From: Naegleria gruberi
Lineage: Eukaryota
Direction: 5' to 3' (one strand)
Length of the DNA: 64,000 bases
Assembly: GCA_000004985.1 (NCBI GenBank)
Contig: GG738894.1
Made by a program: the position numbers and the translations under genes. This document shows, one piece after another, positions 1 through 64,000 of this stretch (positions within the stretch are counted from its first letter, which is position 1; every line of letters starts with the position of its first letter). The notes under the pieces are model-generated. The model saw nothing but the letters and a program-made list of their open reading frames with translations. It did no database searches and had not been told where the DNA came from.

Positions 1-3000
1 NNNNNNNNNNNNNNNNNNNNNNNNNNNNNNNNNNNNNNNNNNNNNNNNNNNNNNNNNNNNNNNNNNNNNNNNNNNNNNNNNNNNNNNNNNNNNNNNNNNN
101 NNNNNNNNNNNNNNNNNNNNNNNNNNNNNNNNNNNNNNNNNNNNNNNNNNNNNNNNNNNNNNNNNNNNNNNNNNNNNNNNNNNNNNNNNNNNNNNNNNNN
201 NNNNNNNNNNNNNNNNNNNNNNNNNNNNNNNNNNNNNNNNNNNNNNNNNNNNNNNNNNNNNNNNNNNNNNNNNNNNNNNNNNNNNNNNNNNNNNNNNNNN
301 NNNNNNNNNNNNNNNNNNNNNNNNNNNNNNNNNNNNNNNNNNNNNNNNNNNNNNNNNNNNNNNNNNNNNNNNNNNNNNNNNNNNNNNNNNNNNNNNNNNN
401 NNNNNNNNNNNNNNNNNNNNNNNNNNNNNNNNNNNNNNNNNNNNNNNNNNNNNNNNNNNNNNNNNNNNNNNNNNNNNNNNNNNNNNNNNNNNNNNNNNNN
501 NNNNNNNNNNNNNNNNNNNNNNNNNNNNNNNNNNNNNNNNNNNNNNNNNNNNNNNNNNNNNNNNNNNNNNNNNNNNNNNNNNNNNNNNNNNNNNNNNNNN
601 NNNNNNNNNNNNNNNNNNNNNNNNNNNNNNNNNNNNNNNNNNNNNNNNNNNNNNNNNNNNNNNNNNNNNNNNNNNNNNNNNNNNNNNNNNNNNNNNNNNN
701 NNNNNNNNNNNNNNNNNNNNNNNNNNNNNNNNNNNNNNNNNNNNNNNNNNNNNNNNNNNNNNNNNNNNNNNNNNNNNNNNNNNNNNNNNNNNNNNNNNNN
801 NNNNNNNNNNNNNNNNNNNNNNNNNNNNNNNNNNNNNNNNNNNNNNNNNNNNNNNNNNNNNNNNNNNNNNNNNNNNNNNNNNNNNNNNNNNNNNNNNNNN
901 NNNNNNNNNNNNNNNNNNNNNNNNNNNNNNNNNNNNNNNNNNNNNNNNNNNNNNNNNNNNNNNNNNNNNNNNNNNNNNNNNNNNNNNNNNNNNNNNNNNN
1001 NNNNNNNNNNNNNNNNNNNNNNNNNNNNNNNNNNNNNNNNNNNNNNNNNNNNNNNNNNNNNNNNNNNNNNNNNNNNNNNNNNNNNNNNNNNNNNNNNNNN
1101 NNNNNNNNNNNNNNNNNNNNNNNNNNNNNNNNNNNNNNNNNNNNNNNNNNNNNNNNNNNNNNNNNNNNNNNNNNNNNNNNNNNNNNNNNNNNNNNNNNNN
1201 NNNNNNNNNNNNNNNNNNNNNNNNNNNNNNNNNNNNNNNNNNNNNNNNNNNNNNNNNNNNNNNNNNNNNNNNNNNNNNNNNNNNNNNNNNNNNNNNNNNN
1301 NNNNNNNNNNNNNNNNNNNNNNNNNNNNNNNNNNNNNNNNNNNNNNNNNNNNNNNNNNNNNNNNNNNNNNNNNNNNNNNNNNNNNNNNNNNNNNNNNNNN
1401 NNNNNNNNNNNNNNNNNNNNNNNNNNNNNNNNNNNNNNNNNNNNNNNNNNNNNNNNNNNNNNNNNNNNNNNNNNNNNNNNNNNNNNNNNNNNNNNNNNNN
1501 NNNNNNNNNNNNNNNNNNNNNNNNNNNNNNNNNNNNNNNNNNNNNNNNNNNNNNNNNNNNNNNNNNNNNNNNNNNNNNNNNNNNNNNNNNNNNNNNNNNN
1601 NNNNNNNNNNNNNNNNNNNNNNNNNNNNNNNNNNNNNNNNNNNNNNNNNNNNNNNNNNNNNNNNNNNNNNNNNNNNNNNNNNNNNNNNNNNNNNNNNNNN
1701 NNNNNNNNNNNNNNNNNNNNNNNNNNNNNNNNNNNNNNNNNNNNNNNNNNNNNNNNNNNNNNNNNNNNNNNNNNNNNNNNNNNNNNNNNNNNNNNNNNNN
1801 NNNNNNNNNNNNNNNNNNNNNNNNNNNNNNNNNNNNNNNNNNNNNNNNNNNNNNNNNNNNNNNNNNNNNNNNNNNNNNNNNNNNNNNNNNNNNNNNNNNN
1901 NNNNNNNNNNNNNNNNNNNNNNNNNNNNNNNNNNNNNNNNNNNNNNNNNNNNNNNNNNNNNNNNNNNNNNNNNNNNNNNNNNNNNNNNNNNNNNNNNNNN
2001 NNNNNNNNNNNNNNNNNNNNNNNNNNNNNNNNNNNNNNNNNNNNNNNNNNNNNNNNNNNNNNNNNNNNNNNNNNNNNNNNNNNNNNNNNNNNNNNNNNNN
2101 NNNNNNNNNNNNNNNNNNNNNNNNNNNNNNNNNNNNNNNNNNNNNNNNNNNNNNNNNNNNNNNNNNNNNNNNNNNNNNNNNNNNNNNNNNNNNNNNNNNN
2201 NNNNNNNNNNNNNNNNNNNNNNNNNNNNNNNNNNNNNNNNNNNNNNNNNNNNNNNNNNNNNNNNNNNNNNNNNNNNNNNNNNNNNNNNNNNNNNNNNNNN
2301 NNNNNNNNNNNNNNNNNNNNNNNNNNNNNNNNNNNNNNNNNNNNNNNNNNNNNNNNNNNNNNNNNNNNNNNNNNNNNNNNNNNNNNNNNNNNNNNNNNNN
2401 NNNNNNNNNNNNNNNNNNNNNNNNNNNNNNNNNNNNNNNNNNNNNNNNNNNNNNNNNNNNNNNNNNNNNNNNNNNNNNNNNNNNNNNNNNNNNNNNNNNN
2501 NNNNNNNNNNNNNNNNNNNNNNNNNNNNNNNNNNNNNNNNNNNNNNNNNNNNNNNNNNNNNNNNNNNNNNNNNNNNNNNNNNNNNNNNNNNNNNNNNNNN
2601 NNNNNNNNNNNNNNNNNNNNNNNNNNNNNNNNNNNNNNNNNNNNNNNNNNNNNNNNNNNNNNNNNNNNNNNNNNNNNNNNNNNNNNNNNNNNNNNNNNNN
2701 NNNNNNNNNNNNNNNNNNNNNNNNNNNNNNNNNNNNNNNNNNNNNNNNNNNNNNNNNNNNNNNNNNNNNNNNNNNNNNNNNNNNNNNNNNNNNNNNNNNN
2801 NNNNNNNNNNNNNNNNNNNNNNNNNNNNNNNNNNNNNNNNNNNNNNNNNNNNNNNNNNNNNNNNNNNNNNNNNNNNNNNNNNNNNNNNNNNNNNNNNNNN
2901 NNNNNNNNNNNNNNNNNNNNNNNNNNNNNNNNNNNNNNNNNNNNNNNNNNNNNNNNNNNNNNNNNNNNNNNNNNNNNNNNNNNNNNNNNNNNNNNNNNNN

Positions 3001-6000
3001 NNNNNNNNNNNNNNNNNNNNNNNNNNNNNNNNNNNNNNNNNNNNNNNNNNNNNNNNNNNNNNNNNNNNNNNNNNNNNNNNNNNNNNNNNNNNNNNNNNNN
3101 NNNNNNNNNNNNNNNNNNNNNNNNNNNNNNNNNNNNNNNNNNNNNNNNNNNNNNNNNNNNNNNNNNNNNNNNNNNNNNNNNNNNNNNNNNNNNNNNNNNN
3201 NNNNNNNNNNNNNNNNNNNNNNNNNNNNNNNNNNNNNNNNNNNNNNNNNNNNNNNNNNNNNNNNNNNNNNNNNNNNNNNNNNNNNNNNNNNNNNNNNNNN
3301 NNNNNNNNNNNNNNNNNNNNNNNNNNNNNNNNNNNNNNNNNNNNNNNNNNNNNNNNNNNNNNNNNNNNNNNNNNNNNNNNNNNNNNNNNNNNNNNNNNNN
3401 NNNNNNNNNNNNNNNNNNNNNNNNNNNNNNNNNNNNNNNNNNNNNNNNNNNNNNNNNNNNNNNNNNNNNNNNNNNNNNNNNNNNNNNNNNNNNNNNNNNN
3501 NNNNNNNNNNNNNNNNNNNNNNNNNNNNNNNNNNNNNNNNNNNNNNNNNNNNNNNNNNNNNNNNNNNNNNNNNNNNNNNNNNNNNNNNNNNNNNNNNNNN
3601 NNNNNNNNNNNNNNNNNNNNNNNNNNNNNNNNNNNNNNNNNNNNNNNNNNNNNNNNNNNNNNNNNNNNNNNNNNNNNNNNNNNNNNNNNNNNNNNNNNNN
3701 NNNNNNNNNNNNNNNNNNNNNNNNNNNNNNNNNNNNNNNNNNNNNNNNNNNNNNNNNNNNNNNNNNNNNNNNNNNNNNNNNNNNNNNNNNNNNNNNNNNN
3801 NNNNNNNNNNNNNNNNNNNNNNNNNNNNNNNNNNNNNNNNNNNNNNNNNNNNNNNNNNNNNNNNNNNNNNNNNNNNNNNNNNNNNNNNNNNNNNNNNNNN
3901 NNNNNNNNNNNNNNNNNNNNNNNNNNNNNNNNNNNNNNNNNNNNNNNNNNNNNNNNNNNNNNNNNNNNNNNNNNNNNNNNNNNNNNNNNNNNNNNNNNNN
4001 NNNNNNNNNNNNNNNNNNNNNNNNNNNNNNNNNNNNNNNNNNNNNNNNNNNNNNNNNNNNNNNNNNNNNNNNNNNNNNNNNNNNNNNNNNNNNNNNNNNN
4101 NNNNNNNNNNNNNNNNNNNNNNNNNNNNNNNNNNNNNNNNNNNNNNNNNNNNNNNNNNNNNNNNNNNNNNNNNNNNNNNNNNNNNNNNNNNNNNNNNNNN
4201 NNNNNNNNNNNNNNNNNNNNNNNNNNNNNNNNNNNNNNNNNNNNNNNNNNNNNNNNNNNNNNNNNNNNNNNNNNNNNNNNNNNNNNNNNNNNNNNNNNNN
4301 NNNNNNNNNNNNNNNNNNNNNNNNNNNNNNNNNNNNNNNNNNNNNNNNNNNNNNNNNNNNNNNNNNNNNNNNNNNNNNNNNNNNNNNNNNNNNNNNNNNN
4401 NNNNNNNNNNNNNNNNNNNNNNNNNNNNNNNNNNNNNNNNNNNNNNNNNNNNNNNNNNNNNNNNNNNNNNNNNNNNNNNNNNNNNNNNNNNNNNNNNNNN
4501 NNNNNNNNNNNNNNNNNNNNNNNNNNNNNNNNNNNNNNNNNNNNNNNNNNNNNNNNNNNNNNNNNNNNNNNNNNNNNNNNNNNNNNNNNNNNNNNNNNNN
4601 NNNNNNNNNNNNNNNNNNNNNNNNNNNNNNNNNNNNNNNNNNNNNNNNNNNNNNNNNNNNNNNNNNNNNNNNNNNNNNNNNNNNNNNNNNNNNNNNNNNN
4701 NNNNNNNNNNNNNNNNNNNNNNNNNNNNNNNNNNNNNNNNNNNNNNNNNNNNNNNNNNNNNNNNNNNNNNNNNNNNNNNNNNNNNNNNNNNNNNNNNNNN
4801 NNNNNNNNNNNNNNNNNNNNNNNNNNNNNNNNNNNNNNNNNNNNNNNNNNNNNNNNNNNNNNNNNNNNNNNNNNNNNNNNNNNNNNNNNNNNNNNNNNNN
4901 NNNNNNNNNNNNNNNNNNNNNNNNNNNNNNNNNNNNNNNNNNNNNNNNNNNNNNNNNNNNNNNNNNNNNNNNNNNNNNNNNNNNNNNNNNNNNNNNNNNN
5001 NNNNNNNNNNNNNNNNNNNNNNNNNNNNNNNNNNNNNNNNNNNNNNNNNNNNNNNNNNNNNNNNNNNNNNNNNNNNNNNNNNNNNNNNNNNNNNNNNNNN
5101 NNNNNNNNNNNNNNNNNNNNNNNNNNNNNNNNNNNNNNNNNNNNNNNNNNNNNNNNNNNNNNNNNNNNNNNNNNNNNNNNNNNNNNNNNNNNNNNNNNNN
5201 NNNNNNNNNNNNNNNNNNNNNNNNNNNNNNNNNNNNNNNNNNNNNNNNNNNNNNNNNNNNNNNNNNNNNNNNNNNNNNNNNNNNNNNNNNNNNNNNNNNN
5301 NNNNNNNNNNNNNNNNNNNNNNNNNNNNNNNNNNNNNNNNNNNNNNNNNNNNNNNNNNNNNNNNNNNNNNNNNNNNNNNNNNNNNNNNNNNNNNNNNNNN
5401 NNNNNNNNNNNNNNNNNNNNNNNNNNNNNNNNNNNNNNNNNNNNNNNNNNNNNNNNNNNNNNNNNNNNNNNNNNNNNNNNNNNNNNNNNNNNNNNNNNNN
5501 NNNNNNNNNNNNNNNNNNNNNNNNNNNNNNNNNNNNNNNNNNNNNNNNNNNNNNNNNNNNNNNNNNNNNNNNNNNNNNNNNNNNNNNNNNNNNNNNNNNN
5601 NNNNNNNNNNNNNNNNNNNNNNNNNNNNNNNNNNNNNNNNNNNNNNNNNNNNNNNNNNNNNNNNNNNNNNNNNNNNNNNNNNNNNNNNNNNNNNNNNNNN
5701 NNNNNNNNNNNNNNNNNNNNNNNNNNNNNNNNNNNNNNNNNNNNNNNNNNNNNNNNNNNNNNNNNNNNNNNNNNNNNNNNNNNNNNNNNNNNNNNNNNNN
5801 NNNNNNNNNNNNNNNNNNNNNNNNNNNNNNNNNNNNNNNNNNNNNNNNNNNNNNNNNNNNNNNNNNNNNNNNNNNNNNNNNNNNNNNNNNNNNNNNNNNN
5901 NNNNNNNNNNNNNNNNNNNNNNNNNNNNNNNNNNNNNNNNNNNNNNNNNNNNNNNNNNNNNNNNNNNNNNNNNNNNNNNNNNNNNNNNNNNNNNNNNNNN

Positions 6001-9000
6001 NNNNNNNNNNNNNNNNNNNNNNNNNNNNNNNNNNNNNNNNNNNNNNNNNNNNNNNNNNNNNNNNNNNNNNNNNNNNNNNNNNNNNNNNNNNNNNNNNNNN
6101 NNNNNNNNNNNNNNNNNNNNNNNNNNNNNNNNNNNNNNNNNNNNNNNNNNNNNNNNNNNNNNNNNNNNNNNNNNNNNNNNNNNNNNNNNNNNNNNNNNNN
6201 NNNNNNNNNNNNNNNNNNNNNNNNNNNNNNNNNNNNNNNNNNNNNNNNNNNNNNNNNNNNNNNNNNNNNNNNNNNNNNNNNNNNNNNNNNNNNNNNNNNN
6301 NNNNNNNNNNNNNNNNNNNNNNNNNNNNNNNNNNNNNNNNNNNNNNNNNNNNNNNNNNNNNNNNNNNNNNNNNNNNNNNNNNNNNNNNNNNNNNNNNNNN
6401 NNNNNNNNNNNNNNNNNNNNNNNNNNNNNNNNNNNNNNNNNNNNNNNNNNNNNNNNNNNNNNNNNNNNNNNNNNNNNNNNNNNNNNNNNNNNNNNNNNNN
6501 NNNNNNNNNNNNNNNNNNNNNNNNNNNNNNNNNNNNNNNNNNNNNNNNNNNNNNNNNNNNNNNNNNNNNNNNNNNNNNNNNNNNNNNNNNNNNNNNNNNN
6601 NNNNNNNNNNNNNNNNNNNNNNNNNNNNNNNNNNNNNNNNNNNNNNNNNNNNNNNNNNNNNNNNNNNNNNNNNNNNNNNNNNNNNNNNNNNNNNNNNNNN
6701 NNNNNNNNNNNNNNNNNNNNNNNNNNNNNNNNNNNNNNNNNNNNNNNNNNNNNNNNNNNNNNNNNNNNNNNNNNNNNNNNNNNNNNNNNNNNNNNNNNNN
6801 NNNNNNNNNNNNNNNNNNNNNNNNNNNNNNNNNNNNNNNNNNNNNNNNNNNNNNNNNNNNNNNNNNNNNNNNNNNNNNNNNNNNNNNNNNNNNNNNNNNN
6901 NNNNNNNNNNNNNNNNNNNNNNNNNNNNNNNNNNNNNNNNNNNNNNNNNNNNNNNNNNNNNNNNNNNNNNNNNNNNNNNNNNNNNNNNNNNNNNNNNNNN
7001 NNNNNNNNNNNNNNNNNNNNNNNNNNNNNNNNNNNNNNNNNNNNNNNNNNNNNNNNNNNNNNNNNNNNNNNNNNNNNNNNNNNNNNNNNNNNNNNNNNNN
7101 NNNNNNNNNNNNNNNNNNNNNNNNNNNNNNNNNNNNNNNNNNNNNNNNNNNNNNNNNNNNNNNNNNNNNNNNNNNNNNNNNNNNNNNNNNNNNNNNNNNN
7201 NNNNNNNNNNNNNNNNNNNNNNNNNNNNNNNNNNNNNNNNNNNNNNNNNNNNNNNNNNNNNNNNNNNNNNNNNNNNNNNNNNNNNNNNNNNNNNNNNNNN
7301 NNNNNNNNNNNNNNNNNNNNNNNNNNNNNNNNNNNNNNNNNNNNNNNNNNNNNNNNNNNNNNNNNNNNNNNNNNNNNNNNNNNNNNNNNNNNNNNNNNNN
7401 NNNNNNNNNNNNNNNNNNNNNNNNNNNNNNNNNNNNNNNNNNNNNNNNNNNNNNNNNNNNNNNNNNNNNNNNNNNNNNNNNNNNNNNNNNNNNNNNNNNN
7501 NNNNNNNNNNNNNNNNNNNNNNNNNNNNNNNNNNNNNNNNNNNNNNNNNNNNNNNNNNNNNNNNNNNNNNNNNNNNNNNNNNNNNNNNNNNNNNNNNNNN
7601 NNNNNNNNNNNNNNNNNNNNNNNNNNNNNNNNNNNNNNNNNNNNNNNNNNNNNNNNNNNNNNNNNNNNNNNNNNNNNNNNNNNNNNNNNNNNNNNNNNNN
7701 NNNNNNNNNNNNNNNNNNNNNNNNNNNNNNNNNNNNNNNNNNNNNNNNNNNNNNNNNNNNNNNNNNNNNNNNNNNNNNNNNNNNNNNNNNNNNNNNNNNN
7801 NNNNNNNNNNNNNNNNNNNNNNNNNNNNNNNNNNNNNNNNNNNNNNNNNNNNNNNNNNNNNNNNNNNNNNNNNNNNNNNNNNNNNNNNNNNNNNNNNNNN
7901 NNNNNNNNNNNNNNNNNNNNNNNNNNNNNNNNNNNNNNNNNNNNNNNNNNNNNNNNNNNNNNNNNNNNNNNNNNNNNNNNNNNNNNNNNNNNNNNNNNNN
8001 NNNNNNNNNNNNNNNNNNNNNNNNNNNNNNNNNNNNNNNNNNNNNNNNNNNNNNNNNNNNNNNNNNNNNNNNNNNNNNNNNNNNNNNNNNNNNNNNNNNN
8101 NNNNNNNNNNNNNNNNNNNNNNNNNNNNNNNNNNNNNNNNNNNNNNNNNNNNNNNNNNNNNNNNNNNNNNNNNNNNNNNNNNNNNNNNNNNNNNNNNNNN
8201 NNNNNNNNNNNNNNNNNNNNNNNNNNNNNNNNNNNNNNNNNNNNNNNNNNNNNNNNNNNNNNNNNNNNNNNNNNNNNNNNNNNNNNNNNNNNNNNNNNNN
8301 NNNNNNNNNNNNNNNNNNNNNNNNNNNNNNNNNNNNNNNNNNNNNNNNNNNNNNNNNNNNNNNNNNNNNNNNNNNNNNNNNNNNNNNNNNNNNNNNNNNN
8401 NNNNNNNNNNNNNNNNNNNNNNNNNNNNNNNNNNNNNNNNNNNNNNNNNNNNNNNNNNNNNNNNNNNNNNNNNNNNNNNNNNNNNNNNNNNNNNNNNNNN
8501 NNNNNNNNNNNNNNNNNNNNNNNNNNNNNNNNNNNNNNNNNNNNNNNNNNNNNNNNNNNNNNNNNNNNNNNNNNNNNNNNNNNNNNNNNNNNNNNNNNNN
8601 NNNNNNNNNNNNNNNNNNNNNNNNNNNNNNNNNNNNNNNNNNNNNNNNNNNNNNNNNNNNNNNNNNNNNNNNNNNNNNNNNNNNNNNNNNNNNNNNNNNN
8701 NNNNNNNNNNNNNNNNNNNNNNNNNNNNNNNNNNNNNNNNNNNNNNNNNNNNNNNNNNNNNNNNNNNNNNNNNNNNNNNNNNNNNNNNNNNNNNNNNNNN
8801 NNNNNNNNNNNNNNNNNNNNNNNNNNNNNNNNNNNNNNNNNNNNNNNNNNNNNNNNNNNNNNNNNNNNNNNNNNNNNNNNNNNNNNNNNNNNNNNNNNNN
8901 NNNNNNNNNNNNNNNNNNNNNNNNNNNNNNNNNNNNNNNNNNNNNNNNNNNNNNNNNNNNNNNNNNNNNNNNNNNNNNNNNNNNNNNNNNNNNNNNNNNN

Positions 9001-9860
9001 NNNNNNNNNNNNNNNNNNNNNNNNNNNNNNNNNNNNNNNNNNNNNNNNNNNNNNNNNNNNNNNNNNNNNNNNNNNNNNNNNNNNNNNNNNNNNNNNNNNN
9101 NNNNNNNNNNNNNNNNNNNNNNNNNNNNNNNNNNNNNNNNNNNNNNNNNNNNNNNNNNNNNNNNNNNNNNNNNNNNNNNNNNNNNNNNNNNNNNNNNNNN
9201 NNNNNNNNNNNNNNNNNNNNNNNNNNNNNNNNNNNNNNNNNNNNNNNNNNNNNNNNNNNNNNNNNNNNNNNNNNNNNNNNNNNNNNNNNNNNNNNNNNNN
9301 NNNNNNNNNNNNNNNNNNNNNNNNNNNNNNNNNNNNNNNNNNNNNNNNNNNNNNNNNNNNNNNNNNNNNNNNNNNNNNNNNNNNNNNNNNNNNNNNNNNN
9401 NNNNNNNNNNNNNNNNNNNNNNNNNNNNNNNNNNNNNNNNNNNNNNNNNNNNNNNNNNNNNNNNNNNNNNNNNNNNNNNNNNNNNNNNNNNNNNNNNNNN
9501 NNNNNNNNNNNNNNNNNNNNNNNNNNNNNNNNNNNNNNNNNNNNNNNNNNNNNNNNNNNNNNNNNNNNNNNNNNNNNNNNNNNNNNNNNNNNNNNNNNNN
9601 NNNNNNNNNNNNNNNNNNNNNNNNNNNNNNNNNNNNNNNNNNNNNNNNNNNNNNNNNNNNNNNNNNNNNNNNNNNNNNNNNNNNNNNNNNNNNNNNNNNN
9701 NNNNNNNNNNNNNNNNNNNNNNNNNNNNNNNNNNNNNNNNNNNNNNNNNNNNNNNNNNNNNNNNNNNNNNNNNNNNNNNNNNNNNNNNNNNNNNNNNNNN
9801 NNNNNNNNNNNNNNNNNNNNNNNNNNNNNNNNNNNNNNNNNNNNNNNNNNNNNNNNNNNN
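1..9860. other. Assembly gap (run of N)
   Basis: Uninterrupted n characters from 1 to 9860; real sequence starts at 9861. Confidence 0.99.
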
Positions 9861-11305
9861 TCCTTGACCACTCGAATATTAATACTCAATCTTTTTCTAT
9901 TTCTGATTTTGGTTTTCCTAATTTTGTTCTTTTTGGTTCGAATTGGCACTTTGTCAGACCAATACTCCTCTGTGTCATAGCCAGAGAGACTGGATTCTTC
10001 TTCGGTGGCTTCTTCTAGCTCAGTAAAAATTGTTTCGTTTTGGGATTCGGATTCGGGTATGGTAGTTACATCTTCATTTAGTTGTTTTTCTCTATCGTAC
10101 TGTCCTTTGTCATTTGTTTTTTCTAATTCCAAATCAACCTCAGTTCCCTCTTCATCTGAATCAAACTCATCGTCATCACTCAGTGAGCTATATTCATCAT
10201 CACTCGAAAAGTCTTCTTCACTTTCCGCTCCAGAATAAACCATTTGAGGTTCTGTCTTGTCCAAGTATTGTTGAGATGACAATGAAAATTGTTCTAACTC
10301 TTCTGTCAATTTGCTGTCCCATTTTAACCTTTTCCTTAATTTCTTAGCTACTGGAAGTTTATAAACTATATCACAAAAGTAGTTTTCAAAGTATGAGGAT
10401 GTTAGTTCAATGAGATGGGAGAAATTTTTTACTCCAATATTGTACAACATTAACTCAACTCCTGCCAATATTCTGCCAAGCCTTTTTCTTGTTCTGTCAT
10501 TGTAGCATGAATCATTTGTTCTGACATCAAGTACTTCACTACTATTTGCACTCTGCCTCGAGGTTGTAATAAATTTACTGTTGGGGAAGTTTGACATGTA
10601 CGATTGAGCTGCCAGTAATGTGTATGCTGGATCTACAGTTAACGAAAGTTGTTTCATGTTCATGACAGAATAAACATTTCCATTATTCTTAATAAAGGTT
10701 GAAGGGTGGTCTTTTTCTACAAATTGTGAGAAGTCCATTTCTCCATATTCCAAAGAATAATCAATATTCTCCAAGGCCTTCTTTGGTGCCTTTTTTTTTG
10801 GTGAACCTAATTCAGAAGAAGCAGCTCGTTTATTAGATTCCTGAGGTGTTGGTTCAGAATTTTCTAAAAAAGAAGATGGTAAAAAAGACGACTGGGTGCT
10901 TAATACATCAACATTTGAATCTTGAGTCAAATTGAGTCTTTGGGTATTTGAAATTGGAGATGTGTTATTGAAAGGAGTTGTCACATGTTGAATGTTGACT
11001 CGTTGTTGGAAGTTTGATGTTGGAGTTGTTGTTGTTTCATGTTGACCAATGTTAACTCGTTGTTGAAAGTATCTTACATGATTTGAGGTAGGAATAATGT
11101 GTTGAAGGATAGGTGTTGGACTCGGAGACACCACATAGTTTGGAGAGGTTATGTGGATTGGTATTTGAGATGTGGGTGTTGTGTTGAAGGCTCTGATATT
11201 GGGGCATGTTGCTGGTTGACAACGGAATGGGCTGTAGAGTAAGGGTGATCTGTATGATTGACGTTGGTTGATGATTACCTGATGGTTGACTTGTTGATTC
11301 ATTTT
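9861..11305 (-). CDS. Hypothetical S/T/N/Q-rich protein, 3' end truncated by the gap
   Basis: Reverse-complement reading from ATG (plus 11303-11305; MNQQVNHQVIINQRQSY...) stays open for >480 codons to the gap edge. It is absent from the ORF track only because it has no stop. N-terminal low-complexity region with an internal repeat FQQRVNI(G)QH..TT, a basic patch SPKKKAPKK, then an acidic DDEYSSLSDDDEFDSDEE tail. No recognisable domain. Confidence 0.45.
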
Positions 11306-11395
11306 TTTGAATTTAAATTGAAACGGCTATATCTATTGAACAACAATTTCCATGTCTTTCTCGCAATTTGAATGATGACTAGACTTGATTGGATC

Positions 11396-12172
11396 TTACA
11401 CTGATGGTAGGGAGATGTAGTTAATTTTCATCCTATGTAACAAAACTTTTTGGCCAAATTTGCACGTGTTGTTGATAAGCTTAACCTGAAAGTTGCCCCA
11501 ATCATCATACTTATCCAAACATGGAAGACAATTCTTGAATCGAAATTGGATACATTCTTCCTTAACTTTAATACCATGCTTCTTAACAACTTGGAACCAT
11601 TGATTGAATACACCATTTGTTTCCTTCAATATCAAGTAAAAGACTGTTGGTAGACATGAACCAAGAGTAAGATGGTGGACTCTACTAGTGTTTCTCATTT
11701 CCAAATGATCATTAATGATAGAACGGGCACACTTGGCAAACATATCCCAAACCACTCTATAAACCTGTTTTACCTCACTTGAAATATCTGTCCAACATTG
11801 ATACTTTGGTGCATATGAATAAACTCCCTTTTCCAAAATAAAATCACACTCCTCATAATCACGTTCATCATCCTCATCCAAAATAACTTTCCTCTTCTTT
11901 GCCTTTGATTTAGATCTTTTTCCACTTGAACTTTGTTTGGTTTGTTCAGATGTTTGAAAGTCGGATGATGTTGAAAGATGAAAAACAAGTGATGGAGAAT
12001 TAGATGACGGAGAAGATGAAGAATTACTACTAATATTGATGCTAGTAAAAGATGGAGCATCAAACATGTCTAAAGTTCCTTCACAGAGTACAGTTTCATG
12101 GTTGTTCATTGTTAGTGTTGTTGATGTATTATGATATTTGTTTTGAGTTGAATTTGGTATGAACAAACGCAT
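11396..12172 (-). CDS. Hypothetical protein (Ser-rich N-terminus, KRSKSKAKKRK basic patch, Cys/Trp-containing C-terminal region)
   Basis: 258-aa ORF in the track. Same strand as, and directly upstream of, the previous gene. Composition is coding-like, with an NLS-like basic patch. No family recognised. Confidence 0.4.
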   Translation of the reverse strand: MRLFIPNSTQNKYHNTSTTLTMNNHETVLCEGTLDMFDAPSFTSINISSNSSSSPSSNSPSLVFHLSTSSDFQTSEQTKQSSSGKRSKSKAKKRKVILDEDDERDYEECDFILEKGVYSYAPKYQCWTDISSEVKQVYRVVWDMFAKCARSIINDHLEMRNTSRVHHLTLGSCLPTVFYLILKETNGVFNQWFQVVKKHGIKVKEECIQFRFKNCLPCLDKYDDWGNFQVKLINNTCKFGQKVLLHRMKINYISLPSV

Positions 12173-12836
12173 TGTTGTATTTATTCATTTTTTTCAAAAT
12201 GGTTCAAGTTGGTTGTACGGCAACCATTACAGCAACTTGTCGTTTAATAAGAAAAGAGGCTGAAAAATATTGCAGTGAAATATTTTCTCCTCAATGTATT
12301 TATTTATTCTGTATTTCTTCTTTTTACTCCTCAAAAACTGTAATACAATTGATGGTTACTTTAACACATGCTCATTCACTACAGAAACACTCAAAAAAAA
12401 AACTAATTCTTTAATAAGGCTTTTAAAAAGCTTTAGAGATGGCACCTCATTCCCGGCACGCATGGTAATCATGGCCTGTATTCAATCGGTGTTGAATTCA
12501 GTTGTGGAAATCAGAGGATTCCACTGCCAAGCAAGTACTTTTCTGGCATCTCTATGAGGTGCTGATCTGGGCAGCTTTTCTTTTTTCTTATGCTGTATGC
12601 TCCTTTGTCAAGAAGCACAATAGATTTGATAGTGATGACTTGATAAATAGGTGAAGAAGGGAAATTTTCATAAACCGTTATGGTTTGAAAAAACTGACTT
12701 CCACTGTTTACTGGAACAAAATCTACAGAATACAGAATACGGATTCTGTCATTTTGCAAAACATTTTCTGATTAGGGCCAAACTTAATCCTCTAACATGT
12801 TCAACATACTTCTAATTACTGTAAATCACTTGGGTA

Positions 12837-15800
12837 TTGTTTCGGACCGGTAGAACTATTCATGAATATTGGCAACTTCCACCAATCAAAGGATCCATGG
12901 AAGGACGCACCTCTGCGGAGGTTCATTTATGTTATCTTGCAATATCCTGTTCATGTTCAAATGAGACAATTAAATTGGTATATAGGGCAACACAGGAGGC
13001 AACAATAGAAATTAGAAAGGCACCAAAAAAAATGCACAATATTAGTATCTCCTATTGGTGTGTTGTGATATTGTTATTCATCTGTTTTGCACAACCTTTT
13101 TTACTGCAGAGGAGTTGTGTTGTTGTTGCAGAGGAGTATCAATTACATTCCCTGACAGGACATAAAGGAAATGGACAAGATTTTGACAGGACATTCTCTG
13201 CTAAACATGCCTTTCTGGCAGAACCGTGTGGAATTTGTTTTGGACTAAATGATGAAATTTACATTTCAGATTGTGTAAGAAACTATATTTTCAAGATATT
13301 TCCAAATGAAAGTATGATTGTGTTTGGAGGGTTGGGCAGTACGGGATTCAATCAGGATGGTTATGATGTAAAACAAACTCTTTTCGACTCTCCTTCATCA
13401 TTGAGTGTGGCACCTAATGGTGATTTATATATTGCTGATACGAACAATGATAAGATTCGTGTGGTTTCGGCGGAGACAAGATTGGTTTCATCATTGCCAT
13501 TCACTTTCAAACATCCATTGGGAGTGTTTGCTTCCTCTAACAACATGCTTTATATTGCAGGTAAGTTGTCTTTTGCTATTTCATACGAAACCAAAATAGA
13601 TACTGGAAACAATATGATAAAGAAATATGATATTTCCCAAAAGGTATTGACAACTATTGCTGGAGGAACTGGTTATTTGGATGGATCATATGATAATGTT
13701 GATGGAAATTCAATCATTCTTCACTCACCAAAGAATATTCATGTTGTTTCGAGTGGTAAAGATGACACTGTTTATTTCACTGATGAAGAAAGACTAAAAT
13801 TAATTGATAGCAATGGAAAATATCGTGTGATTGCCATTCCTGAACTTAAATCCAATTTGTAAGTGTCCACTGCTTTTTTTATTGTTCATTTTACAATTCA
13901 AATTCACAAAGATATGGAATAGCTGTAACATCAGCGAATGAAATATGGACATCTTCAGATAGACAACATTTCATTCAAATGAATTCCATTGGATCTTCAC
14001 AACCTTCAACAATTATTGGTGAAAAAGATTCTTTTGGATACGAAGGTGATAATTTGATTGATTCCTTTTCGAGTGTGAGATTTTATGAACCTCGATCTTT
14101 GATAGTGAAAGATTCAATTATTCTAGTTATTGATAGGTATAATAATTGTGTGAGAAAGATTGATACACAGAAAAAGACAGTTTCAACATTCTCTGGAGGA
14201 TTAATTAATCATTCATATGGTGAAGACATTCCCAGATTTGAGGTGTCACCACTCAATACATTATATAGACCATTCACATACAAGAATGAGTTGTACTTCA
14301 TAGAGCAAAATTATATAATTAGAAAGGTTTCGAACAATGATGGGCTTATCAAGACAATATTTGGATCGGGTATTCAATTGAGAACTGAAAATTCACCAAC
14401 AAGAGTCTTTAGGTATATCGCAAGTGTTTTCTGTTTTCCAAATGGAGATTTAGTAATTACTAGTTCAAACGAATTCTATATTCTCAATTTAGAAACATTT
14501 ACAATGCAGAAAATTACTAATGTTGGCCCCAAGACAATTCTTTCAATTTCAGCAATAGTTGGCATTGGGAATTCTTTCAAGAATAGCACTATATATTTCT
14601 CCAATGAAGGTACTATTTACAAATATCAGAATGAAAGTGTTCAAGACTCCATGCCAACAGGTTTGGTGCCATCTAACCTTGCAATTTTGAACAATGATTT
14701 ATACTTTTCTACATCAGGATATCTTGTAAAAGTTAATTGGAACGAAACTACTACTTTGATAGCCGTTCCAAGGGGTGTTAACAGGATATCACAAGATTCC
14801 AAAACTGGAAAGATTTATCTTTCCAATACATACAGACTCTACGAAGCAAACGTAAGTAATTTCAGAGTTGAAAAGGTTGCTGGTGTCGATCCATTTGAAT
14901 ATTCTGTTGGGAATAGCATTGATTTTTTTGGATATAGTGGTGAGAATGTGAATGCTAACCAATCGGTAATGTAAGTAGCTCTTTTACAAATGTTATTCGA
15001 AATATTATGTATCAATTAGCTCTGTTTCTTTTATACATGCTGACAATGATAATGTTTATCTCTCTACTGCTTCCTCATACATACGTGTGATATATAATGG
15101 AGTTGTGCGCACTGTTGTGGGAAGTAGTCCATTTTCGAAAAAAACTGGAAGAACCCTATATTCATTTTGTAGAGATCCTATTAATGAAATTATTTACATG
15201 TTGGACAATAATGTGTTGAAGAAGTATGATGAGAAAACAGGAGAAGTTACATCTCTTCTGCCAGCTGTTGAAGTAATTTCATCAAATTCGTTAGTTCAAA
15301 CAAGTGCTTCTCCTTTTTTAGCAATTAAACCAAAGACTGACACGAAAATGATATTCTCAACATTTGATAACATGATATATTTCTCTGATTATTGTAGAAT
15401 ATTACAAATTGACCCAAAAACATTGAAATATCAAAAAGTGGCGGGAAGTATGTGTGGAGATGTAATACCAGATATTCCAGCTATACAATCTCCTTTACCT
15501 ACAAATCCCCCAAAAGGCCTTTCAGTTAATCCTGTAAATGGTGATCTCTACATTAGTTATGCTGATTTTTTTGGAAAGCTTGAAAAGACTTCAGGTATGA
15601 TTCGTGCATTATTTAGGAGTTTTCCATTTAGTCCAATAGAACCAAGTGATGGTCATGTTGGAAATAGCACTTTTATTGGGACGATCTCAACTTCCTATGC
15701 CATTAGTGATCAGACAATTTACTTTAGCACAAATACAAAAATTAGAGTTTTGGAGCTAGCTCAAAATGGTTCATACTACCTCAGAACTATTGTTGGAGAT

Positions 15801-17422
15801 GGGAATGGCGGATATTCAGGTGATAATTTACCTGCATTGAGTTCATCTGTACAAAACCCAAAGGCATTCCATGTTAAAAAGAATGGGGATATTGTATTTG
15901 TGGATGAAGGAAATTACCTTATTAGAAAATTTGTAAAAGCAACAGGTCTATTGAAGAATATAGCAGGAAAACCTCGTCAAATGACAGGTTATTATTCAGG
16001 AGAGTTGAAAGGGCTAGATACAATCTTTATTAATTTGGGATATTCATTTAGTTTCAATGAGAAAACAGAAGAAACTATTTTTTCTGAACACTCAGTTATT
16101 GACACATTCCTTATTAGAAAGCTTTCTCCTATCTGTGAAGGAGGAGCACGCTTCAATTCATTCAATAATACTTGTGACTGTTTGAGTGGATTTTATGGAG
16201 AGAAATGTCAAGCAATTACTTGCAATGGAACAATATCATCAGATGCAACAAGTTGTAATGGAAAGGGAACTTGTGTTGAATTAGATGTTTGTGAATGTTT
16301 GAATGGATTTGAAGGGCAGTATTGTGAAAAATCTATTGACAAGTTGGCAACCGATCAGTCAACAATTTTGATTGTTTCCATTGTCATTCCTATTCTTGGA
16401 GTAGGTCTGATTATCGTGATATTGATTGTAATTATTGTCATAGCATTACTACTTTTCAAAAAGAAGAAATCAAAGGAAATTAATGAAATTGCAACTGCAA
16501 ACATTGTGGAAATGTCAGAATTTCCAAGTAGTTCAATCATTATTTCATCATCACTTGGTTCTGACATGTCAGAAAAGGAAGACATACTTTCTAGGTATAT
16601 TAATATGATTAGAGTTGGGCAAGGCGCATTTGGAAGTGTTTTCAAAGTGACAGATACAAAGAGTGGAAATAAGGTAAAAGCAATCAAGATTGTGAGATTT
16701 GAATCATTCACCGATTTGAACACAATTATGAAAGAAGCATCTCAATTGAGTAATATCAATCATCCAAATATATTGCGAGTGAATGATTATTTCATCACTA
16801 ATGACAATTTGCTTTGTATAGATATGGATTATTATGAGAATGGTGACTTGACAAGGTTTACAAAGAAGGAAATATGTTCTGAAGATATTATTCGCAAGAT
16901 TATGAAACAAATGTTAAGTGCATTGAATTATGTCCACTCAGAATTGTCAATCATTCATAGAGATATCAAACCTTCAAATATTTTTATTCGAAAACTTTCT
17001 GGAAATGACATTGAAGTTGTTTTAGCTGATTTTGGATTGGCTAAAAAGTATCAAGAAATGAAAGGTCAATCCTATGCTGGAACTCCACTTTTTATGAGGT
17101 TTGTTTTATAATTATGCATTAGTTTTAAACTTTTTAAAGTCCTGAAATTGCACTGGGCAGCTCATATTCATTCAATACTGATATTTTCTCACTGGGAGTT
17201 TCGATTTATCAAATCATGACAAAAGACGAAACCATTCCTATTGGAAATTTATTGATGGGAAATCAATTAGCAAATGCAGAAGCCATTCTCACCCAACAAA
17301 TGAAACAGAATACTAGTTACTCGAATGAATTGATTGAAATTGTTATGAAAATGTTGGATAAGAATCAAGAAACTCGATCAAGTGCTGTTCAACTTCTTCA
17401 AATGCCTTATTTCAAACACTAA
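12837..17422 (+). CDS. Receptor-like Ser/Thr protein kinase with NHL-repeat ectodomain and EGF-like Cys-rich modules (4 exons)
   Basis: Exons 12837 (first ATG; more likely signal-peptide ATG at 13032, MHNISISYWCVVILLFICFAQP)..13858, 13912..14970, 15020..17098, 17140..17422. Introns of 53, 49 and 41 nt start with GTAAGT/GTTTGT, end in AG, and each restores frame across an ORF-track stop. NHL-like repeats (YIADTNNDKIRV, DNDNVYLSTASSYIRV). EGF-like CxC stretch (CDCLSGFYGEKCQAITCNG...CECLNGFEGQYC). TM segment ILIVSIVIPILGVGLIIVILIVIIVIALLLF. Kinase motifs VKAIKIV, HRDIKPSNIF, LADFGLAKK, GTPLFM|SPEIAL spanning the last intron, DIFSLGVSIYQIMT. Confidence 0.8.
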
Positions 17423-17526
17423 CTCTCTTTTTTAATAAAGTTGGACTTCCTCGATTCATTGTTGTTAAGCCATACCCGAATGAGAAGGGGGATATTTAGT
17501 TTATTAATACAAATAATATCTGCTTC

Positions 17527-18660
17527 CTAATAGCTCTCTGATTTGTTGAACTTATTTGCTCCCCACAGTAGTGAATTCTCATGATTTAGTCCTTGATCAC
17601 CAATTCTATTGCCACGAATATTAAGTGATGTTAATTGTTTCATTTCACTTATATATTTGGCTCCTTCTACACCAATTCGATTGCCACGAATATTAAGTGA
17701 TGTTAATTGTTTCATTTCACTAATGAATTTGACTTTGCCACAAATATTAAGTGATGTTAATTGTTTCATTTCACTAATGAATTTAGCTCCTTCATCACCA
17801 GTTCTATTGTAAGAAATATTAAGTGATGTTAATTGTTTCATTTCACTAATGTATTTGACTCCTTCTATACCAATTTCATTTTCAGAAATATTAAGTGATG
17901 TTAATTGTTTCATTTCACTAATGAATTTAGCTCCTTCTATACCAATGAGAGTGTAATAAATATTAAGTGATGTCAATTGTTTCATTCCACTTATATATTT
18001 GGCTCCTTCATCGCCAATTATATTGTAAGAAATATCAAGTGATGTTAATTGTTTCATTTCACTTATATATTTGGCTCCTTCATCGCCAATTTCATTTTCA
18101 CGAATATTAAGTGATATTAATTGTTTCATTTCACTGATATATTTAGCTCCTTCATCACCAATTACATTGTAAGAAATATTAAGTGATGTTAATTGTTTCA
18201 TTTCACTGATATATTTGGCTCCTTCTACACCAATTCGATTGCCACGAATATTAAGTGATGTTAATTGTTTCATTTCAGTTACGAATTTGAGTTGTTCTAT
18301 GGCTTCCAGCAAATTTGTTGAAAATTTAACATCAACAATACTATTCATAAACTGACTTTTCATGAATAATTCAACTCGTTTCTCTGTAATGTTGTTTTTA
18401 AATTGAATAACAAGTTTTGAACGTTCCTTGATCACATTAAAGAATTGTTTTGAAATTAAAGTACAATTATTTAAAATAAACCACGAATCATCAATCATGC
18501 AAATTATTTCAAAACAAATATCATCTGAAAATATTTCTTGTTCGAGTTTCACATGCTTTTTTACTTTCTCTTCCATATTATTATTATTATTGTTAGTGAA
18601 TATTTCCTCCGAATTAATTAATTGATGATTTTCAAAATCTTGTCTGTTTCGTTTGCTCAT
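17527..18660 (-). CDS. Leucine-rich repeat protein (LRR_RI-type, 24-aa repeats GAKYISEMKQLTSLNISYNVIGDE)
   Basis: 377-aa ORF. About 10 tandem 72-nt repeats each encode one LRR. The N-terminus (DICFEIICMIDDSWFILNNCTLISKQFFNVIKERSKLVIQFK) is F-box-like. Paralog of 49469..50320. Confidence 0.8.
   Translation of the reverse strand: MSKRNRQDFENHQLINSEEIFTNNNNNNMEEKVKKHVKLEQEIFSDDICFEIICMIDDSWFILNNCTLISKQFFNVIKERSKLVIQFKNNITEKRVELFMKSQFMNSIVDVKFSTNLLEAIEQLKFVTEMKQLTSLNIRGNRIGVEGAKYISEMKQLTSLNISYNVIGDEGAKYISEMKQLISLNIRENEIGDEGAKYISEMKQLTSLDISYNIIGDEGAKYISGMKQLTSLNIYYTLIGIEGAKFISEMKQLTSLNISENEIGIEGVKYISEMKQLTSLNISYNRTGDEGAKFISEMKQLTSLNICGKVKFISEMKQLTSLNIRGNRIGVEGAKYISEMKQLTSLNIRGNRIGDQGLNHENSLLWGANKFNKSESY
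17590..18290. repeat. Tandem 72-bp coding repeats (LRR units) inside the LRR gene
   Basis: Recurring ...gttaattgtttcatttcact(a/g)at(a/g)(a/t)atttggctccttc... units are visible on the plus strand. This is protein-coding periodicity, not a CRISPR array. Confidence 0.7.
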
Positions 18661-18747
18661 TTTTTCTTGAGATTTAAATTCATGGGATTTACTTTGGTTA
18701 GAATTGTTGGCATTGTAATGTTAAATAACATTTTGAGAAAATGATAT

Positions 18748-20790
18748 CTACAATATTTCTCTTTGCATCATAATCAGTCCAAAAAGGACTTGATGCAGCA
18801 CTGATAGTTCAACTCGTTCTTGCAAACAGGTATCTCTGAATCGGATAGTCACAGTTGCATTCAATAAACTCTCTTCATCAATAGTGATGGCAATAGGAAT
18901 TCCAATTTCATCAGCACGTTTATATTTCTTTCCAATTGAGTGTGCACTTTCATCATGTTTGAAGGGAATGGAAAGAGTTCTTATAATTTTAGTAACCTTT
19001 TCTAGTACCATCTTTTCCTCATTAGTTTTGACTTTACAGTTAGAAACCAGTAATACCTTGATTGGAGCCAACTGACTTGGTAAAGAAAGAATAGGCCTTT
19101 CCTCATCTCGAGTCCAAAATACATGTTCCAATAAGCTCAATAATATTCTACTAACAGAAAATGAAAGATCAATGATGTGAGGAGTAATCTTTTCTCCATA
19201 AACTTTTTTCACACATTCCACAAACGAAATATCATCTTTGGATAATTGGAAATTCTTTCCATTGATATCAAGTGAGATTTTGTGGTTGGTTTCCAACTCT
19301 GTTTGATATTGAGATTTCTTCTCCTTAGATAGTCCACTAAGGTGCTCTAACAGTATTTTGGTATCATTCTTGTAACGTTTTCCAAGCTTTTGATGTGAAA
19401 ACTCCACAACTATTTCTCTCTCCTCAAGAGGTTCATCAAATGAATCAAATAGAGAGAGATCAGAGTTAGAATGTTGAGAATGTTGCAGCAAATCGTAACC
19501 TGCTTTGGATTGAACATTAACAACCTCTACCCAACCAATGGTTGTCAACACCTCACATGTCCACAACTGCTCCAATCTATATGAAAATTGTTTTCGAAAC
19601 CGTATTCCTTCACTCAAAAATCCACATTCCTCCATGAATTCTTGTGTTCTGGCAAGATAGTAAGCCAATGATTTGTTAGCTATGAATTCTTGTTCCGCAG
19701 CATCTTTGATCGAAATCTTGGTTTCTTCATCATTTGAATCTAAAAGCAATCTCACAATTACTTGCTCGACTTTCTTGGAGTACTTTTCACAATTATTTTT
19801 CTTTGCTCCATTGCAGAAATGCATTATTTTTGCGCTTGAATTTTCCCTCAGTTTCGAATAGTGGCCAGTAGTTGTAGAATTATCAAAAATGGACCCAACC
19901 TGTGCAACTGAAAAGGGTAACCGTTTTCCACCATATTCCCATAACCGCTTAATATTTGTGTAAACACCTTGATCGAGATCAGGTCTCAAATAAACACTTG
20001 TTCTACCTGTTACTCCAATTTGTGTTTTAATCGCAAACGTCCATTCAAATACTTCAGAAATTTGATTTCCATCCATACTCCTAATTCTAAACCTCTTAAT
20101 AATATTATTCATGGCACCACCATCATAAGAATGAAGATTTGCAAGAATTTCTCTGAAATGTTTGATTTGAACACTTGTTAATAAATCCTCGTTGCCCAGC
20201 TTTTCCTGTATGAAATCCTCAATAACTTTGGTGGCAAGAATGATCTTATCAGTCTTCATATCTTTCACAATAAATTCATTAAAAGGAAAAAAGAATCCAA
20301 AAGCTCTGTAAACTTCATCAAGTACAAGTGAGCTCGTTTCCATTTCCATCATTTCTTCCTCCAATACGAAATGTTTCCTCCATAATCCAATCACATTATT
20401 CTTCAAATTGCATCCCAAAGGACCTAAATCCACCAAACCACTCACTCCACCATAAATTTCGAATGACGGTAATACGAAACAATTTTTCAATAAACATGCC
20501 CTTAATAACTGATCATTGAAATGTAATTTACTCGATTCGGAACACTTCTTTGCAATTATTTTCAATTCCAAATTTAATAATTTAATTCTCTCCTCATCAC
20601 GATCGGAAGAAGAATTAAAATTTGATAATTGTTGTAATTTTTCTTTGAATAATTGATTAATAGCAATTCGTTCTTCTAATGTTGCAATTTTAGGTTGATT
20701 GTTGGTGGTAGTTGTCGAAGAAATTGCATTTTCCGTTGATGTGTTGTTGCCTATCTGATTGTTGATCATTTTTTTAATTTGTAATTTCAC
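18748..20790 (-). CDS. Glycyl-tRNA synthetase-like protein (class II, eukaryotic dimeric type) with substituted catalytic motifs
   Basis: 680-aa intronless ORF. FVLPSFEIYGGVSGLVDLGPLGCNLKNNVIGLWRKHF matches the GlyRS N-terminal catalytic core. YLRPDLDQGVYTNIKRLWEYGGKRLPFSVAQVGSIF matches [36 protein letters not shown]. The C-terminal anticodon-binding region (PIKVLLVSN...SIGKKYKRADEIGIPIAITIDEES) matches GlyRS. The motif-2 positions FRNEISPR...RVREF read FDNSTTTG...KLREN, and KTSGHVDKF reads RAFGFFFPF. Confidence 0.75.
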   Translation of the reverse strand: MKLQIKKMINNQIGNNTSTENAISSTTTTNNQPKIATLEERIAINQLFKEKLQQLSNFNSSSDRDEERIKLLNLELKIIAKKCSESSKLHFNDQLLRACLLKNCFVLPSFEIYGGVSGLVDLGPLGCNLKNNVIGLWRKHFVLEEEMMEMETSSLVLDEVYRAFGFFFPFNEFIVKDMKTDKIILATKVIEDFIQEKLGNEDLLTSVQIKHFREILANLHSYDGGAMNNIIKRFRIRSMDGNQISEVFEWTFAIKTQIGVTGRTSVYLRPDLDQGVYTNIKRLWEYGGKRLPFSVAQVGSIFDNSTTTGHYSKLRENSSAKIMHFCNGAKKNNCEKYSKKVEQVIVRLLLDSNDEETKISIKDAAEQEFIANKSLAYYLARTQEFMEECGFLSEGIRFRKQFSYRLEQLWTCEVLTTIGWVEVVNVQSKAGYDLLQHSQHSNSDLSLFDSFDEPLEEREIVVEFSHQKLGKRYKNDTKILLEHLSGLSKEKKSQYQTELETNHKISLDINGKNFQLSKDDISFVECVKKVYGEKITPHIIDLSFSVSRILLSLLEHVFWTRDEERPILSLPSQLAPIKVLLVSNCKVKTNEEKMVLEKVTKIIRTLSIPFKHDESAHSIGKKYKRADEIGIPIAITIDEESLLNATVTIRFRDTCLQERVELSVLHQVLFGLIMMQREIL

Positions 20791-21627
20791 AACAAGTCAT
20801 CATGAAACAATCAAATTTGTGAAACTATCAAGAAGACGCACTTTCTGTGCAATTTAATCCAACCACTCAGTTTGTTAATCCCAATGAGTGGAATAAAAGA
20901 TTCATAACAGCTAATACATTGGCATTATAATCCAAAATAGTTCCAATAGATAATGCATTAAGAGTAGCTTAATATTTCAATTAAAATGTTTACAAAAGTA
21001 TACCAGTATTCATAAAGTTGGAAATTACCAGGATTCACTCCTTTCCAGTATGGTAGCATTTCTGGAAAGTAGTTAGATATGGAACGATGAATTAAAATTA
21101 TTAATTATCAAGGTTTTCGAGTGCAACCATGGCTGGATCAAAACCATTAGAAATGAAAGTATTAGACTCTAAATAAGAGGAAGTTAGTGTTACTTTTTCT
21201 ACATGAATTACAAGCAGATTTTAACAATCACGTTCCGAAACTTAATTCCAAATTTTAGGATGCTAGGTAGATAACCTACCAACTCGTATTTCCATGCAAC
21301 TAATTATTATTAATTCGTGATGATGTGTTGACTTCAATATTTGCTGCGTTTACGAATTTGAATTTGAAAAAACCCTTTCAACTTCCAACTTGTCGCCTCA
21401 AATTTACCAAATTAATCAAAATTCACTATCAACACAAATGTTGTATGGAAGGAACTTTGTATGAAAGATCAAAGATAACTCTCTGTGCAATTATTAATAG
21501 CTACCTGATAGAGGAAGTCAGGGAATTCAAAAGGTGGATCGATGAAAACTTCGTCTTGTATTTTTTCAAGTAAAAAACAAATACAAAAGATCTTCATCAA
21601 TTAATTATATTATTAATAATCATCAAA

Positions 21628-23097
21628 ATGCCAGCCAATGTCGGAACTAGAAGAAAATTGAATCCAAATCTTAAGAAGGGATATGTAGCTCCACCAGTTG
21701 AAGATCATATCATCATTGAAGAGGATCAAAAGCAAAAATCACAACAACAACAACCTGTAAAAACAAAGAAGCAACAACAACCAATTGCTAATACTTCATC
21801 ACCAGCAACCACTACTACCACTAACAAGGTTGTTACCAATGCAAATGTACCAACAACAACAACAACAACAGCACCAAAAGCAAAGAATGTAAAATCATCA
21901 TCAGAATCACGTTTTGAAAAGTACGAAAAACAACATGAAGCCTTCATCAAGCAAATGGAAACATTCATGAAGTCCTTCCTTGATTTTGAAAAGGAGAGAT
22001 TGGCCTTCATGAAAGAACAATTCGGATCAAAGAGTGTTGGCACAACCACCACTACACAAACAACTGTGGCCAACAATAAGAAGGATAACAAGACAATTAC
22101 AGCCACAACAACAACTACACCAACAAAAACTACAACTCCTCCTCCAACTAACACAACTGTTAAAACAACAACAGCAACAGCAGCAACTACTACTCCTAAG
22201 AAAAAGACAACAGAACCAACCACAACTCCACAAAATAATACCAATGTAACATCACCAAAATCAACCAAGAATGAAGCAGCAAAGAATAAGGATCCTGCTG
22301 TTGATGCTTCTCCAACTAAGCAACAAACCAAGAAGGCAACAACTACTACTAGCCCTACCACTACTGCCACTACCACCACTACAACTGTACCAACAAAGAT
22401 TAGAGAATTGACTGTAACAAAAGATGAAATTTTTGATAATCTCAAAGTTGTCTATGTGAGTGGTGAAAACATCAAGGCAATTGCCGAGGCTAATAAGGTA
22501 TTCGATACTTTGGAAAAGAAGGATGCTGTATATGGATTTGACATTTTGTGGAATGCAAAGGAGGAAAAGACAATTAACGAAAGCCCAACCGAAACTCACA
22601 TCCTTGTACCAATCAGACTCATCTTATTGGCTAATCATGACACTGTCTTTGTTTATAGACCTCCAACTGCCGAAGAGATGCTTGCTGAAAAGATTGATAG
22701 ACCTCTCCCAGTAGCTCTTTACAAAATTCTCACTCAAAATCAATGTGTCAAGGTTTCATTTAATGCTATTGAAAAGGTCAACTACTTGTACCATAATTTG
22801 AACACTACCTATGTTAGTCATGTATCTGATATCAACTCCCTTTTCGTGAAGGAACCATATGGTTCTGCATTGGATATGTTAAGTAAGGAATTGGAATTAC
22901 CAACAGAACAAGTTTCCAAAGAGCTCAAAATGAGACATAATATTAATTATAGCAAGGAGCTCAGTAATGGCCAACTTGTCACAGTTGCCAAGAGATGTTG
23001 GTTGGAATTAAGACTTGTTGAAAAATTCTCTGAAAAACAAAAAACCAAGACAAATCTATTTGACTTTGTGACCAAAAACATGAAAATTGAAGATTAA
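21628..23097 (+). CDS. Thr/Gln-rich low-complexity protein with a C-terminal globular domain (weak 3'-5' exonuclease/DEDD-like resemblance)
   Basis: 489-aa ORF. The N-terminal two-thirds is poly-Thr/Pro/Lys/Gln (mucin-like). The C-terminus (VYGFDILWNAKEEK...IRLILLAN...) loosely resembles the GFDxEW / LIQL opening of WRN/RNase D-type exonuclease domains, but with the acidic residue replaced (E to L). This domain call is low confidence. Confidence 0.5.
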   Translation: MPANVGTRRKLNPNLKKGYVAPPVEDHIIIEEDQKQKSQQQQPVKTKKQQQPIANTSSPATTTTTNKVVTNANVPTTTTTTAPKAKNVKSSSESRFEKYEKQHEAFIKQMETFMKSFLDFEKERLAFMKEQFGSKSVGTTTTTQTTVANNKKDNKTITATTTTTPTKTTTPPPTNTTVKTTTATAATTTPKKKTTEPTTTPQNNTNVTSPKSTKNEAAKNKDPAVDASPTKQQTKKATTTTSPTTTATTTTTTVPTKIRELTVTKDEIFDNLKVVYVSGENIKAIAEANKVFDTLEKKDAVYGFDILWNAKEEKTINESPTETHILVPIRLILLANHDTVFVYRPPTAEEMLAEKIDRPLPVALYKILTQNQCVKVSFNAIEKVNYLYHNLNTTYVSHVSDINSLFVKEPYGSALDMLSKELELPTEQVSKELKMRHNINYSKELSNGQLVTVAKRCWLELRLVEKFSEKQKTKTNLFDFVTKNMKIED

Positions 23098-23101
23098 ATT
23101 T

Positions 23102-24022
23102 TTACTTTTTCCTACAGACAACTCCCCAGTTATCTTTTTCGTAATACATATTCTTTACAAACTCAAAATCGAATGATTGAACTTTTTCTCCAGTTTGTGG
23201 ACAAGTTGTGAAGGATGCTTCTTCGACCAATTTTTCCAATTCTCCTTCTTTGAACAAGTGATAAAATCTCTTGTAGACCTTTTCTCCATCTTCTCCTTGA
23301 ATAAAGTTTTCAGCATTTTGAGCTGGTTTCTTATCAAATTGTTTTTGTAAATGCCAAGGTACAAAGACATCTTGTTGTGGATACCTGTAGGAAGGTGTTG
23401 AAGAATCTTGTGACTTTTTCTTTGATTGTTGCTCAAAAGCCCAAACATAGATTAAAACTTCACCTCCTTGTTTACAAACTCTGAATAATTCTCTAATGGC
23501 ATTCATTCTTCTTTCAGGTGTAGCAAAATGGTGAATGACAGCCACACTAATCACAACATCAAATTTTTCTGATTTAAATGGTAATCTAGTATTATCGGCA
23601 ACCATAACTTCCAAATCTCTTCCTTTACAAATTTCAGCAAGTCCATCACTAATATCAGTACCAATAAAACAATTACTAGTTGAAATTTTTGATAATTTGT
23701 TTCCTCTATTAAATTCAAGAGTTTCCTTCCATGATTGCATATATTTACCATTTCCGCATCCGATATCAGCAAACAAACAATTTTCCTTTCCGAGAATATA
23801 TTCATTAATAAATGGCCATCTAGAATATCTAGTATTTGAAAAGTGTGGAGCAATTTCATTATAAACTTGTGTTACAAATTGTTTTTCAAATTGATGTAAT
23901 TGCATAGAATCATTTTCAACAGTATTAATGACACGATTAGCATCCAATTCGGGATCAATTTGTTGTGCTGTTGTTGAAGAAGAGGAAGAGGCAGCAGATG
24001 ATGAAGATTCTTGTTCACTCAT
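23102..24022 (-). CDS. Trm9/ALKBH8-type tRNA (mcm5U) methyltransferase
   Basis: 306-aa ORF. VYNEIAPHFSNTRYSRWPFINEYI, SAM motif I DIGCGNGKYM, ISVAVIHHFATPERRMNAIRELFRVCKQGGEVLIYVWAFEQ and C-terminal QDVFVPWH...YKRFYHLFKEGELEKL are all characteristic of Trm9. It is convergent with the previous gene (stops 4 nt apart). Confidence 0.8.
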   Translation of the reverse strand: MSEQESSSSAASSSSSTTAQQIDPELDANRVINTVENDSMQLHQFEKQFVTQVYNEIAPHFSNTRYSRWPFINEYILGKENCLFADIGCGNGKYMQSWKETLEFNRGNKLSKISTSNCFIGTDISDGLAEICKGRDLEVMVADNTRLPFKSEKFDVVISVAVIHHFATPERRMNAIRELFRVCKQGGEVLIYVWAFEQQSKKKSQDSSTPSYRYPQQDVFVPWHLQKQFDKKPAQNAENFIQGEDGEKVYKRFYHLFKEGELEKLVEEASFTTCPQTGEKVQSFDFEFVKNMYYEKDNWGVVCRKK

Positions 24023-24535
24023 TTTTTAAAAAATTAAAATTAGAAAAATGCTTTTTCATAGATGTACAGATTTCTGGAATAATTTTTCAATCTATGTCGA
24101 TACTTGATGAACTTGTTATTGGATTGCAAGATAGGCGGAATGTTTGAATAATATCGTTCCATTCCAATGGGACAATTCAACGCTTGGTAAAATTTGCGTT
24201 AGCTTTGTTAAAATCTTATCCACGTGTGCTGTCCAGGTTTCCTTAATGGAGGGAGATGCAACCATTTTTCATAGTGTTTGTCCTTAAATCCTTATGTAGA
24301 ACTGCTTATTCATTTAAGGAGCAAAGAAAAATGCCTCATCGTCCAGGTTTGGGTAAATCACGCAAAAGCAGAGGGGCTTTGATGATGCCTCTTTGTTCTG
24401 AAATAGAAATTTAAACAGGCGCAAACACTCTCGAAAAAACCAACCAAACAACATTAAGCTGTGTTATATTTCAATTAAAACTGAGAGTATTGCTGATATC
24501 CAATAACCAAAAACTCAATACTTGAATTTCAAAGT

Positions 24536-25381
24536 ATGGACAATCGTTCAGCTTTTCTTGCCTCAGATTATTCAATTCTTCAACTTGTCCAAACAATGTT
24601 TCATGTCTTACTCCTCATAATTGCCAAAATACTTGATACACTATATAGCTCGTTTGTATTTGAGGTAGAGAGTATAAGCAACAATGGCTCCACCTCAATC
24701 ATAACAAATAGGAGAGGTAATTCTTCAGATAATATAACTGACGAAGACAATGATGATGAACCACCATTAAGCAAACAACACTCCAAGAGAGAACACATTA
24801 CATTTCAAACTCCTTCCTCTACACCATCATCGGATCTGAATCCAATCAGCAAACCTTCAAATCATCCATTAAGGCGAATGAGTAATTTGTTCTTCTTCAA
24901 CAATGACTCTATAGATACTAGGCTTGATGAATTAATAGATGATGATTCAATATTATGGAGGAAGAGAGCCATATCGGCGCCCTCTGATGTTTTGCCCAGC
25001 CCCTCAAACTCACCAGAAAGTAACACTAACAATGAGCAAAATGATAATATGATTTTAATTGAGGACACTCATAAACAATTATCAACATTGAACGAAGAAC
25101 AATATAGCGAACAACAACAACCAATTTTGACCACGAACGATGAGGCTCAACCAGCAATGAACATTATAGAAGAGCATTCTAGTAACAATTCAAAGAGAAG
25201 AGGATTCCTTACCAAATCATCTTCCACAAATACACCTCCTCAAAGAACAAAGCAAAAAACCTCCCCTACTACCAATGGATCATCATTTACTCCACCTCCT
25301 CTGGGAAAAGGCAATTCTTTTGTAGAGCTTCGAAAGCAATTAACAGAGTTTGAATTTCCAAAGAAAAAATCAGAGGATTAA
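24536..25381 (+). CDS. Hypothetical Ser/Asn/Thr-rich protein
   Basis: 281-aa ORF, low complexity after a hydrophobic N-terminal stretch. No domain recognised. Confidence 0.35.
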   Translation: MDNRSAFLASDYSILQLVQTMFHVLLLIIAKILDTLYSSFVFEVESISNNGSTSIITNRRGNSSDNITDEDNDDEPPLSKQHSKREHITFQTPSSTPSSDLNPISKPSNHPLRRMSNLFFFNNDSIDTRLDELIDDDSILWRKRAISAPSDVLPSPSNSPESNTNNEQNDNMILIEDTHKQLSTLNEEQYSEQQQPILTTNDEAQPAMNIIEEHSSNNSKRRGFLTKSSSTNTPPQRTKQKTSPTTNGSSFTPPPLGKGNSFVELRKQLTEFEFPKKKSED

Positions 25382-25499
25382 ATTCAATTTTCAAAAAATC
25401 CTTATTCTCTTTCAGTTTCGTCAAGTTAGAGTTCCAATCCAGTTCCTTGTTCTTTGAAGTTTGAAATATAATTAAATTCAAAAAAATATCAATTATTCA

Positions 25500-26654
25500 A
25501 TGCAATACGATTCAGAAGAATTCATTCCTCCAGCCATTTCAATAGATATTGGTTCGGGTAGGTTTAAATGTGGCTTCTCTGGAGAAGAGGCTCCACTCTT
25601 TGACATGCCAACCATTTGTGGTAGAACTGCAACATCACCAATGCATTACTACAACGGTCACAGGACTACTGGCTACCAGGCTAAACCAGATAAACCCGAT
25701 GATAAATTCTTTGGTGAGGAGGTTCTCTTGCAAAGGAGTTACTTGACAATGAATTATTTCATTGAGAATGGAGTTGTAGTGAATTGGGATAATTATGAAT
25801 ATGCAATGCATCACATGCTCTATAAGAAAATGAAAGTTGAACCAGAATGTCATCCAGTGATATTGAATAGCCTGCCTCATAATCCAAGGGCTGATAAGGA
25901 AAAAGCAACACAGATCATGTTTGAAACATTCAATATACCAGCCATTTATTTTGCAAATTCAGCACAAATGGCATTGTTTGCCTCGGGGAGAACTTTTGGA
26001 GTTTCATTATTGTGTGGTGATGGAGTTTCATTGGTAGCTCCATTCACAGATGATCTCCGTGCCAACGATGTTTATAGAATGAATTTTGGTGGAAGAGATT
26101 TGAATGATTACTTATTGAAATTGGTCATGTCGAGAGGAAAATGTTCATTGACAGAATTTATTGGAAGGGAAGTCATGAGGGAAATTAAGGAAAGTGGCTA
26201 TTTCACATGTGACACCTCTGAGAAGATAACGAAAAAGTATTTTACTTTACCTGATGGATCCAGGATTGTCATGGAGGAGGAATTATTGGAATGTACAGAA
26301 CCATTATTTAATGTTGAATTGATTTCATCGAGTTTTCAATTTTCTGGTTTGCACGAAATGTTAAATCATTCCATTTCTAACATGCCAATTGAATATAGAA
26401 AAGATCTTTATTCGAATATAGTTCTCTCAGGAGGAACAACACTTTTCAATGGATTTAAGAAGAGATTGGAAAGTGAAATGGATTCCATCTCAAAATCAAA
26501 ACTTTCCATTATTGCTCCTTCTCAAAGAAACCATTCCATTTGGTTAGGTCAATCAATCTATAGCTCCCTAGAATCATTTCAATCCATATGGAAAACAAAG
26601 GAAGAATATGATGAATCGGGTCCAGGTGTTGTGTCACGAAGGCCTTGTTGGTAA
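25500..26654 (+). CDS. Actin-related protein (divergent actin-family ATPase)
   Basis: 384-aa ORF with actin-fold signatures: ISIDIGSGRFKCGFSGEEAP (cf. actin VVDNGSGMCKAGFAGDDAP), ETFNIPAIYFANSAQMALFASGRTFGVSL, NIVLSGGTTLFNGFKKRLESEM, IIAPSQRNHSIWLGQSIYSSLESFQSIW. Confidence 0.75.
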   Translation: MQYDSEEFIPPAISIDIGSGRFKCGFSGEEAPLFDMPTICGRTATSPMHYYNGHRTTGYQAKPDKPDDKFFGEEVLLQRSYLTMNYFIENGVVVNWDNYEYAMHHMLYKKMKVEPECHPVILNSLPHNPRADKEKATQIMFETFNIPAIYFANSAQMALFASGRTFGVSLLCGDGVSLVAPFTDDLRANDVYRMNFGGRDLNDYLLKLVMSRGKCSLTEFIGREVMREIKESGYFTCDTSEKITKKYFTLPDGSRIVMEEELLECTEPLFNVELISSSFQFSGLHEMLNHSISNMPIEYRKDLYSNIVLSGGTTLFNGFKKRLESEMDSISKSKLSIIAPSQRNHSIWLGQSIYSSLESFQSIWKTKEEYDESGPGVVSRRPCW

Positions 26655-27301
26655 AACAAGGTGCAACTTATTCTTGCCATATATTCTACAAAATCAGTAT
26701 TATCCTTACAGTAGTGATGATTGTAATTATGCAAGAAGGTAGTTGTCTTGCTCTCTTTATAGTGTAATTAGTGCCACGTTTGGTAGAGCAAGAATGGACC
26801 AAGGAAACAAAATACATTCGAAACAAGCCTATTGACTTTACCTCAATCAAAAAAAATTTTATTTCAGTGTAGCTGATCCCAATAGGATCATGAGGTATTA
26901 TCTTGAATTAAGAGAACCTCAATCAAAAAAAATGTTTTACTTCCTCATTAGCATGATCATGATTGTGTGGATCAATATTTCCATACAGCATTTCTTTATC
27001 CGAATCAGCGATATGTATCTGGGCTCTTTCTTTTCTGAAATCGTACCATGAAGAATTTCCAATAACACAATCCACCCATGAGGTTTGTTAACAACAAACT
27101 CAAAAATCAAAACAAGCCTTTTCATTACTTTCATCAATTCATCCATCAGAGAAGAAGTAAATAATCAAGTAGCAGAGAGAACAACAAATGAACATGTTCT
27201 TTAAATAGCCTTCATCAATTTAAAAAACCAAATAAAAAAACAAATCAAACTCATCAACAGCACCTACACCCACATATAATTTTTCATCACATATTATCAT
27301 C

Positions 27302-28036
27302 ATGTATATGCATAACTTGAGTAGAGTTATTACAATAATTCCAAATGATTCTGTGGAATTATTGTCGAATAATAGTAGTAATATCACGAATCAAAGTGCT
27401 ATTTCTGCTACTACCATTAATAATGGTGGAAATGTAATAAATAATGATGATTCGGATATTGATACATTGGTGGATGAAATTGTAAATGGAGAACAAGTGG
27501 ATGAATACTTTTTTAATTGTGCAGGTTTAATTTCGAATTTGGAATATGTTAAACAAGTGATAGAAAAGAAGAAAACTGGAAATTTGATTGATTTGGTTTG
27601 TTTCACATATGAATTTTTTATTGGAATGTTTTTGTGTTTTGGATATTTTTGAAAATAATTGAAAAATAGATGGGTAGGAATATATTACATCATGCCTGTA
27701 AATGGGGAAACTTGAATATTGTCCAATATGCCATTTCGAAAGGAGTTTCGGTTAATTTGAAAGATATCCATGGAAACACTCCAATTCACTTTTGTTGTGA
27801 GGAAGGTTATACTGATATTGTGACGTGTTTACTTCATCATCCAAATATTAAAGCAACATTGAAGAATAAGGTAAGAACAATCTCATTTCCATAACTAATA
27901 ATTCTTATGAAACCTTTCGAATAATTCTAAAATTTAGGACGGTGCAACACCAAAGAGAAAGGCTCAATATTCTGGCTATTCAAACGTAGTTCTCTTACTG
28001 GAAAGATATTTGGGCAATATTTATGTAAGTTGTTGA
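27302..28036 (+). CDS. Ankyrin-repeat protein (3 exons)
   Basis: Exons 27302..27595, 27670..27870, 27938..28036. The 74-nt and 67-nt introns start with GTTTGT and GTAAGA. The joined product has ANK repeats (GRNILHHACKWGNLNIVQYAISKGVSVNLKDIHGNTPIHFCCEEGYTDIVTCLLHH, DGATPKRKAQYSGYSNVVLLLERYLG). The 3' end is less certain: an alternative GTAAGT donor lies at 28025. Confidence 0.65.
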
Positions 28037-28382
28037 ATATTTTCACAAATTTCGTTTCGAACTATTTTCATTAGCTGTTTAAGGAAAATTTGAAAAATCA
28101 AGTAATTGATGTTGAGGAAACTTATTCCAACTACAAATTGAGTGATATTTCAATAAGGATAGTTGATTAAAAATTTAATTACCCTTTGATCTTATTTATT
28201 GTAAAAACATTACAATGAAGAGTTTCATTCTCCCAGAAGGGAAATATTGAAAAAATCTTTTTCCACTGACCACAGTATTGTTGTAATCAAGATCAGAGCG
28301 AACTCTAAAAGTCCATTGAATATATCGCCACCACCTTTCATCTTGTGAAAAATAATATCATCACAAAAAAACGAGTTTAGAG

Positions 28383-31300
28383 ATGGTTATTATTCGAAAG
28401 GTTTACTTGTCTAAACCTTGGTGGTTATTTGTGCTACTGTTTAGCTGCATCGTTTTCACAATACACAACAACAACCTTGTTCATTCTAAATCGCCTTCTC
28501 TATACATTCCACAAGTTTCGGATACAAGCCAGACTAATAACATTCCATCTTCTCTATCATCAACAAGTTCCACCTCATCGGATAAATGTAAAACAACTAA
28601 TCCCTTCATATTTTCCCTTCCTACACCATTCTTTCACTGGGCAGAATCGGATTTCAATAACATTGGTTCGAAAGCTTTTTATGAAAATAATTGTTTACAA
28701 ATTGAACAAGTAAATAGATATAATGGATATATTCCATATGATCAAGTCAAGAAATCTCTCACCACCACTTCGACAACATCTAATATTGCAGAATTTTTAA
28801 TCATTGACGATTATTCACTTTTCAAATTGTGGAAAGACAATATTACAAACTTCAAGCTCATTTCACAATTTGCCAAATCAACGAATCTAATTCTAATGTC
28901 CAAGAAGGAAAAACAAATTACATCGATGAGAGATTTGAAAAATAAGAAGGTTGCTGTTTGTCAACATCATTTGGAATATTTGATTTATGAATTATATAAA
29001 CTAGGAATGAGTTTGAGTGATATTAAATATGAGATTGTAAATTATGACCTCATGTATATGAGGGTTTTATATGAAGATATTGATGCATACTTTGTGGATG
29101 ATCGATACATTTTCACACAAGTGAGAAAGACAACTACAACTCTTTATTATCCTAGAGAGTTTAATATTATTGAATCATCACTCAATTATACAAAGGATGG
29201 AATCAACATGTTCAGATATGGTATTATTGTGAAAGATAATCCAAGTGTTAGTGGGCTTGAAGAAATTACAAGAAGATTCTTACTGACACAAACTCAAATG
29301 TACACCTTTTGTAGAGATAATCCTTTGGAGTGTTTTGAAAGATGGGTCGTCTATGATTACATGATTGATAATTTGAACAATTTATTGTGGCCTTCTATTG
29401 ATGGTTTTGGAAATATTAGTAGAGTTTCAATTACAAATTCAATGTCTATATATTTGGGAAGAAATCCAACTTCAACAGAATCAAAAATATTTATCAACCA
29501 GTTTGTCAATTCAACCATAATGGATGAGATTATTTCGAATTGTACTGATAATTTGTGTACAGGCATAGATGGATCTGTATTGAATATTACAGGACTTGCC
29601 TATTCAGATGCAACTCCAACATTTTGTGAGGATTACATATTCCCATATCCACTCTCTTGTAAGAGATATTACTTGTACTTTAGATTGTACTGCTCATTTG
29701 TTCCATTCCTTATTGGTTCCCTAATTAATTTGATATTTGCTGTCATTGTTCCATTCATGAGAAGTGAACACTTGATGAAGCATCGTTTCATAGCCCCATT
29801 TGTAACACCAGTTTGCTTTTCAGGATTTTTACTCTTCTCTGCTATATTATTTTGCAGGTTTTCCTATTTTCCTGAGAATGTCATTTACGGTTTGGCAAGT
29901 GCCTGTATCGTTACAGTTATTATTACACGTTCCATGAATGTGATTCGTTACTTTTATGTGAGAAATATGTTCAAGCTCATGAAAAAGAGGAATAAGAATG
30001 AAAATAATGGATCAGCATACAATTTCTCAATGAAAGAAGATAAGGAAGTATTGGATAGGAATATTCGGTTTCACAGAGTTGCAGCATCCAAATTGGTCTT
30101 TGTTATTATTTGGATAGTACTGGTAGTACTTATTGCTCCGTCATTTTTCATAGCTCAATACTATGCTCCGGAGAATTATATTATAAGAAATGGAATTTCC
30201 ATTATTGTCTATGTATTGGCAACATTTTTCATGGTTTTCCTCTTTATTTTTGATTTGATTGTTAATAGAAAGAGATTGAAAAAGAGAGGTTTCATTTCCT
30301 TCATTCTATTCGACGATCCACTATTGTACAGATTGGAATTATTATTGTGTGGGTTTGAATTGATTTCAATTGTTTGGATTTCTCTCAGTGATTACTATGT
30401 CTATAACATTGCTGCCTTCTCTGCACAAGCTGTTGGTTTCCTTTCTTTGGGCCTTTCTGGTGCTGTAACATGGTCTTATGGATTTGCAGCAGCTGTCATT
30501 CTCTATAGACGTGGCAAGAAGTTTATCATGTCCAAAGTTTATAGAAGAAGAGCAATGAAAAGTAATTCAAACCTCTCTACAGAATTGAGTGGAAGTGCAA
30601 TCCAAGCTGATTTCTTGGAAAAGTTAATTGAAAATGATGATTTTTATTCTCTTCTTGAAGGTATGTTATAGATTGAATAGTTACGAATTTAATGCTTGTA
30701 TAGATTATGCTAAGAAGGAATTCTCATCGGAAAATCTCTTCCTTTACAATGTAAGTTTTCATTAACTCAATCCTCATTTACATGTTCAATCTTTTTGGCA
30801 ATAGATACTGAGACAATATAGAAAAAGGAGAGAACTCTACATTTCGGATTTACTGTTCATTTACAATAATTATGTAAAGAATTATTCACCATTTGAAGTG
30901 AACGTCTCCTCTGAAACTAAGAAGAGCGTTAGAGAAATTCTCTACACTTACCATATGATTGAGTCAGCAACTTCTAAAGACAGATTCTCTAAAAGAATCA
31001 CCCAATTTCCAACAGATATTTTCCCAAATTATGATTCATTCTCGGGAGCTACTCCTTATCAGGCCTTTGATGATGTTCATTCATCGCCAAAACTTGCAAG
31101 TAAGGCGACCATGCCACCTTCATTTCAGAATAACAACTCTCCAATGATGGGTCGATTTAAAGATAGTTTCAGAAAGCTATCATCTGTTTCAGATAGTGAA
31201 GCAAGTAGGGGGGATGATCTTGTTGGAGATGACGCAGATATAGGATCAGATCAAAGCAGAACTCCTAGAAGAAGTACTGTAAGTGGAGGGGGACCAGTTA

Positions 31301-31449
31301 TTCCATTCAATCAAATTCAAGCACTTTACAATGATGTTACACAGAATGTTATGGATACTTTCAGTAGATTATGTGAAACGAGTGAATATCAGCAATGGGA
31401 ATCCCTTAATAATATGGCATTGTTCATCTCCAATAAGGAATTGGCTTGA
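28383..31449 (+). CDS. Solute-binding-protein-like ectodomain + multi-TM + C-terminal RGS domain receptor (3 exons)
   Basis: Exons 28383..30660, 30704..30750, 30805..31449; the two introns begin GTATGT and GTAAGT. N-terminal signal/TM segment. The ectodomain resembles bacterial SsuA/NMT1-type periplasmic binding proteins (RDLKNKKVAVCQHHLEYLIYELYKLGMSLSDIKYEIVNYD...DIDAYFVDD). At least 7 hydrophobic helices lie between ~29650 and 30480. The RGS hallmark spans the introns (DYAKKEFSSENLFLYN|ILRQYRK..., SPFEVNVSSETKKSVREI). Confidence 0.75.
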
Positions 31450-31587
31450 GATAAAAAGTGCTTTGCTCATTTGTAAAATGATAAGCTGAGACACCTTTCT
31501 TTACCCAAATAATGGGCTGGACTCATTTTGTTCTGAGATACGCTTTATCTTAAAGAAATTTTTTTAAAAGTGAATAAAAAGTTTAAT

Positions 31588-31660
31588 CGCCCCACGTGGG
31601 GCTCGAACCCACGACCGTTGGATTAAAAGTCCAACGCTCTACCGACTGAGCTAGCAGGGC
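31588..31660 (-). tRNA. tRNA-Lys (anticodon UUU)
   Basis: The reverse complement GCCCTGCTAGCTCAGTCGGTAGAGCGTTGGACTTTTAATCCAACGGTCGTGGGTTCGAGCCCCACGTGGGGCG folds as a cloverleaf. The acceptor stem has 7 bp including 2 G-U pairs. D-loop AGTCGGTA, anticodon loop CTTTTAA, T-arm GTGGGTTCGAGCCCCAC, discriminator G, 73 nt. It closely matches eukaryotic tRNA-Lys-UUU. Confidence 0.9.
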
Positions 31661-31863
31661 TGCTCGTATTTGACATAAAATGTTTTTTCATGAAAATAAC
31701 AAGCGAGATTTTCATTATATGAACAATGAACATCCTCCTTGTTTGTTGATGTCACCAAGCAAATGAACCTTCGTGGCCAAATAAATCCACCACAAGAAAT
31801 TCACCTTTTTCTCAATCCAAAAAAAATAGATTTAAAACAATCCATATATTTACAAACAGTAAA

Positions 31864-33315
31864 ATGTCAACACCAAACAACAAATTGTCAGTTCGTGTCG
31901 ATGGCAATCAAATTAGTTTCTACTCACCAAACGATCCCGATGATAATATCATCATTACCTTCCATAGAACTTTACGTATACCTGATGATGGTAAGATTTA
32001 TCCTCTGCCACCATCATTAGGTAATTTCCCTGTAAAGAGAGTTGATGATTATCTTGATAGAGTTCCTGAAAAGTGGAAAAAGACAGGTGGTATATTTATT
32101 CCACTCTATCAACGTGAAGCCATGTGGATGGAATTCCTAAATGTAAGCTCTGAACATCCTCATGCTTTGAAGGTTGCAGTTGGTAAAGTGAATGCTTTGA
32201 GTGGTGAAATGTGGGATGAAGAAATGAAGGACAGATCTGTTCAGGATTATGTAGTAACTCCATTGCAACCATGGTTGGATGGTATTAATAGTGGAGATGG
32301 AACCATTAAACAATTCATTGCCATGCCACTCGGACAAGGATACACTGTCGAATCTCAAGTCACTGGTGAGGATAAAGTAGGAGGTGCTCAAATTATCTGT
32401 TTCAATCCAAATGAACAAAAGAGAAAGAGACAATTTGCTCCACAAGAACCAGTCAGAAGTGTTCCTCAACAACCAAAACCAATTTATCAACCACAAGTTT
32501 TATTCACACCACCTTCAATGACTTCTCCTCCTCCTCCTACTTCTTTTGGATTCTCAATGGTTTCACCTCAACCACCACAGGGTTATCAACAACATTCTGT
32601 TGTGCCATGTTGTGAATTAGTCAACTTGGGTTCATATGAAAAACAAGCTTGTGACTCTATTCAATCTCTTTCCTTTGATTGTTGTGAAAGTGAGGAATCC
32701 TATGCTCCTCCATCTGCTCCATCTTATCAAAATTCATACTCTTCACAACCATCATCATCATCATCTTTAGTATCTGATTTATTCTGTGCAACAACCTCTT
32801 CAACAGCCACCACTTTATCCAAACCACCATCAAATAGTGCACCAAAGATGAGGAAATCAAGCGATTCAAAATCTGAAAGAAAGAAAGAAAATTCATCAGT
32901 ACCTTCTTCTGTTAAGGCTCAAGAATTGGGTCTTGCATCAGGAGGTAAAATGAAACAACAAATCATTGAAGATCCATATGGAGCTGAATTCTGGGACGTC
33001 TCCACCAAGGCAAGAGTTTTCATCCACATTGTAAATAGTGAAATGTTTGCCCAAATTACTGGTGAATCTGTTCCACCAACTCCAATTTCTGCTCAAACCT
33101 ATTCCAGTTATAATTATCCTTGGTTTGATCACTACACTGAAAATGTTGGAACTATTGGAAAGAGTGAAATCTTGTCTGGAGTTAAGAGTGTCAAGCAAAT
33201 CGATGAAGAAAAGTACGCATGGTCACAACAAGATGATTCCACAGTCAAAATCAATAATGTTGTGACACACAAGGAAACATTTGATAAGAATAGTGTTAGA
33301 GATGGAGATTGGTAA
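31864..33315 (+). CDS. Conserved hypothetical protein (structured N- and C-terminal regions flanking a Pro/Ser-rich linker)
   Basis: 483-aa ORF. N-terminal region ITFHRTLRIPDDGKIYPLPPSLGNFPV...GGIFIPLYQREAMWMEF. The linker is Pro/Ser-rich (PPPPTSFGF...SSSSSLVS). The C-terminal region IEDPYGAEFWDV...YPWFDHYTEN partly echoes the N-terminal motifs. No family assigned. Confidence 0.5.
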   Translation: MSTPNNKLSVRVDGNQISFYSPNDPDDNIIITFHRTLRIPDDGKIYPLPPSLGNFPVKRVDDYLDRVPEKWKKTGGIFIPLYQREAMWMEFLNVSSEHPHALKVAVGKVNALSGEMWDEEMKDRSVQDYVVTPLQPWLDGINSGDGTIKQFIAMPLGQGYTVESQVTGEDKVGGAQIICFNPNEQKRKRQFAPQEPVRSVPQQPKPIYQPQVLFTPPSMTSPPPPTSFGFSMVSPQPPQGYQQHSVVPCCELVNLGSYEKQACDSIQSLSFDCCESEESYAPPSAPSYQNSYSSQPSSSSSLVSDLFCATTSSTATTLSKPPSNSAPKMRKSSDSKSERKKENSSVPSSVKAQELGLASGGKMKQQIIEDPYGAEFWDVSTKARVFIHIVNSEMFAQITGESVPPTPISAQTYSSYNYPWFDHYTENVGTIGKSEILSGVKSVKQIDEEKYAWSQQDDSTVKINNVVTHKETFDKNSVRDGDW

Positions 33316-34085
33316 ATGTAAATTATTAAAAACTATGTAATATGTAATTAAGATTAAATTTGTAGGTTGTTTCTTATTTCTAGATATCTCAATTATAGTT
33401 TGGAGTCTTTGAAACAACTTGTATACCGTTGAACAATTCCTCATTCGTTTCAAGGAAGTACATTCTTCGACGAAGAGATATCTACTTTAGTACATTTCAG
33501 TTATTCTTACAAAAGCTATCCTTTCCACTATTCTACTTTAAAATCCAGCAGTGCTTACTTTGAACACCAACAATATTTTATCTGCTTAATACAACCTCTC
33601 CTCTTGGCCTAGGTCATGTTGTGTATTCTGCTTAAAACACTCCAAGGTACAATTTGGTAAAATTCCTTCCAAAATAGCAACTAGGGGACTTTTTACAAAC
33701 AAGGTATCGGTAAAGAGTCCACTCCAATATTCAAGCAAACTTGGAACTGCAGTAAAGGTAGTGTATTGCATCTGGAGCAGGACAGTGTCGCAACTTGGAT
33801 TAACACTACAAACTACACACCTCAGAAAGATACTAAAGCAAGAAATGAGCTAAAACAAAAAATTAGTGTGAAACAAAAAACATGTGCGACGAGAAAAGCA
33901 AGCCAAAAAGAATCGTTTCCTAATCCTTGCTTTAGGTGCGAATAGATTGTAGTGCATGGATATCACGAAGCCCTCCAGGCAAGTCATTTGCTTGTCTATC
34001 CAACAAACGACGAGCACCTTACTTTGACATGATCCTCAACACACACCTCCCTCTCTATTTTATTTGTTAACCACCCTTAAACAAA

Positions 34086-37000
34086 ATGCCTCAAAGTAGA
34101 ACAATTACACCAAATTTTCCCTCCATCAACATGTTCCTATTTCATCGAGAACCGTACTTTTTAGATTCGAGTGAGGATAAAAATCGTATTCAAATCAACA
34201 ACAAGAACAATAATAGGGATGATGGAGAAGCAAAAACAATATTAAGGATGAGAAGTTTGGATGAAACTGTGCGGGATGATGATACGCATTCTTCTTCAAT
34301 ACATCATCAAGAAGCCTTGGAACATGTTTTTGGTAAGACAAGAACATCTTCCGCTACAACGAGAACAGTATCACAAAATTCAAGGAATACTAATTATTTT
34401 AATGCTAATACAATAGCAAAAAGCGAGAATAACAACAACTACAAGAAAAACCTTATTAATCACCTGATAATATTATTATTAATTACACTCTTAGTTGTAC
34501 TTCCAACCTTTGTAGAGTGCCTACATCCATTCGCCACATACAATTGGAACAATGATGATGAGATTTGGTTTGCTCAGTCGGCACCATTTTCTGGCCCTAG
34601 TAGCACAATTGGGACAGGTAAGTAGTATCAACATGTAAATGTTCTATAGTGAGTACTTTAATTAGAATTGAGAAATGGAATATTAGCTGCTTTTAATGAA
34701 ATCAACTCTGTTGGAGGTATATTCGGAAAGAAGAAGCTGAGATTGATCAGTATGGACGATGGCTATGAACCACCCAATACAGTTCGCAACATTAATAATT
34801 TTCTGAATGGAAACAAGACAATATTTGGATTTATTGGAGTGGTAGGCTCACCCACTATTCTTGCAGCCTATGATTTGGTAGTGTCGTCTGGTCTTCCTCT
34901 GATTGGAAGTTACACAGGAGCTACATTTTTGAGACAGCCCTTTCATGCAAATTTTGTAAACATTAGACCATCATACTATGATGAAACAGCTGCAATTATG
35001 GATGTATTGATTGGAAAAAACATGGCGAGGAAAATATCAGTCCTTCATCAAGATGATCCTTTTGGAATTAATGGATATGAAGGAGTTAAACGTATACTTG
35101 ACCATATGGGAATTCCAATGTGTTCATCAGGAAGTTATCAAAGAAACACACTCAACGTTGAGGATGCATTCTACAAGATTGCAAAGTGTGATCCAGATGC
35201 TATTGTTGTAGTGGCACTGTATGCACCAGCAACAAAATTCATCAAAATGGTTACCAACTCGACCCTTTACCGAAAGGATATTTTATTTGCAGCAACCTCA
35301 ATAGCCAGCGATTTAATTGTAAAGGAGCTAGGCCCTGAAATTGCTCCAAGAGTTCTGTTTTCACAAGTTGCCCCTTCTCCAACAGATACATCCTCGACCC
35401 TTGTTAAATCTTTCATCACCGCAAGGAAATCAATAGATTCTAATTTTACACAAGGTACATTTATTGAAATAGAGGGATATATTGCTGGAAAAATGACGTA
35501 TCACTTGCTCCACAGAATAATTGGATACATGTCCCCCAGTAACATGCTGACTAATCTTTACTATTCACAAGAAGTTATGTTTGACAATTTGAAATTAGGA
35601 CCATTCTCTTCAGTGTCTGTCAAGGATCCTGTTTACCTTATTCAAACAAATTTTTCCACTCAATTTGATTGCAATCAAGGCTCAAAATCAGTTTGGAGGA
35701 CGAAAGCTGATTCTAACTTGAATTTCTATAATTATGCACCTCCATTTTCATGGTACACTTCTGGCACATGTATTTCAACCCCAGGCGATGTCATCAATCC
35801 AATTTTATTAGCACAACTTGTTTATAACAATCTAGGATCTTCTAATACCTATCTCACTAACGGAATTAAAGCCGCCTTATCCACTGCATATGTCCAGGGA
35901 AGACCTATACATCTACTAACTCGCACTTACTCAGATTTCCAATCTCTTATTTCCACCACTCAAGATCTCGTTGAAAACTACTATATTACTGCATTGGTTG
36001 GATCTTCTGGATTGGGAGAAGTTATTAGTTTAAATACTTCCTCTATTGATCTATTCAGAGAGATATTTAAAACATCCTTCCCACATATTCCTCTGATTGG
36101 AAGTGTAGTTGACAATCCGTCAATCATGTCAACAACTGGTTCGTTGTTTATCCCATCCATGGTAAACATTAGAAGTACAATCATTGAGGAAATTGGAACT
36201 TTGCTTCAACATGCATTCAAAAGAGGAGTTACCAGAATATCAATAGTGAACTGTCCTGCATACGTCCATATCAACAAAATTTTCAAACTTTTAATGTCAA
36301 AATTGCAACTAACAATTGAGAGTGAGCATGGATGCTCAGATACCATTCTTTTCGATAGCATCTCGATAAACCCACAAGTGGTTCTAGTAGCATGTGCATC
36401 TGCCATTCTCCCTGGAACTCTTTTAAAGTTGGATGCAAGTAGTAATCTTAGACAAGATGCATTGTTTTTTGTTTTGGAAGAGAAGAAAAAGCTAGTCTTG
36501 TCAAGCCTTGAGAGTGGACCTAAAGGTGTACAAAGACCTATCTTATATAGTTCTTCATTCCCAGATCCAAAAATCTCGGCCGTAACCATTGTTTCAAGAT
36601 TTAAATCAACTACACCGCCTCTAACAGATCTTTCTGGGTATTATTCTTCTGATTTGGCTCTTGAAGGATATTTTATTGGAGAGTTTGTTGGATCAATATT
36701 GGGATCAGTTGCAGATTCAGCACCCTCAATAACAGGTCAGGCAATTATTGACTTTATATACAAAAGTCAACAGATAGTGGTGAGAGACCAAAAGTATGGA
36801 TACTTTATTAGAGACAAGAAAAATTCATTGTGCAATATTGGGTCGAGAACAAGATTTCTATTCCAGATAAGAAATTGTTCAACCTCAATACTATCAACAA
36901 CAGGTTTCCAACAACAATCATGTTGTTTACAATCTGTTTTAGAGGATTCCAGTACCCTCAACTTTAGAAGACCAATGCAGTTCGTTAGATTCAAACCAGG

Positions 37001-39125
37001 AGACACTGAACAACTTACCATCGAAGCAATAGATGATTTTGCAAAAGGAGTAATATCTTTCATTAATGATATTAATACCATGGGGAAATATTCATTTGCC
37101 TTTCAATTTCTTACTCAAACTTTTAATGGATCTTCTGATATTCAAATGTTAGCTAACGATTTAACCTCTAAACAGCAAATATTTGGTGTTATCGCTCCAG
37201 ATGTAGATTATGACATTGAAATGTTTACGAACATTAGTTTACCAATTATCGGCCCCAAAACTGCTAACATGCAATACAGAAATTACAAAAAAAATGTAAT
37301 TAACATCTACCCTTCCTTAATAGATGAAATCTTCAATTTGGTTGAATTTTTCCTAAAATTTAGTGACGCAATTACTATTGTTTATGAGTCCTTGGATGTT
37401 AATAATTATGCTCAACCCCAGGTATTGAAAACTATCCAAAATATAATAACTAACAGACAACTTTCAAGAGTTTCCCTCACTTGTATGACTTGTGTCAGTG
37501 ATCAAGCAGGGTCAGTAATAATTATGGCAGAAACAGAAGAAATCATTCAGTTTATTAGAGCAAATCAGAAGATAATGAACAGAGTTGGTTTGATTTCAGA
37601 AGCATATGAAGAGCATGATGATCTTAAAGAGTTGTTGTCCCTTCATTCGAATGTTTACATGTCCACTATAGTATCCCTCACAACAGAAATGACGGGATTT
37701 GTGGAATCTGAATTCACAAAGCATTTTCAAGTTTCGTTTCCAAACGACGTGCCAACAATAGAGTCTATAGATGGTTTCGTTTCCTTTTTGTTTGTTGAAA
37801 AAGTATTTGAGTCATTCTTAGATAGAATACAACCAAGACAACAACAGGCTTTCATTGACAAGATATATAGTCTCTCTGTTTTAGATATTGGTGACATTAC
37901 TCTTGGAAAGTTCACCAATACCTGCAATCAAGGAACAAGAAGATTGTACGTTAGCAGATTTTCCCTTAGTAACACAAGTGAAGTCATAACAGTCACAGAA
38001 CCAAACAGTCTTTTCACAATTTCAACATGTGGGTATAACTTCCCTTCCCCTGCAGTCATGGATTATCTTTATTATATTCTAATTTCTATATTGGCTATAA
38101 TTTTTTTGATTGTAGCCATGGGAATATCAGGTTTATTAATTTACAGACAGTATAAGGCTAAAAAGTCACACCTTCATGCTCCAAAAGGAGGAGTCATTTC
38201 TTTTGCGTTTACTGATATTCAAAATTCTACTGTATTGTGGCAATACAATGAGAAAGCAATGAAATTAGCTCTTGCTATACATAACAAGATAGTTAGGGAT
38301 AATATTAAGAAATACAGAGGTTACGAAGTCAAAACTCAAGGGGATTCATTCTTTGTTGCTTTTAGAAAGATAGAAGATTGTATTAATTGGGCATTCTCTG
38401 TTCAAAGTGATTTATTGAAAGCAAATTGGCCATCTGATATTATTACACAGTATGATTGTAGACCAGAATTTGAGGAAGGAACAAAAGTTTTGATTTATTC
38501 TGGTTTGAGGGTAAGAATGGGGCTTCATTGTGGTCAAGCTGAATATATTTTTGATAAGACTGTGAAAAGACCAGATTACTTTGGCAACACCATTAACCAG
38601 ACTGCCAGAATTCAAGCTCTTGCAAGAGGAGGAGAAATATTATGTAGTGAGGCCATGTTACAAGAAAGCAAATATTTATTTAAAATTTCTGGCCCAAGTT
38701 TCGAGGAGGAATTGTCGCATCAATCCTTAAACATACCAAGAAGAAGCTCTGAATCCACATTGTCAAAGAAGCGTAGATCAGTTGTTCCTGGATCCAATCC
38801 AATCTATACAGCCGAAGATTTTGGATATTGCTCCCTAAAAGGTATTAAGGAGGAAGTCAGAGTCTTTACACTTAAAAATAATGATATGAAACTTAGAGTT
38901 TTTCCACCTATTGGAAGATACAAAAATATTGAGGAAACATCGAACAATACCTTGCGATCGATTGCTTCCGTTCCAACATTTGAAACATCAAGTATCAATG
39001 GAGATGATATCATTGTGCACATTCCTGATCAAGCATCAGACAACCAAAAGAGCAAACCTGAACGGTTGAACACTCAAGCGATTGAACTTCCAGAGATTAT
39101 GATTTCTGGTGTAGATAATAAATAA
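34086..39125 (+). CDS. Receptor-type adenylate/guanylate cyclase (periplasmic-binding-protein type-1 ectodomain, single TM, class III cyclase domain; 2 exons)
   Basis: Exons 34086..34617 and 34666..39125, with a 48-nt GTAAGT...AG intron. Exon 1 encodes the signal/TM segment LIILLLITLLVVLPTF and the start of an ANF-receptor/LIVBP domain, which continues in exon 2 (GILAAFNEINSVGGIFGKKKLRLISMDDGYEP...GFIGVVGSPTILAAYDLVVSSGLPLIGSYTGA). TM helix MDYLYYILISILAIIFLIVAMGISGLLIY. The cyclase catalytic core includes ISFAFTDIQNSTVLW, YEVKTQGDSFFVAF, VRMGLHCGQAEY and FGNTINQTARIQALARGGEILCS. Confidence 0.85.
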
Positions 39126-39145
39126 AATGGTTTAATGGAAAGAAT

Positions 39146-42100
39146 TTACTCCATTTTCAAAAGTTGACAAAGTCTGTCCAAGTCTGGATGATTTTCCATA
39201 TATGCAACAGTATCTTTTTCAAAGAGAGCAAATAATTCATCATCAACTTCATCGAGTCCCTTATCTCCCAACCCAGGAACATTCAATCTAAAGTATTCAC
39301 ACAAACTCTTTCCTTCCTTAAAGAACTCGAGCTGAGCAGTAGCCATTTTGTGAATTCTATCACTGCTCAATTGTAAGTTTACCACTGAAAGTAGTGTGTT
39401 CAATGTTTGAGAAATACCCTTGAATGCCTTCATGATTGACTTTTTCCTTGGTTTAGTATTAGTTCCTTGTGGACTTAAATTTAAATTGACTTCTTCATCT
39501 CCATCTTCTTCACTATTTTTCCCTGATAATGCTCCTGTTCCCAAACTAACAAAAACAAACTTGTCATGATTAGGGAATATTTGCTTAGCCTCATACATTG
39601 CTAAAATATAATTTTAAAACACAACACTTCTAATTAATACTTACAAAGTTGAATTGGATTATTTGCAACAACTGCACCATCTATAAATTCAGAATCACCA
39701 ATTACTCTTGGCTTGAAGTACATTGGGGCAGCAGAAGTAGCTCTAATAACATCCATAGCTGTAATACCAGCACCTGTGCTAGTACCTCGGTAGAATGATG
39801 GCTGTTTCTTTGATGAGCTTGTTAAAGATGAAGACTCACTTTCCTCTGTGTAGTCATAAGGGTCGCTGTATGTTCTGAAAACAAAGGCTGTTGGCTCATC
39901 CAAGTTCATTTTAGGATTCGAAGATTTGTCCATTGTAGAGACAAGGAATGTAAAAGGTTTCTTTTTGTGAAGAGTATTCAAGTCAACATCTTGAGTAAGA
40001 TTCATTGAGGTCATCTCAAGATGATATCCATCATACCAACTTCTACCTCTGAGGACTTTCATTGTCTTGACAAGAGACTTGTTGTGGGTTGTCTTCAAGT
40101 CAAAAATATTTTTACCAATGTCAATATAATATTCTTTAGCAAGCTTCATTGGAACTCCTCCATTAATAAGCAATGCAACAATTCCACCAGTACTTGTTCC
40201 AGCAACAATGTCAAATATTTCACAAATCTTCTTACCAACTCTTTCTTCAATTACCTTTAAAATCTCAATCAAAATAAGACCCTTCATACCACCACCATCC
40301 ATAGAAAGTACCTTTACAGTTTTGCCTTTCTTTTCCTCTCTGTGTTTGGAAAAGTTGGTAATGATATTGTCATTATCATTTTTCCATATTGGAGATTCTT
40401 CGAGGCCAACTTGTTCATCTTCAATTTTAACGTTAAACAACTTTCTTCTTCTATGAATTCTCTCTTTCAGTAAATCTCTCAAATAGATTGGTTCGGCAAA
40501 GTGAATCTTTGTACCTTCTTTGTGGAAAAATTTACATTTTTGCTTTACAGGATCATACTTCTCTTGCAAATACTTTTCCAACCAAAACTTTCTATCCAAA
40601 GTTTTAAGAATCAAATAATCAAATTTGTATTCCTCCTTAAACTTTGGACACTGCTCAAGAAGAGAATTGATCAAGTTCAATAGGTAAGTGTGGTTCTTGA
40701 TCTCTTGTTTTTGGTGGAACTTTCTGTACTTTTTGAGAATTAATCTCTTTGGAACATAATAAATAAAATTGGTATCTCTATTTCTTTCTTCCTCTATTAA
40801 TAAATCCAAGTAGTCTTCTGGAGTGAAAGGTAAATTTTCTTTGCATGTTGGGGTTGCATCATCAAACTCGTCACCCTCCTTACCTTGTTCGTTTGGAGTA
40901 GCAGGAGATGGTGCTGAGTTTGATACCTTTGCGTGTTCTTTTTCTTCCTTTTCCTCTTTTTCTTTCTTCTTCTTTTCAATATCTCTATATTCTCTATAGT
41001 ATTTCACCAAGGTTTTTGGTAAAACATTCTTACTCTTGAGCTTTTTACCACTTAATTTTTCAATGACTCTTCTAGCAAAGGAAAACGAGTGGTAATTATA
41101 GTAGGAGTATTTCTGTTTGGTATTGTATTCATTGATAATTTGACATGTTGTGTCTAATACTTTGGAAAGTGGTTGTTCAGACAAGTTGAATTCAATTGTA
41201 GGACAGTCAGATAAATCAATCTTATCTGTCGAAAATTGATGGACCAGAGAATCTTCAAGCCAAACATAAATTCTATTAAAAATTTTAACTCCAAATTTGA
41301 TAAAATCTAAATCTCTAATCCATCGATCTGCCATTATTCTAATAGGTTCAAATTTGGTCATGTAGGTATCAATATCCATCATTATAAGTTCAACTTTAAC
41401 ACACTTGATATCAAATTCTGACCCAAAAACTCCAGCAGCATGAGTCAAGTTAAAGCTTTTCACTCTTCTGTGAGCTTTCTTCTTGAGTGGTGATTGCAAG
41501 CTAGGAGTCTTTTTATCTAGGGCGACAACACTACCAGATCTAAGTAAACGAGGAGATACTGGCGAAATTCCTTGGTTATCAAGTTCTTGGAAGGCATTTG
41601 AAGTCACAGGAATAGACCTTGGTGAAAATGCATTAGCTGCCACCAATGGTGAAACTGGAACAAATGGTGAAGCAGAGGGATCAATCATGAATCTAATGTC
41701 ACCATCCCTATTACTAGCCAAAATATCAGTATCTCTCTCAACAGTTGATGGTACACCTGAGGAAATATCGTCTGCTGAATCAAAACGGTTTGTGAGTGTA
41801 ATTTTCTTTGTTGGTGTTTTAAATCCTGGCTCATCAGCAGTGCTGCTGATGATAGAAGCATTCCACAATGTAGCACTATCACTCAATGCCCTACGATGAA
41901 CGTATTGTTCGGAATTATTCTCTGATGAACTTGTTGATGTTACTACTCTTTCCACTTTTCTATTATTTTCTGTACAATTTACTTGTTGGTTTTGAGGGAG
42001 TTCGAGCTGAATTTCATTTGAATCATCTTCCTTAATTGAATTATTTTGTGTATTATCATTATTAATAACGGTTACAGATGACGTTTTTGTCTCATCTTCC

Positions 42101-42150
42101 CCAACTGTCTTGCCTTGCTCCGTAGTACTATGTTGTTGTTGTTGATTCAC
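39146..42150 (-). CDS. Patatin-like phospholipase (PNPLA) with long N-terminal extension (2 exons)
   Basis: Exons (minus) 39645..42150 and 39146..39600, with a 44-nt intron (GTAAGT...TTTTAG on the minus strand). Patatin motifs: KVLSMDGGGMKGLILIEIL (GGGxK/RG), DIVAGTSTGGIVALL (GxSxG), DGAVVANNPIQL|S (catalytic Asp, split by the intron), FVFVSLGTG. Confidence 0.8.
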
Positions 42151-43231
42151 CTTGTTCCATCTTGTTTGCCTTATTATTTGTAACGGCTATATTTAAGGCT
42201 GATTGTTGTAGATCCACAGCAAGTGATACGTTTGATGCAAGTGATGGTGTTTTTGAGGTGTTTTTTTGTTTATCCTTGTCAGTAAGACGTCCACCTGCAC
42301 CACCACTAGTATTTGTTGGCGGGAAATTGAGATCCTTATCGTTATTGTTGGTGGTTGATGATGATGTCGATGATGATGATGAATCATTCATACTCTCCTC
42401 ATAGGGAAGAATATAATTTTCATACGGAGTGTAAAAGTAATATTGTTTGCAATAATTTAAATGATCAACTTGATGATGATGATTAGGACTATCATTATGG
42501 GCTGATGATGATGATGAAGCCTTCTTATAGGAACGTGATAAGAATAATTGTTTGGCCTTGAATTCATTATAGACTGTTCCACACATTTCACTGATGAAAC
42601 CATATTGTTGATTCTGCCAAATATTCCTCTTATTATTGGGAAGGATCACTTCATCGAGTTGATTGTGTTGTATCATGTTCGGATAAGTCTCTACCAAATA
42701 TCTGGTAAAATAGACTGGTGATTGGGCAATCTTATTCTTGAGAACATTCAATCGATTAATGTCCTTCTTATGGGCCAGCACAATATCTATATCATGATCT
42801 TCATCATCCTCTTCTTCAATATCATGATCTTCTTCATCTTCTTCTTCTTCGGATGAATCTCTAAAGGCAACCTTCTTATGATGATGATTATTATTATTAG
42901 TAGTAGTAGTAGTACTGGTGATGTTGGAACTATTAGAACTGTTATTACTAAAAATTGTTGGTGCTGTTGGTGTACCTCCTGGTGATTGAACACTAATGTT
43001 GAATAAATTGGCTTCACTATTCGAATTGCTCATTGTTGTGGAGGTGGTAGTAGTACTGGTACTTGTACTAGTAATTGAAGAAGTTGTGGTTGTAATGGAG
43101 GAAGATGATGAAACATGAGGAATTGGTTGATTAAAGGCATCAGCTGAGAGTGGAGTAACTTTGTGTTGTTGCTTGGAAGACGAAGAGGTACTTTCGTCCG
43201 ATTGTTGTTGTGTGTTGTGGAAACTGGTCAT
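42128..43231 (-). CDS. Hypothetical Ser/Thr/acidic low-complexity protein, possibly the 5' part of the patatin gene
   Basis: 367-aa ORF on the same strand. Its stop overlaps the patatin ORF start by 23 nt in a different frame. The switch falls inside a (CAA)5 tract (NKMEQGESTTTT* versus MNQQQQHSTTEQ). Confidence 0.4.
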   Translation of the reverse strand: MTSFHNTQQQSDESTSSSSKQQHKVTPLSADAFNQPIPHVSSSSSITTTTSSITSTSTSTTTTSTTMSNSNSEANLFNISVQSPGGTPTAPTIFSNNSSNSSNITSTTTTTNNNNHHHKKVAFRDSSEEEEDEEDHDIEEEDDEDHDIDIVLAHKKDINRLNVLKNKIAQSPVYFTRYLVETYPNMIQHNQLDEVILPNNKRNIWQNQQYGFISEMCGTVYNEFKAKQLFLSRSYKKASSSSSAHNDSPNHHHQVDHLNYCKQYYFYTPYENYILPYEESMNDSSSSSTSSSTTNNNDKDLNFPPTNTSGGAGGRLTDKDKQKNTSKTPSLASNVSLAVDLQQSALNIAVTNNKANKMEQGESTTTT

Positions 43232-43922
43232 GGGTAATGTCAGTTTAAACTGTGGAGGAAAGGGATAATGAAAATGGGTTTCAGTGTGGTTGAATGACCA
43301 GCTCTTTCAACCTAATGAATGGTGTTTCGTACAAAATTGATTCTTTTTTTTTGAGAATGTTTCGTCTACAGTCTAATAGAGTTAGGAGGATGACTGAAGT
43401 AGAAAAGGTGCGTCTTTATGAATTACCGTGAGAGGAGTGAAGGACAACTGAGGTTTGTGCTCAAAAGAGAGTACGGTCTTTTAGGCGTGTGTACTTTTTT
43501 TTCAGTGATGTGAAGAAACCTTTAGAATAAGAATAAGAAGAATCAACAATTATTCATTCAAAATACTCAGGTTCAAGACAGAAAAGCAAAGTAATATAAT
43601 CGACCTATTAATCGTACAAAAAACTGGATCACTTTCATTTGTAATTGTCTCCTTTTTAAATCTGACTTGTGACTTGACTGGGTCTATTTGGTTTGATTCC
43701 ATGTCATGCAATTTTGTAACACAGATATTTATTCCTTGAAGAAAAGTACTACACCAATTGTAATCCATTCCTTTTTCATTTGTATACACTAGAATACTAA
43801 TTGAATTTAATTCACATCTTAAAACTCGCACTCGTGAAACAATTAAAAATTCAAAATAAGCGCTCATGCAGAATTTCCACAAGTTATCTTTAAAATAAAA
43901 AATTTAAACGTTTATTAATCGT

Positions 43923-44097
43923 ATGAACCCGACGGGTTCGTCTTGATGATATTACGAATATTAAATAATAAATTCTTTCTTGTTGGGATTGCTTTGTTCA
44001 TTTCTTGTAACTCTGTGGACACAAATACTTGGCTTGAACACCCTATGCTGGAACCCCGGGTAGTATAGGGTACGGTGACTTAACCCGACGTAAGTAT
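43923..44097 (-). ncRNA. Candidate snRNA-like structured ncRNA (U1-like 5' end AUACUUAC, terminal GC hairpin)
   Basis: A GC-rich island sits in an AT-rich spacer. The minus-strand transcript would begin AUACUUACGUCGGG, complementary to the GUAAGU donors used by this window's introns. It has GGGU...ACCC and CCCUAU...AUAGGG stems, an A/U-rich single-stranded tract (GAAUUUAUUAUUUAAU), and a terminal hairpin GAACCCGUCGGGUUC at 43925-43939. The only ORFs here are two spurious ones. Confidence 0.3.
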
Positions 44098-44403
44098 TGC
44101 GGCAACACACTGTGGTCTCAGGGTCAACAGTGTAGTTACTGGGTGGTACGACATTTTTTTTGAGACGCTTTAAAATAAAAAATGAATAGAATGAGTCGGG
44201 CATATTTTCAAATGTGGAGGTGCGAAGGGTTGGGATGTCCTACTACTAATAATCATCAAGCTAGGACGGTGGTATCATCGTCGGGTGGTGAGAAGGATCA
44301 TGATTGGAGGCGCACCAATTCAATATTAAAATTATTTAATCTTTTTGATCGGAATAGTAGCAATAGTAGTGGTGGTTATAAATATTGTAAAAATAATTTT
44401 TCC

Positions 44404-45600
44404 ATGATGATGATAAGTTTTGGAGTGATGATCATGTTGTTAATGTCATTATTGAATAGTACGAGTTTTGTGAATGCTGCTGAAGTGCCATTATTATTGG
44501 GAAGTGGATCTTCACTTGTTGAAGAATTTCATAAAGAAGCAGCAAATTATTTTATTGGATACATGAGAAGAAGTGTCGATGTAATGTATGATGCCTCTGG
44601 ATCGGGGACTGGTGTGAAAAATTTATTTAATTCGAATGGAGTTTATTCATTTGCAGCAACTGATTATGGATTAAAGGCAGCTGACAGAAAAATTAATACA
44701 GATGCAAAAGTGTTGCCAATCATGACAACATATATTTCAATAATTGTATGTAGGATAGCGAAAGAAATTAATATTGAACATAATTAGAGTAATATTGAAG
44801 GATTGAAGGGTGGTTATTCAATTACCTTTTCCCAGGAGGCGCTTGTAGGAATATTTAATGGAACCATTTCCAGATGGAATGACCAAACATTGCAATTGTT
44901 GAATCCATCACTTGCACTCCCAAATACATCAATTTATGTGGTTGTTAGAAATGATTCAAGTGGCACTACTGACATGCTCACTACTGGATTATCATCATTT
45001 TCAAAGGAGTGGGCTTCAACATATGGATCGGGAACTTTAATCAAATGGTCATCCCTCTTATCGAACAGAATAATCTATGCAGAGGATGCCAAAGATGTTT
45101 CTTTCATCATTACTAGCACACCAAACACTATTGGGTACTCTACACCTACTACTTTTGAGCAGCATGCTCCAGCAACTATCAAAACAAAATTAGGAGCTTC
45201 TGTCACTCCCTCATCGAGCTATCTAAAAGGTGTAATAACAAGTGGAATATCATTTAATGAGAATTTTATGCATCCTTCTGTGGTTATAGATAGGCCAGAT
45301 ATTTACCCATTCGTTGGTGTTTCTTATATTGTCTATTTGTCATCCACAATGAATGATTGTGTAAAGGCTACTTATTTGGGCAAGCTTTTGGAATATTATA
45401 CTTCAGATAGAGCTACCAAGATTATTGAGGATGCCGCCTTTTCTTCACTCTTCATTGATGCATCTGTAAAGGAAAGATATATGGGATATTTGAAAAATTT
45501 CACATGTAATGGTAAACCTGTACTGAGTTCCAGTTCCATCACTCAATATTCGATAGCACTTTTAATTTTATTGATTATTCAATTATTATGTATTTTATAA
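44404..45600 (+). CDS. PstS-like phosphate-binding protein (bacterial periplasmic binding-protein fold), secreted with a GPI-anchor-like C-terminus (2 exons)
   Basis: Exons 44404..44745 and 44788..45600. The 42-nt intron GTATGT...AATTAG contains the in-frame TAG that splits the two track ORFs. Signal peptide MMMISFGVMIMLLMSLLNSTSFVNA. PstS family motifs GSGSSLVEEF, YDASGSGTGVKN and ALVGIFNGTISRWNDQTLQLLNPSLALPNTSIYVVVRNDSSGTTDMLTTGLSSFSKEWASTYGSGTLIKW correspond to LADIYLGKIKKWDD...NPGLKLP..I.VVRRADGSGT.F.FT.YL...W....G.G..V.W. C-terminal hydrophobic tail ALLILLIIQLLCIL. Confidence 0.75.
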
Positions 45601-45610
45601 GTTATATATT

Positions 45611-46623
45611 TTACAAAACCAAAGCAAATAATGCAACGATAACCATAATTAAGGAAACAAGATGCATACTCAATACATTTGCGCTATTAACTCTTGTATC
45701 GAAAGTGGTATATGTTTGTACATAATCCAAATAACTTGTAACATTTGTATAGATACCTCTATTTGAAACCGATCCTGCAGTTCCACATCCGTTAGGTCCA
45801 AAACTAACAATACCAAAAACAATATAATCATTTGTAGAATTAGGAGCTTTGTAAAATAATGGCCCTCCAGAATCACCTTGACAGCTAGTTATCATTAATT
45901 AATTATTGGAATTAATATTTTCAACTTAAATAATGAGGAATAAATACACCTACCTGTCATGTCCTTTTCCATCGCCAGCACAGATTTGTTTTGGTGATGA
46001 AGCATCCAAGTTAATAGCATTACATTTACTCATATCAACCACAGGTACAGTAACTTTCATCAAATCTGTTGGAAGTGGTTGAGTATCAACAGTTGTTCCC
46101 CATCCAGCAACAATAGATGAGAAACCAATAGGAATTGATCCAATTTCCAAATAGGCAGCCTTAGCTGTTTTACCGTCCAATGTCATTGCTGATTCCAATT
46201 CAAGAATAGCTATATCATTTACAACATTATTATTTGAATCACTATATTGAGGATGGACATGAATGTTCTTTATCTTAATATATTTACGTTGTACATCACT
46301 CACAGAATTTCCACCATATACAGCAATCCAAGGTAATGTATCAGGGGGACTGAAACAATGGGCAGCTGAGAGTAAATATTTGGAATTTATAATTGAAGCT
46401 CCACAAGTGTGACTGTAGCTTTTGGCGCTGATATCATCAGCCTGTTGGAGTGAGACAATGAATGGAAATTCGTTGGTGCTTGCCTTTTCACCATTGGACA
46501 CTTTAGAATCTCTCACTTTAAGTTGTTGAGCAGTTGATAATTTAGATATTAAGGCAACAATACTCAACAGAAGGAGGGCAAGAGTCCTCTTCCTTCCACT
46601 GTTACTACTTCCTCCGATCAACA
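45611..46623 (-). CDS. Trypsin-like serine protease (S1 family), secreted (2 exons)
   Basis: Exons (minus) 45954..46623 (first in-frame ATG of the ORF is 46759; the signal-peptide Met [32 protein letters not shown] is at ~46623) and 45611..45884. The 69-nt intron runs GTAGGT...CTAG on the minus strand. Catalytic triad present: [24 protein letters not shown], with CAGDGKGHD|SCQGDSGGP across the intron. Confidence 0.8.
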
Positions 46624-46793
46624 TTGTGTGAATTTTTATTGTTGTTGAAATAATTAAATTGGAAGTGTGAAGGACAAAACCAATCCAAAGATTACTGTGG
46701 AAGAGGAAATAGAGCGTTCTTTTAGGAGATAATTTGATCATTCTTTTATTATATTTCACAACTATATTGAAGGAACATCATGTGATGACCCAC

Positions 46794-49100
46794 TTAAAAG
46801 TCATATAATTCATTTTCCTTTTGAAGTTCTGTGAGTTTGAGCCACTTTTTGTACTCTGCTGTTTCCTCAAGTCTAGAAAAGGTATCAGATACATTCTTAA
46901 TGACTTCAAAGATGAGGATTTCTCTCAATTCAGAGTAAGGGATTGAGTTTGCAGTTGGTGTTTGCTCACAAACTTGTTTCTTCTCTTCAAACCATTTGTA
47001 AAATGCCTTTTTAGTAGAGTTTGGAAAATTGACCTCAAACTTGGAATAATTTCTCATATAGAGCTCTTCAATTTGGGCAGCCTGTTCGAAAGTTAAGAAT
47101 GAATCTGCAGAATTGACGAGGGAACTTGAACTAAATGTTCGTGAGGTTCTTGAATTGGATGTAGGCAATGAGTCAGTAGATGCTCCCATACTTGATTTCG
47201 ATCTATCATTACCTGAAGATGGGCTTTTCTTATTCTCCAATGATATTAACATTTCATATAACATTACATTTTCAATTGAAAATTCCTTCTTTGCAAACTT
47301 TCTCAATAATTTCATCAAATTCACATCTTCCAATCTGGATTCCAATGTTCTCTTTCCTTTTGGTTCATTGCCTCTGTTTGAAGAAAGTAATTTACTTATT
47401 TTTCTATAAATTTCAATAATCATTGCACTTCCACCAAGAATTAAATAACAAGTCAATGAAAATAGAACTGTCAATACTCCAATGGCAAATTGATTATTAT
47501 ACACTAACAGGGTGATAATTGTGAGTACGAGGAGTAAAAATATGAGTAACAAGTCTATCTTGATATAGAACGGATCATCAAAGAAAAAGTAGTAGTATAT
47601 TCCTTTCTTTTTGATCTTTCTTCGATTTCCAATCATATCCAATAGCAAGAATATTAAACCAATTACAATACATAGAATAATGACAGCACCAAGAGGTGCA
47701 TTTCTGAAATATCCCAAATAGGAAGTAAGGTAAACTTCTTTTTCTAGTATCATGAGAACCGAAGCTCCAAGAGGAATAAAAGGTACTGTTACACTTGTAA
47801 CTAATCCTAACCACTTCTTTCCCAAAAACTTGAAAAATTTGAAATGATCAGATTTTGAAATTATTGTAAACAAATTTCTCAGATAGAAATATCTCACAAC
47901 TGTTATAAAATACAGGAATACAGGATACATTACAACTGCATTGGCTATTCCATTATACAATCGAGTGCAATTGGCAGTAAATACCATAATCTGGAAAATG
48001 TTTCGCATAATAACAAAGAGTGGGCAAAGGTATGGAACAGCCAATCTAATTTTGATGGATTTAGTATTAAATGTCAATAACAGACCAATATAGTAGATAC
48101 ATAGAAAAAAAATTGCATAAACACCTTGGATTTCTTCATATTTAACAGGTTCAAAGGCACAGGTGGAGGATGAACATTCATATACTTCACTGTTCATGTA
48201 AGAAAGGGTGATATTGGAGATTCCAATACTTGAAATTGTTTCGTTTGTATACAATGTGATTTGAGGGTAACTGCTTTGAAGATATTTCACAAAATTATTA
48301 AATTCGAAACTAGAATTTGATAGAGAAATTTTTGATGACCTAAACAGACAATAATCGTGATTCAAATAACATGAAGTACGGTAAGAATCCCCTTTCACTT
48401 CTTCTCTGCACAATCTAATTAATGAATCACATGTTGTAGTGAAGTTGTTAAAATAATCAGTGACACATGAGATTTGGTTTTGATCTAGACTGTTGGAATA
48501 TGAAAAGAACAATGGTGCCAATCTCACAACATTTAAATCTTCAACCTGTAGGTATCTACCTAGCTTGTTATTTCCTCTAATCAACCTCAAAACCTTTGGC
48601 ATTTCTCTGTCAGTTGTTATGATAATTGGACCTTCATTTGATGACCAATAATCAACAAGAATACTTCCAAACACGCAATCAGAGTTGATTCTAACAGCTG
48701 AAAGAATGGAAATAGGTTTGATATCAGCATATGCAGAAGTTGAAATATTATAAATTTCTAATAATGTGTTAAAGGAACTTTCTAATATTTTCAATCGTTG
48801 GTCGGAAACTGAGTAAAAATCAGAATTTGGAGTAAATAGAATGATTCTCTTGTTTTCAAATAGTGATCTTGGTGTAGTAGTTGAATAACCTTTAAGAGCT
48901 ATTGCAATAATAGTTTCATTGGACGAAACTATCTGAATTGGTTGTTGACCATAAATTTCCTTCAATTGACCAATACTCGCTGTCTTTAACCCACAACTAC
49001 AAATCACACAGTGTAGTTGAACTAAACACAACACCAATGAAATCGTAAAGCTGATGTGCATGTTTTTTTGACTTTTCGTTTGGCAAATCTCACATGTCAC
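46794..49100 (-). CDS. Solute-binding-protein-like ectodomain + multi-TM + C-terminal RGS domain receptor (paralog of 28383..31449)
   Basis: 768-aa single-exon ORF. Signal peptide (MHISFTISLVLCLVQLHCVIC), SBP-like ectodomain, a block of ~7 hydrophobic helices, then an RGS domain (FAKKEFSIENVMLYEML...NYSKFEVNFPNSTKKAFYKWF...IFEVIKNVSDTFSRLEETAEYKKWL). Confidence 0.75.
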   Translation of the reverse strand: MTCEICQTKSQKNMHISFTISLVLCLVQLHCVICSCGLKTASIGQLKEIYGQQPIQIVSSNETIIAIALKGYSTTTPRSLFENKRIILFTPNSDFYSVSDQRLKILESSFNTLLEIYNISTSAYADIKPISILSAVRINSDCVFGSILVDYWSSNEGPIIITTDREMPKVLRLIRGNNKLGRYLQVEDLNVVRLAPLFFSYSNSLDQNQISCVTDYFNNFTTTCDSLIRLCREEVKGDSYRTSCYLNHDYCLFRSSKISLSNSSFEFNNFVKYLQSSYPQITLYTNETISSIGISNITLSYMNSEVYECSSSTCAFEPVKYEEIQGVYAIFFLCIYYIGLLLTFNTKSIKIRLAVPYLCPLFVIMRNIFQIMVFTANCTRLYNGIANAVVMYPVFLYFITVVRYFYLRNLFTIISKSDHFKFFKFLGKKWLGLVTSVTVPFIPLGASVLMILEKEVYLTSYLGYFRNAPLGAVIILCIVIGLIFLLLDMIGNRRKIKKKGIYYYFFFDDPFYIKIDLLLIFLLLVLTIITLLVYNNQFAIGVLTVLFSLTCYLILGGSAMIIEIYRKISKLLSSNRGNEPKGKRTLESRLEDVNLMKLLRKFAKKEFSIENVMLYEMLISLENKKSPSSGNDRSKSSMGASTDSLPTSNSRTSRTFSSSSLVNSADSFLTFEQAAQIEELYMRNYSKFEVNFPNSTKKAFYKWFEEKKQVCEQTPTANSIPYSELREILIFEVIKNVSDTFSRLEETAEYKKWLKLTELQKENELYDF

Positions 49101-49371
49101 GTTTCATTGGTAAACATCTTTAAAGGAAACTTTGGTTAAGCTCATGCGTTCATTGCAATTAAATCTCAAGTAAACGGTTCTAGAATCGAGTTGCAAGAAT
49201 ATTCATTTCAAGAAATGAGAAGATTTTAATCTATCCATTGAATGGATGGTTTTATGCCTTCTGCATACGAAGGAATAGGAAGTGATTTTGAACTTGCAAT
49301 TGTTCTCGAATTTTATTCTAAACAATTTCCTGAAACATTCATCAATAGTGTGTTTTCTAAATGAATGTAAT

Positions 49372-49426
49372 GGGGTGTAGCTCACATGGTAGAGCACTTC
49401 TTTAGCATGGAATCCACACATGAGCC
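49372..49426 (+). pseudogene. tRNA-Ala(AGC)-like 5' fragment (degenerate, no intact acceptor/T arms)
   Basis: GGGGTGTAGCTCACATGGTAGAGCACTTCTTTAGCATGG matches the 5' half of eukaryotic tRNA-Ala (acceptor 5' strand, D arm, TTAGCAT anticodon loop). The downstream sequence (AATCCACACATGAGCC) cannot form a T arm or pair with the acceptor strand. Confidence 0.35.
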
Positions 49427-49468
49427 AAAGTCGGAAGAAAAAGAGTAAAAAACACTAATTTAAAAAAA

Positions 49469-50320
49469 ATGAGTAAACTTAACAGACAAGATTTTGAAAA
49501 TCATCAATTCATTAATTCGGAGGAAATATTCACTAACAATAATAATAATAATAATATAGAAGAGAAAGTAAAAAAGCATGTAAAACTCGAACAAGAAATA
49601 TTTTCAGATGATATTTGTTTTGAAATAATTTCAATGATTGATGATTCGTGGTTTATTTTAAATAATTGTACTTTAATTTCAAAACAATTCTTTAATGTGA
49701 TCAAGGAACGTTCAAAACTTGTTATTCAATTTAAAAAAAAATTTACAGAGAAACGAGTTGAAATATTAAAGAAAAGTCAATTTATGAATAGTATTGTTAA
49801 TCTTAAATTTTCAACAAATTTGTTTGACTATTTTGAAGAAGCAAAATTTATAAGTGAAATGAAAGAATTAACATCGCTTAATATTAATGGCAATGTAATT
49901 GGTGCAGAAGGAGCAAAATTCATCAGTGGAATGAAACAATTGACATCACTTAATATTTCTTACAATGTAATTGGTGATAAAGGAGCTAAATTGATAAGTG
50001 AAATGAAACAGTTAATATCAATTAATATTTCTTACAATAGAATTTGTGGTGAAGGAGCTAAATTCATAAGTGAAATGAAACAATTGACATCACTTAATAT
50101 TGCTAACAATTCAATTGGCGATACAGGAGCTAAATTCATCAGTGGAATGAAAGAATTAACATCACTTGATATATATAATAATAGAATTGGCAGAGAAGGA
50201 GCAAAATACATTAGTGAAATGAAACAATTGACATCACTTGATATTGGTGGCAATCAAATTGGTGATGAAGAAGTAAAATTGATAAGTGAAATGAAACAAT
50301 TGACATCACTAAGAAAATAA
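49469..50320 (+). CDS. Leucine-rich repeat protein, paralog of 17527..18660
   Basis: 283-aa ORF. The first ~120 codons are ~90% identical in nucleotide sequence to the 5' end of the minus-strand LRR gene (MSKLNRQDFENHQFINSEEIFTNNNNNN...DICFEIISMIDDSWFILNNCTLISKQFFNVIKERSKLVIQFK). The same 24-aa LRR units follow (GAKFISEMKQLTSLNI...). Confidence 0.75.
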   Translation: MSKLNRQDFENHQFINSEEIFTNNNNNNNIEEKVKKHVKLEQEIFSDDICFEIISMIDDSWFILNNCTLISKQFFNVIKERSKLVIQFKKKFTEKRVEILKKSQFMNSIVNLKFSTNLFDYFEEAKFISEMKELTSLNINGNVIGAEGAKFISGMKQLTSLNISYNVIGDKGAKLISEMKQLISINISYNRICGEGAKFISEMKQLTSLNIANNSIGDTGAKFISGMKELTSLDIYNNRIGREGAKYISEMKQLTSLDIGGNQIGDEEVKLISEMKQLTSLRK

Positions 50321-50371
50321 GCTATTGAAAGATTGGAGAAAAAGGTAATTTATTACTAAATGTTAAAACTC

Positions 50372-52936
50372 TTATTGTTTAGGCATTGTATCACAGTAAT
50401 CTGTGTAGAGTGGGATATCTTCCTTAAGACCCTTTCTCTTTCTGATAGATTTGATGAGTTTGTGAACTTTAGATTGAGGATCATAAACATTGTCTTCCAT
50501 AACTTTCCAGTGACTGAAACTACATTGAGGGAAAGCTTGTCCTTGAGTAACACCTCTCAACTCTTCTGTTAAACCGAAACTTTCCAACACAGGTAAATTA
50601 CCAGTTATACTAACGAGAGGAGTACCAATTACCATTTCAGTAGATTTGATAACACCTCTTCTATTAGAAATGACACTATAGACAGAACCCATCACTGATT
50701 GAGGACATTGAACTTCAACAAGATACATTGGTTCAACTAACTTTGGATCAGCTCTCAATTGACTAGCAGTCATGACACGAGATGTTGCTTGGAGAATTTG
50801 ACCAGCTCCACGATGGATAGAATCTGCATGAAGATTACAATCATTAAATTTGAATAAAACACCTCTCATTGCTTCGTCACATAAACCTCCTGAAGAACTG
50901 CTTTGTTGGAAGCTAGTGACCACATATTGTTGAATTTCATTAATATAGTCAACTGACTTGGTTGCATTTACCAAAATGTTACTACCCTTATCAGCTTCAG
51001 GTCCAAAACTCCAAATTCTCTTTGTTATACTAGGATCCCATTCAAAGTCAATTTCTAAAATCTTTGCTCTCTTATTTTGATCATCCATTGGCAATTGACC
51101 TTCCTTAATCATTTCAATTAATTCCTCACTGATTGGTTCAGCTTGCATGTATAAACGATTGTGGCCGTTAGCACTTCTTGCCATGACCATGTCACCATTC
51201 TTATTTGAAACTGTTTCGTGGAAAGTGACAACAGGAGGAGACTTTTTAATTTGAATTCCTCTTGCATATTCTTCTTCTAAATTCTTTAAACAAATTTCCA
51301 AATGCAATTCACCTGCTGTTCCAAGAATATGTTGACCACTATCATTTTGCTTACATTCCAATAGAGGATCACTTTGAACGAGACGTTTCAAACCTTCAAC
51401 AAATCGAGATAAATCAGCTGGATTGACTGGCTCAACTCCCATTTGAACTACAGGACTCACAGAGTATTTCATATTCTTAATTGGCATACATGCAACTTGT
51501 CCTTCTTCTGTCAATGTACATGATTTGATAATGTACTTGTCAAGACCAACAATACCGACGATGGCACCACAAGAAGCTTGAGTGATACTTTCAGTGTTTT
51601 TACCAACCATGACTAACAATCTTTGAATGCTTGTATGGAAAACATCTTTCTTAGCAATTGGATCATAGTTAGGACCCAAAATTCTCACCTTAGTTGATTG
51701 AGTCAAACTACCAGAGAATATACGAGCTAGAGCAATAAAACGACCAACATTATTACTCATACTAGAGCTAGTATTAGAGTGCATAGGTACCATCTTACTG
51801 ACATAGACAACCAGTGGTGCATTTGGATCACATTCCTTAATACCAGTAGCGTATGGATCTGTCAAATCTTCACCAGTGTAGAGGTTATCATACCTGACCT
51901 TTTGAGCCTCTTTAGGAGAAGGTAAATGGTTGATAATCATTTGAACTAGAGGTTTGTGAGCTGGGAGGAACTTTCTCATGATTGATTTAGCTAAAAGTTT
52001 CGGCTCCTTTCTCTTTTCTTCTTTCGTCAGAGGTATAGACAATGCACCAATGATATTTTCCAAATCTGTTGACAAAATACCTTCACTCGAAATTGTATGT
52101 TCTCTAACCAACTTGAAAATCTTGAAAATAGGTTCTAAAATGAATTCACAGAAAGTATGTTTCAATTGTTGACCACTTGTCGATGAATAAGGTTCAGTGG
52201 TAAACTTCTTAGTTGAGTGATCATAATAATTTTCACCCCACAATTTGTTAATAACCTTCTCAACTGGAAGTTTAAACTTCTTGCTATATAATTGAGCGAA
52301 TTGCTCCAAAGTGAAAGCCCAACCCATCTTACCTGATCCAAAAGCAATGTTACAATCAACTGGATCAACAGAAACTGACTCATCAGAGTAAGTTGATAAT
52401 AGAGCATTCACAGACTCGATAATTCTTAAAAAGTTTTGATAACTTTCTTCTTCAGTAAATTGCATTTCTTCAATCAAACGGTCAACCTTGTTAATGAAGA
52501 GAACTGGACGAATTCTTTCTTGAAGAGATTGTCTAATTACTGTTTCAGTTTGACCTCTACAACCTTCAGCAGCATCAACAATCAGCACTGCACCATCAGT
52601 AATTCTCAAAGCTGTACTAACTTCAGATGAGAAATCAATGTGACCTGGACAATCGATCAAATTAACCAAATGATGATCATTCTCCTTGTCTGGATTTTCC
52701 AATACCATACTCAAACTTGTTGATTTAATGGTAATACCCTTTTCAATTTCATTCTTATCTACGTCACAAACTCTCTTCTCACCTGCAGCATCTTCATCCA
52801 CTAAACCAGCTGCTAAAGCCAATTGATCAGTGAGTGTTGATTTACCATGATCAACGTGAGCAATTATACTAATGTTACGAATCTTGTTACTGTCGAGTAA
52901 GAGCCTTTCGAGTATTTCTTTACTGAACTTGACCAT
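50372..52936 (-). CDS. Translation elongation factor 2 (eEF2)
   Basis: 854-aa intronless ORF. G-domain motifs AHVDHGKSTL, DCPGHIDFSSEV, NKVDR. INKVDRLIEEMQFTEEESYQNFLRIIESVNALLSTY matches EF2 [22 protein letters not shown].... The diphthamide-region histidine is present (SIHRGAGQIL), and the C-terminus reads GQAFPQCSFSHWKVM...RKRKGLKEDIP. Confidence 0.9.
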   Translation of the reverse strand: MVKFSKEILERLLLDSNKIRNISIIAHVDHGKSTLTDQLALAAGLVDEDAAGEKRVCDVDKNEIEKGITIKSTSLSMVLENPDKENDHHLVNLIDCPGHIDFSSEVSTALRITDGAVLIVDAAEGCRGQTETVIRQSLQERIRPVLFINKVDRLIEEMQFTEEESYQNFLRIIESVNALLSTYSDESVSVDPVDCNIAFGSGKMGWAFTLEQFAQLYSKKFKLPVEKVINKLWGENYYDHSTKKFTTEPYSSTSGQQLKHTFCEFILEPIFKIFKLVREHTISSEGILSTDLENIIGALSIPLTKEEKRKEPKLLAKSIMRKFLPAHKPLVQMIINHLPSPKEAQKVRYDNLYTGEDLTDPYATGIKECDPNAPLVVYVSKMVPMHSNTSSSMSNNVGRFIALARIFSGSLTQSTKVRILGPNYDPIAKKDVFHTSIQRLLVMVGKNTESITQASCGAIVGIVGLDKYIIKSCTLTEEGQVACMPIKNMKYSVSPVVQMGVEPVNPADLSRFVEGLKRLVQSDPLLECKQNDSGQHILGTAGELHLEICLKNLEEEYARGIQIKKSPPVVTFHETVSNKNGDMVMARSANGHNRLYMQAEPISEELIEMIKEGQLPMDDQNKRAKILEIDFEWDPSITKRIWSFGPEADKGSNILVNATKSVDYINEIQQYVVTSFQQSSSSGGLCDEAMRGVLFKFNDCNLHADSIHRGAGQILQATSRVMTASQLRADPKLVEPMYLVEVQCPQSVMGSVYSVISNRRGVIKSTEMVIGTPLVSITGNLPVLESFGLTEELRGVTQGQAFPQCSFSHWKVMEDNVYDPQSKVHKLIKSIRKRKGLKEDIPLYTDYCDTMPKQ

Positions 52937-53241
52937 ATTGTAATTATTTTAATAATCTCTGTTTGAATATTGAGCTAAAGAATGAGCTGTTAGTCAATTT
53001 GTTGTTTTTTTTAGTTTGTTTGATGGAGTGAGAATACCTGAGAGCTTGTTTAAATAGAGCTAAATTTGCTTGTTTTCAATTTGAACCTCCACAGCTTCAT
53101 ATTCAGACTTCTGTTTGAATTTGAACCTCTGATTCACTTACGAAAATGAACCTCTTCTTCAATTTCAAATATGCACATTCATTTTCATATTATTTTGAAT
53201 AATTTAAAAATAGAGTGTTGGTTCAAATTCAAGTTATTTTC

Positions 53242-53790
53242 TTATTTTACTTCCGAATTCAAGTGAGCAATGTAAGCTTCCACGGCTTTTGGCAATAAAT
53301 CATAACCATTCTCAACACCATGAATAATTGCCTTCTCAACCAAATGACCAAGTAACAACACAGAACAGTGAATTTCTGTTTCCAAAACATGATAACAACT
53401 ATGTTCGTCAATTGGTTCAATATGTTGATGAGTACTGATCTTTAGAATATCGTGATGACTCAGTGGAGGCATAGTATTACTATTCATGGTATAGTTCAAT
53501 AAATGCTTTTCCTGATGATCGACATAGTGAAATTCTTCCTGACCTAACAAGTGCAACAATGCATGGGGAATGTCATAATCTGGAAATACTTTGGCAGTTC
53601 TCTTGACAATATTGACATCTTCACTTGGAAGTGTTTCAGTTTCAACTTTGTTGAATTTGAGCAGAGGAGCTGTGAATTTATCAAAATCATCAGTAAATAT
53701 TATTTTCCAATATTCTTCTCTACTCAGTGGAATGAGTTTCTTGACGGAGTGTTGACCATGATGATGATGATAATGTTGACTGTAGTGATC
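53242..53790 (-). CDS. YbeY/UPF0054-like metalloprotein (putative rRNA maturation endoribonuclease); 5' exon not resolved
   Basis: The reading frame is open from ~53790 to the stop at 53242 and includes DIPHALLHLLGQEEFHYVDHQEKH, which matches the YbeY zinc motif H..HG.LHLLGYDH. There is no in-frame ATG upstream of the motif, and a candidate acceptor (tatcacag|GAT) sits at ~53783, so an upstream exon is likely. The track entry 53242..53559 is only the 3' part. Confidence 0.45.
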   Translation of the reverse strand, partial: DHYSQHYHHHHGQHSVKKLIPLSREEYWKIIFTDDFDKFTAPLLKFNKVETETLPSEDVNIVKRTAKVFPDYDIPHALLHLLGQEEFHYVDHQEKHLLNYTMNSNTMPPLSHHDILKISTHQHIEPIDEHSCYHVLETEIHCSVLLLGHLVEKAIIHGVENGYDLLPKAVEAYIAHLNSEVK

Positions 53791-53969
53791 CTGTGATATT
53801 TAAATTATTATTATTGAAAATGGATGTACGTGATTCGGAAGGCAGTAAAAAGGCAGTAAATTTCGGATCTGTTTTGTGGTATTTTTTTGTTGTTAGAATT
53901 GACAAACACTATGGACAATAATGTAGTTGACAAATTTAATGCATTTTCAATAGACTCTAAAAAGGAAAT

Positions 53970-54512
53970 TTGACAAGCCTACCACAATTTCTTGATTCTG
54001 AATTCATCAAACTATTAATTAATTATAACATTGACTATCGTATTATTGAGCACATGCCTGAAGTTGTAAAAGTAACACCCATTACATCTGAATTTGTGAA
54101 GAAATGGCCACAAGCTTTTACTCTATACCCAGAATTTTATTCAGACGATGTACAATTCATTACAGATAGTAATGTTATGGCTATTGCATTTGCTCGTGAA
54201 CCAGTGCAACTGGAACACTTGGATTTAGTCGCTCAGGCAGGATTGACAACATTGCAGAAAAATTATACACAAAACTACTCACTGGTAAAAAGAGAGAGTG
54301 GGTAGTCTTTAGATGTGATTTTAATGTGTGCTGGTTCTCCTTTTGGAGGTCATTTGGCTGATCTTATTCCAGAACAAGTCTTGTTGGACAGGGATTTCTT
54401 AGTCAACCTTGTCAGGAGAAATGGCTTTGCTTACCAAATGATTCGAGAAATGACGATGGAAGAGGATGAAGATGAAGAATTAGCTATGGAAGCTTTGAAA
54501 TCTTGGGGCTGA
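53970..54512 (+). CDS. Hypothetical protein (two in-frame ORFs separated by a single TAG)
   Basis: ORFs 53970..54305 and 54315..54512 are in the same frame, separated by TAG at 54303-54305. No domain recognised. Confidence 0.3.
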
Positions 54513-54762
54513 TTTGAATCTTCATTACTATATCAATATCATGATGCTAAAATAATTTACAAGATTTTCAAGGAATTATTGAATCAACGTTTGAAGGCTT
54601 TTTACAGTGAAGATTTCTTTATTCCCTCAAGATATTCTTCACTTGCTTTTAAGGTTTAACATTGAATAGGTTCAATATTTGAGAGGATTTATTTCCTTAA
54701 TCATTATGACTATAGAATAGTCTAAAGTAAATATTGCACTTTGCCACACCAATTTAAAAAAA

Positions 54763-56784
54763 ATGTCGCTATTCCTCACGCACTGTTTCCCTCATGCTAG
54801 CTCATGCACCGATCACTATGAATCCGATTCGGAATATGAATGTCGTGACGATCTATTCGATTTAAACAGATTCACACAACCAATTCACGTCGGATTGGAT
54901 TTAACAATCGAAGGTTCAAGAAAATTAGGACACTACCTATTGATCATCATGTGGAGGTTAATATTAAAAAGTCCCATGTTATTCCGAGTGAGAGATGAAG
55001 CGAAAGAACAAGTCAAATTGTTGGAGAAATTTTGTTGCCAGAGACACGAAGAGTTTGCTAGGGAGGTTTGTTGTTCGAATCATCATTTGTTTGAAGATTC
55101 GAGTGTGGAAGTGTTTGATGATATGCAGGTGTGGGCTTCCATGAGAGAAAGTGAAGAAAATGAGACACGGGAATACGAAGGAGAAAAGAGAATTAAATTA
55201 GATGCTGAATCCCTGTCAAAAGTTTATACACTTTCGAATTATTTTGCTACTATTGTTAAAAAATACATATTTGGAGAGTTGGCGAAACATGGCACTGCAG
55301 AGATTTACAAATTTATCACAAAGCAAAATAAGATTGCACTTACATTTAAAATTGAGGAGCTCAGAGATATGGTATTGAAATATTTCGAATATACTCCTTC
55401 AATGCTTCCATTGGAAGATCAGGATGTTAAATTATATTTTATTGGAATGACAGCCTTACTGGAATATTTGGCAGCTGAAATGATTGAATTGGGTGGAAAT
55501 GCCGCTAGAGATGCCCGTCAGGAATATATTACACCTTCTTGTTTTGAAATAGCCACTTCAGGAGATGCAGAATTGGAAAGGACGGTACTATTTCACATGA
55601 ACCATTTGCCTCTCGTTGATTTCAATTATTTTTATGGAGCCAATCAAACAGTATTACCTCCTATTGATGTGAATGAGAAAGCCAATAGTGGAGAGGAATT
55701 TAATTTTACTCAACTACCAACTGAATTACATAACACCATACTCAAAAATGTTTCTTCGTTGGAAGAACTTTTGGAAATGAGATTGGTTTGCAAACAATGG
55801 AACTATTTCATCATGAATGATAATGATATTTGGAAGAGTTTAATTTGTAACAATACGATTTCAGAAGATTTATTCAGGTTCTGTGATTCAACTTTTACTG
55901 TTGGTGAGTTGGAAACTATTTTGAGTAGAGGAAAAGATCTAAAACCTCTCCATTTTGGCCAACAAGTAATTAATCATTTCTATGAGAAGAATGATTGGAA
56001 GTCCCTATACTTTATTCTCGTACGAAGACATTTGACATTTATACGTGATTTGGATTTGATGAAATCAAGAGAATTTTTCGATGAATATTTCAATTACGAT
56101 TCTTCTGTAGAATCATATGACAACTCGAAAAAGAAACTGCAAATTGGAATTACAAAGGGTGTATTTGCGAATTTCAACTTTACAAAACACCTATCATCAC
56201 GTGTTTCGTCTAAGGTTTACATTCCTAAAGATGCTCTTTCAGAATTTTTGAAATTTGGAAATAATTATTCACTAGTTGGTGTGATTGACTTTTCAAAATT
56301 CTCCTCCTTCATTTCATGTCGTTTGTTCCCAAAAAATGGATTATTATATTGCTTTTATCACAAAATCAATCAAGCAGATTTTCTATTCTTTGAGAATTAT
56401 TCTCTTGAATCTGAACAATTAATTGAATTTGAAATCAAAGACAAAAGCTTTGAATTTCCTCAACCAATTAATCCATACCAAGTCTACCATGAACAAATTA
56501 TTGTCAATCAACCTTCATGTTGTCCACTCTTTTACTTGCAGCAAGCACAAGGTCATCGTTCAGGTTGCAATCTAGCCCCAAGCGTTCTATTTAACAATAA
56601 TGAAGACAAACCTGAAACAATGATTCAATCCTACCTCAGAGAGGATGACGAGGATAATATAGTACTGCTATCAGACACCTTGGAGGAATCAGAAGATACT
56701 TTTTCTATTTACATTTCAAGAGAGGATTTAATCTTAAGAAAGTTTGAGAATGCAAAAATTGAATATGTGAAACCAAACTACTAG
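54763..56784 (+). CDS. F-box protein with N-terminal histone H2B-like + H2A-like fold doublet
   Basis: 673-aa intronless ORF. Residues ~195-290 (KIALTFKIEELRDMVLKY...KLYFIGMTALLEYLAAEMIELGGNAARDARQEYITPSCFEIATSGDAELERTVL) align with the histone H2A core (LQFPVGRVHRLLRK...[50 protein letters not shown]). Immediately upstream, RKLGHYLLIIMWRLILKSP...KRIKLDAESLSKVYTLSNYFATIVKKYIFGELAKHGTAEIYKF resembles H2B (RKESYSVYVYKVLKQVHP...[37 protein letters not shown]), including an exact GELAKH. The F-box follows (LPTELHNTILKNVSSLEELLEMRLVCKQWNYFIMNDNDIW), then ~300 aa of unassigned sequence. Confidence 0.7.
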   Translation: MSLFLTHCFPHASSCTDHYESDSEYECRDDLFDLNRFTQPIHVGLDLTIEGSRKLGHYLLIIMWRLILKSPMLFRVRDEAKEQVKLLEKFCCQRHEEFAREVCCSNHHLFEDSSVEVFDDMQVWASMRESEENETREYEGEKRIKLDAESLSKVYTLSNYFATIVKKYIFGELAKHGTAEIYKFITKQNKIALTFKIEELRDMVLKYFEYTPSMLPLEDQDVKLYFIGMTALLEYLAAEMIELGGNAARDARQEYITPSCFEIATSGDAELERTVLFHMNHLPLVDFNYFYGANQTVLPPIDVNEKANSGEEFNFTQLPTELHNTILKNVSSLEELLEMRLVCKQWNYFIMNDNDIWKSLICNNTISEDLFRFCDSTFTVGELETILSRGKDLKPLHFGQQVINHFYEKNDWKSLYFILVRRHLTFIRDLDLMKSREFFDEYFNYDSSVESYDNSKKKLQIGITKGVFANFNFTKHLSSRVSSKVYIPKDALSEFLKFGNNYSLVGVIDFSKFSSFISCRLFPKNGLLYCFYHKINQADFLFFENYSLESEQLIEFEIKDKSFEFPQPINPYQVYHEQIIVNQPSCCPLFYLQQAQGHRSGCNLAPSVLFNNNEDKPETMIQSYLREDDEDNIVLLSDTLEESEDTFSIYISREDLILRKFENAKIEYVKPNY

Positions 56785-57061
56785 CACGAGCCATCAGCCA
56801 AAATTGTTTAATAAATTAAAAAGACTACAGCACCACAGGTTTCCAAGTTGTCTCCAACCTCAGTACTGATGTGGCTCGACGATGCTTAACTTCTCAAATC
56901 GGACAGGATGAGGTGCATTCATCGTGATATGGCCGTAGCCATTCATTTCCTTAATACAATGAATATAAAGAATATTTAACTAATTGGATCAGAAATTTAT
57001 TCATTTTACATATTAACTCGGGCTATATTGTTGAATCTCTTGTTTCACTCTTTAGAAATAA

Positions 57062-57457
57062 CTACAAATCTTCGTCTTCAAATTGTGGAGGTTTGTGATG
57101 ATCTGGATTAACATTTCCAAACGAAGATGAAGAACTACCTCCTCTATTTCCACTTCCATAACCTCCAAATGGTCCAATGGTAGGATAAACTGGATCAAAT
57201 CGAGAACCTGGTAACATCTGAGGAGGTTTCATATCTCCTCCTCCCATTGAAGAAGCAGAAGGAAAATTCGAACGATCATTGAAAATTGGATTATTTGGTC
57301 CAACTTGATTGCCACCAAATCCACCACTCATTGAGGAAGGAGCATTTCCATGTAAAGGTTGAAAACAAGGCAATGGATTTAAATCTTGATCTCCTACTCT
57401 TCTATTATTATTCATCATCATGTTGTTACTATTATTGTTAAAATTATTGTTATTCAT
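57062..57457 (-). CDS. PI31 (proteasome inhibitor) C-terminal-domain-like Gly/Pro-rich protein
   Basis: 131-aa ORF. GSRFDPVYPTIGPFGG...NVNPDHHKPPQFEDEDL parallels the PI31 C-terminus (ARFDPFGPIG...NPDHLPPPGYDDMYL). The N-terminus is poly-Asn. No PI31 N-terminal FP domain is found in the ORF or the 200 nt upstream. Confidence 0.45.
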   Translation of the reverse strand: MNNNNFNNNSNNMMMNNNRRVGDQDLNPLPCFQPLHGNAPSSMSGGFGGNQVGPNNPIFNDRSNFPSASSMGGGDMKPPQMLPGSRFDPVYPTIGPFGGYGSGNRGGSSSSSFGNVNPDHHKPPQFEDEDL

Positions 57458-57486
57458 GTTGTGTTATTCTTTTTGTGTTGAATTCA

Positions 57487-57585
57487 TTGATTGGCATGAG
57501 ATTTTTGTGCTATTTAAAGAATTTTGAAAAAGGAATTAAAGTTATTTGTGTTACATATTACAAAAATAACTTTTTGAACAACATT
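57487..57585. promoter_or_regulatory. ~95-bp direct repeat copy A (45-nt identical core containing a TTTAAATAG TATA-like element on the minus strand)
   Basis: Core ttttgtgctatttaaagaattttgaaaaaggaattaaagtt is identical at 57499-57540 and at ~58885-58926. The flanks match at ~80%. Copy A lies ~30-120 nt upstream of the minus-strand PI31-like start. Confidence 0.4.
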
Positions 57586-57660
57586 TCTACCCAAGAAACA
57601 GATGATACATATAGTCAAAACATTGAAAGTTGCGTTCAAAATGTTCTTGATAAATAGAAT

Positions 57661-58770
57661 TTATTCAAAATCTATTGAGATATCAGAGAGTTGATTGTTA
57701 ATTATTTTGATCAATAAATTAGATTTGAAACTATTGATATTGTGGAAGCGCTTCATATGTTCATACAAAAGATATCTCAATGCATACAAGGTCAGTAGGC
57801 ATTGGTTTTCATTTCCGTGACTATATCCATACCATGGAGTGAACATTACCTTCTTAGTTTTGTGAATAACCCATGGATATTTCTGCCTTTCACTTACACT
57901 CCTAGCAAGTAAATGCCAATCATTTACATTACTCAAGGTGGTGTCACAAACTCCACAAATGTATAAATCATCCAATTTCAAACAATCCTCAATAGTCTCT
58001 TCCACTTCACCAATTGTTTGAACTCTATTTTCTAATTTGTTCATACACTTATTCACAAATATAGTCAAGCTCTGATTATCCAATTGATTAATATTTTGTA
58101 GCAAGAGTTGTACATAAGTTCCATCTGTATACTCCACATAACCATCATTTGTGTCCTTTCTTCTCACAAAACCAAGTCTCATTGGAACTGATCGTCCTGC
58201 TCCTCTCAAAAACACTACAGACAACTCTCCACTGTTGATTAAATCATTAATCACACCTACAACAACTGAATCAAATCCCGTATAAGTTCCAGAATATAAC
58301 GTGAAGAAAACAATATTATATCCTCTCAGAAAGCTCCTCATCACTTGAGGTTGCAAGCTACAAAAACTGGATTCATTAATCCGATCCACCTTCTTGAATA
58401 TACATTTCTGATCGAGCATGAATCTCGTCCAATGTGATTCAGTGGACTCCTCCGAAGTCTTGAATAATTTTGGATTTTTAACATAATAACACAATCTCTC
58501 TTCAATACATTGCATAAAGTGGGCAGGTTCTGATGTATCTGCTTGAATAATCAAGGCTGATTGTAATTCATCAAATTCCTTTATAGTCAATTCATCCAAA
58601 TTGTCAGTGATTGCAAGTGGAACCAGATCAATGTCCTTCCTATCATGAGGTGTCCCTGCATCTAGATTATTATCAATTGTATCGTAATCATCCATTTTTT
58701 TTGTTGTAATATTTATTCTAAAAATAATTTGGCTCCATGGTAACAATTTGAAAGCAGTTACACGCAACAT
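57661..58770 (-). CDS. Hypothetical protein
   Basis: 369-aa ORF with a coding-like composition (e.g. NIVFFTLYSGTYTGFDSVVVGVINDLINSGELSVVFLRGAG). No family recognised. Flanked by the two direct-repeat copies. Confidence 0.5.
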   Translation of the reverse strand: MLRVTAFKLLPWSQIIFRINITTKKMDDYDTIDNNLDAGTPHDRKDIDLVPLAITDNLDELTIKEFDELQSALIIQADTSEPAHFMQCIEERLCYYVKNPKLFKTSEESTESHWTRFMLDQKCIFKKVDRINESSFCSLQPQVMRSFLRGYNIVFFTLYSGTYTGFDSVVVGVINDLINSGELSVVFLRGAGRSVPMRLGFVRRKDTNDGYVEYTDGTYVQLLLQNINQLDNQSLTIFVNKCMNKLENRVQTIGEVEETIEDCLKLDDLYICGVCDTTLSNVNDWHLLARSVSERQKYPWVIHKTKKVMFTPWYGYSHGNENQCLLTLYALRYLLYEHMKRFHNINSFKSNLLIKIINNQLSDISIDFE

Positions 58771-58871
58771 TTCTTTTCATTTGACAAAGACCAACTGAGA
58801 TGACCTTGAGTAAGGAGTTATTAGAATCCAATGAGGATTAAAGAACTACTAAATTCCTTAGTTGTTTCTCC

Positions 58872-58970
58872 AATTGGATCTTGGTTTTTGTGCTATTTAA
58901 AGAATTTTGAAAAAGGAATTAAAGTTCTTTAGTGTGTGCAAATATTTCAAAAATAACTTTTTAAAGAGTG
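58872..58970. promoter_or_regulatory. ~95-bp direct repeat copy B (upstream of the minus-strand gene starting at 58770)
   Basis: See copy A. This copy lies 100-200 nt upstream of the ATG at 58770. Confidence 0.4.
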
Positions 58971-59246
58971 TTGGAAATGCAAAGGAGCAAAATATTAGAA
59001 TCGACAACTGACTAGACAATTTCACGTTGAAATTCAATGAGGTCTGTAAATTATTAATTTTTGAATTAGTACCCCAGTAATATTAATAATAATAATACAA
59101 CATTGTAAAGACAATATCTTAATGAGAGTGTCAAAGGAGAATTTATCCAATCATTTTTCCCTGACACACCAAATAAAACTTATCAGTCAGTAGTCAATTG
59201 TGAGACAAATCTCAGACAACCAAATTGAGAAGAATCGACACTCCCC

Positions 59247-60454
59247 ATGGAACACAACTCTCATACTTACCCCTCACCATTTCGTTTGACATCCATCTGT
59301 AAAAAAATGTTAGGCAGTAAGATTTGTCTATTGTTGCTTGCATGTTGTGTTGTTTCCCTACTTTTGGTCAACTTCCAAACAGTTAATAGTTCAAGACCCA
59401 ATTGTTCTGATCCATTACCTAAAGATTCCAGTCAATTTAGAAGAAATACCTTGCAACATGCTCTTGAGGAAGAATCTCTTCTTCAAGAAGATGACATGGA
59501 CCACTTGAACACCTTGAGTGCTGTCACTTTGAAAGGTGGCAGAGGTGGTGGAAGAGGTGGACGTGGTCGTGGTGGTGGTAGAGGTGGTAGAGGAGAGGAG
59601 GTAGAGGTAGAGGAGGACGTGGTTCAAGAGGAAGTAGAGGATCCAGAGGTGGTAAAGGAAGTAGAGGAAGCAAAGGTGGTTCAAGATCATCTTCTGGAAG
59701 AGGAAGTAGAGGAAGTAGAGGAGGTGGAAGAGGTAGAGGAAGCAGAGGAAGTAGAAGTGGATCAAGATCATCCTCAAGATCTGGAAGAAACAGTGGAAAG
59801 AGTAGAGGTGGAAAAGCTTCTTCGTCATCATCATCTGCTTCTTCTAAGGGAGCAAGAAGATCTGCAGCATCCAAAGCTAAAGCTACCAACAAATCACCAA
59901 CCGATTTGGGAAGAGTTTCGGTTACTGCCAGACGAACCTCCAAAACTAAAACAACTCAACAACAACAACAACAAGAATCCAAGGAAACTAAAAACAATAG
60001 AACCAAATCAGGAGGAGAAGGTTTACATATTCCATTTACAATGGAAGCTCTCAATATCATGTTCAAGGCCAAGAAGAAATTTGACGGATTTTTGGGACCT
60101 CACACTCAAAGACTTCCTCCAATTCCATTCGTTTCTGATAAACAAACATCTTGTGTGGCATGTAGAGTTGATTGCCTTAAAAGATGGAATGGTTTGGATA
60201 GACGTTCCATTTTTAGTAAGTGTAAGAAACAATTTTACTATTATGGATGTGAAAAAATTGCTCCATGTTTGAGAACGAGAGGAAATGGAGCAAATTTAGA
60301 GGAAGTTGAAGGTATGTTAGGTATTTGTTATGATAGAAATGGTTGTGAATTGGACAGACTTGTCGCCACTCAATATGTCAAACTTTATGGAATTGAAAAT
60401 GCGTCGAGAAGAATTGCAGCTGATATCATGTCTGAAAATCAAGATACTCAATAA
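59247..60454 (+). CDS. Secreted RGG/RGS-repeat protein with C-terminal Cys-rich domain; frame discontinuity inside the GGN/AGG repeat
   Basis: Frame 0 (59247..) gives a signal peptide (MLGSKICLLLLACCVVSLLLVNFQTVNS) and the start of an RGG repeat, then degenerates into an EEVEVEE-type tract. The frame that is open from ~59590 continues the RGG/RGS repeat (RGGRGSRGSRGGKGSRGS...) and runs into a Cys-rich globular domain (CVACRVDCLKRWNGL...CKKQFYYYGCEKIAPCLRTRGNG...ICYDRNGCELDRL) ending at 60454. The two parts must be joined by a frameshift or very short intron near 59580-59595. Confidence 0.45.
59545..59800. repeat. GGN/AGG/GAG trinucleotide-rich low-complexity tract
   Basis: ggtggaagaggtggacgtggtcgtggtggtggtagagg... 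It is open in several frames on both strands (spurious track ORFs 59415..59834 and 59524..59943 on the minus strand). Confidence 0.6.
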
Positions 60455-60655
60455 ATTAGTTTGAATTGTAGTGAAATAATTGCCAAATATTCAAGATTTA
60501 GCTTATTAGAAACTTTATTCTAAAACGCACTAAACTAAAAGGAATTGCATATTAAATCGCTCAATACGCTCGTCGTTCTACCGTTGGCCCCGTTGTTAAC
60601 TTGGGAAGTAAAGGTCTATTTCCACTCTCGTCAATTTAACATTCTTACAAAAAAA

Positions 60656-61720
60656 ATGCTGAAATATTTAGCTGTCATTTGTCTTGTATTTTTTAGTTGT
60701 CATCTTGTGGCTGCAAAATTGCAAGTTACACCAAATAATGAACGTGGCATCAAGGTAGCAAATGGTCAAACTGCTGGTGAACACGAATTTCCTTTCATTG
60801 TTTCCATTCAAAAACAACTTTCGTCCGGAGCTTTCGAACATCTCTGTACAGGAAGTATCCTATCGAGTACATTTGTATTGACAGCTGCTCACTGTTTAGA
60901 CTCATCTACAACACTTGTTGTTGTTTACGGAACTTATGACAATACATGTTCAGATAATTGTAAATACATCAAAGTCAAAAATCAAATTGCTCATCCTTCC
61001 TATCAGAAAGGAACAGAAAGAAATGACATTGCTGTATTTGAACTTGAAAGTGCATTGCCAATTGATGATTCAACTGTTAGTACAGTTTCTATTGATGCAA
61101 ATTCAATTGCAATTCATGATGAGGAAAGTGATTCTTCTAGATTAGTTTTAATTTCTGGTTGGGGAGCTTTGAATTCTAACTTGGATTATCCTAAAAAGTT
61201 ACAAAAGGCATCTGTTCCAATTGTTAAAATGTCATATTGTAATAATTTGAATTTGGGTGGAGTTGATATTGAACAAATTTGTGCAGGAGCTGGAAATGGT
61301 AAGTTTTTACAATTTTAGAAAGTGAATTTCAATAATTTTCATAGGAAGGGATGCTTGCAGTGGAGACAGTGGTGGTCCTTTATTTAGAAAAATATCTTCC
61401 TCTTCAAAATATACTCAATTTGGTGTTGTAAGTATTGAAATACTTTACAAAAAATTATTGAAATATTGTAAAATATTGTAAAATAGGTTTCGACTGGTTA
61501 TGAAACTTGTGGAGCAACTGTTAGTAGAGGACTCTATTCGAATACCACTTTCTATCTATCATTCATTCAAACATACGTCCCAGGAGTTTCTGTTAATCAA
61601 GATTCGGATACTGTCAATCCAGGAGATATTGGAACTGGTAATACTGGAACAGGTTCTCAAATTGTATATACCTCACTATCATTTATTGTACTTTTATTCA
61701 TAATTTCACTAATTTTCTAA
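60656..61720 (+). CDS. Trypsin-like serine protease (S1 family), secreted with GPI-anchor-like C-terminus (3 exons); paralog of 45611..46623
   Basis: Exons 60656..61298, 61345..61427, 61487..61720; introns 46 and 59 nt (GTAAGT donors). Signal peptide MLKYLAVICLVFFSCHLVAA. Triad present: LTAAHC, NDIAVFEL, CAGAGNG|[14 protein letters not shown]-terminal tail SLSFIVLLFIISLIF. The first intron is in the same position (just before GDSGGP) as in the other trypsin gene. Confidence 0.8.
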
Positions 61721-61753
61721 GTTATTTGAAAAACAAAACACTTTACAAAAAAA

Positions 61754-62880
61754 TTAAAGAGAATTCAAAATTTCTTCAGCAGTTTTTTCCACCTCTTGTC
61801 TATTCAAAGTATTAACAATGTAAACTCCCTTCACTTGTTTATGTGAATCGGCTTTAATAAATCTACTCATGAGAAAATCCTTCACTTGATTGACTTGTTC
61901 TGAGCTTTTCACAAATTCTGGAAAGAGAGAGGAAAAGACAACTTTTTGTCTGTGAATGATTTCTTCCAAAATGTCAAGTTTTGTAAAGATTAGAAAGATT
62001 GGAACAGTGGTTGATGAGATAACGTCCTTGAAACATTTCAAACTCTCATTAGCTCTGTTGAAATTCATTTTCCGATATACATATTCGAATAGAGGTAATA
62101 AACTTACCTATTTTCATTCTGATCTTCATAACAATATTGAAAGCATTCACTTAATGAAACCATGAAAAAGATAGCATCTGGAAGAGGATTTGCACTAATT
62201 ACATGTTTCCATTTCTTTCTCTCATTTCTTTGTCCTCCTGTATCTGTTCTAAATTCGTAAAATATTGAATTACCCAATTAGTTAATAACATACATGGTCA
62301 ATTTGAAATTTTTAAATTCAGTTGATCCACAATTTACAATTCCGACTGTCTTTTTCTGTAATCTTGCCAGATCCTCAATTGTTGGCTCATAATTATTCGA
62401 AAGTAGAATTCTCTCACTATTCTTAAAGAAATATTGATGATTTCCTGCGAGATGAAGGAGAGGATACAGTTCTGGATTGTCAATCACATCACAAACTGCT
62501 GGATTTTTCAATAATTTGATAAAATTCTTGCAATTCTTCAACAACACCTCCAAATGTCTCCTTTCAAAATGACTGTCAACATAATTTTCCACTAGGTGAG
62601 CTAATTGCTTGACAATATTTTCATCATCACCTGTAATATTCCTTCTAACCTGCGCATTTGTTGTAATATTCACCAAATTTTGAAGAACACTATATTGAAT
62701 ATGTTCGGAATGAATTTTCAAATTCTTATCAACAACAACTTGATTGGAAATTAATTGTCGTGCAAATGATGATTTGCCACATTCACCAGTTCCCAGAAAT
62801 ACAAACGACTTGTTGATGAATGAGCACGATGGAACAATTCCAGTAAAGAAGGTGAAGGGAGGAGAGGGCTTGTTCTTCAT
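61754..62880 (-). CDS. Heterotrimeric G-protein alpha-subunit-like protein, divergent (3 exons)
   Basis: Exons (minus) 62294..62880, 62108..62248, 61754..62054. Introns of 45 and 53 nt run GTATGT...AG and GTAAGT...AG on the minus strand. P-loop FVFLGTGECGKSSFARQLI. Switch regions YEPTIEDLARLQKKTVGIV and FKLT|ITDTGGQRNERKKWKHVISANPLPDAIFFMVSLSECF. C-terminal IFLIFTKLDILEE ... VYIVNTLNRQ, where NKxD is replaced by TKLD and TCAT by VNTL. Confidence 0.7.
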
Positions 62881-62969
62881 TTTGTTTTTTTTTGTATAAT
62901 TGTAAGTGGGCGGCAATCCTTAGAGCTACTTATTCGATTCTTTATTTATGGAAATGAAGAGTGGTGAAG

Positions 62970-64000
62970 TTATTCCTTCCTGCACAACATAAAGATGTGC
63001 TCTGGATTCCTAGAGAACATTTTTTCAATTCTGTACTGTCTTTGACTAATGCTGGTAATTTCTACAAATTTTGTACAATCTTCATTATTTCCAGGGAATC
63101 TACCAGTCGCAAATGTTGTTCCCATACCATTAACAATTATTGTATAGTTTGTTCCACATATTATTTGTTTGATACCTTCTGATACGAGTGCATGAGGCAA
63201 TAGATTTGTAACTTCGAATAGACGGCACTGAGAAGTCTTATTTCCAATACCCAATTGACCATTAAAATTCAATCCAGCTGCAAACACTCTTTGGTCAACT
63301 GTCATGCAAAATAAATGACTTGATCCACAAGAAACATCTACTAACTTGATATTTTGGCCATCTACATTGAATTGATTAGGGTGAACATATTTCAACCAGT
63401 GGATAGAGGAAGAAGCTCTACTAGCTGAGGATTTAGAGGAAGCTGCTGAGGAAGGTTTTTCATGATTATAAGGAAGGAATTTAGGTATTAATGGCTGCAC
63501 CAACTTTCCTTGAAATGAGAAATCAACTTTTACATCCAATTCTTCTCCATTCTTCCCAGGTTCCAAATTAATATCCACTTTAACAAACTTTTCCACCACT
63601 TTTTCAGATACAGAAAATTGAGCCTCTGTTGGACGATAATTGTTCGCGACGAATGTACCATTAGCAATTACACCAGTCATTCCACAACCACATAGCCATA
63701 ATTGACCATGCTTTGCCAGGAATGCAGAATAATCACTTCCACACATTATTCCATCAATCTCAACAAATGTTTTCTTTGTTCTCAATCTTCTGTATTCCTC
63801 GGTTTCTTGTTGTGTTTCTCTCATAATTTCTACCAATCTTGGTCTGGGAACATACTTAAGTTGAGCCTTTTCTGTTTGTGATAAATCCCCTTTGATATCC
63901 AAAAATCCAAGAACTCCTAGTTGACCTTGAGAACCATTTCCGAATCCATACACTAATCCAGTATCCGTAAGGCAAATAGTATGATGATCACCACAAGCAA
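62970..64000 (-). CDS. RCC1-repeat (regulator of chromosome condensation-like) protein, 5' end beyond window
   Basis: Repeated ..YGFGNGSQGQLG.., ..FAAGLNFNGQLGIG.., ..LWLCGCGMTG.. motifs. The frame stays open to the last base of the window (continuing ...ACGDHHTICLTDTGLVYGFGNG), so the gene starts outside the window. Confidence 0.7.
   Translation of the reverse strand, partial: ACGDHHTICLTDTGLVYGFGNGSQGQLGVLGFLDIKGDLSQTEKAQLKYVPRPRLVEIMRETQQETEEYRRLRTKKTFVEIDGIMCGSDYSAFLAKHGQLWLCGCGMTGVIANGTFVANNYRPTEAQFSVSEKVVEKFVKVDINLEPGKNGEELDVKVDFSFQGKLVQPLIPKFLPYNHEKPSSAASSKSSASRASSSIHWLKYVHPNQFNVDGQNIKLVDVSCGSSHLFCMTVDQRVFAAGLNFNGQLGIGNKTSQCRLFEVTNLLPHALVSEGIKQIICGTNYTIIVNGMGTTFATGRFPGNNEDCTKFVEITSISQRQYRIEKMFSRNPEHIFMLCRKE

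Follow-up and report, generated by a model that had tools for sequence, protein, structure and literature searches.

Lineage-specific F-box and LRR gene families, such as the F-box families of plants and nematodes and the NBS-LRR clusters, are formed by duplication, unequal crossing-over and gene conversion. Recurrent inversions by non-allelic homologous recombination typically use long inverted low-copy repeats with more than 95% identity. At the protein level, the FBXL-type F-box/LRR proteins Skp2, FBXL2 and FBXL17 are substrate receptors of SCF ubiquitin ligases (PMC7729025). GALA/RipG type III effectors combine an F-box with tandem 24-residue LRRs that carry an N-x-I-G-x-x-G-A motif, and their variability is concentrated at surface positions (PMC2244805).

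The window, i.e. the whole stretch of 64,000 nt analysed here, is located on a scaffold of 499,907 bp from Naegleria gruberi NEG-M. Its EF2 and actin-like proteins are exact matches to N. gruberi NEG-M entries, and the GlyRS-like neighbour of LRR gene A matches with 100% identity. Gene A lies between a kinase gene and the GlyRS-like gene, and LRR gene B between a 7TM gene and the EF2 gene.

Extent of the inverted similarity

Two inverted homologous arms, detected by self-BLASTN and a repeat search, bracket the intervening block (Table 1). With 847 aligned nt, 87.4% identity and E=0, they represent the single dominant inverted pair of the window. In the global alignment of A and B with their flanks, the first four blocks of 100 columns, beginning just before the ATG, contained 92, 97, 94 and 81 matches. 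The identity over the first ~400 nt was ~91%, in agreement with the 90-93% given in the original prediction, and the inverted, near-identical 5' ends of the two LRR genes were confirmed. The shared protein start MSK(R/L)NRQDFENHQ(L/F)INSEEIFTNNNNNN is likewise present in both A and B. Within the first ~336 nt of the coding sequences 94.6% of the positions are identical. The longest perfect runs comprise 104, 49 and 43 nt; a run of 104 nt would be expected with P = 5e-5 if the 101 differences between A and B were evenly spread. Neither an RNA structure (z = +0.96) nor a long antisense ORF accounts for this run.

The likeness sets in within an A-run, 5 nt upstream of the start codon (AAAAAATGAG). 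For the upstream flanks (300-450 nt), Smith-Waterman alignments were no better than those of shuffled sequences; the best result was a 16-nt match, which 4 of 300 shuffles also attained. For 400 nt of the downstream flanks the score was below the shuffle mean. The claim that the similarity starts at the ATG and that the upstream regions differ was thus borne out. At the other end, the homology stops in the middle of an LRR unit, 8 nt before the stop codon of B, which is located 51 nt from the stop codon of EF2; B is best explained as a 3'-truncated copy. The truly collinear part comprises only ~500 nt, namely the N-terminal module and LRR units 1-2. Beyond unit 2 the identity is 0.82 in register versus 0.80 off register (sd 0.04), which is generic repeat similarity. 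Self-alignment of the window, which had been proposed as a check of the pair, hence reveals collinear identity at the 5' ends, though only generic LRR similarity downstream of unit 2.

Table 1. Positions of the inverted arms, the LRR genes A and B and their parts in the window
Feature	Position	Strand	Remarks
Left arm of inverted repeat	17822..18665	.	self-BLASTN and repeat search
Right arm of inverted repeat	49464..50310	.	self-BLASTN and repeat search
LRR gene A	17527..18660	-	intact ORF, 377 aa; Pfam LRR_6 E = 1.2e-45
LRR gene B	49469..50320	+	intact ORF, 283 aa; Pfam LRR_6 E = 4.4e-28
High-identity 5' core of A	18325..18665	-	codons 1-112 and 5 nt upstream; 94.6% nt identity to B
High-identity 5' core of B	49464..49807	+	codons 1-113 and 5 nt upstream
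104-nt perfect run, copy A	18395..18498	-	covers the F-box-like helices
104-nt perfect run, copy B	49634..49737	+	identical to the run of A
Putative F-box-like three-helix domain of A	18415..18534	-	residues ~43-82; by alignment to the B model
Putative F-box-like three-helix domain of B	49598..49717	+	residues ~44-83; predicted helices 47-55, 60-69, 72-81 (AF2)
LRR array of A	17590..18291	-	72-nt period
LRR array of B	49841..50311	+	72-nt period
Intervening block	18666..49463	.	30.8 kb, unrelated genes; composition same as flanks
Genes of the intervening block			GlyRS-like, methyltransferase, actin-like, 7TM, tRNA-Lys
Genes of the intervening block (continued)			adenylate cyclase, patatin, PBP-like, trypsin, 7TM

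Domain architecture and relatives of A and B

Gene A encodes a disordered N-terminus, an F-box-like domain and ten LRR units of 24 amino acids (unit 8 shortened) with a decayed last unit; B has the same layout with 6.5 LRR units. A Pfam F-box match at E ≤ 1 was obtained for neither protein, and a profile search against the PDB gave only three matches (FBXO42, FBXO44 and FBXL2), which coincide in position and are not significant (E 0.5-5.6). The F-box assignment therefore relies on relatives and on the predicted fold. Pfam F-box or F-box-like was matched by 10 of the 20 aligned N-termini of the family (best E = 7.5e-7). In the AF2 model of B (pLDDT 85; LRR region above 90), three helices precede an LRR solenoid, and FBXL17 (TM 0.68), FBXL2-SKP1, Skp2 and RipG4 were among the Foldseek matches of this model. 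As judged from sequence and model, the head is in both proteins best explained as a divergent three-helix F-box-like domain that follows a disordered N-terminus of ~40 residues and is joined to the LRR solenoid by a short linker.

Like the FBXL proteins, A and B possess a predicted three-helix module directly before the LRR solenoid, and the C-terminal solenoid is present in both (LRR_6, 72-nt period). The Foldseek alignments of the B model with FBXL17, FBXL2-SKP1 and Skp2 span 257-289 columns. In contrast to FBXL proteins, the head is below every Pfam threshold and contains F-S instead of the canonical L-P and F instead of the canonical W; the repeat comprises 24 residues and not the 26 residues of the CC-LRR, and both are short proteins (283-377 aa) that end abruptly at the C-terminus. 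The most likely role of A and B, in analogy to FBXL proteins, is that of substrate-recognition adaptors: SKP1 of an SCF ubiquitin ligase would be bound by the conserved head, and targets by the variable LRR surface.

The consensus of the 24-residue unit is AK(Y/F)ISEMKQLTSLNIxxNxIGxEG, and the repeat region is best explained as an LRR solenoid of the GALA/RI-like type. A and B share with the GALA effectors the unit length and the pattern Asn-x-Ile-Gly-x-x-Gly-Ala, as well as the greatest variability at surface positions. Furthermore, the LRR domain of RipG4 was the second-ranked Foldseek match of the B model (29% identity), and the sequence matches included a GALA protein from Ralstonia as well as further LRR proteins of bacteria. 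However, the helix of A and B reads GAK-x-ISEMKQL (consensus K-x-I-S-E-M-K-Q-L) and not G-A-x-A-L-A, and A and B are genes of the host (amoeba), whereas GALA proteins are secreted bacterial effectors. From their sequence, the repeat units appear GALA-like at most. Within A, units 9-10 arose as a duplicate of units 1-2 (91.5% over 153 nt), and A2-A4 are 94% identical. Between A and B, the scaffold positions of the LRRs showed a dN of 0.056 and a dS of 0.29, and the surface positions a dN of 0.60 and a dS of 0.45. It is likely that duplication of units and changes at surface positions drive the evolution of the arrays.

At least six annotated N. gruberi proteins (P0001-P0005 and P0007), encoded on five other scaffolds (695,587, 395,411, 536,960, 160,583 and 326,815 bp), have the N-terminus of A and B as well, and at least 20 named N. 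gruberi matches were among the top 120. In the N-terminal part, the amino acid identity is 87.5% between A and B, 85.1% between A and P0002, which sits on the 395-kb scaffold, and 86.7% between B and P0002; in the neighbour-joining tree the three form a near-trichotomy. A direct parent-daughter relation of A and B within the scaffold may still exist, because the tree joins them (72% bootstrap) and the string VKKHVKL is present in both. An origin of A and B as a private local duplicate was considered and rejected, since genes on five other scaffolds also encode this N-terminus and P0002 is equally close.

In an exhaustive search of 1.84 billion representatives the N-terminal module was found in only 19 clusters. 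Every match in this list whose source name was seen is from N. gruberi; among nine new matches that were looked up, one was a further N. gruberi protein and the rest were environmental sequences. The family, as seen in N. gruberi and environmental contigs, combines the disordered N-terminus, the three-helix F-box-like domain and 24-residue LRRs. A and B are best explained as ordinary members of this scattered N. gruberi gene family, and their orientation and 31-kb spacing as incidental. For scanning of this genome, near-identity of distant genes that is limited to coding sequence points to a dispersed young family and not to a rearranging segment. As in the plant and nematode F-box and NBS-LRR families, there are many young paralogues with a conserved scaffold and a variable recognition surface, internal repeat duplication (A units 9-10 and A2-A4) and heterogeneous divergence along the gene. 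Unlike in those families, the close subfamily in NEG-M is small (at least eight known members including A and B), its members are dispersed and do not form tandem clusters, and conversion is only a candidate process here.

Divergence along the genes and origin of the pair

Between A and B, dS was 0.116 in codons 1-112 (dN 0.044), 0.04 in the F-box-like codons 41-85 and 0.26-0.34 downstream; the value for the LRRs (0.34) may be an overestimate, because units beyond unit 2 have no clear register and mis-registration possibly inflates it. Synonymous differences were found at 6 of 56 sites in codons 1-112, a small count, versus 30 of 102 sites in the rest (Fisher p = 0.009), and at 1 of 24 sites in codons 41-85 versus 26 of 94 in the LRRs (p = 0.014). 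Codons 1-85 and 86-125 did not differ significantly in dS (p = 0.45), and omega of the whole gene was 0.43 (p = 1e-4 for omega < 1). The 5' module is a tract of raised identity, synonymous sites included, that is bounded by more diverged homologous sequence. From the comparison of the two DNA sequences, the low 5' dS is compatible with gene conversion or with a younger 5' part. Together with the unrelated flanks, it is also compatible with the original prediction of a recent duplication or conversion limited to the coding region.

A and B are probably unannotated paralogues of the dispersed F-box-like/LRR family, which were copied as gene bodies and the head of which was homogenised by conversion and selection. 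Copies of the gene body, and not of a chromosome segment, would have come to lie in two unrelated intergenic sites, and this would explain the inverted similarity confined to the coding sequence. The 5' module would have stayed, or would have been made, more alike than the LRRs, most likely due to ectopic gene conversion among family members and purifying selection on the head. It is possible, though rather unlikely, that a coding segment was simply copied fairly recently (from A to B, or to both from a third gene) through retroposition or the duplication of a fragment, that no conversion followed, and that stronger constraint on the head and the scrambled LRR register cause the contrast between 5' and 3' divergence. 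The boundaries, 5 nt before the ATG and within an LRR 8 nt before the stop codon of B, look like those of a fragment copy; A and B are also the best-supported pair in the tree, the LRR dS is maybe overestimated, and dS shows no significant difference between codons 1-85 and 86-125. However, the synonymous sites of the head, which should be free of protein-level constraint, are depleted as well, neither a poly(A) trace nor a target-site duplication was found, and P0002 on another scaffold is equally close. Moreover, at a dS of ~0.12 co-copied flanks should still be recognisable, but none are. Conversion of the head also belongs to a broader and quite improbable scenario of young Naegleria-restricted SCF-type adaptors (A, B, P0002 and their relatives), in which ectopic conversion among dispersed loci keeps the heads uniform and the LRR surfaces diversify in a manner resembling innate recognition, possibly in conflict with F-box/LRR effectors of bacteria that infect amoebae, while occasional recombination between A and B swaps LRR arrays and flips the block.

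That A and B serve as a working recombination substrate, by which the block flips, promoters and heads are swapped between the LRR arrays and both orientations occur in populations, is very improbable. As in inversions between inverted low-copy repeats, two inverted homologous arms surround a segment of ~31 kb; their 5' ends face inward, and both ORFs would remain in frame after a crossover in the 95%-identical head with its 104-nt perfect run. But the arms measure only 0.85 kb and have diverged by 13%, with a near-identical part of ~330 nt. This falls well short of the long repeats with more than 95% identity that recurrent inversions typically use. No recombinase domain was found among the ORFs of the block, and chance placement of family members explains orientation and spacing more simply. 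The 30.8-kb block could possibly invert, with the arms as a weak substrate. For the GlyRS-like gene at the junction, no orthologue was found in another Naegleria genome. The origin of the whole locus from a multi-gene segmental duplication, with the LRR, trypsin and 7TM-RGS pairs as remnants, is extremely improbable. The original prediction was right in that each of these gene types occurs twice, on opposite strands, but the pairs did not hold up as traces of a shared duplication: the trypsin pair has 38% amino acid identity and the 7TM pair ~21% over 144 aa (45% over 40 aa), and nucleotide similarity was found within neither. Segmental duplication is not supported, because these two pairs are old paralogues; the divergence levels of the three pairs are so different that they do not derive from one event. 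In addition, the gene order is neither mirrored nor collinear, apart from the inverted pair, self-BLASTN of the window detected no nucleotide repeat above 81 nt, and collinear similarity through flanks or several genes at comparable divergence, the hallmark of such events, was not observed. An assembly artefact, in which a repeat-induced misjoin or a collapsed repeat created the apparent inverted pair, is scarcely conceivable. The window opens with an N run of 9,860 nt and LRR repeats are hard to assemble, but this gap is 7.6 kb away from A, and the copies, each with an intact ORF and unique flanks, differ at 13% of the positions and in their number of units.

If conversion of the head was confirmed genome-wide, the preferred explanation of homogenised gene-body copies would provide a neat protist case of a conserved docking module combined with a diversifying recognition module, and the family would also qualify as a plausible reservoir from which bacteria associated with amoebae obtained their F-box/LRR effectors. 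The exact proteins of ORF A and ORF B were absent from the public protein collection. A modest practical gain consists in two intact N. gruberi NEG-M ORFs (283 and 377 aa) that apparently are lacking there, and the family can now be described by a putative F-box-like domain followed by 24-residue LRRs.

Extent and boundaries of the inverted gene pair

The repeat search and self-BLASTN revealed one dominant inverted pair in the window (17822-18665 versus 50310-49464; 847 aligned nt, 87.4% identity), which belongs to the LRR genes referred to here as A and B. In a global alignment of both genes with their flanks, the matches per 100 columns, counted from just 5' of the start codon, amounted to 92, 97, 94 and 81, and the LRR part showed 79-89% identity reaching the last codons of B. 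The three longest perfect runs comprised 104, 49 and 43 nt. Self-BLASTN and the global alignment confirmed the original prediction of near-identical 5' ends with regard to numbers, coordinates and protein N-termini. The identity had been said to start at the ATG; the likeness begins already 5 nt before it, inside a run of adenines. The upstream flanks are indeed unrelated, as the sequences upstream and downstream of A and B aligned no better than shuffled sequence.

If all 72-nt LRR units of A and B were compared in a matrix, the identity in register (0.82) was close to that off register (0.80 +/- 0.04), and only unit 2 (0.92) stood out. Therefore, the specifically collinear part comprises the initial ~500 nt of the ORF, whereas the later units show only the generic likeness of LRRs, from which self-alignment was to distinguish it. 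A search for transposon hallmarks around A or B detected neither terminal inverted repeats nor target-site duplications. The inverted pair is genuine, though nothing out of the ordinary.

Upstream of both genes, the 12-mer TTAAATCTCAAG occurs on the strand of the respective gene: it occupies positions -6 to -17 relative to A and precedes B by 299 nt, and these are the only exact copies in the window. It was considered as residual upstream homology, but local alignment extended it to 16 nt only, with a score equalled in 4 of 300 shuffles, and it was not accepted as genuine homology. Possibly the motif is left over from 5' homology that was interrupted by an insertion of ~290 nt, within which a tRNA-like fragment lies, or it may be due to chance. 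The latter fragment (GGGGTGTAGCTCACATGGTAGAGCACTTCTTTAGCATGGAATCC), located 50-95 nt upstream of B, resembles the 5' two-thirds of tRNA-Ala(AGC) and possesses acceptor, D arm and anticodon arm without a T arm. It was neither called by ARAGORN nor matched in an Rfam scan, and is probably a truncated tRNA pseudogene or fragment.

Features of the window
Feature	Position	Strand	Remarks
Run of N	1-9860		9,860 N, scaffold gap or padding; real sequence from 9861
LRR gene A	17527-18660	-	377 aa
12-mer upstream of A	18666-18677	-	
GlyRS-like ORF	18748-20790	-	100% to N. gruberi predicted protein P0128, scaffold of EF2
Actin-like ORF	25500-26654	+	exact match to NEG-M EFC40143.1, 499,907-bp scaffold
7TM protein 1	28356-30668	+	probable second exon 30805-31446
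tRNA-Lys(UUU)	31588-31660	-	
Receptor-type adenylate/guanylate cyclase	34668-39125	+	large; periplasmic-binding-protein domains
Trypsin-domain ORF	45953-46777	-	
7TM protein 2	46797-49103	-	
12-mer upstream of B	49159-49170	+	
tRNA-Ala-like fragment	49373-49420	+	
LRR gene B	49469-50320	+	283 aa
EF2	50372-52936	-	exact match to NEG-M EFC40215.1, 499,907-bp scaffold
673-aa protein	54763-56784	+	canonical Pfam F-box at residues 316-361, no LRR
Direct repeat (81 nt)	57502-57578 and 58885-58965		89% identical, flanks 369-aa ORF
369-aa ORF	57661-58770	-	no Pfam match
Trypsin-domain ORF	60539-61315	+	

Architecture and family of the encoded proteins

The ORFs of A (377 codons) and B (283 codons) are intact and gave strong Pfam matches to LRR_6, LRR_8 and LRR_4. 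Their repeat unit comprises 24 residues, AK(Y/F)ISEMKQLTSLNIxxNxIGxEG, and the region preceding the repeats (...EIFSDDICFEIISMIDDSWFILNNCTLISKQFFNVIKERSKL...) is common to many N. gruberi proteins. Pfam F-box or F-box-like was matched by 10 of 20 aligned N-termini of the family (best E 7.5e-7), and a family-alignment profile searched against the PDB retrieved only FBXO42, FBXO44 and FBXL2, all at the position of the F-box, with non-significant E values of 0.5-5.6. The heads of A and B, i.e. the N-terminus and F-box-like domain before the LRR units, did not themselves match Pfam F-box or F-box-like; membership of both proteins in the F-box family appears likely. When B was modelled with AlphaFold2 (pLDDT 85, pTM 0.79), residues 1-40 were disordered and followed by helices at 47-55, 60-69 and 72-81; a short linker of helix and strand then led into a regular LRR solenoid. 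A Foldseek search of this model against the PDB yielded generic LRR proteins (LegL1, NLRP3, RanGAP, ribonuclease inhibitor) as well as the GALA effector RipG4 on rank 2 and the F-box/LRR proteins FBXL17 (TM 0.68), FBXL2-SKP1 and Skp2. An F-box-like head combined with GALA-like 24-residue LRRs, in an architecture like that of FBXL adaptors, is the best description of A and B. From this we infer a putative role as SCF substrate receptors. The proteins resemble FBXL adaptors (PMC7729025) and GALA/RipG-type F-box-LRR proteins (PMC2244805).

The Naegleria LRR array is also matched by the bacterial LRR proteins P0042, P0043, P0054, P0055 and P0092 (E 1e-24 to 1e-40), which derive from Ralstonia (GALA), Pandoraea, Legionellaceae and Solimicrobium. 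LRRs of 24 residues are known to be common to amoebae and amoeba- or plant-associated bacteria, and the matches appear consistent with this sharing.

A and B are members of a dispersed family and not a private pair. The best 120 matches of the full-length search included at least 20 named proteins of N. gruberi. The same N-terminus is present in paralogues encoded on scaffolds of 695,587 bp (P0001 and P0004), 395,411 bp (P0002), 536,960 bp (P0003), 160,583 bp (P0005) and 326,815 bp (P0007), and the MSKRNRQDFENHQ-type start is kept in P0001-P0005 and absent from P0007. Over the first 120 residues, A and B share 87.5% identity, A and P0002 85.1%, and B and P0002 86.7%; other members reach 63-80%. 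In a neighbour-joining tree A and B were grouped with a bootstrap value of 72%, with P0002 third and almost equidistant, and P0002 was the sole match when the N-terminus alone served as query in a word-indexed search. Among 1.84 billion representatives scanned exhaustively with HMMER, just 19 clusters contained the head module at E <= 1e-3. All named family matches whose source name was seen are from N. gruberi; the nine new head-module matches looked up comprised one further N. gruberi protein and eight environmental sequences.

No exact protein for A or B was present in a collection of 15 billion sequences, in which neighbouring N. gruberi genes occur exactly, and the closest matches to A were paralogues with only 73-83% identity. 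Both ORFs thus seem to be unannotated and to lack an entry in the public gene set of NEG-M. Literature searches did not retrieve a paper describing this Naegleria F-box-like/LRR family. What is new are two apparently unannotated members; gene families of this kind are already known.

Divergence along the genes and possible recombination

The divergence of A and B was estimated according to Nei-Gojobori, with the LRRs compared in register.

Divergence between A and B
Region	nt identity	dS	dN
Codons 1-112	94.6%	0.116	0.044
Codons 41-85 (F-box-like)	98.5%	0.04	0.009
Codons 86-125	82.5%	0.255	0.188
LRRs in register	83.3%	0.344	0.154

Omega over the whole gene was 0.43 and significantly below 1 (p = 1e-4), which indicates purifying selection on at least one copy. 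With P0002 as third taxon the branch lengths of all three genes were similar, and the truncated copy B showed no faster decay. Of the synonymous sites, 6 of 56 differed in the head, a lower proportion than the 30 of 102 downstream (p = 0.009), and a perfect run of 104 nt would occur with P = 5e-5 if the differences were evenly spread. RNA structure (fold z-score +0.96) and an antisense ORF (the longest comprising 66 codons with a TTG start) were rejected as causes of this run. In this comparison of two DNA sequences, the head of low divergence together with the 104-nt run is the pattern to be expected if ectopic gene conversion had acted on the 5' module. A younger age and constraint, together with mis-registered LRR units, may also lie behind the contrast between the 5' and 3' parts.

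Positions of the LRR scaffold are conserved between A and B (dN 0.056, dS 0.29), whereas six positions on the surface vary strongly (dN 0.60, dS 0.45), although these were chosen by their variability and the values are descriptive only. The array of A contains an internal duplication (units 9-10 versus 1-2, 91.5% over 153 nt; units 2 versus 4, 94%), and its last unit is decayed and frame-shifted. The homology of B breaks off in the middle of a unit, 8 nt 5' of the stop codon. This codon is provided by unrelated sequence and is separated from the end of EF2 by 51 nt; B has the appearance of a copy truncated at the 3' end. This evolutionary pattern is usual for young, lineage-specific recognition families.

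The layout of the pair would permit inversion: A and B point their 5' ends towards each other, and a crossover within the head would exchange the LRR arrays without disrupting either reading frame. As a substrate the pair is weak, however (~330 nt at 95% identity inside 847 nt at 87%), and no recombinase was detected in the 30.8-kb block between the genes. Inversion of this block, which had been suggested, is very improbable.

Neighbouring genes

The trypsin and 7TM-RGS genes had been put forward as further opposite-strand paralogue pairs of a locus shaped by segmental duplication. They are indeed paralogues on opposite strands; the trypsin-domain ORFs share 38% amino acid identity and the 7TM proteins 21% over 144 aa and 45% over 40 aa. 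Both 7TM proteins possess multiple hydrophobic segments and, by eye, a C-terminal RGS-like motif; Pfam RGS was not detected in either at E <= 5. Both pairs are old paralogues whose divergence differs greatly from that of the LRR genes, and they are not arranged in mirrored order; a history of segmental duplication is not supported for the locus. The only other nucleotide-level repeat in the window is the 81-nt direct repeat at 57.5/58.9 kb, which may have arisen by duplication of a regulatory region or as the footprint of an insertion.

The non-N part of the window has ~34% G+C and long ORFs; it is a eukaryotic, gene-dense chromosome segment. In the GlyRS-like P0128, Pfam matched the anticodon-binding domain only and the class II catalytic core was not detected. 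A Naegleria orthologue was not found in the database, and the next relatives are fungal GlyRS with ~33% identity; the protein is a divergent GlyRS paralogue and possibly non-catalytic. EF2, which directly adjoins B, is a multi-copy, near-identical housekeeping gene in N. gruberi: four full-length proteins differ by 4-6 of 854 residues, and two of them (EFC40215 and EFC40138) are encoded on the scaffold of the window.

Follow-up and report, generated by a model that had tools for sequence, protein, structure and literature searches.

A glycyl-tRNA synthetase paralog with a rewritten active site in Naegleria gruberi, a putative pseudo-synthetase

Catalytically dead aminoacyl-tRNA synthetase (aaRS) paralogs represent a recognised route to regulatory roles, with SLIMP, HisZ, POLG2 and the HisRS-like domain of GCN2 as known cases. 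In GCN2, a class IIa synthetase paralog that no longer aminoacylates is joined to a kinase and serves as a regulatory module for sensing ligands or tRNA. POLG2, the accessory subunit of the mitochondrial DNA polymerase gamma, forms a dimer without catalytic residues; its fold is GlyRS-like (class IIa) and its C-terminal domain is of the HGTP type, the GlyRS insertions are absent from it, and its partner in animals is Pol gamma. Likewise of class IIa and without aminoacylation, the HisRS paralog HisZ has been reused as the regulatory subunit of ATP-phosphoribosyltransferase (PMC9437257); it has no anticodon-binding domain and still binds histidine. SLIMP, a full-length class II aaRS paralog, goes back to a duplication in which the canonical enzyme was retained; it evolved rapidly, its active site being ablated and its tRNA-binding element kept (PMC10570016, PMC9437257). 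Derived from SerRS and specific to animals, it is a proven heterodimer partner, is needed for aminoacylation and binds LON. A second eukaryotic GlyRS gene beside the housekeeping one is known in yeast (GRS2/GlyRS2; PMC9437257), where catalytic motifs and a residual, stress-related activity are kept. A full-length, stand-alone, GlyRS-derived case in a free-living protist is unlisted in a 2022 review of aaRS duplications (PMC9437257).

Here, we analyse a GlyRS-like gene, NAEGRDRAFT_51934, located in a 64,000-nucleotide stretch of the Naegleria gruberi genome (hereafter, the window). Its product resembles SLIMP in being a full-length duplicate beside a retained canonical enzyme, in its fast evolution and in combining an ablated active site with kept tRNA-binding elements. 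Unlike SLIMP, it derives from GlyRS in a protist and is known here from its sequence and a structural model, and the canonical N. gruberi GlyRS looks self-sufficient, unlike SerRS2 with SLIMP. POLG2 is found among its sequence and fold matches but is distant (E ~1e-5 by sequence, over the C-terminal domain only; 13–15% identity by fold), whereas the Naegleria protein is a recent and unmistakable GlyRS derivative. In contrast to HisZ it has lost the amino-acid pocket, in contrast to the GCN2 module it is stand-alone, and in contrast to GRS2 its catalytic motifs are degenerate. We hold with moderate confidence that NAEGRDRAFT_51934 is a selection-maintained alpha2 GlyRS paralog unable to make glycyl-adenylate, that is, a pseudo-synthetase.

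Locus, fold and domain layout

The gene is a single uninterrupted ORF on the minus strand of the window (18748–20790), intronless and with 0 internal stops, the coordinates and strand given by an earlier, sequence-only reading being correct. Translated mechanically from a GTG, it spans 680 aa; its first ATG is codon 8, giving a likely CDS of 673 aa (minus strand, ATG at 20769, stop at 18748–18750). Over the same interval, the five other frames contain 27–67 stops. The ORF matches N. gruberi XP_002672955.1 (D2VSL1, NAEGRDRAFT_51934) at 100% identity, a protein whose existing annotation is "predicted protein" and nothing more.

Homology to GlyRS, previously described as running end to end, was recovered over 572 residues by phmmer (query 98–669 versus human GlyRS 72–652, E = 4e-89), and the GlyRS-specific insertions 1–3 are all alignable. 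In addition, the AlphaFold (AF2) model (pLDDT 76), confident over most of the chain, matches human GlyRS structures (Foldseek E = 1e-50; E = 1.5e-50 for 4kqe). The description of the scaffold as highly conserved was overstated: NAEGRDRAFT_51934 is 30–37% identical to any canonical GlyRS, an exhaustive HMMER scan returned no match above 36–38% identity, and 115 of the 235 columns conserved at ≥90% in 42 canonical enzymes are kept, each canonical sequence keeping 76–100% of them. Pfam recognised the anticodon-binding domain and nothing else (PF03129, HGTP_anticodon, residues 590–668, E = 2e-15, 57 bits versus a cut-off of 21). The class II core (tRNA-synt_2b) gave no match at E ≤ 0.1, versus 34.7–36.6 bits in canonical Naegleria GlyRS (cut-off 29.3).

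Along the protein, all features being on the minus strand, an N-terminal helical extension with two long helices in the AF2 secondary structure (~residues 38–88, 20527–20679) aligns with that of heterolobosean canonical GlyRS, the phmmer alignment to one of them (P0121) starting at query residue 45; the Pfam WHEP domain was undetected in this extension, both here and in the Naegleria canonical enzymes. It is followed by the N-terminal catalytic segment with class II motif 1 ('SFEIYGGVSGLVDLGPLGCNLKNNVIGLWRKHFV', residues 98–172, 20275–20499), the best-kept part of the catalytic domain, with 26 of 35 family-conserved columns kept in residues 98–160. The equivalent of insertion 3 (~residues 459–523, 19222–19416) shows ordinary GlyRS divergence, its identity to the N. 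gruberi canonical enzyme being 0.32, compared with 0.37 between the latter and human GlyRS. The C-terminal anticodon-binding domain (HGTP_anticodon, ~residues 571–673, 18772–19080), with its well-kept 'SIGKKYKRADEIGIPIAITID', reaches 0.45 in the same comparison (canonical versus human, 0.42). The protein ends ~25 residues short of the heterolobosean tail 'YPEQKQTASDKVGKK' and is without the heterolobosean insertion after motif 3. Both subunits of human GlyRS contribute to each tRNA site (PMC9908026, PMC10164559), with the partner's insertion 3 holding the elbow of the tRNA (PMC9908026).

Active-site residues

Ten of the 14 ATP- and glycine-pocket residues are replaced in NAEGRDRAFT_51934, which stands alone in this respect among 391 GlyRS-family proteins, the next ones having 6 and 4 replacements; an accumulation of this extent is far beyond chance. 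The roles of the pocket residues are partly known from the T. thermophilus and human GlyRS structures. The list of residues agrees with PMC11988775.

Class II motif 2 ('AQVGSIFDNSTTTGHYSKLRENSSAKIMHF', residues 296–325, 19816–19905, minus strand) is degenerate, with R277>D, E279>S, R288>K, F292>N, E296>K and E298>M (human numbering), R290 and E291 being kept. The reported loss of the motif-2 Arg and Glu was thereby confirmed by alignment (R277>D303, E279>S305, human numbering > query), in which 'SIFDNSTTTGHYSKLRENSSAKIMHF' is gap-free against the human motif-2 region, bar one 1-residue loop deletion. Displacement of both residues by a local indel was ruled out: the distance between 'AQ[IV]G' and F-[R>D]-N-[E>S] is canonical, and the sole Arg near the site, R315, is the aligned counterpart of R290 in the second strand ('RVREF'). 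Where motif 2 ends, the Phe that stacks on adenine (human F292) is replaced by N317, and residues 304–314 of the motif-2 loop are modelled with pLDDT <50 (AF2).

The other catalytic elements are similarly altered. At the position aligned with 'KTSGHVDKF' stands the degenerate 'RAFGFFFPF' (20281–20307, minus strand), as had been noticed from the letters. The glycine-pocket loop reads 'RPDLDQG' for the invariant 'RPETAQG' (residues 269–275, 19966–19986, minus strand; E245>D, T246>L, A247>D), and the active-site strand reads 'WVEVVNVQSKA' for 'WIE[IV]VG[CI]A[DN]RS' (residues 420–430, 19501–19533, minus strand; G406>N, R410>K, E403 kept), with a 4-residue deletion just upstream that removes 'AHYA.DC' before the conserved Trp. 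Motif 3 is degenerate as well ('IIDLSFSVSRILL', residues 539–551, 19138–19176, minus strand; E522>D, P523>L, G526>S, G528>S, S524 and R529 kept), and in human GlyRS the substitution G526R blocks the ATP site. Retention of the motif-3 Arg (human R529, here R548) had been rightly recognised, 'IDLSFSVSRILL' aligning with 'IEPSFGLGRIMY'. All three glycine-pocket Glu are thus changed (E245>D, E296>K, E522>D), with S524 kept. Furthermore, the 'FNLMF' segment, which we take to lie near the dimer interface, is also rewritten, and dimerisation is therefore uncertain.

Taken at face value, these replacements would have removed the ATP site, with loss of both conserved motif-2 residues (the Glu and the Arg that binds the alpha-phosphate of ATP), of the Phe stacked on adenine and of both motif-3 glycines, and the amino-acid site, with loss of the three Glu that hold the glycine amino group. 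A still-active GlyRS, for instance an organellar one, with a non-canonical active site would fit the full-length architecture, the kept anticodon-binding domain and the retained motif-3 Arg and E403. We give this reading very little credence, considering that the joint loss of R277, E279, F292, E245, E296, E522, G526 and G528 is unprecedented in the 391 GlyRS-family sequences, that the N-terminus 'MINNQIGNNTSTENAISSTTTTNNQ' is, read by eye, unlike a mitochondrial presequence, and that the canonical copy described below can supply both compartments, which is the arrangement of most eukaryotes. The pocket might alternatively belong to a neofunctionalised enzyme, in which D271, D273, D303, K321, K429, D541, R315 and R548 would form a remodelled site for a new substrate and reaction. 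The pocket is indeed rewritten rather than deleted and still charged, R290, E291, E403, S524 and the motif-3 Arg are kept in the catalytic sheet, and parallels exist in the aaRS-derived AsnA, PoxA/EpmA and amino-acid:carrier-protein ligases (precedents in PMC9437257). This appears improbable, however: known aaRS-derived enzymes of such type all retain ATP binding, whereas in NAEGRDRAFT_51934 the glycines of motif 3, the Phe stacked on adenine and both motif-2 residues (Arg and Glu) are gone; in addition, its motif-2 loop is poorly modelled (pLDDT <50) and the pocket is not conserved in a second species, the N. lovaniensis paralog being differently replaced.

Canonical copy, N. lovaniensis paralog and origin

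That this might be the only GlyRS copy in the genome, a possibility raised by the sequence-only reading, was refuted by a canonical GlyRS (P0281), with every motif intact, on another N. gruberi scaffold (394.7 kb); NAEGRDRAFT_51934 is therefore a paralog. P0281 was absent among the best 120 matches to the window protein and was recovered with the heterolobosean relative P0121 as query.

In N. lovaniensis, a GlyRS paralog also occurs beside the canonical copy, as two near-identical genes (C9374_006773 and C9374_010603). It was found as P0155 by screening HMMER matches for pocket substitutions, and the view that the N. gruberi protein had no relative anywhere was revised after this finding. The N. 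lovaniensis paralog is 35% identical to NAEGRDRAFT_51934 and 51% identical to its own canonical GlyRS. Common to both paralogs are E245>D, T246L, the loss of G406, R410, G526 and the C-terminal tail, and a Pfam core score below threshold (tRNA-synt_2b, 22 bits in N. lovaniensis); unlike NAEGRDRAFT_51934, the N. lovaniensis protein has both motif-2 residues (Arg and Glu) intact, as well as F292, E296 and E522, and is without the N-terminal extension. By these residues, it appears less eroded than its N. gruberi counterpart. One of its two copies is frameshifted by a 62-nt deletion (PYSW02000044.1), which hints that such paralogs can be dispensable. Comparison of the window with the N. lovaniensis loci revealed no synteny, the GlyRS-like gene being the sole match.

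The top-scoring relatives of NAEGRDRAFT_51934 are the canonical GlyRS of Naegleria and Willaertia (410–433 bits), non-heteroloboseans scoring ≤374. When the N. lovaniensis paralog was included, maximum likelihood (ML) placed NAEGRDRAFT_51934 inside the Naegleria/Willaertia group, also with variable columns only, the N. lovaniensis paralog being its best attachment point; the C-terminal half alone already favours the Naegleria/Willaertia stem. Without that paralog, the ML position of NAEGRDRAFT_51934 was a deep one, basal to the heteroloboseans and on long branches. The placements without the paralog were unstable, and a neighbour-joining tree and counts of exclusive signatures were dominated by long-branch noise; these were not relied upon. 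A recent duplication within the N. gruberi lineage was rejected, attachment to the terminal branch of the N. gruberi canonical enzyme being 12–21 lnL units worse.

The deep placement could be taken as the mark of a foreign gene, acquired from a giant virus or another eukaryote, as could the missing post-motif-3 insertion and C-terminal tail and the 20 heterolobosean signature columns, of which 6 show the outgroup state and 4 the heterolobosean state. We nonetheless judge such a transfer highly unlikely. The best IMG/VR viral GlyRS is 30% identical, leaving a giant-virus origin unsupported, and the scores and placements listed above point to Naegleria and Willaertia; moreover, the codon usage is host-like and the adjoining genes are ordinary Naegleria genes. 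A scan of metagenomes found no orthologs of NAEGRDRAFT_51934. The source would rather be a duplication of the Naegleria-lineage GlyRS gene, not later than the N. gruberi/N. lovaniensis split; once duplicated, NAEGRDRAFT_51934 would have evolved several times faster than the canonical copy.

A common origin of the two paralogs is plausible. The positions changed in them overlap more than expected (28 versus 19, p = 0.0013), and identical replacement residues number 5 versus 5.1 expected; shared derived residues were discarded as a proof of orthology, this count being not significant. Placed alone, the N. lovaniensis paralog attaches to the N. lovaniensis canonical branch, and because of this the two paralogs may instead have arisen independently, or gene conversion may have acted. 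The broader proposal of a genus-level Naegleria family of pseudo-synthetases (NAEGRDRAFT_51934 and C9374_006773), issued from one old duplication and acting as non-catalytic tRNA-Gly binders or as dead heterodimer partners of the canonical GlyRS, is put forward as a tentative and rather doubtful one.

Selection, decay and possible role

The contention that the gene does not reflect simple decay is supported by its intact ORF and by a divergence that depends on the domain. Deeply conserved columns still show the ancestral residue in 57% of cases, versus 38% for variable ones (Fisher p = 8e-4), and 67% of the family-conserved columns persist in the anticodon-binding, motif-1 and motif-3 regions, versus 39% in residues 161–440 (p = 3.7e-5). 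When identity to the canonical copy is divided by that between N. gruberi canonical and human GlyRS, the ratio is 1.06 in the anticodon-binding domain, 0.99 in the motif-3 region and 0.88 in insertion 3, and falls to 0.57 in the motif-2 sheet. Erosion thus falls mainly on the catalytic sheet, and the first three of these regions have diverged at the usual pace of GlyRS, which suggests that NAEGRDRAFT_51934 has been kept by purifying selection. Loss at the 14 pocket residues is not significantly enriched (4/14 kept versus 111/221 elsewhere, p = 0.17); together with the change of half of the family-conserved positions, this makes a strong general relaxation part of the picture.

Such a relaxation is central to the opposite reading, in which a redundant GlyRS copy would be decaying slowly and without function, having received no disabling mutation yet. 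It agrees with the protein-wide replacement of 51% of family-conserved positions, with a single known candidate relative of which one of two copies is frameshifted, and with changed positions that overlap between paralogs while replacement residues stay at chance, a pattern of shared constraint loss. Expression evidence was likewise not found, exact-protein look-ups returning no transcript-derived contig with NAEGRDRAFT_51934 and the accession being absent from the supplementary files of the published studies searched. We nevertheless consider slow decay unlikely. The pendant branch of NAEGRDRAFT_51934 measures 1.1–1.35 substitutions per site and ~7.2% of the possible non-synonymous single-base changes in the ORF would give a stop; dozens of stops are expected under neutrality and none is present, while every indel is in frame. 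Furthermore, the degree of conservation still depends on site class and domain, most of the chain is confidently modelled, and the coding-type GC1 > GC2, GC3 pattern persists along with host-like codon usage.

Overall, the view of a GlyRS paralog that has kept its fold and is predicted to have lost aminoacylation chemistry, already advanced by the sequence-only reading, gained support from the canonical P0281, the AlphaFold match, the intact ORF and the domain-dependent divergence. The protein retains the GlyRS fold together with its motif-1 region, anticodon-binding domain and insertion 3. Through the latter two it could bind tRNA, probably tRNA-Gly, and/or it could form homodimers, or heterodimers with canonical GlyRS, via the class II dimer interface. 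Its role would then be that of a tRNA-binding or regulatory subunit devoid of catalysis, in the manner of SLIMP with mitochondrial SerRS. The precedent of a dead subunit serving an active one is that of SLIMP with SerRS2 (PMC10570016, PMC9437257).

No mention of the accession NAEGRDRAFT_51934 was found in the literature searched. Should NAEGRDRAFT_51934 prove to be expressed and to bind either tRNA-Gly or canonical GlyRS, the "dead-subunit" principle would come to include GlyRS and Discoba, and the heavily eroded N. gruberi and half-eroded N. lovaniensis proteins would then form a natural series of the dismantling of a class II active site with persisting tRNA-binding modules. A genus-level family, if true, would provide the first GlyRS counterpart of SLIMP/SerRS2 and the first outside animals; if unexpressed, NAEGRDRAFT_51934 would be a long-lived decaying duplicate of little consequence. 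A suitable annotation would be 'glycyl-tRNA synthetase-like, predicted inactive', neither ligase nor anonymous protein. The N. lovaniensis paralogs are named 'glycine--tRNA ligase' in UniRef, a name that is probably wrong.

Locus, homology and canonical counterpart

NAEGRDRAFT_51934, the GlyRS-like protein under study, is encoded at window 18748..20790 (-) by a single ORF without interruption, which spans 680 codons when started mechanically at a GTG, or 673 aa when started at the first ATG (codon 8, window position 20769). The longest ORFs in other frames across this interval reach at most 70 aa, and each of the five other frames contains 27-67 stop codons, against none before the terminator in the coding frame. 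The product is 100% identical to N. gruberi XP_002672955.1 / EFC40211.1 / D2VSL1, which bears no annotation beyond "predicted protein" and lies on a scaffold of 499,907 bp; the window accordingly belongs to the nuclear genome of N. gruberi. A literature search for these accessions found no mention of them. Its flanking genes are ordinary Naegleria genes (LRR, EGF/kinase, methyltransferase, actin-like), and no further GlyRS-like locus was found within the window. ARAGORN predicted no tRNA-Gly gene near it, the sole tRNA gene of the window being a tRNA-Lys(UUU) at 31588-31660 (-). Directly downstream, 17527-18660 (-) encodes an LRR_6 protein of near-identical 24-residue repeats ("GDEGAKYISEMKQLTSLNI..."), which produce spurious ORFs on the opposite strand. 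On the other side lies a divergent 489-aa gene (21628-23097, +), very rich in Thr runs and without Pfam match, with 837 bp of intergenic sequence between it and the GlyRS-like gene; the 239-aa poly-Val ORF antisense to it (21726-22445) is a mirror artefact. The window opens with 9,860 N (positions 1-9860), either padding or a gap in the scaffold, and actual sequence begins at 9861.

Using phmmer against PDB sequences, residues 98-669 aligned with residues 72-652 of human GlyRS (E = 4e-89), followed by archaeal and bacterial alpha2 GlyRS and then by POLG2 (C-terminal domain only). The one Pfam match was to the HGTP anticodon-binding domain (E = 2e-15); tRNA-synt_2b, the model of the class II core, was not matched, although it scores 34.7-36.6 bits in canonical Naegleria GlyRS. 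An AlphaFold2 model computed from an alignment of 43 sequences (mean pLDDT 76, pTM 0.67, low confidence in the motif-2 loop, residues 304-314) retrieved with Foldseek human GlyRS structures first (E = 1.5e-50), then other GlyRS and POLG2. Its fold, its insertions and its anticodon-binding domain all make it a member of the GlyRS homology family, and the full-length homology proposed by the sequence-only reading is borne out. The "highly conserved scaffold" of that reading was overstated: canonical GlyRS are all just 30-37% identical to the protein, and 115 of the 235 columns conserved at >=90% in 42 canonical enzymes are kept, where each canonical sequence keeps 76-100%.

A search seeded with a heterolobosean transcript, the best non-self match (P0121), recovered a 650-aa "Glycyl-tRNA synthetase [Naegleria gruberi]" (P0281) with all motifs intact, located on a different scaffold (394.7 kb) and 36% identical to the window protein (405 bits), together with canonical GlyRS from N. 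lovaniensis, Willaertia magna and Acrasis kona. This canonical copy rules out the window protein as the only GlyRS of N. gruberi and makes it a paralog. Negatives of the word-indexed homology search do not equate to absence: Naegleria and Willaertia GlyRS (410-433 bits) were missing from its top 120, and a 201-aa query fragment did not return the window protein itself. The top match of the first search (P0002) lies on a gene-dense, intron-free 6-kb ENA metagenome scaffold (L001), and a 1214-aa date-palm model (P0273, Phoenix dactylifera) fuses two GlyRS units in tandem, inflating its scores.

Catalytic motifs and glycine pocket

The window protein was aligned with human GlyRS, whose numbering is used here, four heterolobosean and four other eukaryotic GlyRS. 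The N-terminal catalytic segment KTSGHVDKF reads RAFGFFFPF, in register as the sequence-only reading had quoted it, and the glycine-pocket loop RPETAQG reads RPDLDQG. Motif 2 is replaced by FDNSTTT-GHYSKLRENSSAKIMHF, AHYA.DCWD.E upstream of the conserved Trp by ----WTCE (a 4-residue deletion), the active-site strand W[IV]E.VG.A[DN]RS by WVEVVNVQSKA, and motif 3 (IEPSFG[IL]GR) by IDLSFSVSR. The alignment was inspected for an indel displacing the motif-2 Arg and Glu, which is not the case: both are substituted in register (R277>D, E279>S), and the motif-3 Arg is kept (R529), as had been read from the sequence.

We compared 14 pocket residues, a set that fits the known GlyRS structures. It is also consistent with the residues named in PMC11988775. 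Ten of the 14 are replaced (E245>D, R277>D, E279>S, R288>K, F292>N, E296>K, R410>K, E522>D, G526>S and G528>S), R290, E403, S524 and R529 being unchanged, and no other protein exceeded 6/14 among 391 GlyRS-family proteins, including the 150 best cluster representatives from an exhaustive HMMER scan covering 1.84 billion proteins. A GlyRS-like protein of 585 aa from an AT-rich organism (P0213; 12.5-kb ENA metagenome contig) has 6/14 changed, including motif-2 Arg>Lys, motif-3 Arg>Lys and G526>Y, and may be a further degenerate GlyRS.

The ATP-binding residues needed by every class II synthetase and the glycine-holding residues of GlyRS are gone. In motif 2, at the adenine-stacking Phe, in the glycine pocket and in its lack of a match to the Pfam core model, the window protein falls short of what defines an active class II synthetase. 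Judging from these residues, it is very unlikely to form glycyl-adenylate, and hence to charge tRNA or synthesize Ap4A. The earlier suggestion of lost aminoacylation chemistry on a kept fold agrees with these replacements and with the Foldseek result, and annotating the protein as a glycine--tRNA ligase would be wrong.

Selective constraint and putative role

As no ortholog near enough for dN/dS was found in the databases searched, indirect tests of selection were used. Stops represent 7.2% of the possible non-synonymous single-base changes in the ORF, and a random sequence of the same composition would hold ~55 per 680 codons. With a pendant branch estimated at 1.1-1.35 amino-acid substitutions per site, dozens of nonsense hits are expected under neutrality and none is present, and all indels are in frame. 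Considering columns invariant across four canonical Naegleria/Willaertia enzymes, the window protein keeps the residue at 57% of those that other eukaryotes deeply conserve as well, versus 38% where the invariance is lineage-specific (Fisher p = 8e-4), a separation that neutral decay would not produce. Identity to the N. gruberi canonical enzyme, relative to that between this enzyme and human GlyRS, is near parity in the anticodon-binding domain (0.45 vs 0.42, ratio 1.06), the motif-3 region (0.44 vs 0.44, 0.99) and insertion 3 (0.32 vs 0.37, 0.88), and lower in the motif-2 sheet (0.41 vs 0.73, 0.57) and insertion 1 (0.25 vs 0.38, 0.67). Likewise, the motif-1, motif-3 and anticodon-binding segments together retain 60/89 family-conserved columns, residues 161-440 only 51/131 (p = 3.7e-5). 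Codon usage is host-like (GC1 0.42, GC2 0.31, GC3 0.30; RSCU correlation of 0.83 with neighbours).

The ORF, site-class, domain and codon tests indicate that selection has probably preserved a folded protein while releasing its catalytic pocket. Constraint is most normal in the anticodon-binding domain, in insertion 3 and around motif 1. The release is broad, the 14 pocket residues showing no significant excess of erosion over the remaining conserved positions (p = 0.17). The claim that this is not simple decay stands on the intact ORF and the site-class and domain patterning, erosion being nonetheless broad. Transcript-derived contigs and paper supplements yielded no expression evidence.

We consider a selected, non-catalytic GlyRS-like protein to be the rather probable reading. 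It would act without catalysis by binding tRNA, most simply tRNA-Gly, and/or by dimerising with itself or with canonical GlyRS; such a specific tRNA-binding or heterodimer role is about half as probable. Dimerisation is uncertain because the alignment shows that the "FNLMF" segment, presumably near the GlyRS dimer interface, is rewritten. In human GlyRS, both subunits build each tRNA site, the partner's insertion 3 touching the tRNA elbow (PMC9908026; PMC10164559). The best-documented analogue of the putative role comes from SLIMP, a paralog of SerRS whose active site is ablated and which, paired with SerRS2 in a heterodimer, contributes the arm that binds tRNA (PMC10570016; PMC9437257). The window protein fits the aaRS-derived pseudo-synthetases (SLIMP, HisZ, POLG2, the HisRS-like domain of GCN2) and adds to this category, since a 2022 review of aaRS duplications lists under GlyRS only yeast GlyRS2 and aa:carrier-protein ligases (PMC9437257). 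Though unsurprising in principle, it offers a clean example from outside the animals that lends itself to testing.

Origin and the degenerate paralog of N. lovaniensis

In phmmer scores, N. lovaniensis canonical GlyRS ranked first with 433 bits; Willaertia reached 427 bits, an environmental Naegleria-like sequence 413 bits and the N. gruberi canonical enzyme 410 bits. Other heteroloboseans scored 345-390 bits and non-heteroloboseans at most 374 bits. A viral origin has no support, the best IMG/VR GlyRS being only 30% identical. Neighbour-joining and a purpose-written likelihood placement (GlyRS-derived exchange matrix, four gamma rate categories), run without the N. lovaniensis paralog, located the window protein inside or at the base of heteroloboseans on long branches; the less eroded C-terminal half alone favoured the Naegleria+Willaertia stem. 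A duplication on the N. gruberi terminal branch was rejected (12-21 lnL units worse). Two heterolobosean features are missing from the protein: the insertion that follows motif 3 and the "YPEQKQTASDKVGKK" tail at the C-terminus.

The window protein has a related, less eroded relative in N. lovaniensis. Screening the exhaustive-search matches for pocket substitutions identified C9374_010603 (P0155; L022:5475-7365, PYSW02000044.1), whose cluster also holds the 651-aa C9374_006773 (P0392; L023:6001-7956, PYSW02000028.1; both GCA_003324165.2), besides the canonical C9374_003246 (P0275). The two loci are 99.1-99.5% identical over 13 kb with the same neighbours, and so represent either haplotigs or a duplication of very recent date. 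The L022 copy is put out of frame by a 62-nt deletion at codon 134, hence its truncated 454-aa gene model; the remaining coding differences are a 3-nt indel and five substitutions (2 non-synonymous, 3 synonymous). The intact paralog is 51% identical to its canonical counterpart and 35% to the window protein. Across 20 pocket and flanking positions, canonical GlyRS reads ETAGRERRFEEEGREPSGGR, the N. lovaniensis paralog DLKNREERFEIEDNETTHGR and the window protein DLDGDSKRNKMENKDLSSSR. The N. lovaniensis paralog retains the motif-2 Arg and Glu and F292, has lost E245, T246, G406, R410, S524 and G526, scores below threshold on the Pfam core (22 bits) and, like the window protein, lacks the C-terminal tail. 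UniRef names both copies "glycine--tRNA ligase" despite the altered glycine pocket and motif 3.

Once the backbone contains this paralog, the window protein joins the paralog's branch with a likelihood weight of 1.0 on all sites (next placement 18 lnL units worse), 0.92 on variable columns only, 0.995 on the C-terminal half and 0.70 on the N-terminal half, and it is nearer to the paralog than to either canonical enzyme in variable insertions 2 and 3. Simple orthology is opposed by several observations. Placed alone, the N. lovaniensis paralog falls on the N. lovaniensis canonical terminal branch (weight 1.0), and its loci show no synteny with the window. Of the 28 deeply conserved columns changed in both paralogs, five carry the identical replacement (5.1 by chance), and the overlap of changed positions (28 vs 19 expected, p = 0.0013) is explained equally well by shared ancestry and by a loss of constraint common to both. 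One shared origin predating the divergence of N. gruberi and N. lovaniensis, followed by gene conversion in the latter, seems somewhat more likely than two independent duplications. An LRR gene also adjoins the N. lovaniensis paralog, at loci otherwise non-syntenic with the window.

Follow-up and report, generated by a model that had tools for sequence, protein, structure and literature searches.

Background

In Naegleria fowleri, 28 7TM-RGS proteins (Nf 7TM RGS1-4 and 24 others) have been reported, in which an ectodomain at the N-terminus precedes seven transmembrane (TM) helices and, at the C-terminus, an RGS domain (Bosch et al. 2022, PMC9283941). The isolated RGS domains of three of these proteins are GAPs for G-alpha subunits, some of which are self-activating; other Naegleria G-alpha subunits exchange slowly and would depend on a GEF (PMC9283941). 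Their ectodomains are of the adhesion type, comprising EGF-like repeats, lectin domains and GPS motifs, and the paper makes no mention of a solute-binding protein (SBP) type (PMC9283941). AtRGS1, as it is summarised in the same paper, likewise combines a 7TM region with a cytoplasmic RGS domain that is a GAP on a self-activating G-alpha, and its regulation by extracellular glucose through phosphorylation and endocytosis has been proposed (PMC9283941); it lacks a folded ectodomain and is not known to have a defined ligand-binding site, whereas the Naegleria gruberi receptor described here has a flytrap ectodomain.

Two animal systems offer partial parallels. The class C GPCRs (mGluR, CaSR, GABA-B, T1R) resemble the receptor in having a flytrap derived from bacterial periplasmic binding proteins (PBPs), a linker with cysteines, and a 7TM region through which heterotrimeric G proteins are controlled, but their flytrap is of type I (ANF_receptor/LIVBP-like) rather than type II NMT1-like, their 7TM region is 7tm_3, and their output is that of a GEF without a fused RGS domain, so that the sign of signalling in the receptor is presumably opposite. 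GPR158/mGlyR, as portrayed in PMC8611064, is a 7TM receptor whose ectodomain controls the GAP activity of an RGS protein (RGS7-Gβ5) and not a GEF activity, but the RGS protein is separate and recruited in trans, and the ectodomain is not a flytrap. It is a metazoan class C receptor, unrelated to the Naegleria receptor by sequence.

Gene structure and the public gene model

The window, a 64,000-nucleotide stretch of N. gruberi contig GG738894.1 (assembly GCA_000004985.1), contains a gene for a solute-binding ectodomain, seven TM helices and an RGS domain in a single polypeptide (Table 1), an architecture confirmed at the coordinates given in the initial annotation. These coordinates are exact, from the ATG at 28383 to the TGA at 31447-31449. 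The unspliced reading frame meets stop codons at 30671 (after …EGML) and 30765 (after …LYNVSFH); with the two introns removed, the frame is restored exactly in a coding sequence of 2970 nt, and the spliced protein of 989 aa matches Pfam RGS, in agreement with the proposal that the RGS signature is visible only after splicing. The FSSENLFLYN/ILRQYRK junction on which that proposal relied is the site of intron 2.

Table 1. Features of the receptor locus and its surroundings in the window.
Feature	Coordinates	Strand	Remarks
Ankyrin-repeat gene, separate, own stop codon	27302..28170	+	fused in the public model via a predicted ~367-nt intron (~28153-28519)
Receptor CDS, 989 aa	28383..31449	+	predicted exons 28383-30660, 30704-30750, 30805-31449
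Signal peptide, aa 1-34: MVIIRKVYLSKPWWLFVLLFSCIVFTIHNNNLVHS	28383..28484	+	hydropathy and inspection
NMT1/ThiY/SsuA-type class II PBP ectodomain (aa 67-~410) and two-cysteine stalk	28581..29672	+	
Seven-transmembrane region	29688..30500	+	hydropathy, positive-inside count, conservation with copy 2 and orthologs
RGS domain, N-terminal two-thirds, aa ~741-832	30603..30975	+	Pfam RGS; RGS5, RGS16, RGS8 alignments; spans both introns
Intron 1, 43 nt, GT..AG, phase 1	30661..30703	+	in first RGS helix region; same site in L001
Intron 2, 54 nt, GT..AG, phase 0	30751..30804	+	right after FSSENLFLYN; same site in L001
Disordered Ser-rich insert, aa 833-944, splitting RGS	30976..31311	+	AF2 pLDDT <30; alignments
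RGS C-terminal helices, aa 945-985, …NDVTQNVMDTFSRLCETSEYQQW…	31312..31434	+	Pfam after insert deletion; conservation
Copy 2, intronless paralog, 755 aa	46794..49061	-	signal peptide, ~290-aa Cys-rich ectodomain, 7TM, split RGS-like domain

The gene is already public as a "predicted protein" of N. gruberi NEG-M (XP_002672888.1 / D2VSL5 / NAEGRDRAFT_71982), of which the receptor constitutes the 3' 945 residues. The 5' end of this JGI model is chimeric, since the upstream ankyrin gene has been fused to the receptor and the signal peptide left out. The fused model was rejected because in it the PBP domain would be cytosolic and the RGS domain extracellular; no ankyrin homolog lies upstream of the receptor ortholog in another Naegleria species (L001). 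XP_002672888.1 needs to be split and given the signal peptide.

Signal peptide and ectodomain

The N-terminus consists of a basic n-region and a 15-residue hydrophobic core, WWLFVLLFSCIVFTI, and is signal-peptide-like by inspection and hydropathy, as had been claimed; a Ser/Thr-rich linker (aa 35-66) separates it from the ectodomain, which contains six N-glycosylation sequons and ends in the two-cysteine stalk FCED…C (aa 414-426).

Homology links the ectodomain to genuine transporter SBPs. On the spliced protein, Pfam NMT1 (PF09084) scores a marginal 22.1 bits against a cut-off of 20.5, over aa 160-237 only, but hhalign of a Naegleria-only ectodomain profile against 15 relatives gives a probability of 99.5% (E 2e-22) over 256 columns. 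The profile of the whole ectodomain family matches the solved structures 4nmy (thiamin-bound; 4e-26) and ThiY (7e-15); a search of PDB sequences with the Naegleria-only profile found no match even at E <= 10, and solved structures were reached only by way of intermediate sequences or a predicted model. When the ectodomain profile was searched against 1.84e9 representative proteins, every remote match that Pfam could classify was a strong PF09084 protein, and the two left unassigned by Pfam were short fragments. The predicted structure is that of a two-lobe α/β class II PBP with β-α-β order in both lobes at good confidence, a fold match that depends in part on sequence homology, as NMT1 proteins were included in the AF2 alignment. 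The first ~100 aa, in lobe 1, are too divergent to enter the hhalign local alignment and are without the GGP motif of the family, so the binding pocket may be altered.

The description of the ectodomain as PBP-type thus holds, and the more specific label of SsuA/NMT1-like holds as to the NMT1 family but not as to SsuA as the closest member, because the nearest structurally characterised proteins are thiamin or pyrimidine binders (4nmy, ThiY). SBP_bac_3 (PF00497), which the initial annotation had also listed for a profile check, was rejected, as Pfam gives no match to the ectodomain. In this eukaryotic receptor the ectodomain is joined covalently to the 7TM-RGS part and does not work as the substrate-binding subunit of an ABC importer; it counts as a homolog of the SBP fold and not as a transport SBP.

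Bacterial and protist relatives of the ectodomain

Bacterial NMT1-family SBPs (4nmy, the thiamin-binding protein of C. difficile; ThiY, 3ix1; SsuA, 3uif) have the same fold and demonstrably homologous sequences. In ABC importers they serve as subunits that are either free or anchored by a lipid, whereas the Naegleria domain is fused to a signalling receptor and differs by its extra loops, its glycosylation sites and the loss of the GGP motif. The ectodomain carries the family motif FCRDNPLEC…NNLLWPSIDGFG, and shares CRDNPxxC and N.LIWPS..G.G with the closest bacterial NMT1 subfamily. Bacterial relatives are found in permease-ATPase-permease-SBP operons, the nearest of them in uptake operons that adjoin genes for a luciferase-like monooxygenase, an aldehyde dehydrogenase and an amidohydrolase.

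Two other protist receptors, from metagenome or SRA assemblies with a GC content of 35-51%, contain an ectodomain of the same subfamily: NMT1-TM-adenylate/guanylate cyclase (P0004) and NMT1-Cys-rich-TM-PDEase_I (P0009/L006). In common with the Naegleria receptor they have the N-terminal cysteine pair and a pre-membrane FCxD…C stalk, which is missing from the bacterial relatives, but in them one TM helix with a cyclic-nucleotide output takes the place of 7TM-RGS.

Transmembrane region

Hydropathy predicts seven hydrophobic segments within aa 436-706 (TM1-7 at aa 436-458, 468-492, 499-522, 569-592, 603-628, 646-669 and 681-706), which account for the approximately seven helices annotated initially. 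Lysine and arginine are distributed with an N-out/C-in bias (28 such residues in the loops and tail predicted to be cytoplasmic, against 1 in the external loops), a topology compatible with the PBP domain outside and the RGS domain inside. Conserved cytoplasmic motifs follow TM3 (RYFYVRN) and TM5 (NRKRLKKRG…FDDP). No Pfam GPCR family matched the 7TM region, and the class C domains ANF_receptor, NCD3G and 7tm_3 gave no Pfam match to the receptor even at E <= 10. A GAIN/GPS domain before TM1, as in the adhesion-type 7TM-RGS proteins, was also rejected: the GAIN hits stay below threshold, at 15-16 bits where 26.5 are required, one lies within the RGS region, and they are judged spurious. The AF2 model of the 7TM-RGS half, made from a three-sequence alignment, is helical and of low confidence (pLDDT 48.9, pTM 0.31), and Foldseek searches with it returned nothing below E = 1 and assigned no GPCR class. 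In view of the missing Pfam GPCR match and of the low confidence of this model, coupling through the 7TM bundle is assumed by analogy.

RGS domain

The C-terminal RGS domain named in the initial annotation is recognised by Pfam (PF00615) in the spliced protein at 27.6 bits against a cut-off of 23.9 (aa 745-823), which, like the NMT1 score, is barely above threshold in the native sequence. Unlike the N. fowleri 7TM-RGS proteins, the N. gruberi receptor has an RGS domain interrupted by an insert of ~110 aa; in silico removal of the insert raises the score to 32.7 bits and extends coverage to position 100 of the 117 in the profile, and the ortholog scores 40.6 bits. The C-terminal segment of the domain is invariant among copy 1, copy 2 and the orthologs. 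Among PDB sequences the domain matches the RGS5, RGS16 and RGS8 structures (E from 4e-4 upward), and the S-E-N and E-V-N motifs that contact G-alpha are kept in the alignments with all three (against RGS5 and RGS16, FSSEN for FSEEN and EVN for EVN); the later D..R pair (MDTFSRL for KDSYRRF) was matched by eye only. Within the insert a single island, FK(D/N)SFRKL, encoded from 31156, is conserved between species; we infer it to be a candidate phospho-regulatory site.

Orthologs, distribution and copy 2

Orthologs with 46% identity and both intron positions in common occur in two other Naegleria species, one of which is N. lovaniensis. In L001, where the introns are 123 and 65 nt long, they interrupt identical codon positions, and the spliced junctions of the annotated N. 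lovaniensis ortholog match those of the N. gruberi gene; architecture and introns are conserved within Naegleria. The L001 protein (P0003) is likely to be the receptor ortholog of a fowleri/lovaniensis-like species. In an exhaustive profile search covering 1.84 billion representative proteins, the combination of ectodomain and 7TM region occurred in only two clusters, both from Naegleria; word-indexed searches with the full protein and with ectodomain-family and 7TM-RGS profiles returned only the three orthologs or a few bacterial SBPs. No PBP ectodomain is described on any 7TM-RGS protein in the literature searched. The architecture was rightly called unusual: a Naegleria 7TM-RGS family with proven GAP activity was known, but a PBP ectodomain on such a protein was not found described.

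Over the 7TM-RGS region, copy 2 shares 23-26% identity with copy 1. Its ectodomain has no Pfam hit, and its assignment to NMT1 was rejected, hhalign against NMT1 giving a probability of 0.3%. A tRNA-like stretch near 49385-49450 was likewise discarded as a candidate, with no ARAGORN call and no match to an Rfam family.

Proposed function and alternatives

The product of the gene is probably a plasma-membrane 7TM-RGS receptor in which a flytrap sensor derived from a bacterial NMT1/ThiY/SsuA SBP gates the shut-off of G-alpha. A ligand-gated GAP for nutrient sensing, as suggested in the initial annotation, would be a reasonable inference from AtRGS1 and from the biochemistry of the N. fowleri proteins. 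The cytoplasmic RGS domain, judging from its family, would speed GTP hydrolysis on Naegleria G-alpha subunits, and by doing so the receptor may hold off, at rest, those that exchange nucleotide spontaneously. Closure of the flytrap on a small extracellular molecule would be passed on through the disulfide stalk and the 7TM bundle, and either the access or activity of the RGS domain would change or phosphorylation and internalisation would be triggered via the Ser-rich insert, shifting the level of G-alpha-GTP as a result. The best guess for the ligand is a small organic nutrient or a bacterial metabolite, because the nearest solved relatives of the ectodomain bind thiamin and its pyrimidine precursors and because of the neighbouring genes in the bacterial operons.

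That the PBP-7TM reading frame and the RGS exons are separate genes, joined as an artefact of gene modelling, is very improbable: the 5' end of the public N. gruberi model is demonstrably in error, but the two introns are short and canonical with exact restoration of the frame, the RGS domain is recognisable only with the exons joined, exon 2 (47 nt) cannot stand alone, the intron positions and full architecture recur in two other Naegleria species, and intronless copy 2 has the 7TM-RGS order within a single open reading frame. The gene may encode instead a constitutive membrane-anchored GAP that is regulated only from inside (for example, by phosphorylation of the insert), its ectodomain being a degenerate flytrap that binds no small molecule and serves as a structural, dimerisation or adhesion module. 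The divergence of lobe 1, with its inserted low-complexity loops, lost GGP motif and N-terminal ~100 aa outside the hhalign alignment, would suit such a role, as would the marginal native NMT1 score and the adhesion-type ectodomains of other Naegleria 7TM-RGS proteins (PMC9283941). It is nonetheless unlikely, given that the family-invariant Q, D, R and N residues, the WP..G.G block and the cysteine pair of CRDNPxxC are kept in all three Naegleria orthologs, that both lobes are predicted in β-α-β order with good confidence, and that the ectodomain is 47% identical across species, roughly the same level as the rest of the protein, which indicates purifying selection.

Animal RGS proteins can sharpen signalling, not only suppress it, and the 7TM bundle could be a genuine GPCR with GEF activity that the flytrap activates, the RGS domain being a built-in terminator or kinetic scaffold, such that the ligand would switch signalling on. 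The basic, conserved loops ICL2 and ICL3 (RYFYVRN, NRKRLKKRG) resemble G-protein-coupling loops, and the slow-exchanging Naegleria G-alpha subunits would need a GEF (PMC9283941). However, no similarity to a Pfam GPCR family was detected, AF2 gave no reliable 7TM model, and in the literature searched GEF activity is shown for no 7TM-RGS protein, which makes a GPCR quite unlikely. The preferred reading of a flytrap-gated GAP may tentatively be extended, with considerable doubt, to an independently evolved, sign-inverted counterpart of the class C GPCRs, in which a ThiY/NMT1-derived flytrap directly gates an intramolecular RGS GAP acting on self-activating G-alpha, and in which the NMT1 and FCxD…C stalk form a hitherto unrecognised eukaryotic sensor cassette that different protists have wired to RGS, cyclase and phosphodiesterase and that senses bacterial or nutrient metabolites of one class, perhaps thiamin-pyrimidine-like.

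Conclusions

For 7TM-RGS proteins the main issue is whether a ligand outside the cell controls the cytoplasmic GAP and by what means, and a flytrap ectodomain, with its well-understood ligand-induced closure, provides a concrete handle on such control. With a PBP-7TM-RGS receptor, ligand-controlled shut-off of G proteins could become directly testable: a soluble form of the ectodomain lends itself to expression and to screening against metabolites, followed by measurement of the effect on GAP activity or trafficking. A second PBP lineage, of the type II NMT1 class, has been recruited by eukaryotes for the ectodomains of receptors and connected with at least three different outputs, and the ortholog in the fowleri/lovaniensis lineage may bear on chemosensing in a lethal pathogen.

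Gene structure and the public gene model

The unspliced reading frame of the receptor gene ends at 30671, and removal of two canonical GT..AG introns (43 and 54 nt) restores a coding sequence of 2970 nt, ending in TGA, that encodes 989 amino acids. The coordinates and the two short introns of the initial annotation were thereby borne out, and the junction that it placed at FSSENLFLYN|ILRQYRK is exactly intron 2. The 3' introns are considered real because the same codons (LLE-G|AT… and …LYT|KLL…) are cut at L001, the ortholog locus of another Naegleria species, by introns of 123 and 65 nt with sequences unlike those of N. gruberi; because the N. lovaniensis annotation includes an ortholog with the same spliced sequence here (C9374_012153, 1041 aa, 46% identity across 93% of the receptor query); and because the intronless paralog in the window (copy 2) holds both 7TM and RGS in a single ORF. 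L001 has a third intron of ~50 nt ahead of TM7 (L001 4296-4345), absent from N. gruberi, which indicates gain or loss of an intron inside the genus.

The gene is already known as a database entry (NAEGRDRAFT_71982 / XP_002672888.1 / UniProt D2VSL5), a "predicted protein" of 1161 aa. This JGI model agrees with the 989-aa model at the two 3' introns, and at its 5' end splices an upstream ankyrin-repeat gene onto receptor codon 45 through a predicted intron of ~367 nt, unusually long, which removes the ankyrin stop together with the receptor start and signal peptide. The 989-aa protein begins with a basic n-region followed by a hydrophobic core of 15 residues, the L001 ORF has a signal-peptide-like segment at the matching place, and no ankyrin homolog was found upstream of the ortholog at L001. 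On these grounds the ankyrin-fused model was judged chimeric and rejected. Topology gave a further reason: with a cytosolic N-terminus, the PBP domain, rich in Cys and glycosylation sequons, would face the cytosol and the RGS domain would be extracellular.

The ectodomain and its bacterial relatives

Pfam recognizes an NMT1/THI5-like domain at aa 160-237 of the spliced receptor (22.1 bits; gathering threshold 20.5), so the NMT1/SsuA-like PBP ectodomain of the initial annotation was correct; NCBIfam gives a weak SsuA_fam match at the same place. In an exhaustive search, a profile of the three Naegleria ectodomains matched only 12 of 1.84 billion representative proteins (E ≤ 1e-3): the two Naegleria clusters themselves and ten others (E 1e-6 to 9e-4). 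Eight of the ten belong strongly to PF09084, as NMT1 proteins with Pfam E of 5e-14 to 5e-44; the remaining two are short fragments. Alignment with the PF09084 relatives runs along almost the whole Naegleria ectodomain and reveals invariant positions (Q162, D213, R311, N332, W336, P337, G341 and G343, protein numbering) and a common motif, CRDNPxxC…N.LIWPS..G.G. When the Naegleria-only alignment was compared, profile against profile, with 15 non-Naegleria relatives, the match had a probability of 99.5% (E 2e-22) over 256 columns. Lobe 1, the first ~100 ectodomain residues, lies beyond this local alignment; in the receptor this lobe has lost the GGP motif of the family and contains low-complexity insertions.

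An AlphaFold2 model of aa 67-430 (mean pLDDT 75.7, pTM 0.78) has alternating β-α-β elements in both lobes, and its top Foldseek matches in the PDB all belong to the NMT1/SsuA group: the thiamin-bound solute-binding protein 4nmy (E 2e-12), with ThiY (3ix1), SsuA, TauA, Thi5 and NrtA among the others. This fold match corroborates the sequence evidence and is not independent of it, because the AlphaFold2 input alignment included NMT1 proteins. The family profile matches the PDB sequences of 4nmy (4e-26) and ThiY (7e-15), which places the subfamily closer to thiamin/pyrimidine binders than to SsuA; a sequence search of the PDB with the Naegleria-only profile found nothing.

On high-GC contigs, two bacterial relatives belong to a gene series that runs amidohydrolase, aldehyde dehydrogenase, luciferase-like monooxygenase, permease, ABC ATPase, permease, NMT1 solute-binding protein. 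This importer gene order marks them as real ABC-importer binding proteins for some catabolic substrate. NCBIfam groups them, loosely only, with SsuA/TauA.

The same ectodomain on other protist receptors

Four further protist proteins carry this NMT1 ectodomain, three of them on environmental or SRA contigs from eukaryotes (L004, L005 and L006). P0004 (L004, a JGI metagenome contig, GC 35%) continues into one TM helix and an adenylate/guanylate cyclase; P0009 (L006, GC 51%) continues into a Cys-rich module, a TM helix and PDEase_I exons; and P0006 and P0010 continue into a single TM helix, the P0010 contig (L005, GC 39%) showing only ectodomain and helix. A cysteine pair, FCxD…C, directly before the membrane is common to all four and to the Naegleria 7TM-RGS proteins with an NMT1 ectodomain, and the bacterial relatives end ahead of this position. 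From these alignment features and marginally better profile scores, rather than from phylogeny, we infer a shared eukaryotic "sensor cassette" joined to differing outputs.

The membrane region and the RGS domain

Hydropathy delineates seven hydrophobic segments (aa 436-706). With the ectodomain taken as outside, ICL1-3 and the first 30 residues of the tail contain 28 Lys and Arg, and the three external loops contain one. Copy 1 (the receptor), copy 2 and the orthologs retain RYFY.RN after TM3 and NR…KK.G…FDDP after TM5. The AlphaFold2 model of aa 414-989 is helical and unreliable (pLDDT 48.9), and Foldseek found no significant match to it; the "7TM" assignment accordingly draws on hydropathy, on the charge bias and on the context of the family.

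The C-terminal RGS domain of the initial annotation proved correct, with a Pfam score of 27.6 bits at aa 745-823 of the spliced receptor (gathering threshold 23.9) and phmmer matches in the PDB to RGS5, RGS16, RGS8, RGS17, RGS18 and others (E from 4e-4 upward). The alignments retain F-S-x-E-N (FSSEN versus FSEEN) and E-V-N, which in RGS4/Gαi1 hold the main G-alpha contacts (Ser85, Glu87, Asn88 and Asn128). A Ser-rich insert of ~110 aa, disordered in the AlphaFold2 model, interrupts the domain; its deletion raises copy 1 to 32.7 bits with profile coverage to position 100 of 117, and with the insert deleted the N. lovaniensis ortholog scores 40.6 bits and copy 2 scores 18.4, under the threshold. 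The C-terminal RGS helices (…NVxDTFSRLxET.EY..W) are the stretch best conserved between copies 1 and 2. Within the otherwise unconserved insert, an island, FK(D/N)SFRKL(S/G), is kept in three Naegleria species and might, purely by inference, be a regulatory basophilic-kinase phosphosite.

Genomic neighbourhood

Four proteins encoded by single exons in the window match N. gruberi NEG-M RefSeq entries exactly, all on one scaffold of 499,907 bp (e.g. XP_002672889.1 and the EF-2 XP_002672959.1). Real sequence amounts to ~54 kb, and GC is about 0.31-0.37.

Features of the window, with positions in window coordinates
Feature	Position	Strand	Remarks
Run of 9860 N	1-9860		scaffold gap
Two adjoining ORFs	15087-17111; 12837-13862	+; +	
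Leucine-rich-repeat genes	17527-18660	-	
Ankyrin-repeat gene	27302-~28152	+	own stop 28170; fused region in public model 27302-28520
Receptor (copy 1)	28383-31449	+	ATG at 28383; TGA end 31449
Receptor intron 1	30661-30703	+	
Receptor intron 2	30751-30804	+	
Conserved island of RGS insert	31156-31185	+	
tRNA-Lys(UUU)	31588-31660	-	139 nt downstream of receptor stop
Receptor-type cyclase ORF	34668-39125	+	~3 kb downstream of receptor
7TM-RGS paralog (copy 2)	46794-49061	-	intronless, 755 aa
tRNA-like stretch	~49385-49450	+	GGGGTGTAGCTCACATGGTAGAGC…
Repetitive unit	~49500-50300		
Elongation factor 2 (EF-2)	50372-52936	-	

The 1485-aa ORF encodes a receptor-type cyclase with PBP ectodomains: a type I flytrap (Peripla_BP_6/ANF_receptor) and, as the second, 'Peripla_BP_A-cyclase'. 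Its catalytic domain is Guanylate_cyc. With this type I flytrap near the NMT1 receptor, a stretch of 10 kb in N. gruberi holds receptor sensors of both PBP classes. The ~290-aa Cys-rich ectodomain of copy 2 is not related to NMT1 (hhalign probability 0.3%) and has no match in Pfam; the RGS domain of this paralog, like that of copy 1, is split by an insert. One of the two adjoining ORFs looks like a receptor kinase, with a protein kinase domain after EGF-like repeats, and the other is an NHL-repeat protein. EF-2 is annotated at least four times in N. gruberi, in near-identical copies (≥90%), and the scaffold carries one besides that of the window. The tRNA-like stretch was not called by ARAGORN, matched no Rfam family, and may be a tRNA fragment or pseudogene.

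Relation to known systems and proposed function

The domain architecture is read directly from the spliced gene. The sequence features tested are all present and place the receptor in the 7TM-RGS class, itself already known, with AtRGS1 as its functional paradigm. The receptor ectodomain is homologous to ABC solute-binding proteins without being a transport protein. Class C GPCRs would work alike with the sign reversed, yet the receptor is not one of them, and Pfam found none of their ANF_receptor, NCD3G or 7tm_3 domains in it. GPR158/mGlyR-RGS7 is likewise a receptor controlling an RGS protein, which there acts in trans. The PBP ectodomain had been called unusual for a 7TM-RGS protein, a claim supported by the exhaustive search of 1.84 billion representative proteins, in which the full architecture occurs in Naegleria only, and by the literature, in which no account of an NMT1/PBP ectodomain on such a protein was found. 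Neither this pairing of sensor domain and receptor nor the cross-output cassette appears to have been described.

Naegleria fowleri has 28 7TM-RGS proteins, with only EGF, lectin and GPS ectodomains given, and some of its G-alpha subunits activate themselves (Bosch et al., PMC9283941). The isolated RGS domains of three of these proteins are selective GAPs that bind the transition-state form of G-alpha and are inhibited by a switch-I Gly→Ser mutation; whether extracellular cues change 7TM-RGS GAP activity is stated by the authors to be unknown (PMC9283941). One alternative is that the receptor acts as a genuine GPCR, the tethered RGS domain being its terminator; its 7TM region has no match to a GPCR Pfam family. 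Another is that the ectodomain is degenerate and binds no small molecule.

By homology with the N. fowleri family members, the likeliest reading of the receptor is a membrane-bound GAP acting on Naegleria G-alpha. We hypothesize that it is under the control of a ligand, itself of hypothetical identity: a small molecule in the flytrap would modulate GAP activity, access or surface residence.

Follow-up and report, generated by a model that had tools for sequence, protein, structure and literature searches.

In the 64,000-nucleotide stretch of Naegleria gruberi contig GG738894.1 analysed here (the window), the segment from 44404 to 45600 appears to be a native gene of two exons that belongs to a eukaryotic family of membrane proteins with a PstS-type ectodomain. 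We put the probability of this reading, which covers gene identity, structure and family placement, at about 0.72. Judged by sequence comparison, the protein is a tail-less member of a widespread eukaryotic PstS-ectodomain family and not a lone bacterial import. The gene, intron included, is already known under near enough the name first proposed for it. The public protein P0001 (458 aa; 'periplasmic phosphate binding protein-like protein [Naegleria gruberi]') shows 100% identity over 100% of the spliced product, and the junction ...TTYISII/SNIEGLKGG... is the same in both, so P0001 uses the exact 44746..44787 splice and gene and intron are both in the public annotation. The features of the locus, with the evidence for each in brackets, are as follows.

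44182..44403, + strand: 74-codon N-terminal extension in the public model (coding score, homologue N-termini)
44404..44745, + strand: exon 1, aa 1-114 (sequence, translation, public model)
44404..44481, + strand: predicted signal peptide, aa 1-25/26, MMMISFGVMIMLLMSLLNSTSFVNA/A (read from sequence, AlphaFold pLDDT)
44482..45525, + strand: PstS-type ectodomain, aa 27-360, interrupted by the intron (PF12849, TIGR00975, PDB PstS matches, AlphaFold2, Foldseek)
44746..44787, + strand: spliceosomal intron, phase 0 (GTATGT...TTAG, profile splice test, public model)
44788..45600, + strand: exon 2, aa 115-384 and TAA stop at 45598-45600 (sequence, translation, public model)
45526..45597, + strand: C-terminal tail, aa 361-384, a GPI-type signal or short membrane anchor (sequence, homologue alignment)

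Two open reading frames on the + strand, 44182..44787 and 44803..45600, lie in one common frame, and the in-frame TAG (44785-44787) is made up of the final three bases of a 42-nt, phase 0 intron (44746..44787, GTATGTAGGATAGCGAAAGAAATTAATATTGAACATAATTAG) with GTATGT...TTAG boundaries. Joining 44404..44745 to 44788..45600 gives a product of 384 aa with no internal stops. As in a spliceosomal intron, the ends are GT..AG, and excision recovers both the frame and collinearity with PstS homologues; solved PstS structures align by sequence across the splice junction without a gap (E 6e-21 to 1e-20). Ten GT..AG options around the stop that preserve the frame and leave no stop were scored against profiles from which the N. 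gruberi protein was excluded. The splice at 44746..44787 ranked top with 229.6 bits against the bacterial and 282.1 bits against the eukaryotic profile, the runner-up reaching 214.6 and 261.8 bits, respectively. The preliminary description of this DNA had proposed that the two frames are fused by removing a TAG-bearing GTATGT...AG intron, and the 384-aa product, the profiles and the public model all bear this out. By each sequence test applied, the 42-nt intron is genuine. Its junction falls within a predicted beta-strand (E112-116) of a confident AlphaFold2 model, and its position is absent from the homologues of N. fowleri, N. lovaniensis and Willaertia. Both exons are intact, with coding scores of +0.29 and +0.25 bits/codon. 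Short introns are usual here: the adjacent trypsin-like gene has one of 69 nt, those of the Willaertia homologue measure 45 and 48 nt, and a minimum intron length of 30 bp was set for read mapping in N. fowleri (PMC8296547). Birth of the intron by tandem duplication of the flanking exon was considered and rejected, as the 10-nt repeat TAATATTGAA common to the intron and exon 2 is equalled in 191 of 2000 shuffles and is not significant.

The public model starts at the ATG at 44182, 74 codons ahead of 44404. This extension has a coding score of -0.12 bits/codon, and the hydrophobic signal of homologues is located in their first 35 or so residues. On the strength of the negative score and the homologue N-termini, translation more plausibly begins at 44404 than at the annotated ATG, 44182..44403 is probably 5' UTR and not coding, and we suggest that the start-codon annotation be corrected from 44182 to 44404. 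The extension overlaps a GC-rich patch (GC 0.44) at 44000-44300, which sits in the probable 5' UTR. A non-coding RNA within the patch was also considered and rejected, since Rfam was blank even at E <= 1 and folding was not in excess on either strand (z +0.9 and +1.1).

The 384-aa product matches Pfam PF12849 (PBP_like_2) over residues 31-322, scoring 79.2 bits versus a cut-off of 27 (E 5.5e-22), and the Pfam scan returned no domain besides it. Scores for TIGR00975 (140.3 bits versus 205) and NF008171 (81.7 bits versus 339) lie below the equivalog cut-offs and, as that of TIGR00975 is missed, the match does not establish the protein as a strict functional equivalent of bacterial PstS. An AlphaFold2 model of the protein (mean pLDDT 87.1, pTM 0.84) predicts a type II binding-protein fold with two lobes that superposes on solved PstS. 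The top Foldseek matches are Yersinia and E. coli PstS (rmsd 2.5 A), and the 2Z22, 1IXH-type and 9K3X chains give target TM-scores of 0.89-0.90 and rmsd of 2.5-2.7 A. The earlier suggestion that this eukaryotic genome encodes a PstS-fold protein is thus upheld by PF12849, by the matches to solved PstS and by the AlphaFold2 and Foldseek results. In E. coli PstS, the residues that coordinate phosphate, which we take to be T10, F11 (backbone), S38, D56, R135, D137, S139, G140 and T141, define nine positions to which S37, L38 (backbone), S67, D87, R168, D170, S172, G173 and T174 align. Going by this alignment, the set of phosphate-ligand residues is complete in the N. gruberi protein. Bacterial PstS (TIGR00975/PF12849; E. 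coli 1IXH, Yersinia 2Z22) shares with it the fold and the nine phosphate-site positions, and an export signal implies an extracytoplasmic location for both. Bacterial PstS has a lipoprotein/Sec signal whereas the N. gruberi protein has a predicted eukaryotic signal peptide instead, together with an extra, putative C-terminal membrane tether and a spliceosomal intron, and it is only about 21-31% identical to PstS sequences from bacteria and to the solved structures.

Relatives were revealed by an exhaustive HMMER search, word-indexed homology searches having missed most of the eukaryotic ones. Among single-domain matches, the highest-ranking are membrane proteins of eukaryotes that carry a PstS ectodomain, and they come from Heterolobosea, Euglenida, Jakobida, Ancyromonadida, CRuMs, Ichthyosporea, Fungi, Chloroplastida and lophotrochozoan animals, a spread that does not support the initial view of PstS as rare in eukaryotes. 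In Willaertia (KAL9656567.1), Andalucia (ANDGO_00956) and Entosiphon the PstS domain is followed by a TM segment and an adenylyl/guanylyl cyclase, and in the abalone Haliotis (XP_071091629.1) and the nemertean Tubulanus (XP_074655677.1) by a TM segment, a kinase-homology domain (KHD) and a guanylyl cyclase. The fungus Calcarisporiella (XP_069254172.1) combines PBP_like_2 with a 7tm_3 class C GPCR. This last arrangement has been noted in fungi (Spizellomyces SPPG_06488; PMC3251606) and in Plasmodiophora (PMC4815078), and it alone among the family architectures was found in our literature search, which returned no paper on the Naegleria PstS-like gene. The N. gruberi protein resembles these receptors in its predicted signal peptide, its Cys305/Cys354 pair and a hydrophobic segment that comes after a C-x-G motif at the corresponding position. 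The receptors carry a cyclase, kinase-homology or 7TM module, whereas the N. gruberi protein has none and, having no cytoplasmic module, would be unable to transduce a signal alone.

Scored against a profile of the eukaryotic clade, the protein reached 280-284 bits, and against the bacterial profile 226-231 bits, a difference of 49-56 bits in favour of the former. In held-out controls this difference averaged +39 for eukaryote-type and -57 for bacterial sequences, and N. gruberi resembles the eukaryote-type group; for metagenomic sequences the labels eukaryote and bacterium are heuristic (TM after the domain, no lipobox). Cys305 and Cys354 occur in 48 and 46, respectively, of 63 eukaryote-type sequences. 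By neighbour-joining (NJ), the sister of the N. gruberi protein was eukaryote-type in 90/100 bootstraps, and the nearest clade of at least five contained a heterolobosean-type sequence in 72/100. The exact sister is unstable, being the second domain of a Tetraselmis protein in 47/100 replicates, probably through long-branch attraction, and pairwise distances show saturation, with identity standing at about 30% to every sequence, those of N. fowleri and N. lovaniensis included. Among bacteria, the nearest sampled sequences are lipoprotein PstS of Anaerolineales (Chloroflexota). By HMMER, the profiles and neighbour-joining, the closest relatives are eukaryotic, not bacterial. The preliminary description had argued for an ancient bacterial acquisition. 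The family is likely to be bacterial in ultimate origin, but the origin would lie far deeper than Naegleria, and a transfer at the level of Naegleria is disfavoured by the eukaryotic profile and the NJ sister.

Two proteins annotated as 'PBP domain-containing protein', N. fowleri FDP41_010842 (P0290) and N. lovaniensis C9374_010256 (P0134), likewise consist of a PstS ectodomain plus a membrane tether only. N. fowleri P0290 ends in a full TM helix and a 13-residue cytoplasmic tail, unlike the GPI-type end in N. gruberi, and the N. lovaniensis model has a short hydrophobic stretch at its end. Three introns are common to the N. fowleri and N. lovaniensis genes and none of these is found in N. gruberi, while the N. 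gruberi intron is missing from both. Their loci are mutually syntenic, with the N. fowleri genes in the order Vps52 - Zip - RTC - x - PBP - Peptidase_M1 - BTB - SNF2, but not clearly syntenic with the 64-kb window. The sole link is a weak domain match at E 1e-6 (34% over 62 aa) between the upstream neighbour at these loci and the opposite-strand, patatin-like gene of the window (39634-42150), which is insufficient for orthology. No full-length PstS receptor that might act as a partner, and no PstS-cyclase paralogue, was found in N. gruberi by word-indexed, non-exhaustive homology searches.

DING proteins have a phosphate-binding fold of the PstS superfamily and are reported from eukaryotic tissues without an ABC partner. 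A DING identity was rejected here, the N. gruberi sequence not being DING-type and its predicted structure being closer to canonical PstS (TM-score 0.89) than to PfluDING (2Q9T/4F1U; TM-score 0.62-0.64, rmsd 4.5-4.8 A). Schistosoma SmGBP (PMC3206071) is also a receptor-family ligand-binding ectodomain without a signalling or 7TM part, but it belongs to the type I, mGluR-like class and to an unrelated lineage, and the parallel is by analogy only.

The N-terminus, MMMISFGVMIMLLMSLLNSTSFVNA/AE, reads as a signal-like segment with a hydrophobic core followed by V-N-A at -3/-1, and AlphaFold pLDDT drops to about 50 over it, as expected of a cleaved leader. At the other end, SSSSITQYS-IALLILLIIQLLCIL, the 15-residue hydrophobic run IALLILLIIQLLCIL closes the protein at residue 384, with the stop at 45598-45600. 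Both the eukaryotic signal peptide and the hydrophobic C-terminal tail of the preliminary description are therefore present on inspection of the sequence. The gene cannot extend further downstream, since the convergent trypsin-like gene terminates at 45611; the secreted trypsin-like protease which that gene encodes has a similar hydrophobic C-terminal ending. Classical GPI signals consist of an omega site of small residues, a spacer and a hydrophobic tail. By inspection the tail is laid out as S361-S364 (candidate omega site), the spacer ITQYS and I370-L384, and being short and protein-terminal it is consistent with a GPI signal. Evidence of GPI-anchored proteins in the genus has been mentioned (PMC9928731). 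In alignments the tail coincides with the TM helices of Willaertia, N. fowleri and P0136. The TM helices of homologues span about 23-27 residues and are followed by KKRK or RNLKLKR; in N. gruberi this basic cytoplasmic flank is absent. Given this alignment, the tail more likely derives from the TM segment of a receptor, shortened and possibly co-opted as a GPI signal, than from new sequence joined to a gene of bacterial type, which disfavours the idea that a GPI tail was newly fitted to such a gene.

Several other explanations of the locus were weighed. If the TAG at 44785-44787 were a true stop and the 42 nt were kept, the locus would be a pseudogene or split gene producing a truncated N-terminal fragment or nothing. 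An intron of 42 nt is far below the N. gruberi mean of 203 bp (PMC8296547) and is a multiple of three, and an environmental fragment (P0127; 54-65% identity, depending on the alignment) is without about 27 residues near the splice position. We nevertheless regard such decay as very improbable, because the two exons are intact with positive coding scores, every ligand residue and both conserved cysteines are preserved past the stop, and the stop sits exactly within a GTATGT...AG segment whose excision gives gap-free collinearity with PstS and which the public gene model splices out. Intron retention also gives in-frame stops in all homologous heterolobosean genes, so that this is the normal state. 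The notion of bacterial contamination or mis-assembly within a eukaryotic scaffold draws on the prokaryote-typical family name alone and is refuted by the spliceosomal intron, by N. gruberi codon usage and by the location on a 499,907-bp N. gruberi contig, where the eukaryotic genes on either side, at distances of 10 nt and about 1.2 kb, contain introns. Codon usage had been said to match the neighbours and to speak against contamination, and with an RSCU correlation of r = 0.91 with neighbouring genes and a GC3 of 0.28 it does.

It is also unlikely that a bacterial pstS was transferred into the Naegleria lineage and separately gained a eukaryotic signal peptide, an intron and a GPI signal. 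Prokaryotic members do dominate the family overwhelmingly, with 4571 representatives at E <= 0.001 that are mainly single-domain and of bacterial length, and the domain end ...FTCNGKPVL is close to that of bacterial lipoprotein PstS, which terminates in ...MTCNGTPVL (P0004) or ...VTCNGQPVLP (P0291), although the TCNG motif is found in euglenid and Willaertia receptors as well. That the protein is only some 30% identical to those of N. fowleri and N. lovaniensis, with 0/3 intron positions in common and no clear synteny, would fit a separate origin, but the eukaryotic profile is ahead by 49-56 bits as it is for held-out eukaryote-type sequences, the NJ sister is eukaryote-type in 90/100 bootstraps, the cysteine pair and the position of the hydrophobic tail agree with the receptor family, and codon usage is fully native. 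Less improbable, though still not favoured, is that the tail is a true short TM anchor and the product a type-I membrane protein without a cytoplasmic tail, a truncated receptor; this would alter the anchoring step only and is otherwise compatible with the preferred reading. The alignment of the segment to the TM helices of Willaertia, N. fowleri and P0136, the helical modelling of residues 363-383 by AlphaFold, and the clear TM helix and short cytoplasmic tail, with no GPI signal, in N. fowleri all point this way. Against it, the hydrophobic run amounts to no more than about 15-17 residues and has a Gln at its middle, no basic stop-transfer flank follows, the run terminates the protein, and the SSSS and a spacer of about six residues ahead of the tail make up the classical GPI layout.

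In the family-member reading that we prefer, a native nuclear gene of two exons, with one lineage-specific 42-nt phase 0 intron, would be translated most likely from 44404. Its product would enter the secretory pathway by means of a signal peptide and would comprise a complete PstS-type phosphate-binding domain, which a short hydrophobic C-terminus would tether outside the cell at the plasma membrane, most likely by GPI at the SSSS and otherwise as a short membrane anchor. The family would be old and widely but patchily spread, with the PstS domain binding the ligand on the outside of type-I receptors (receptor cyclases, receptor guanylyl cyclases and class C GPCRs) and the Naegleria proteins representing an 'ectodomain plus anchor only' form. 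We infer that, at the cell surface and without an ABC importer, the protein may bind orthophosphate or a closely related oxyanion, and that it could serve as sensor or co-receptor for phosphate, act as a decoy to signalling receptors or capture phosphate at the surface; the chances of a specific role in surface phosphate sensing or capture seem about even.

Eukaryotic sensing of extracellular phosphate is poorly understood. Family PstS domains on the outside of cyclase, guanylyl-cyclase and GPCR modules have mostly intact phosphate-ligand residues, and their presence outside signalling modules in many eukaryotic lineages makes them testable candidate phosphate receptors. More speculatively, and with little probability attached, tail-less Naegleria PstS could be eukaryotic SBP partners and the PstS-ectodomain receptors direct eukaryotic phosphate sensors. 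The GPI- or TM-anchored protein could then capture extracellular orthophosphate and pass Pi or an occupancy signal to a separate membrane protein, for example a receptor cyclase, a GPCR or a secondary phosphate transporter, much as in bacterial SBP-dependent signalling and uptake, and the sensor function could span Discoba, fungi, ichthyosporeans, green algae, molluscs and nemerteans. The tail-less Naegleria forms are small soluble-domain versions that should be easy to express and to assay for ligand specificity. As regards the window, the outcome is largely a matter of tidying up, in that membership of a eukaryotic receptor-ectodomain family replaces the story of a lone bacterial import; the gene is an ordinary annotated one, and the family is interesting and little studied.

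The genes flanking the PstS-like gene are ordinary eukaryotic ones (EF2, actin, kinases, patatin and trypsin). The window has 26 ORFs that reach 220 aa, and a domain scan of these, with the trypsin-like and PstS-like genes taken as spliced products and the other 24 as listed, returned no ABC permease or ATPase (ABC_tran, BPD_transp), and the absence of ABC partners noted at the outset is confirmed within the window. For the neighbour at 46794-49100, the idea of an RGS domain found no confirmation, Pfam being blank even at E 0.05. Large inverted repeats at 17590-18665 and 49464-50410 were considered as the ends of a mobile element that might have brought in the PstS-like gene and rejected as element termini, for they are coding arrays of 72-nt (24-aa) leucine-rich repeats (LRR) in two paralogous LRR genes of opposite orientation.

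The PstS-like gene of N. gruberi consists of two open reading frames in the same frame, which are joined by the removal of a short intron:

44182..44787, plus strand, open reading frame 1 of the PstS-like gene, in the same frame as reading frame 2
44803..45600, plus strand, open reading frame 2, in the same frame as reading frame 1
44746..44787, plus strand, intron of 42 nt (GTATGTAGGATAGCGAAAGAAATTAATATTGAACATAATTAG), its last three bases forming the in-frame TAG

Splicing 44404..44745 to 44788..45600 yields a 384-amino acid product with no internal stops, and the coordinates, frame and intron in the preliminary description were all correct. A protein search found this product at 100% identity over 100% of its length in P0001, a public N. 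gruberi protein of 458 amino acids named periplasmic phosphate binding protein-like protein, from a source contig of 499,907 bp. The junction (...TTYISII/SNIEGLKGG...) is identical in P0001, and the sole difference is that P0001 begins at an upstream ATG at 44182. The window is thus from N. gruberi, and the gene and its 42-nt intron are already in the public annotation. The coding score of the 74-codon extension (44182..44403) is negative, at -0.12 bits/codon, whereas the exons score +0.29 and +0.25, and in homologues the hydrophobic leader lies in the first 35 or so residues. The start assumed previously, 44404, is therefore more plausible than the annotated one. A local GC peak at 44000-44300 (0.44 versus 0.29 window-wide) lies just upstream of this likely start codon. 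It had no Rfam match and no RNA folding excess, and its coding score is negative in the frame of the gene; the public gene model treats it as coding.

Four sequence tests were used to judge whether the intron is real: structure alignment, splice ranking, an AlphaFold2 model and the intron habits of the lineage. Solved PstS structures align over the splice junction without gaps. Of ten GT..AG pairs whose excision takes out the stop and preserves the frame, 44746..44787 scored highest against PstS profiles made without the N. gruberi protein (229.6 bits bacterial, 282.1 bits eukaryotic), the runner-up reaching 214.6 and 261.8 bits, respectively. In the AlphaFold2 model of the spliced product (pLDDT 87.1, pTM 0.84), junction residues 114/115 fall within strand E112-116, and a 14-codon insert left in this strand would disrupt the core sheet regardless of the stop. 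Short introns with GTAAGT, GTATGT or GTAGGT donors are normal in this lineage; those of the Willaertia homologue measure 45 and 48 nt, that of the neighbouring trypsin-like gene (45885-45953, GTAGGT...CTAG) is 69 nt long, and N. fowleri reads were mapped with the minimum intron length set at 30 bp (PMC8296547). A stop-bearing intron of 3n length is unremarkable, since retention gives an in-frame stop in all related heterolobosean genes too. The intron is lineage-specific, as its position is absent from the N. fowleri, N. lovaniensis and Willaertia homologues. A suspected duplication origin of the intron was not significant.

The product matches Pfam PF12849 far over threshold, and the bacterial PstS equivalog models match below cut-off (TIGR00975, 140 versus 205 bits). 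The top Foldseek matches were canonical PstS proteins of Yersinia, E. coli and Burkholderia (target TM-score 0.88-0.90, rmsd 2.5-2.7 Å), whereas DING proteins reached a TM-score of only about 0.63. When aligned to E. coli PstS, in which phosphate is coordinated by T10, F11 (backbone), S38, D56, R135, D137, S139, G140 and T141, all phosphate-coordinating positions are kept (S37, L38, S67, D87, R168, D170, S172, G173 and T174). Together, the family match, the PstS fold and the retained ligand positions argue strongly that the protein would bind orthophosphate or a close oxyanion.

A word-indexed search returned prokaryote-type matches only, at about 30% identity, which alone would suit the bacterial acquisition, adapted to secretion and GPI anchoring, that was proposed at the outset. 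An exhaustive HMMER search of 1.84 billion representatives, followed by look-ups and Pfam scans, gave eukaryotic proteins as the top matches.

Domain architectures of the eukaryotic matches (TM, transmembrane segment)
Willaertia magna (Heterolobosea): PstS + TM + class III cyclase; best single-domain match, 128.7 bits
Andalucia godoyi (Jakobida), Entosiphon (Euglenida): PstS + TM + cyclase
Rhabdomonas (Euglenida): two PstS domains + TM
Chromosphaera (Ichthyosporea): four PstS domains
Rigifila (CRuMs), Fabomonas (Ancyromonadida), Tetraselmis (Chloroplastida): PstS domain(s) in long multi-TM proteins
Calcarisporiella (Fungi): PstS + 7tm_3 class C GPCR
Haliotis (Mollusca), Tubulanus (Nemertea): PstS + TM + kinase-homology + guanylyl cyclase
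Naegleria fowleri (P0290), N. lovaniensis (P0134) (Heterolobosea): PstS ectodomain + hydrophobic C-terminal segment only

The abalone and nemertean fusions carry the annotations 'atrial natriuretic peptide receptor 2-like' and 'retinal guanylyl cyclase 2-like'. In a neighbour-joining tree of 152 domains, the N. gruberi protein fell into a small group with those of Willaertia, N. fowleri and N. lovaniensis and with similar metagenomic proteins, euglenids came next, and all lay inside a clade of about 65 that held nearly all receptor-type sequences. Bootstrap support is moderate: the sister was eukaryote-type in 90 of 100 replicates, its exact identity being unstable, and a heterolobosean-type sequence was present in the nearest clade of at least five in 72 of 100. 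Independently of the tree, the protein scored 49-56 bits higher on the eukaryote-type profile (held-out controls: eukaryote-type mean +39, bacterial mean -57), and it carries the Cys305/Cys354 pair that typifies the eukaryotic clade. Among the bacterial sequences sampled, lipoprotein PstS of Anaerolineales/Chloroflexota (P0291) lie nearest. The observation behind the preliminary description was confirmed and its interpretation only partly supported: the family's ultimate origin is likely bacterial, but by the HMMER search, the tree and the profile test the nearest relatives are eukaryotic. The acquisition reading is better replaced by one in which the gene belongs to an old eukaryotic family of receptors with PstS ectodomains and is a tail-less member of it.

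The receptor fusions P0132, P0169, P0157, P0135, P0144 and P0143 (all outside the window) keep most of the phosphate-ligand residues, which makes the PstS-cyclase, PstS-guanylyl-cyclase and PstS-7tm_3 fusions candidate extracellular phosphate receptors. This family context is a more interesting lead than the locus itself. The PBP_like_2 + 7tm_3 architecture was noted earlier in fungi (PMC3251606) and Plasmodiophora (PMC4815078), and our literature search found no paper on the Naegleria PstS-like gene or on PstS-cyclases.

The C-terminal tail of the N. gruberi protein aligns at the position of the homologues' TM helix, directly after a conserved C-x-G motif. In the homologues a helix of about 23-27 residues is followed by basic residues (N. 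fowleri ...YIGINSYVKKRKALGEPISEE; Willaertia ...YLYYRNLKLKR), and P0290 has a full TM and a short cytoplasmic tail. The N. gruberi tail, unlike these, consists of SSSS, a spacer of 5-6 residues and 15 hydrophobic residues at which the protein ends. Small residues, a short spacer and a terminal hydrophobic stretch are the classical layout of a GPI signal. Judged from this layout, the protein is probably GPI-anchored (probability about 0.6), in preference to a short TM anchor, which its alignment position would suit and which we consider possible but rather unlikely. A further 3' exon would not fit between the stop codon (45598-45600) and the end of the convergent trypsin-like gene at 45611.

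The protein has a complete PstS domain, a predicted secretory-pathway signal and a predicted C-terminal tether, and it lacks a signalling module. No ABC partner was found among the 26 window ORFs of at least 220 amino acids, in line with the preliminary description. It would presumably sit on the cell surface and bind phosphate there. Because its relatives are receptor ectodomains, the likeliest roles would be phosphate sensing in which a second membrane protein takes part, action as a buffer or decoy, or capture of phosphate at the surface for uptake by secondary transporters.

The codon usage of the gene is indistinguishable from that of its neighbours (GC 0.349, GC3 0.279, RSCU correlation 0.91; other window genes 0.68-0.94), which together with the intron and the flanking eukaryotic genes excludes contamination, in agreement with the earlier view. 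The other window genes include EF2, actin, protein kinases, an LRR gene pair and patatin-like, trypsin-like and receptor cyclase genes, with RNA genes dispersed among the protein-coding ones:

31588-31660, minus strand, tRNA-Lys(UUU)
56822-56940, minus strand, 5S rRNA, 96.9 bits
34668..39125, plus strand, receptor-type cyclase of 1485 amino acids (Peripla_BP_6/ANF_receptor ectodomain, a second domain of type 'Peripla_BP_A-cyclase', TM, Guanylate_cyc)
28383-30671, plus strand, 762-amino acid ORF, weak NMT1/THI5-like (SsuA-type binding protein) match, E 1.1e-4
45611-46624, minus strand, convergent trypsin-family serine protease, Pfam Trypsin 149 bits
60545-61318, second trypsin-like ORF
17590-18665 and 49464-50410, inverted 72-nt tandem-repeat arrays, arms up to 773 nt, 87% complementary, 31 kb apart

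The receptor cyclase gene, which precedes the PstS-like gene by about 5 kb, shows that N. gruberi builds receptors with binding domains of bacterial type. NMT1-cyclase and Bmp-cyclase fusions were found among the relatives of the Willaertia protein, and for this reason the 762-amino acid ORF may be another binding-protein-type receptor. The convergent protease, whose gene ends 10 nt from the PstS stop, has a signal peptide and a hydrophobic C-terminal end of the same GPI-like type as the PstS-like protein. The 72-nt arrays were rejected as mobile-element ends, being coding repeats (24-amino acid LRR_6 units) of paralogous LRR genes at 17527-18660 (minus strand) and 49469-50320 (plus strand).

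Synteny links the genes of N. fowleri and N. lovaniensis, which also have three intron positions in common. The N. gruberi gene has none of the three, is only 30% identical to them and lies in a different neighbourhood, in which a single nearby gene gave a weak domain match; it is either a fast-evolving orthologue or a paralogue. The N. lovaniensis model (locus L001, 10001-11628) stops after a short hydrophobic stretch (...APILLAILVD*), whereas the syntenic N. fowleri protein (locus L002, 10001-11928) continues into a complete TM helix with a KKRK tail behind it; the gene model may be wrong at the 3' end in N. lovaniensis. P0127, a 133-amino acid fragment from soil metagenome SRR3989338, is 54-65% identical to the N. 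gruberi protein depending on the alignment (65% in the exhaustive search, 54-62% in the others), which suggests that closer relatives are present in uncultured heteroloboseans. It is without about 27 residues that span the intron-flanking strand; possible reasons are a deletion, read-through of introns arranged differently, or an artefact of assembly at the protein level.
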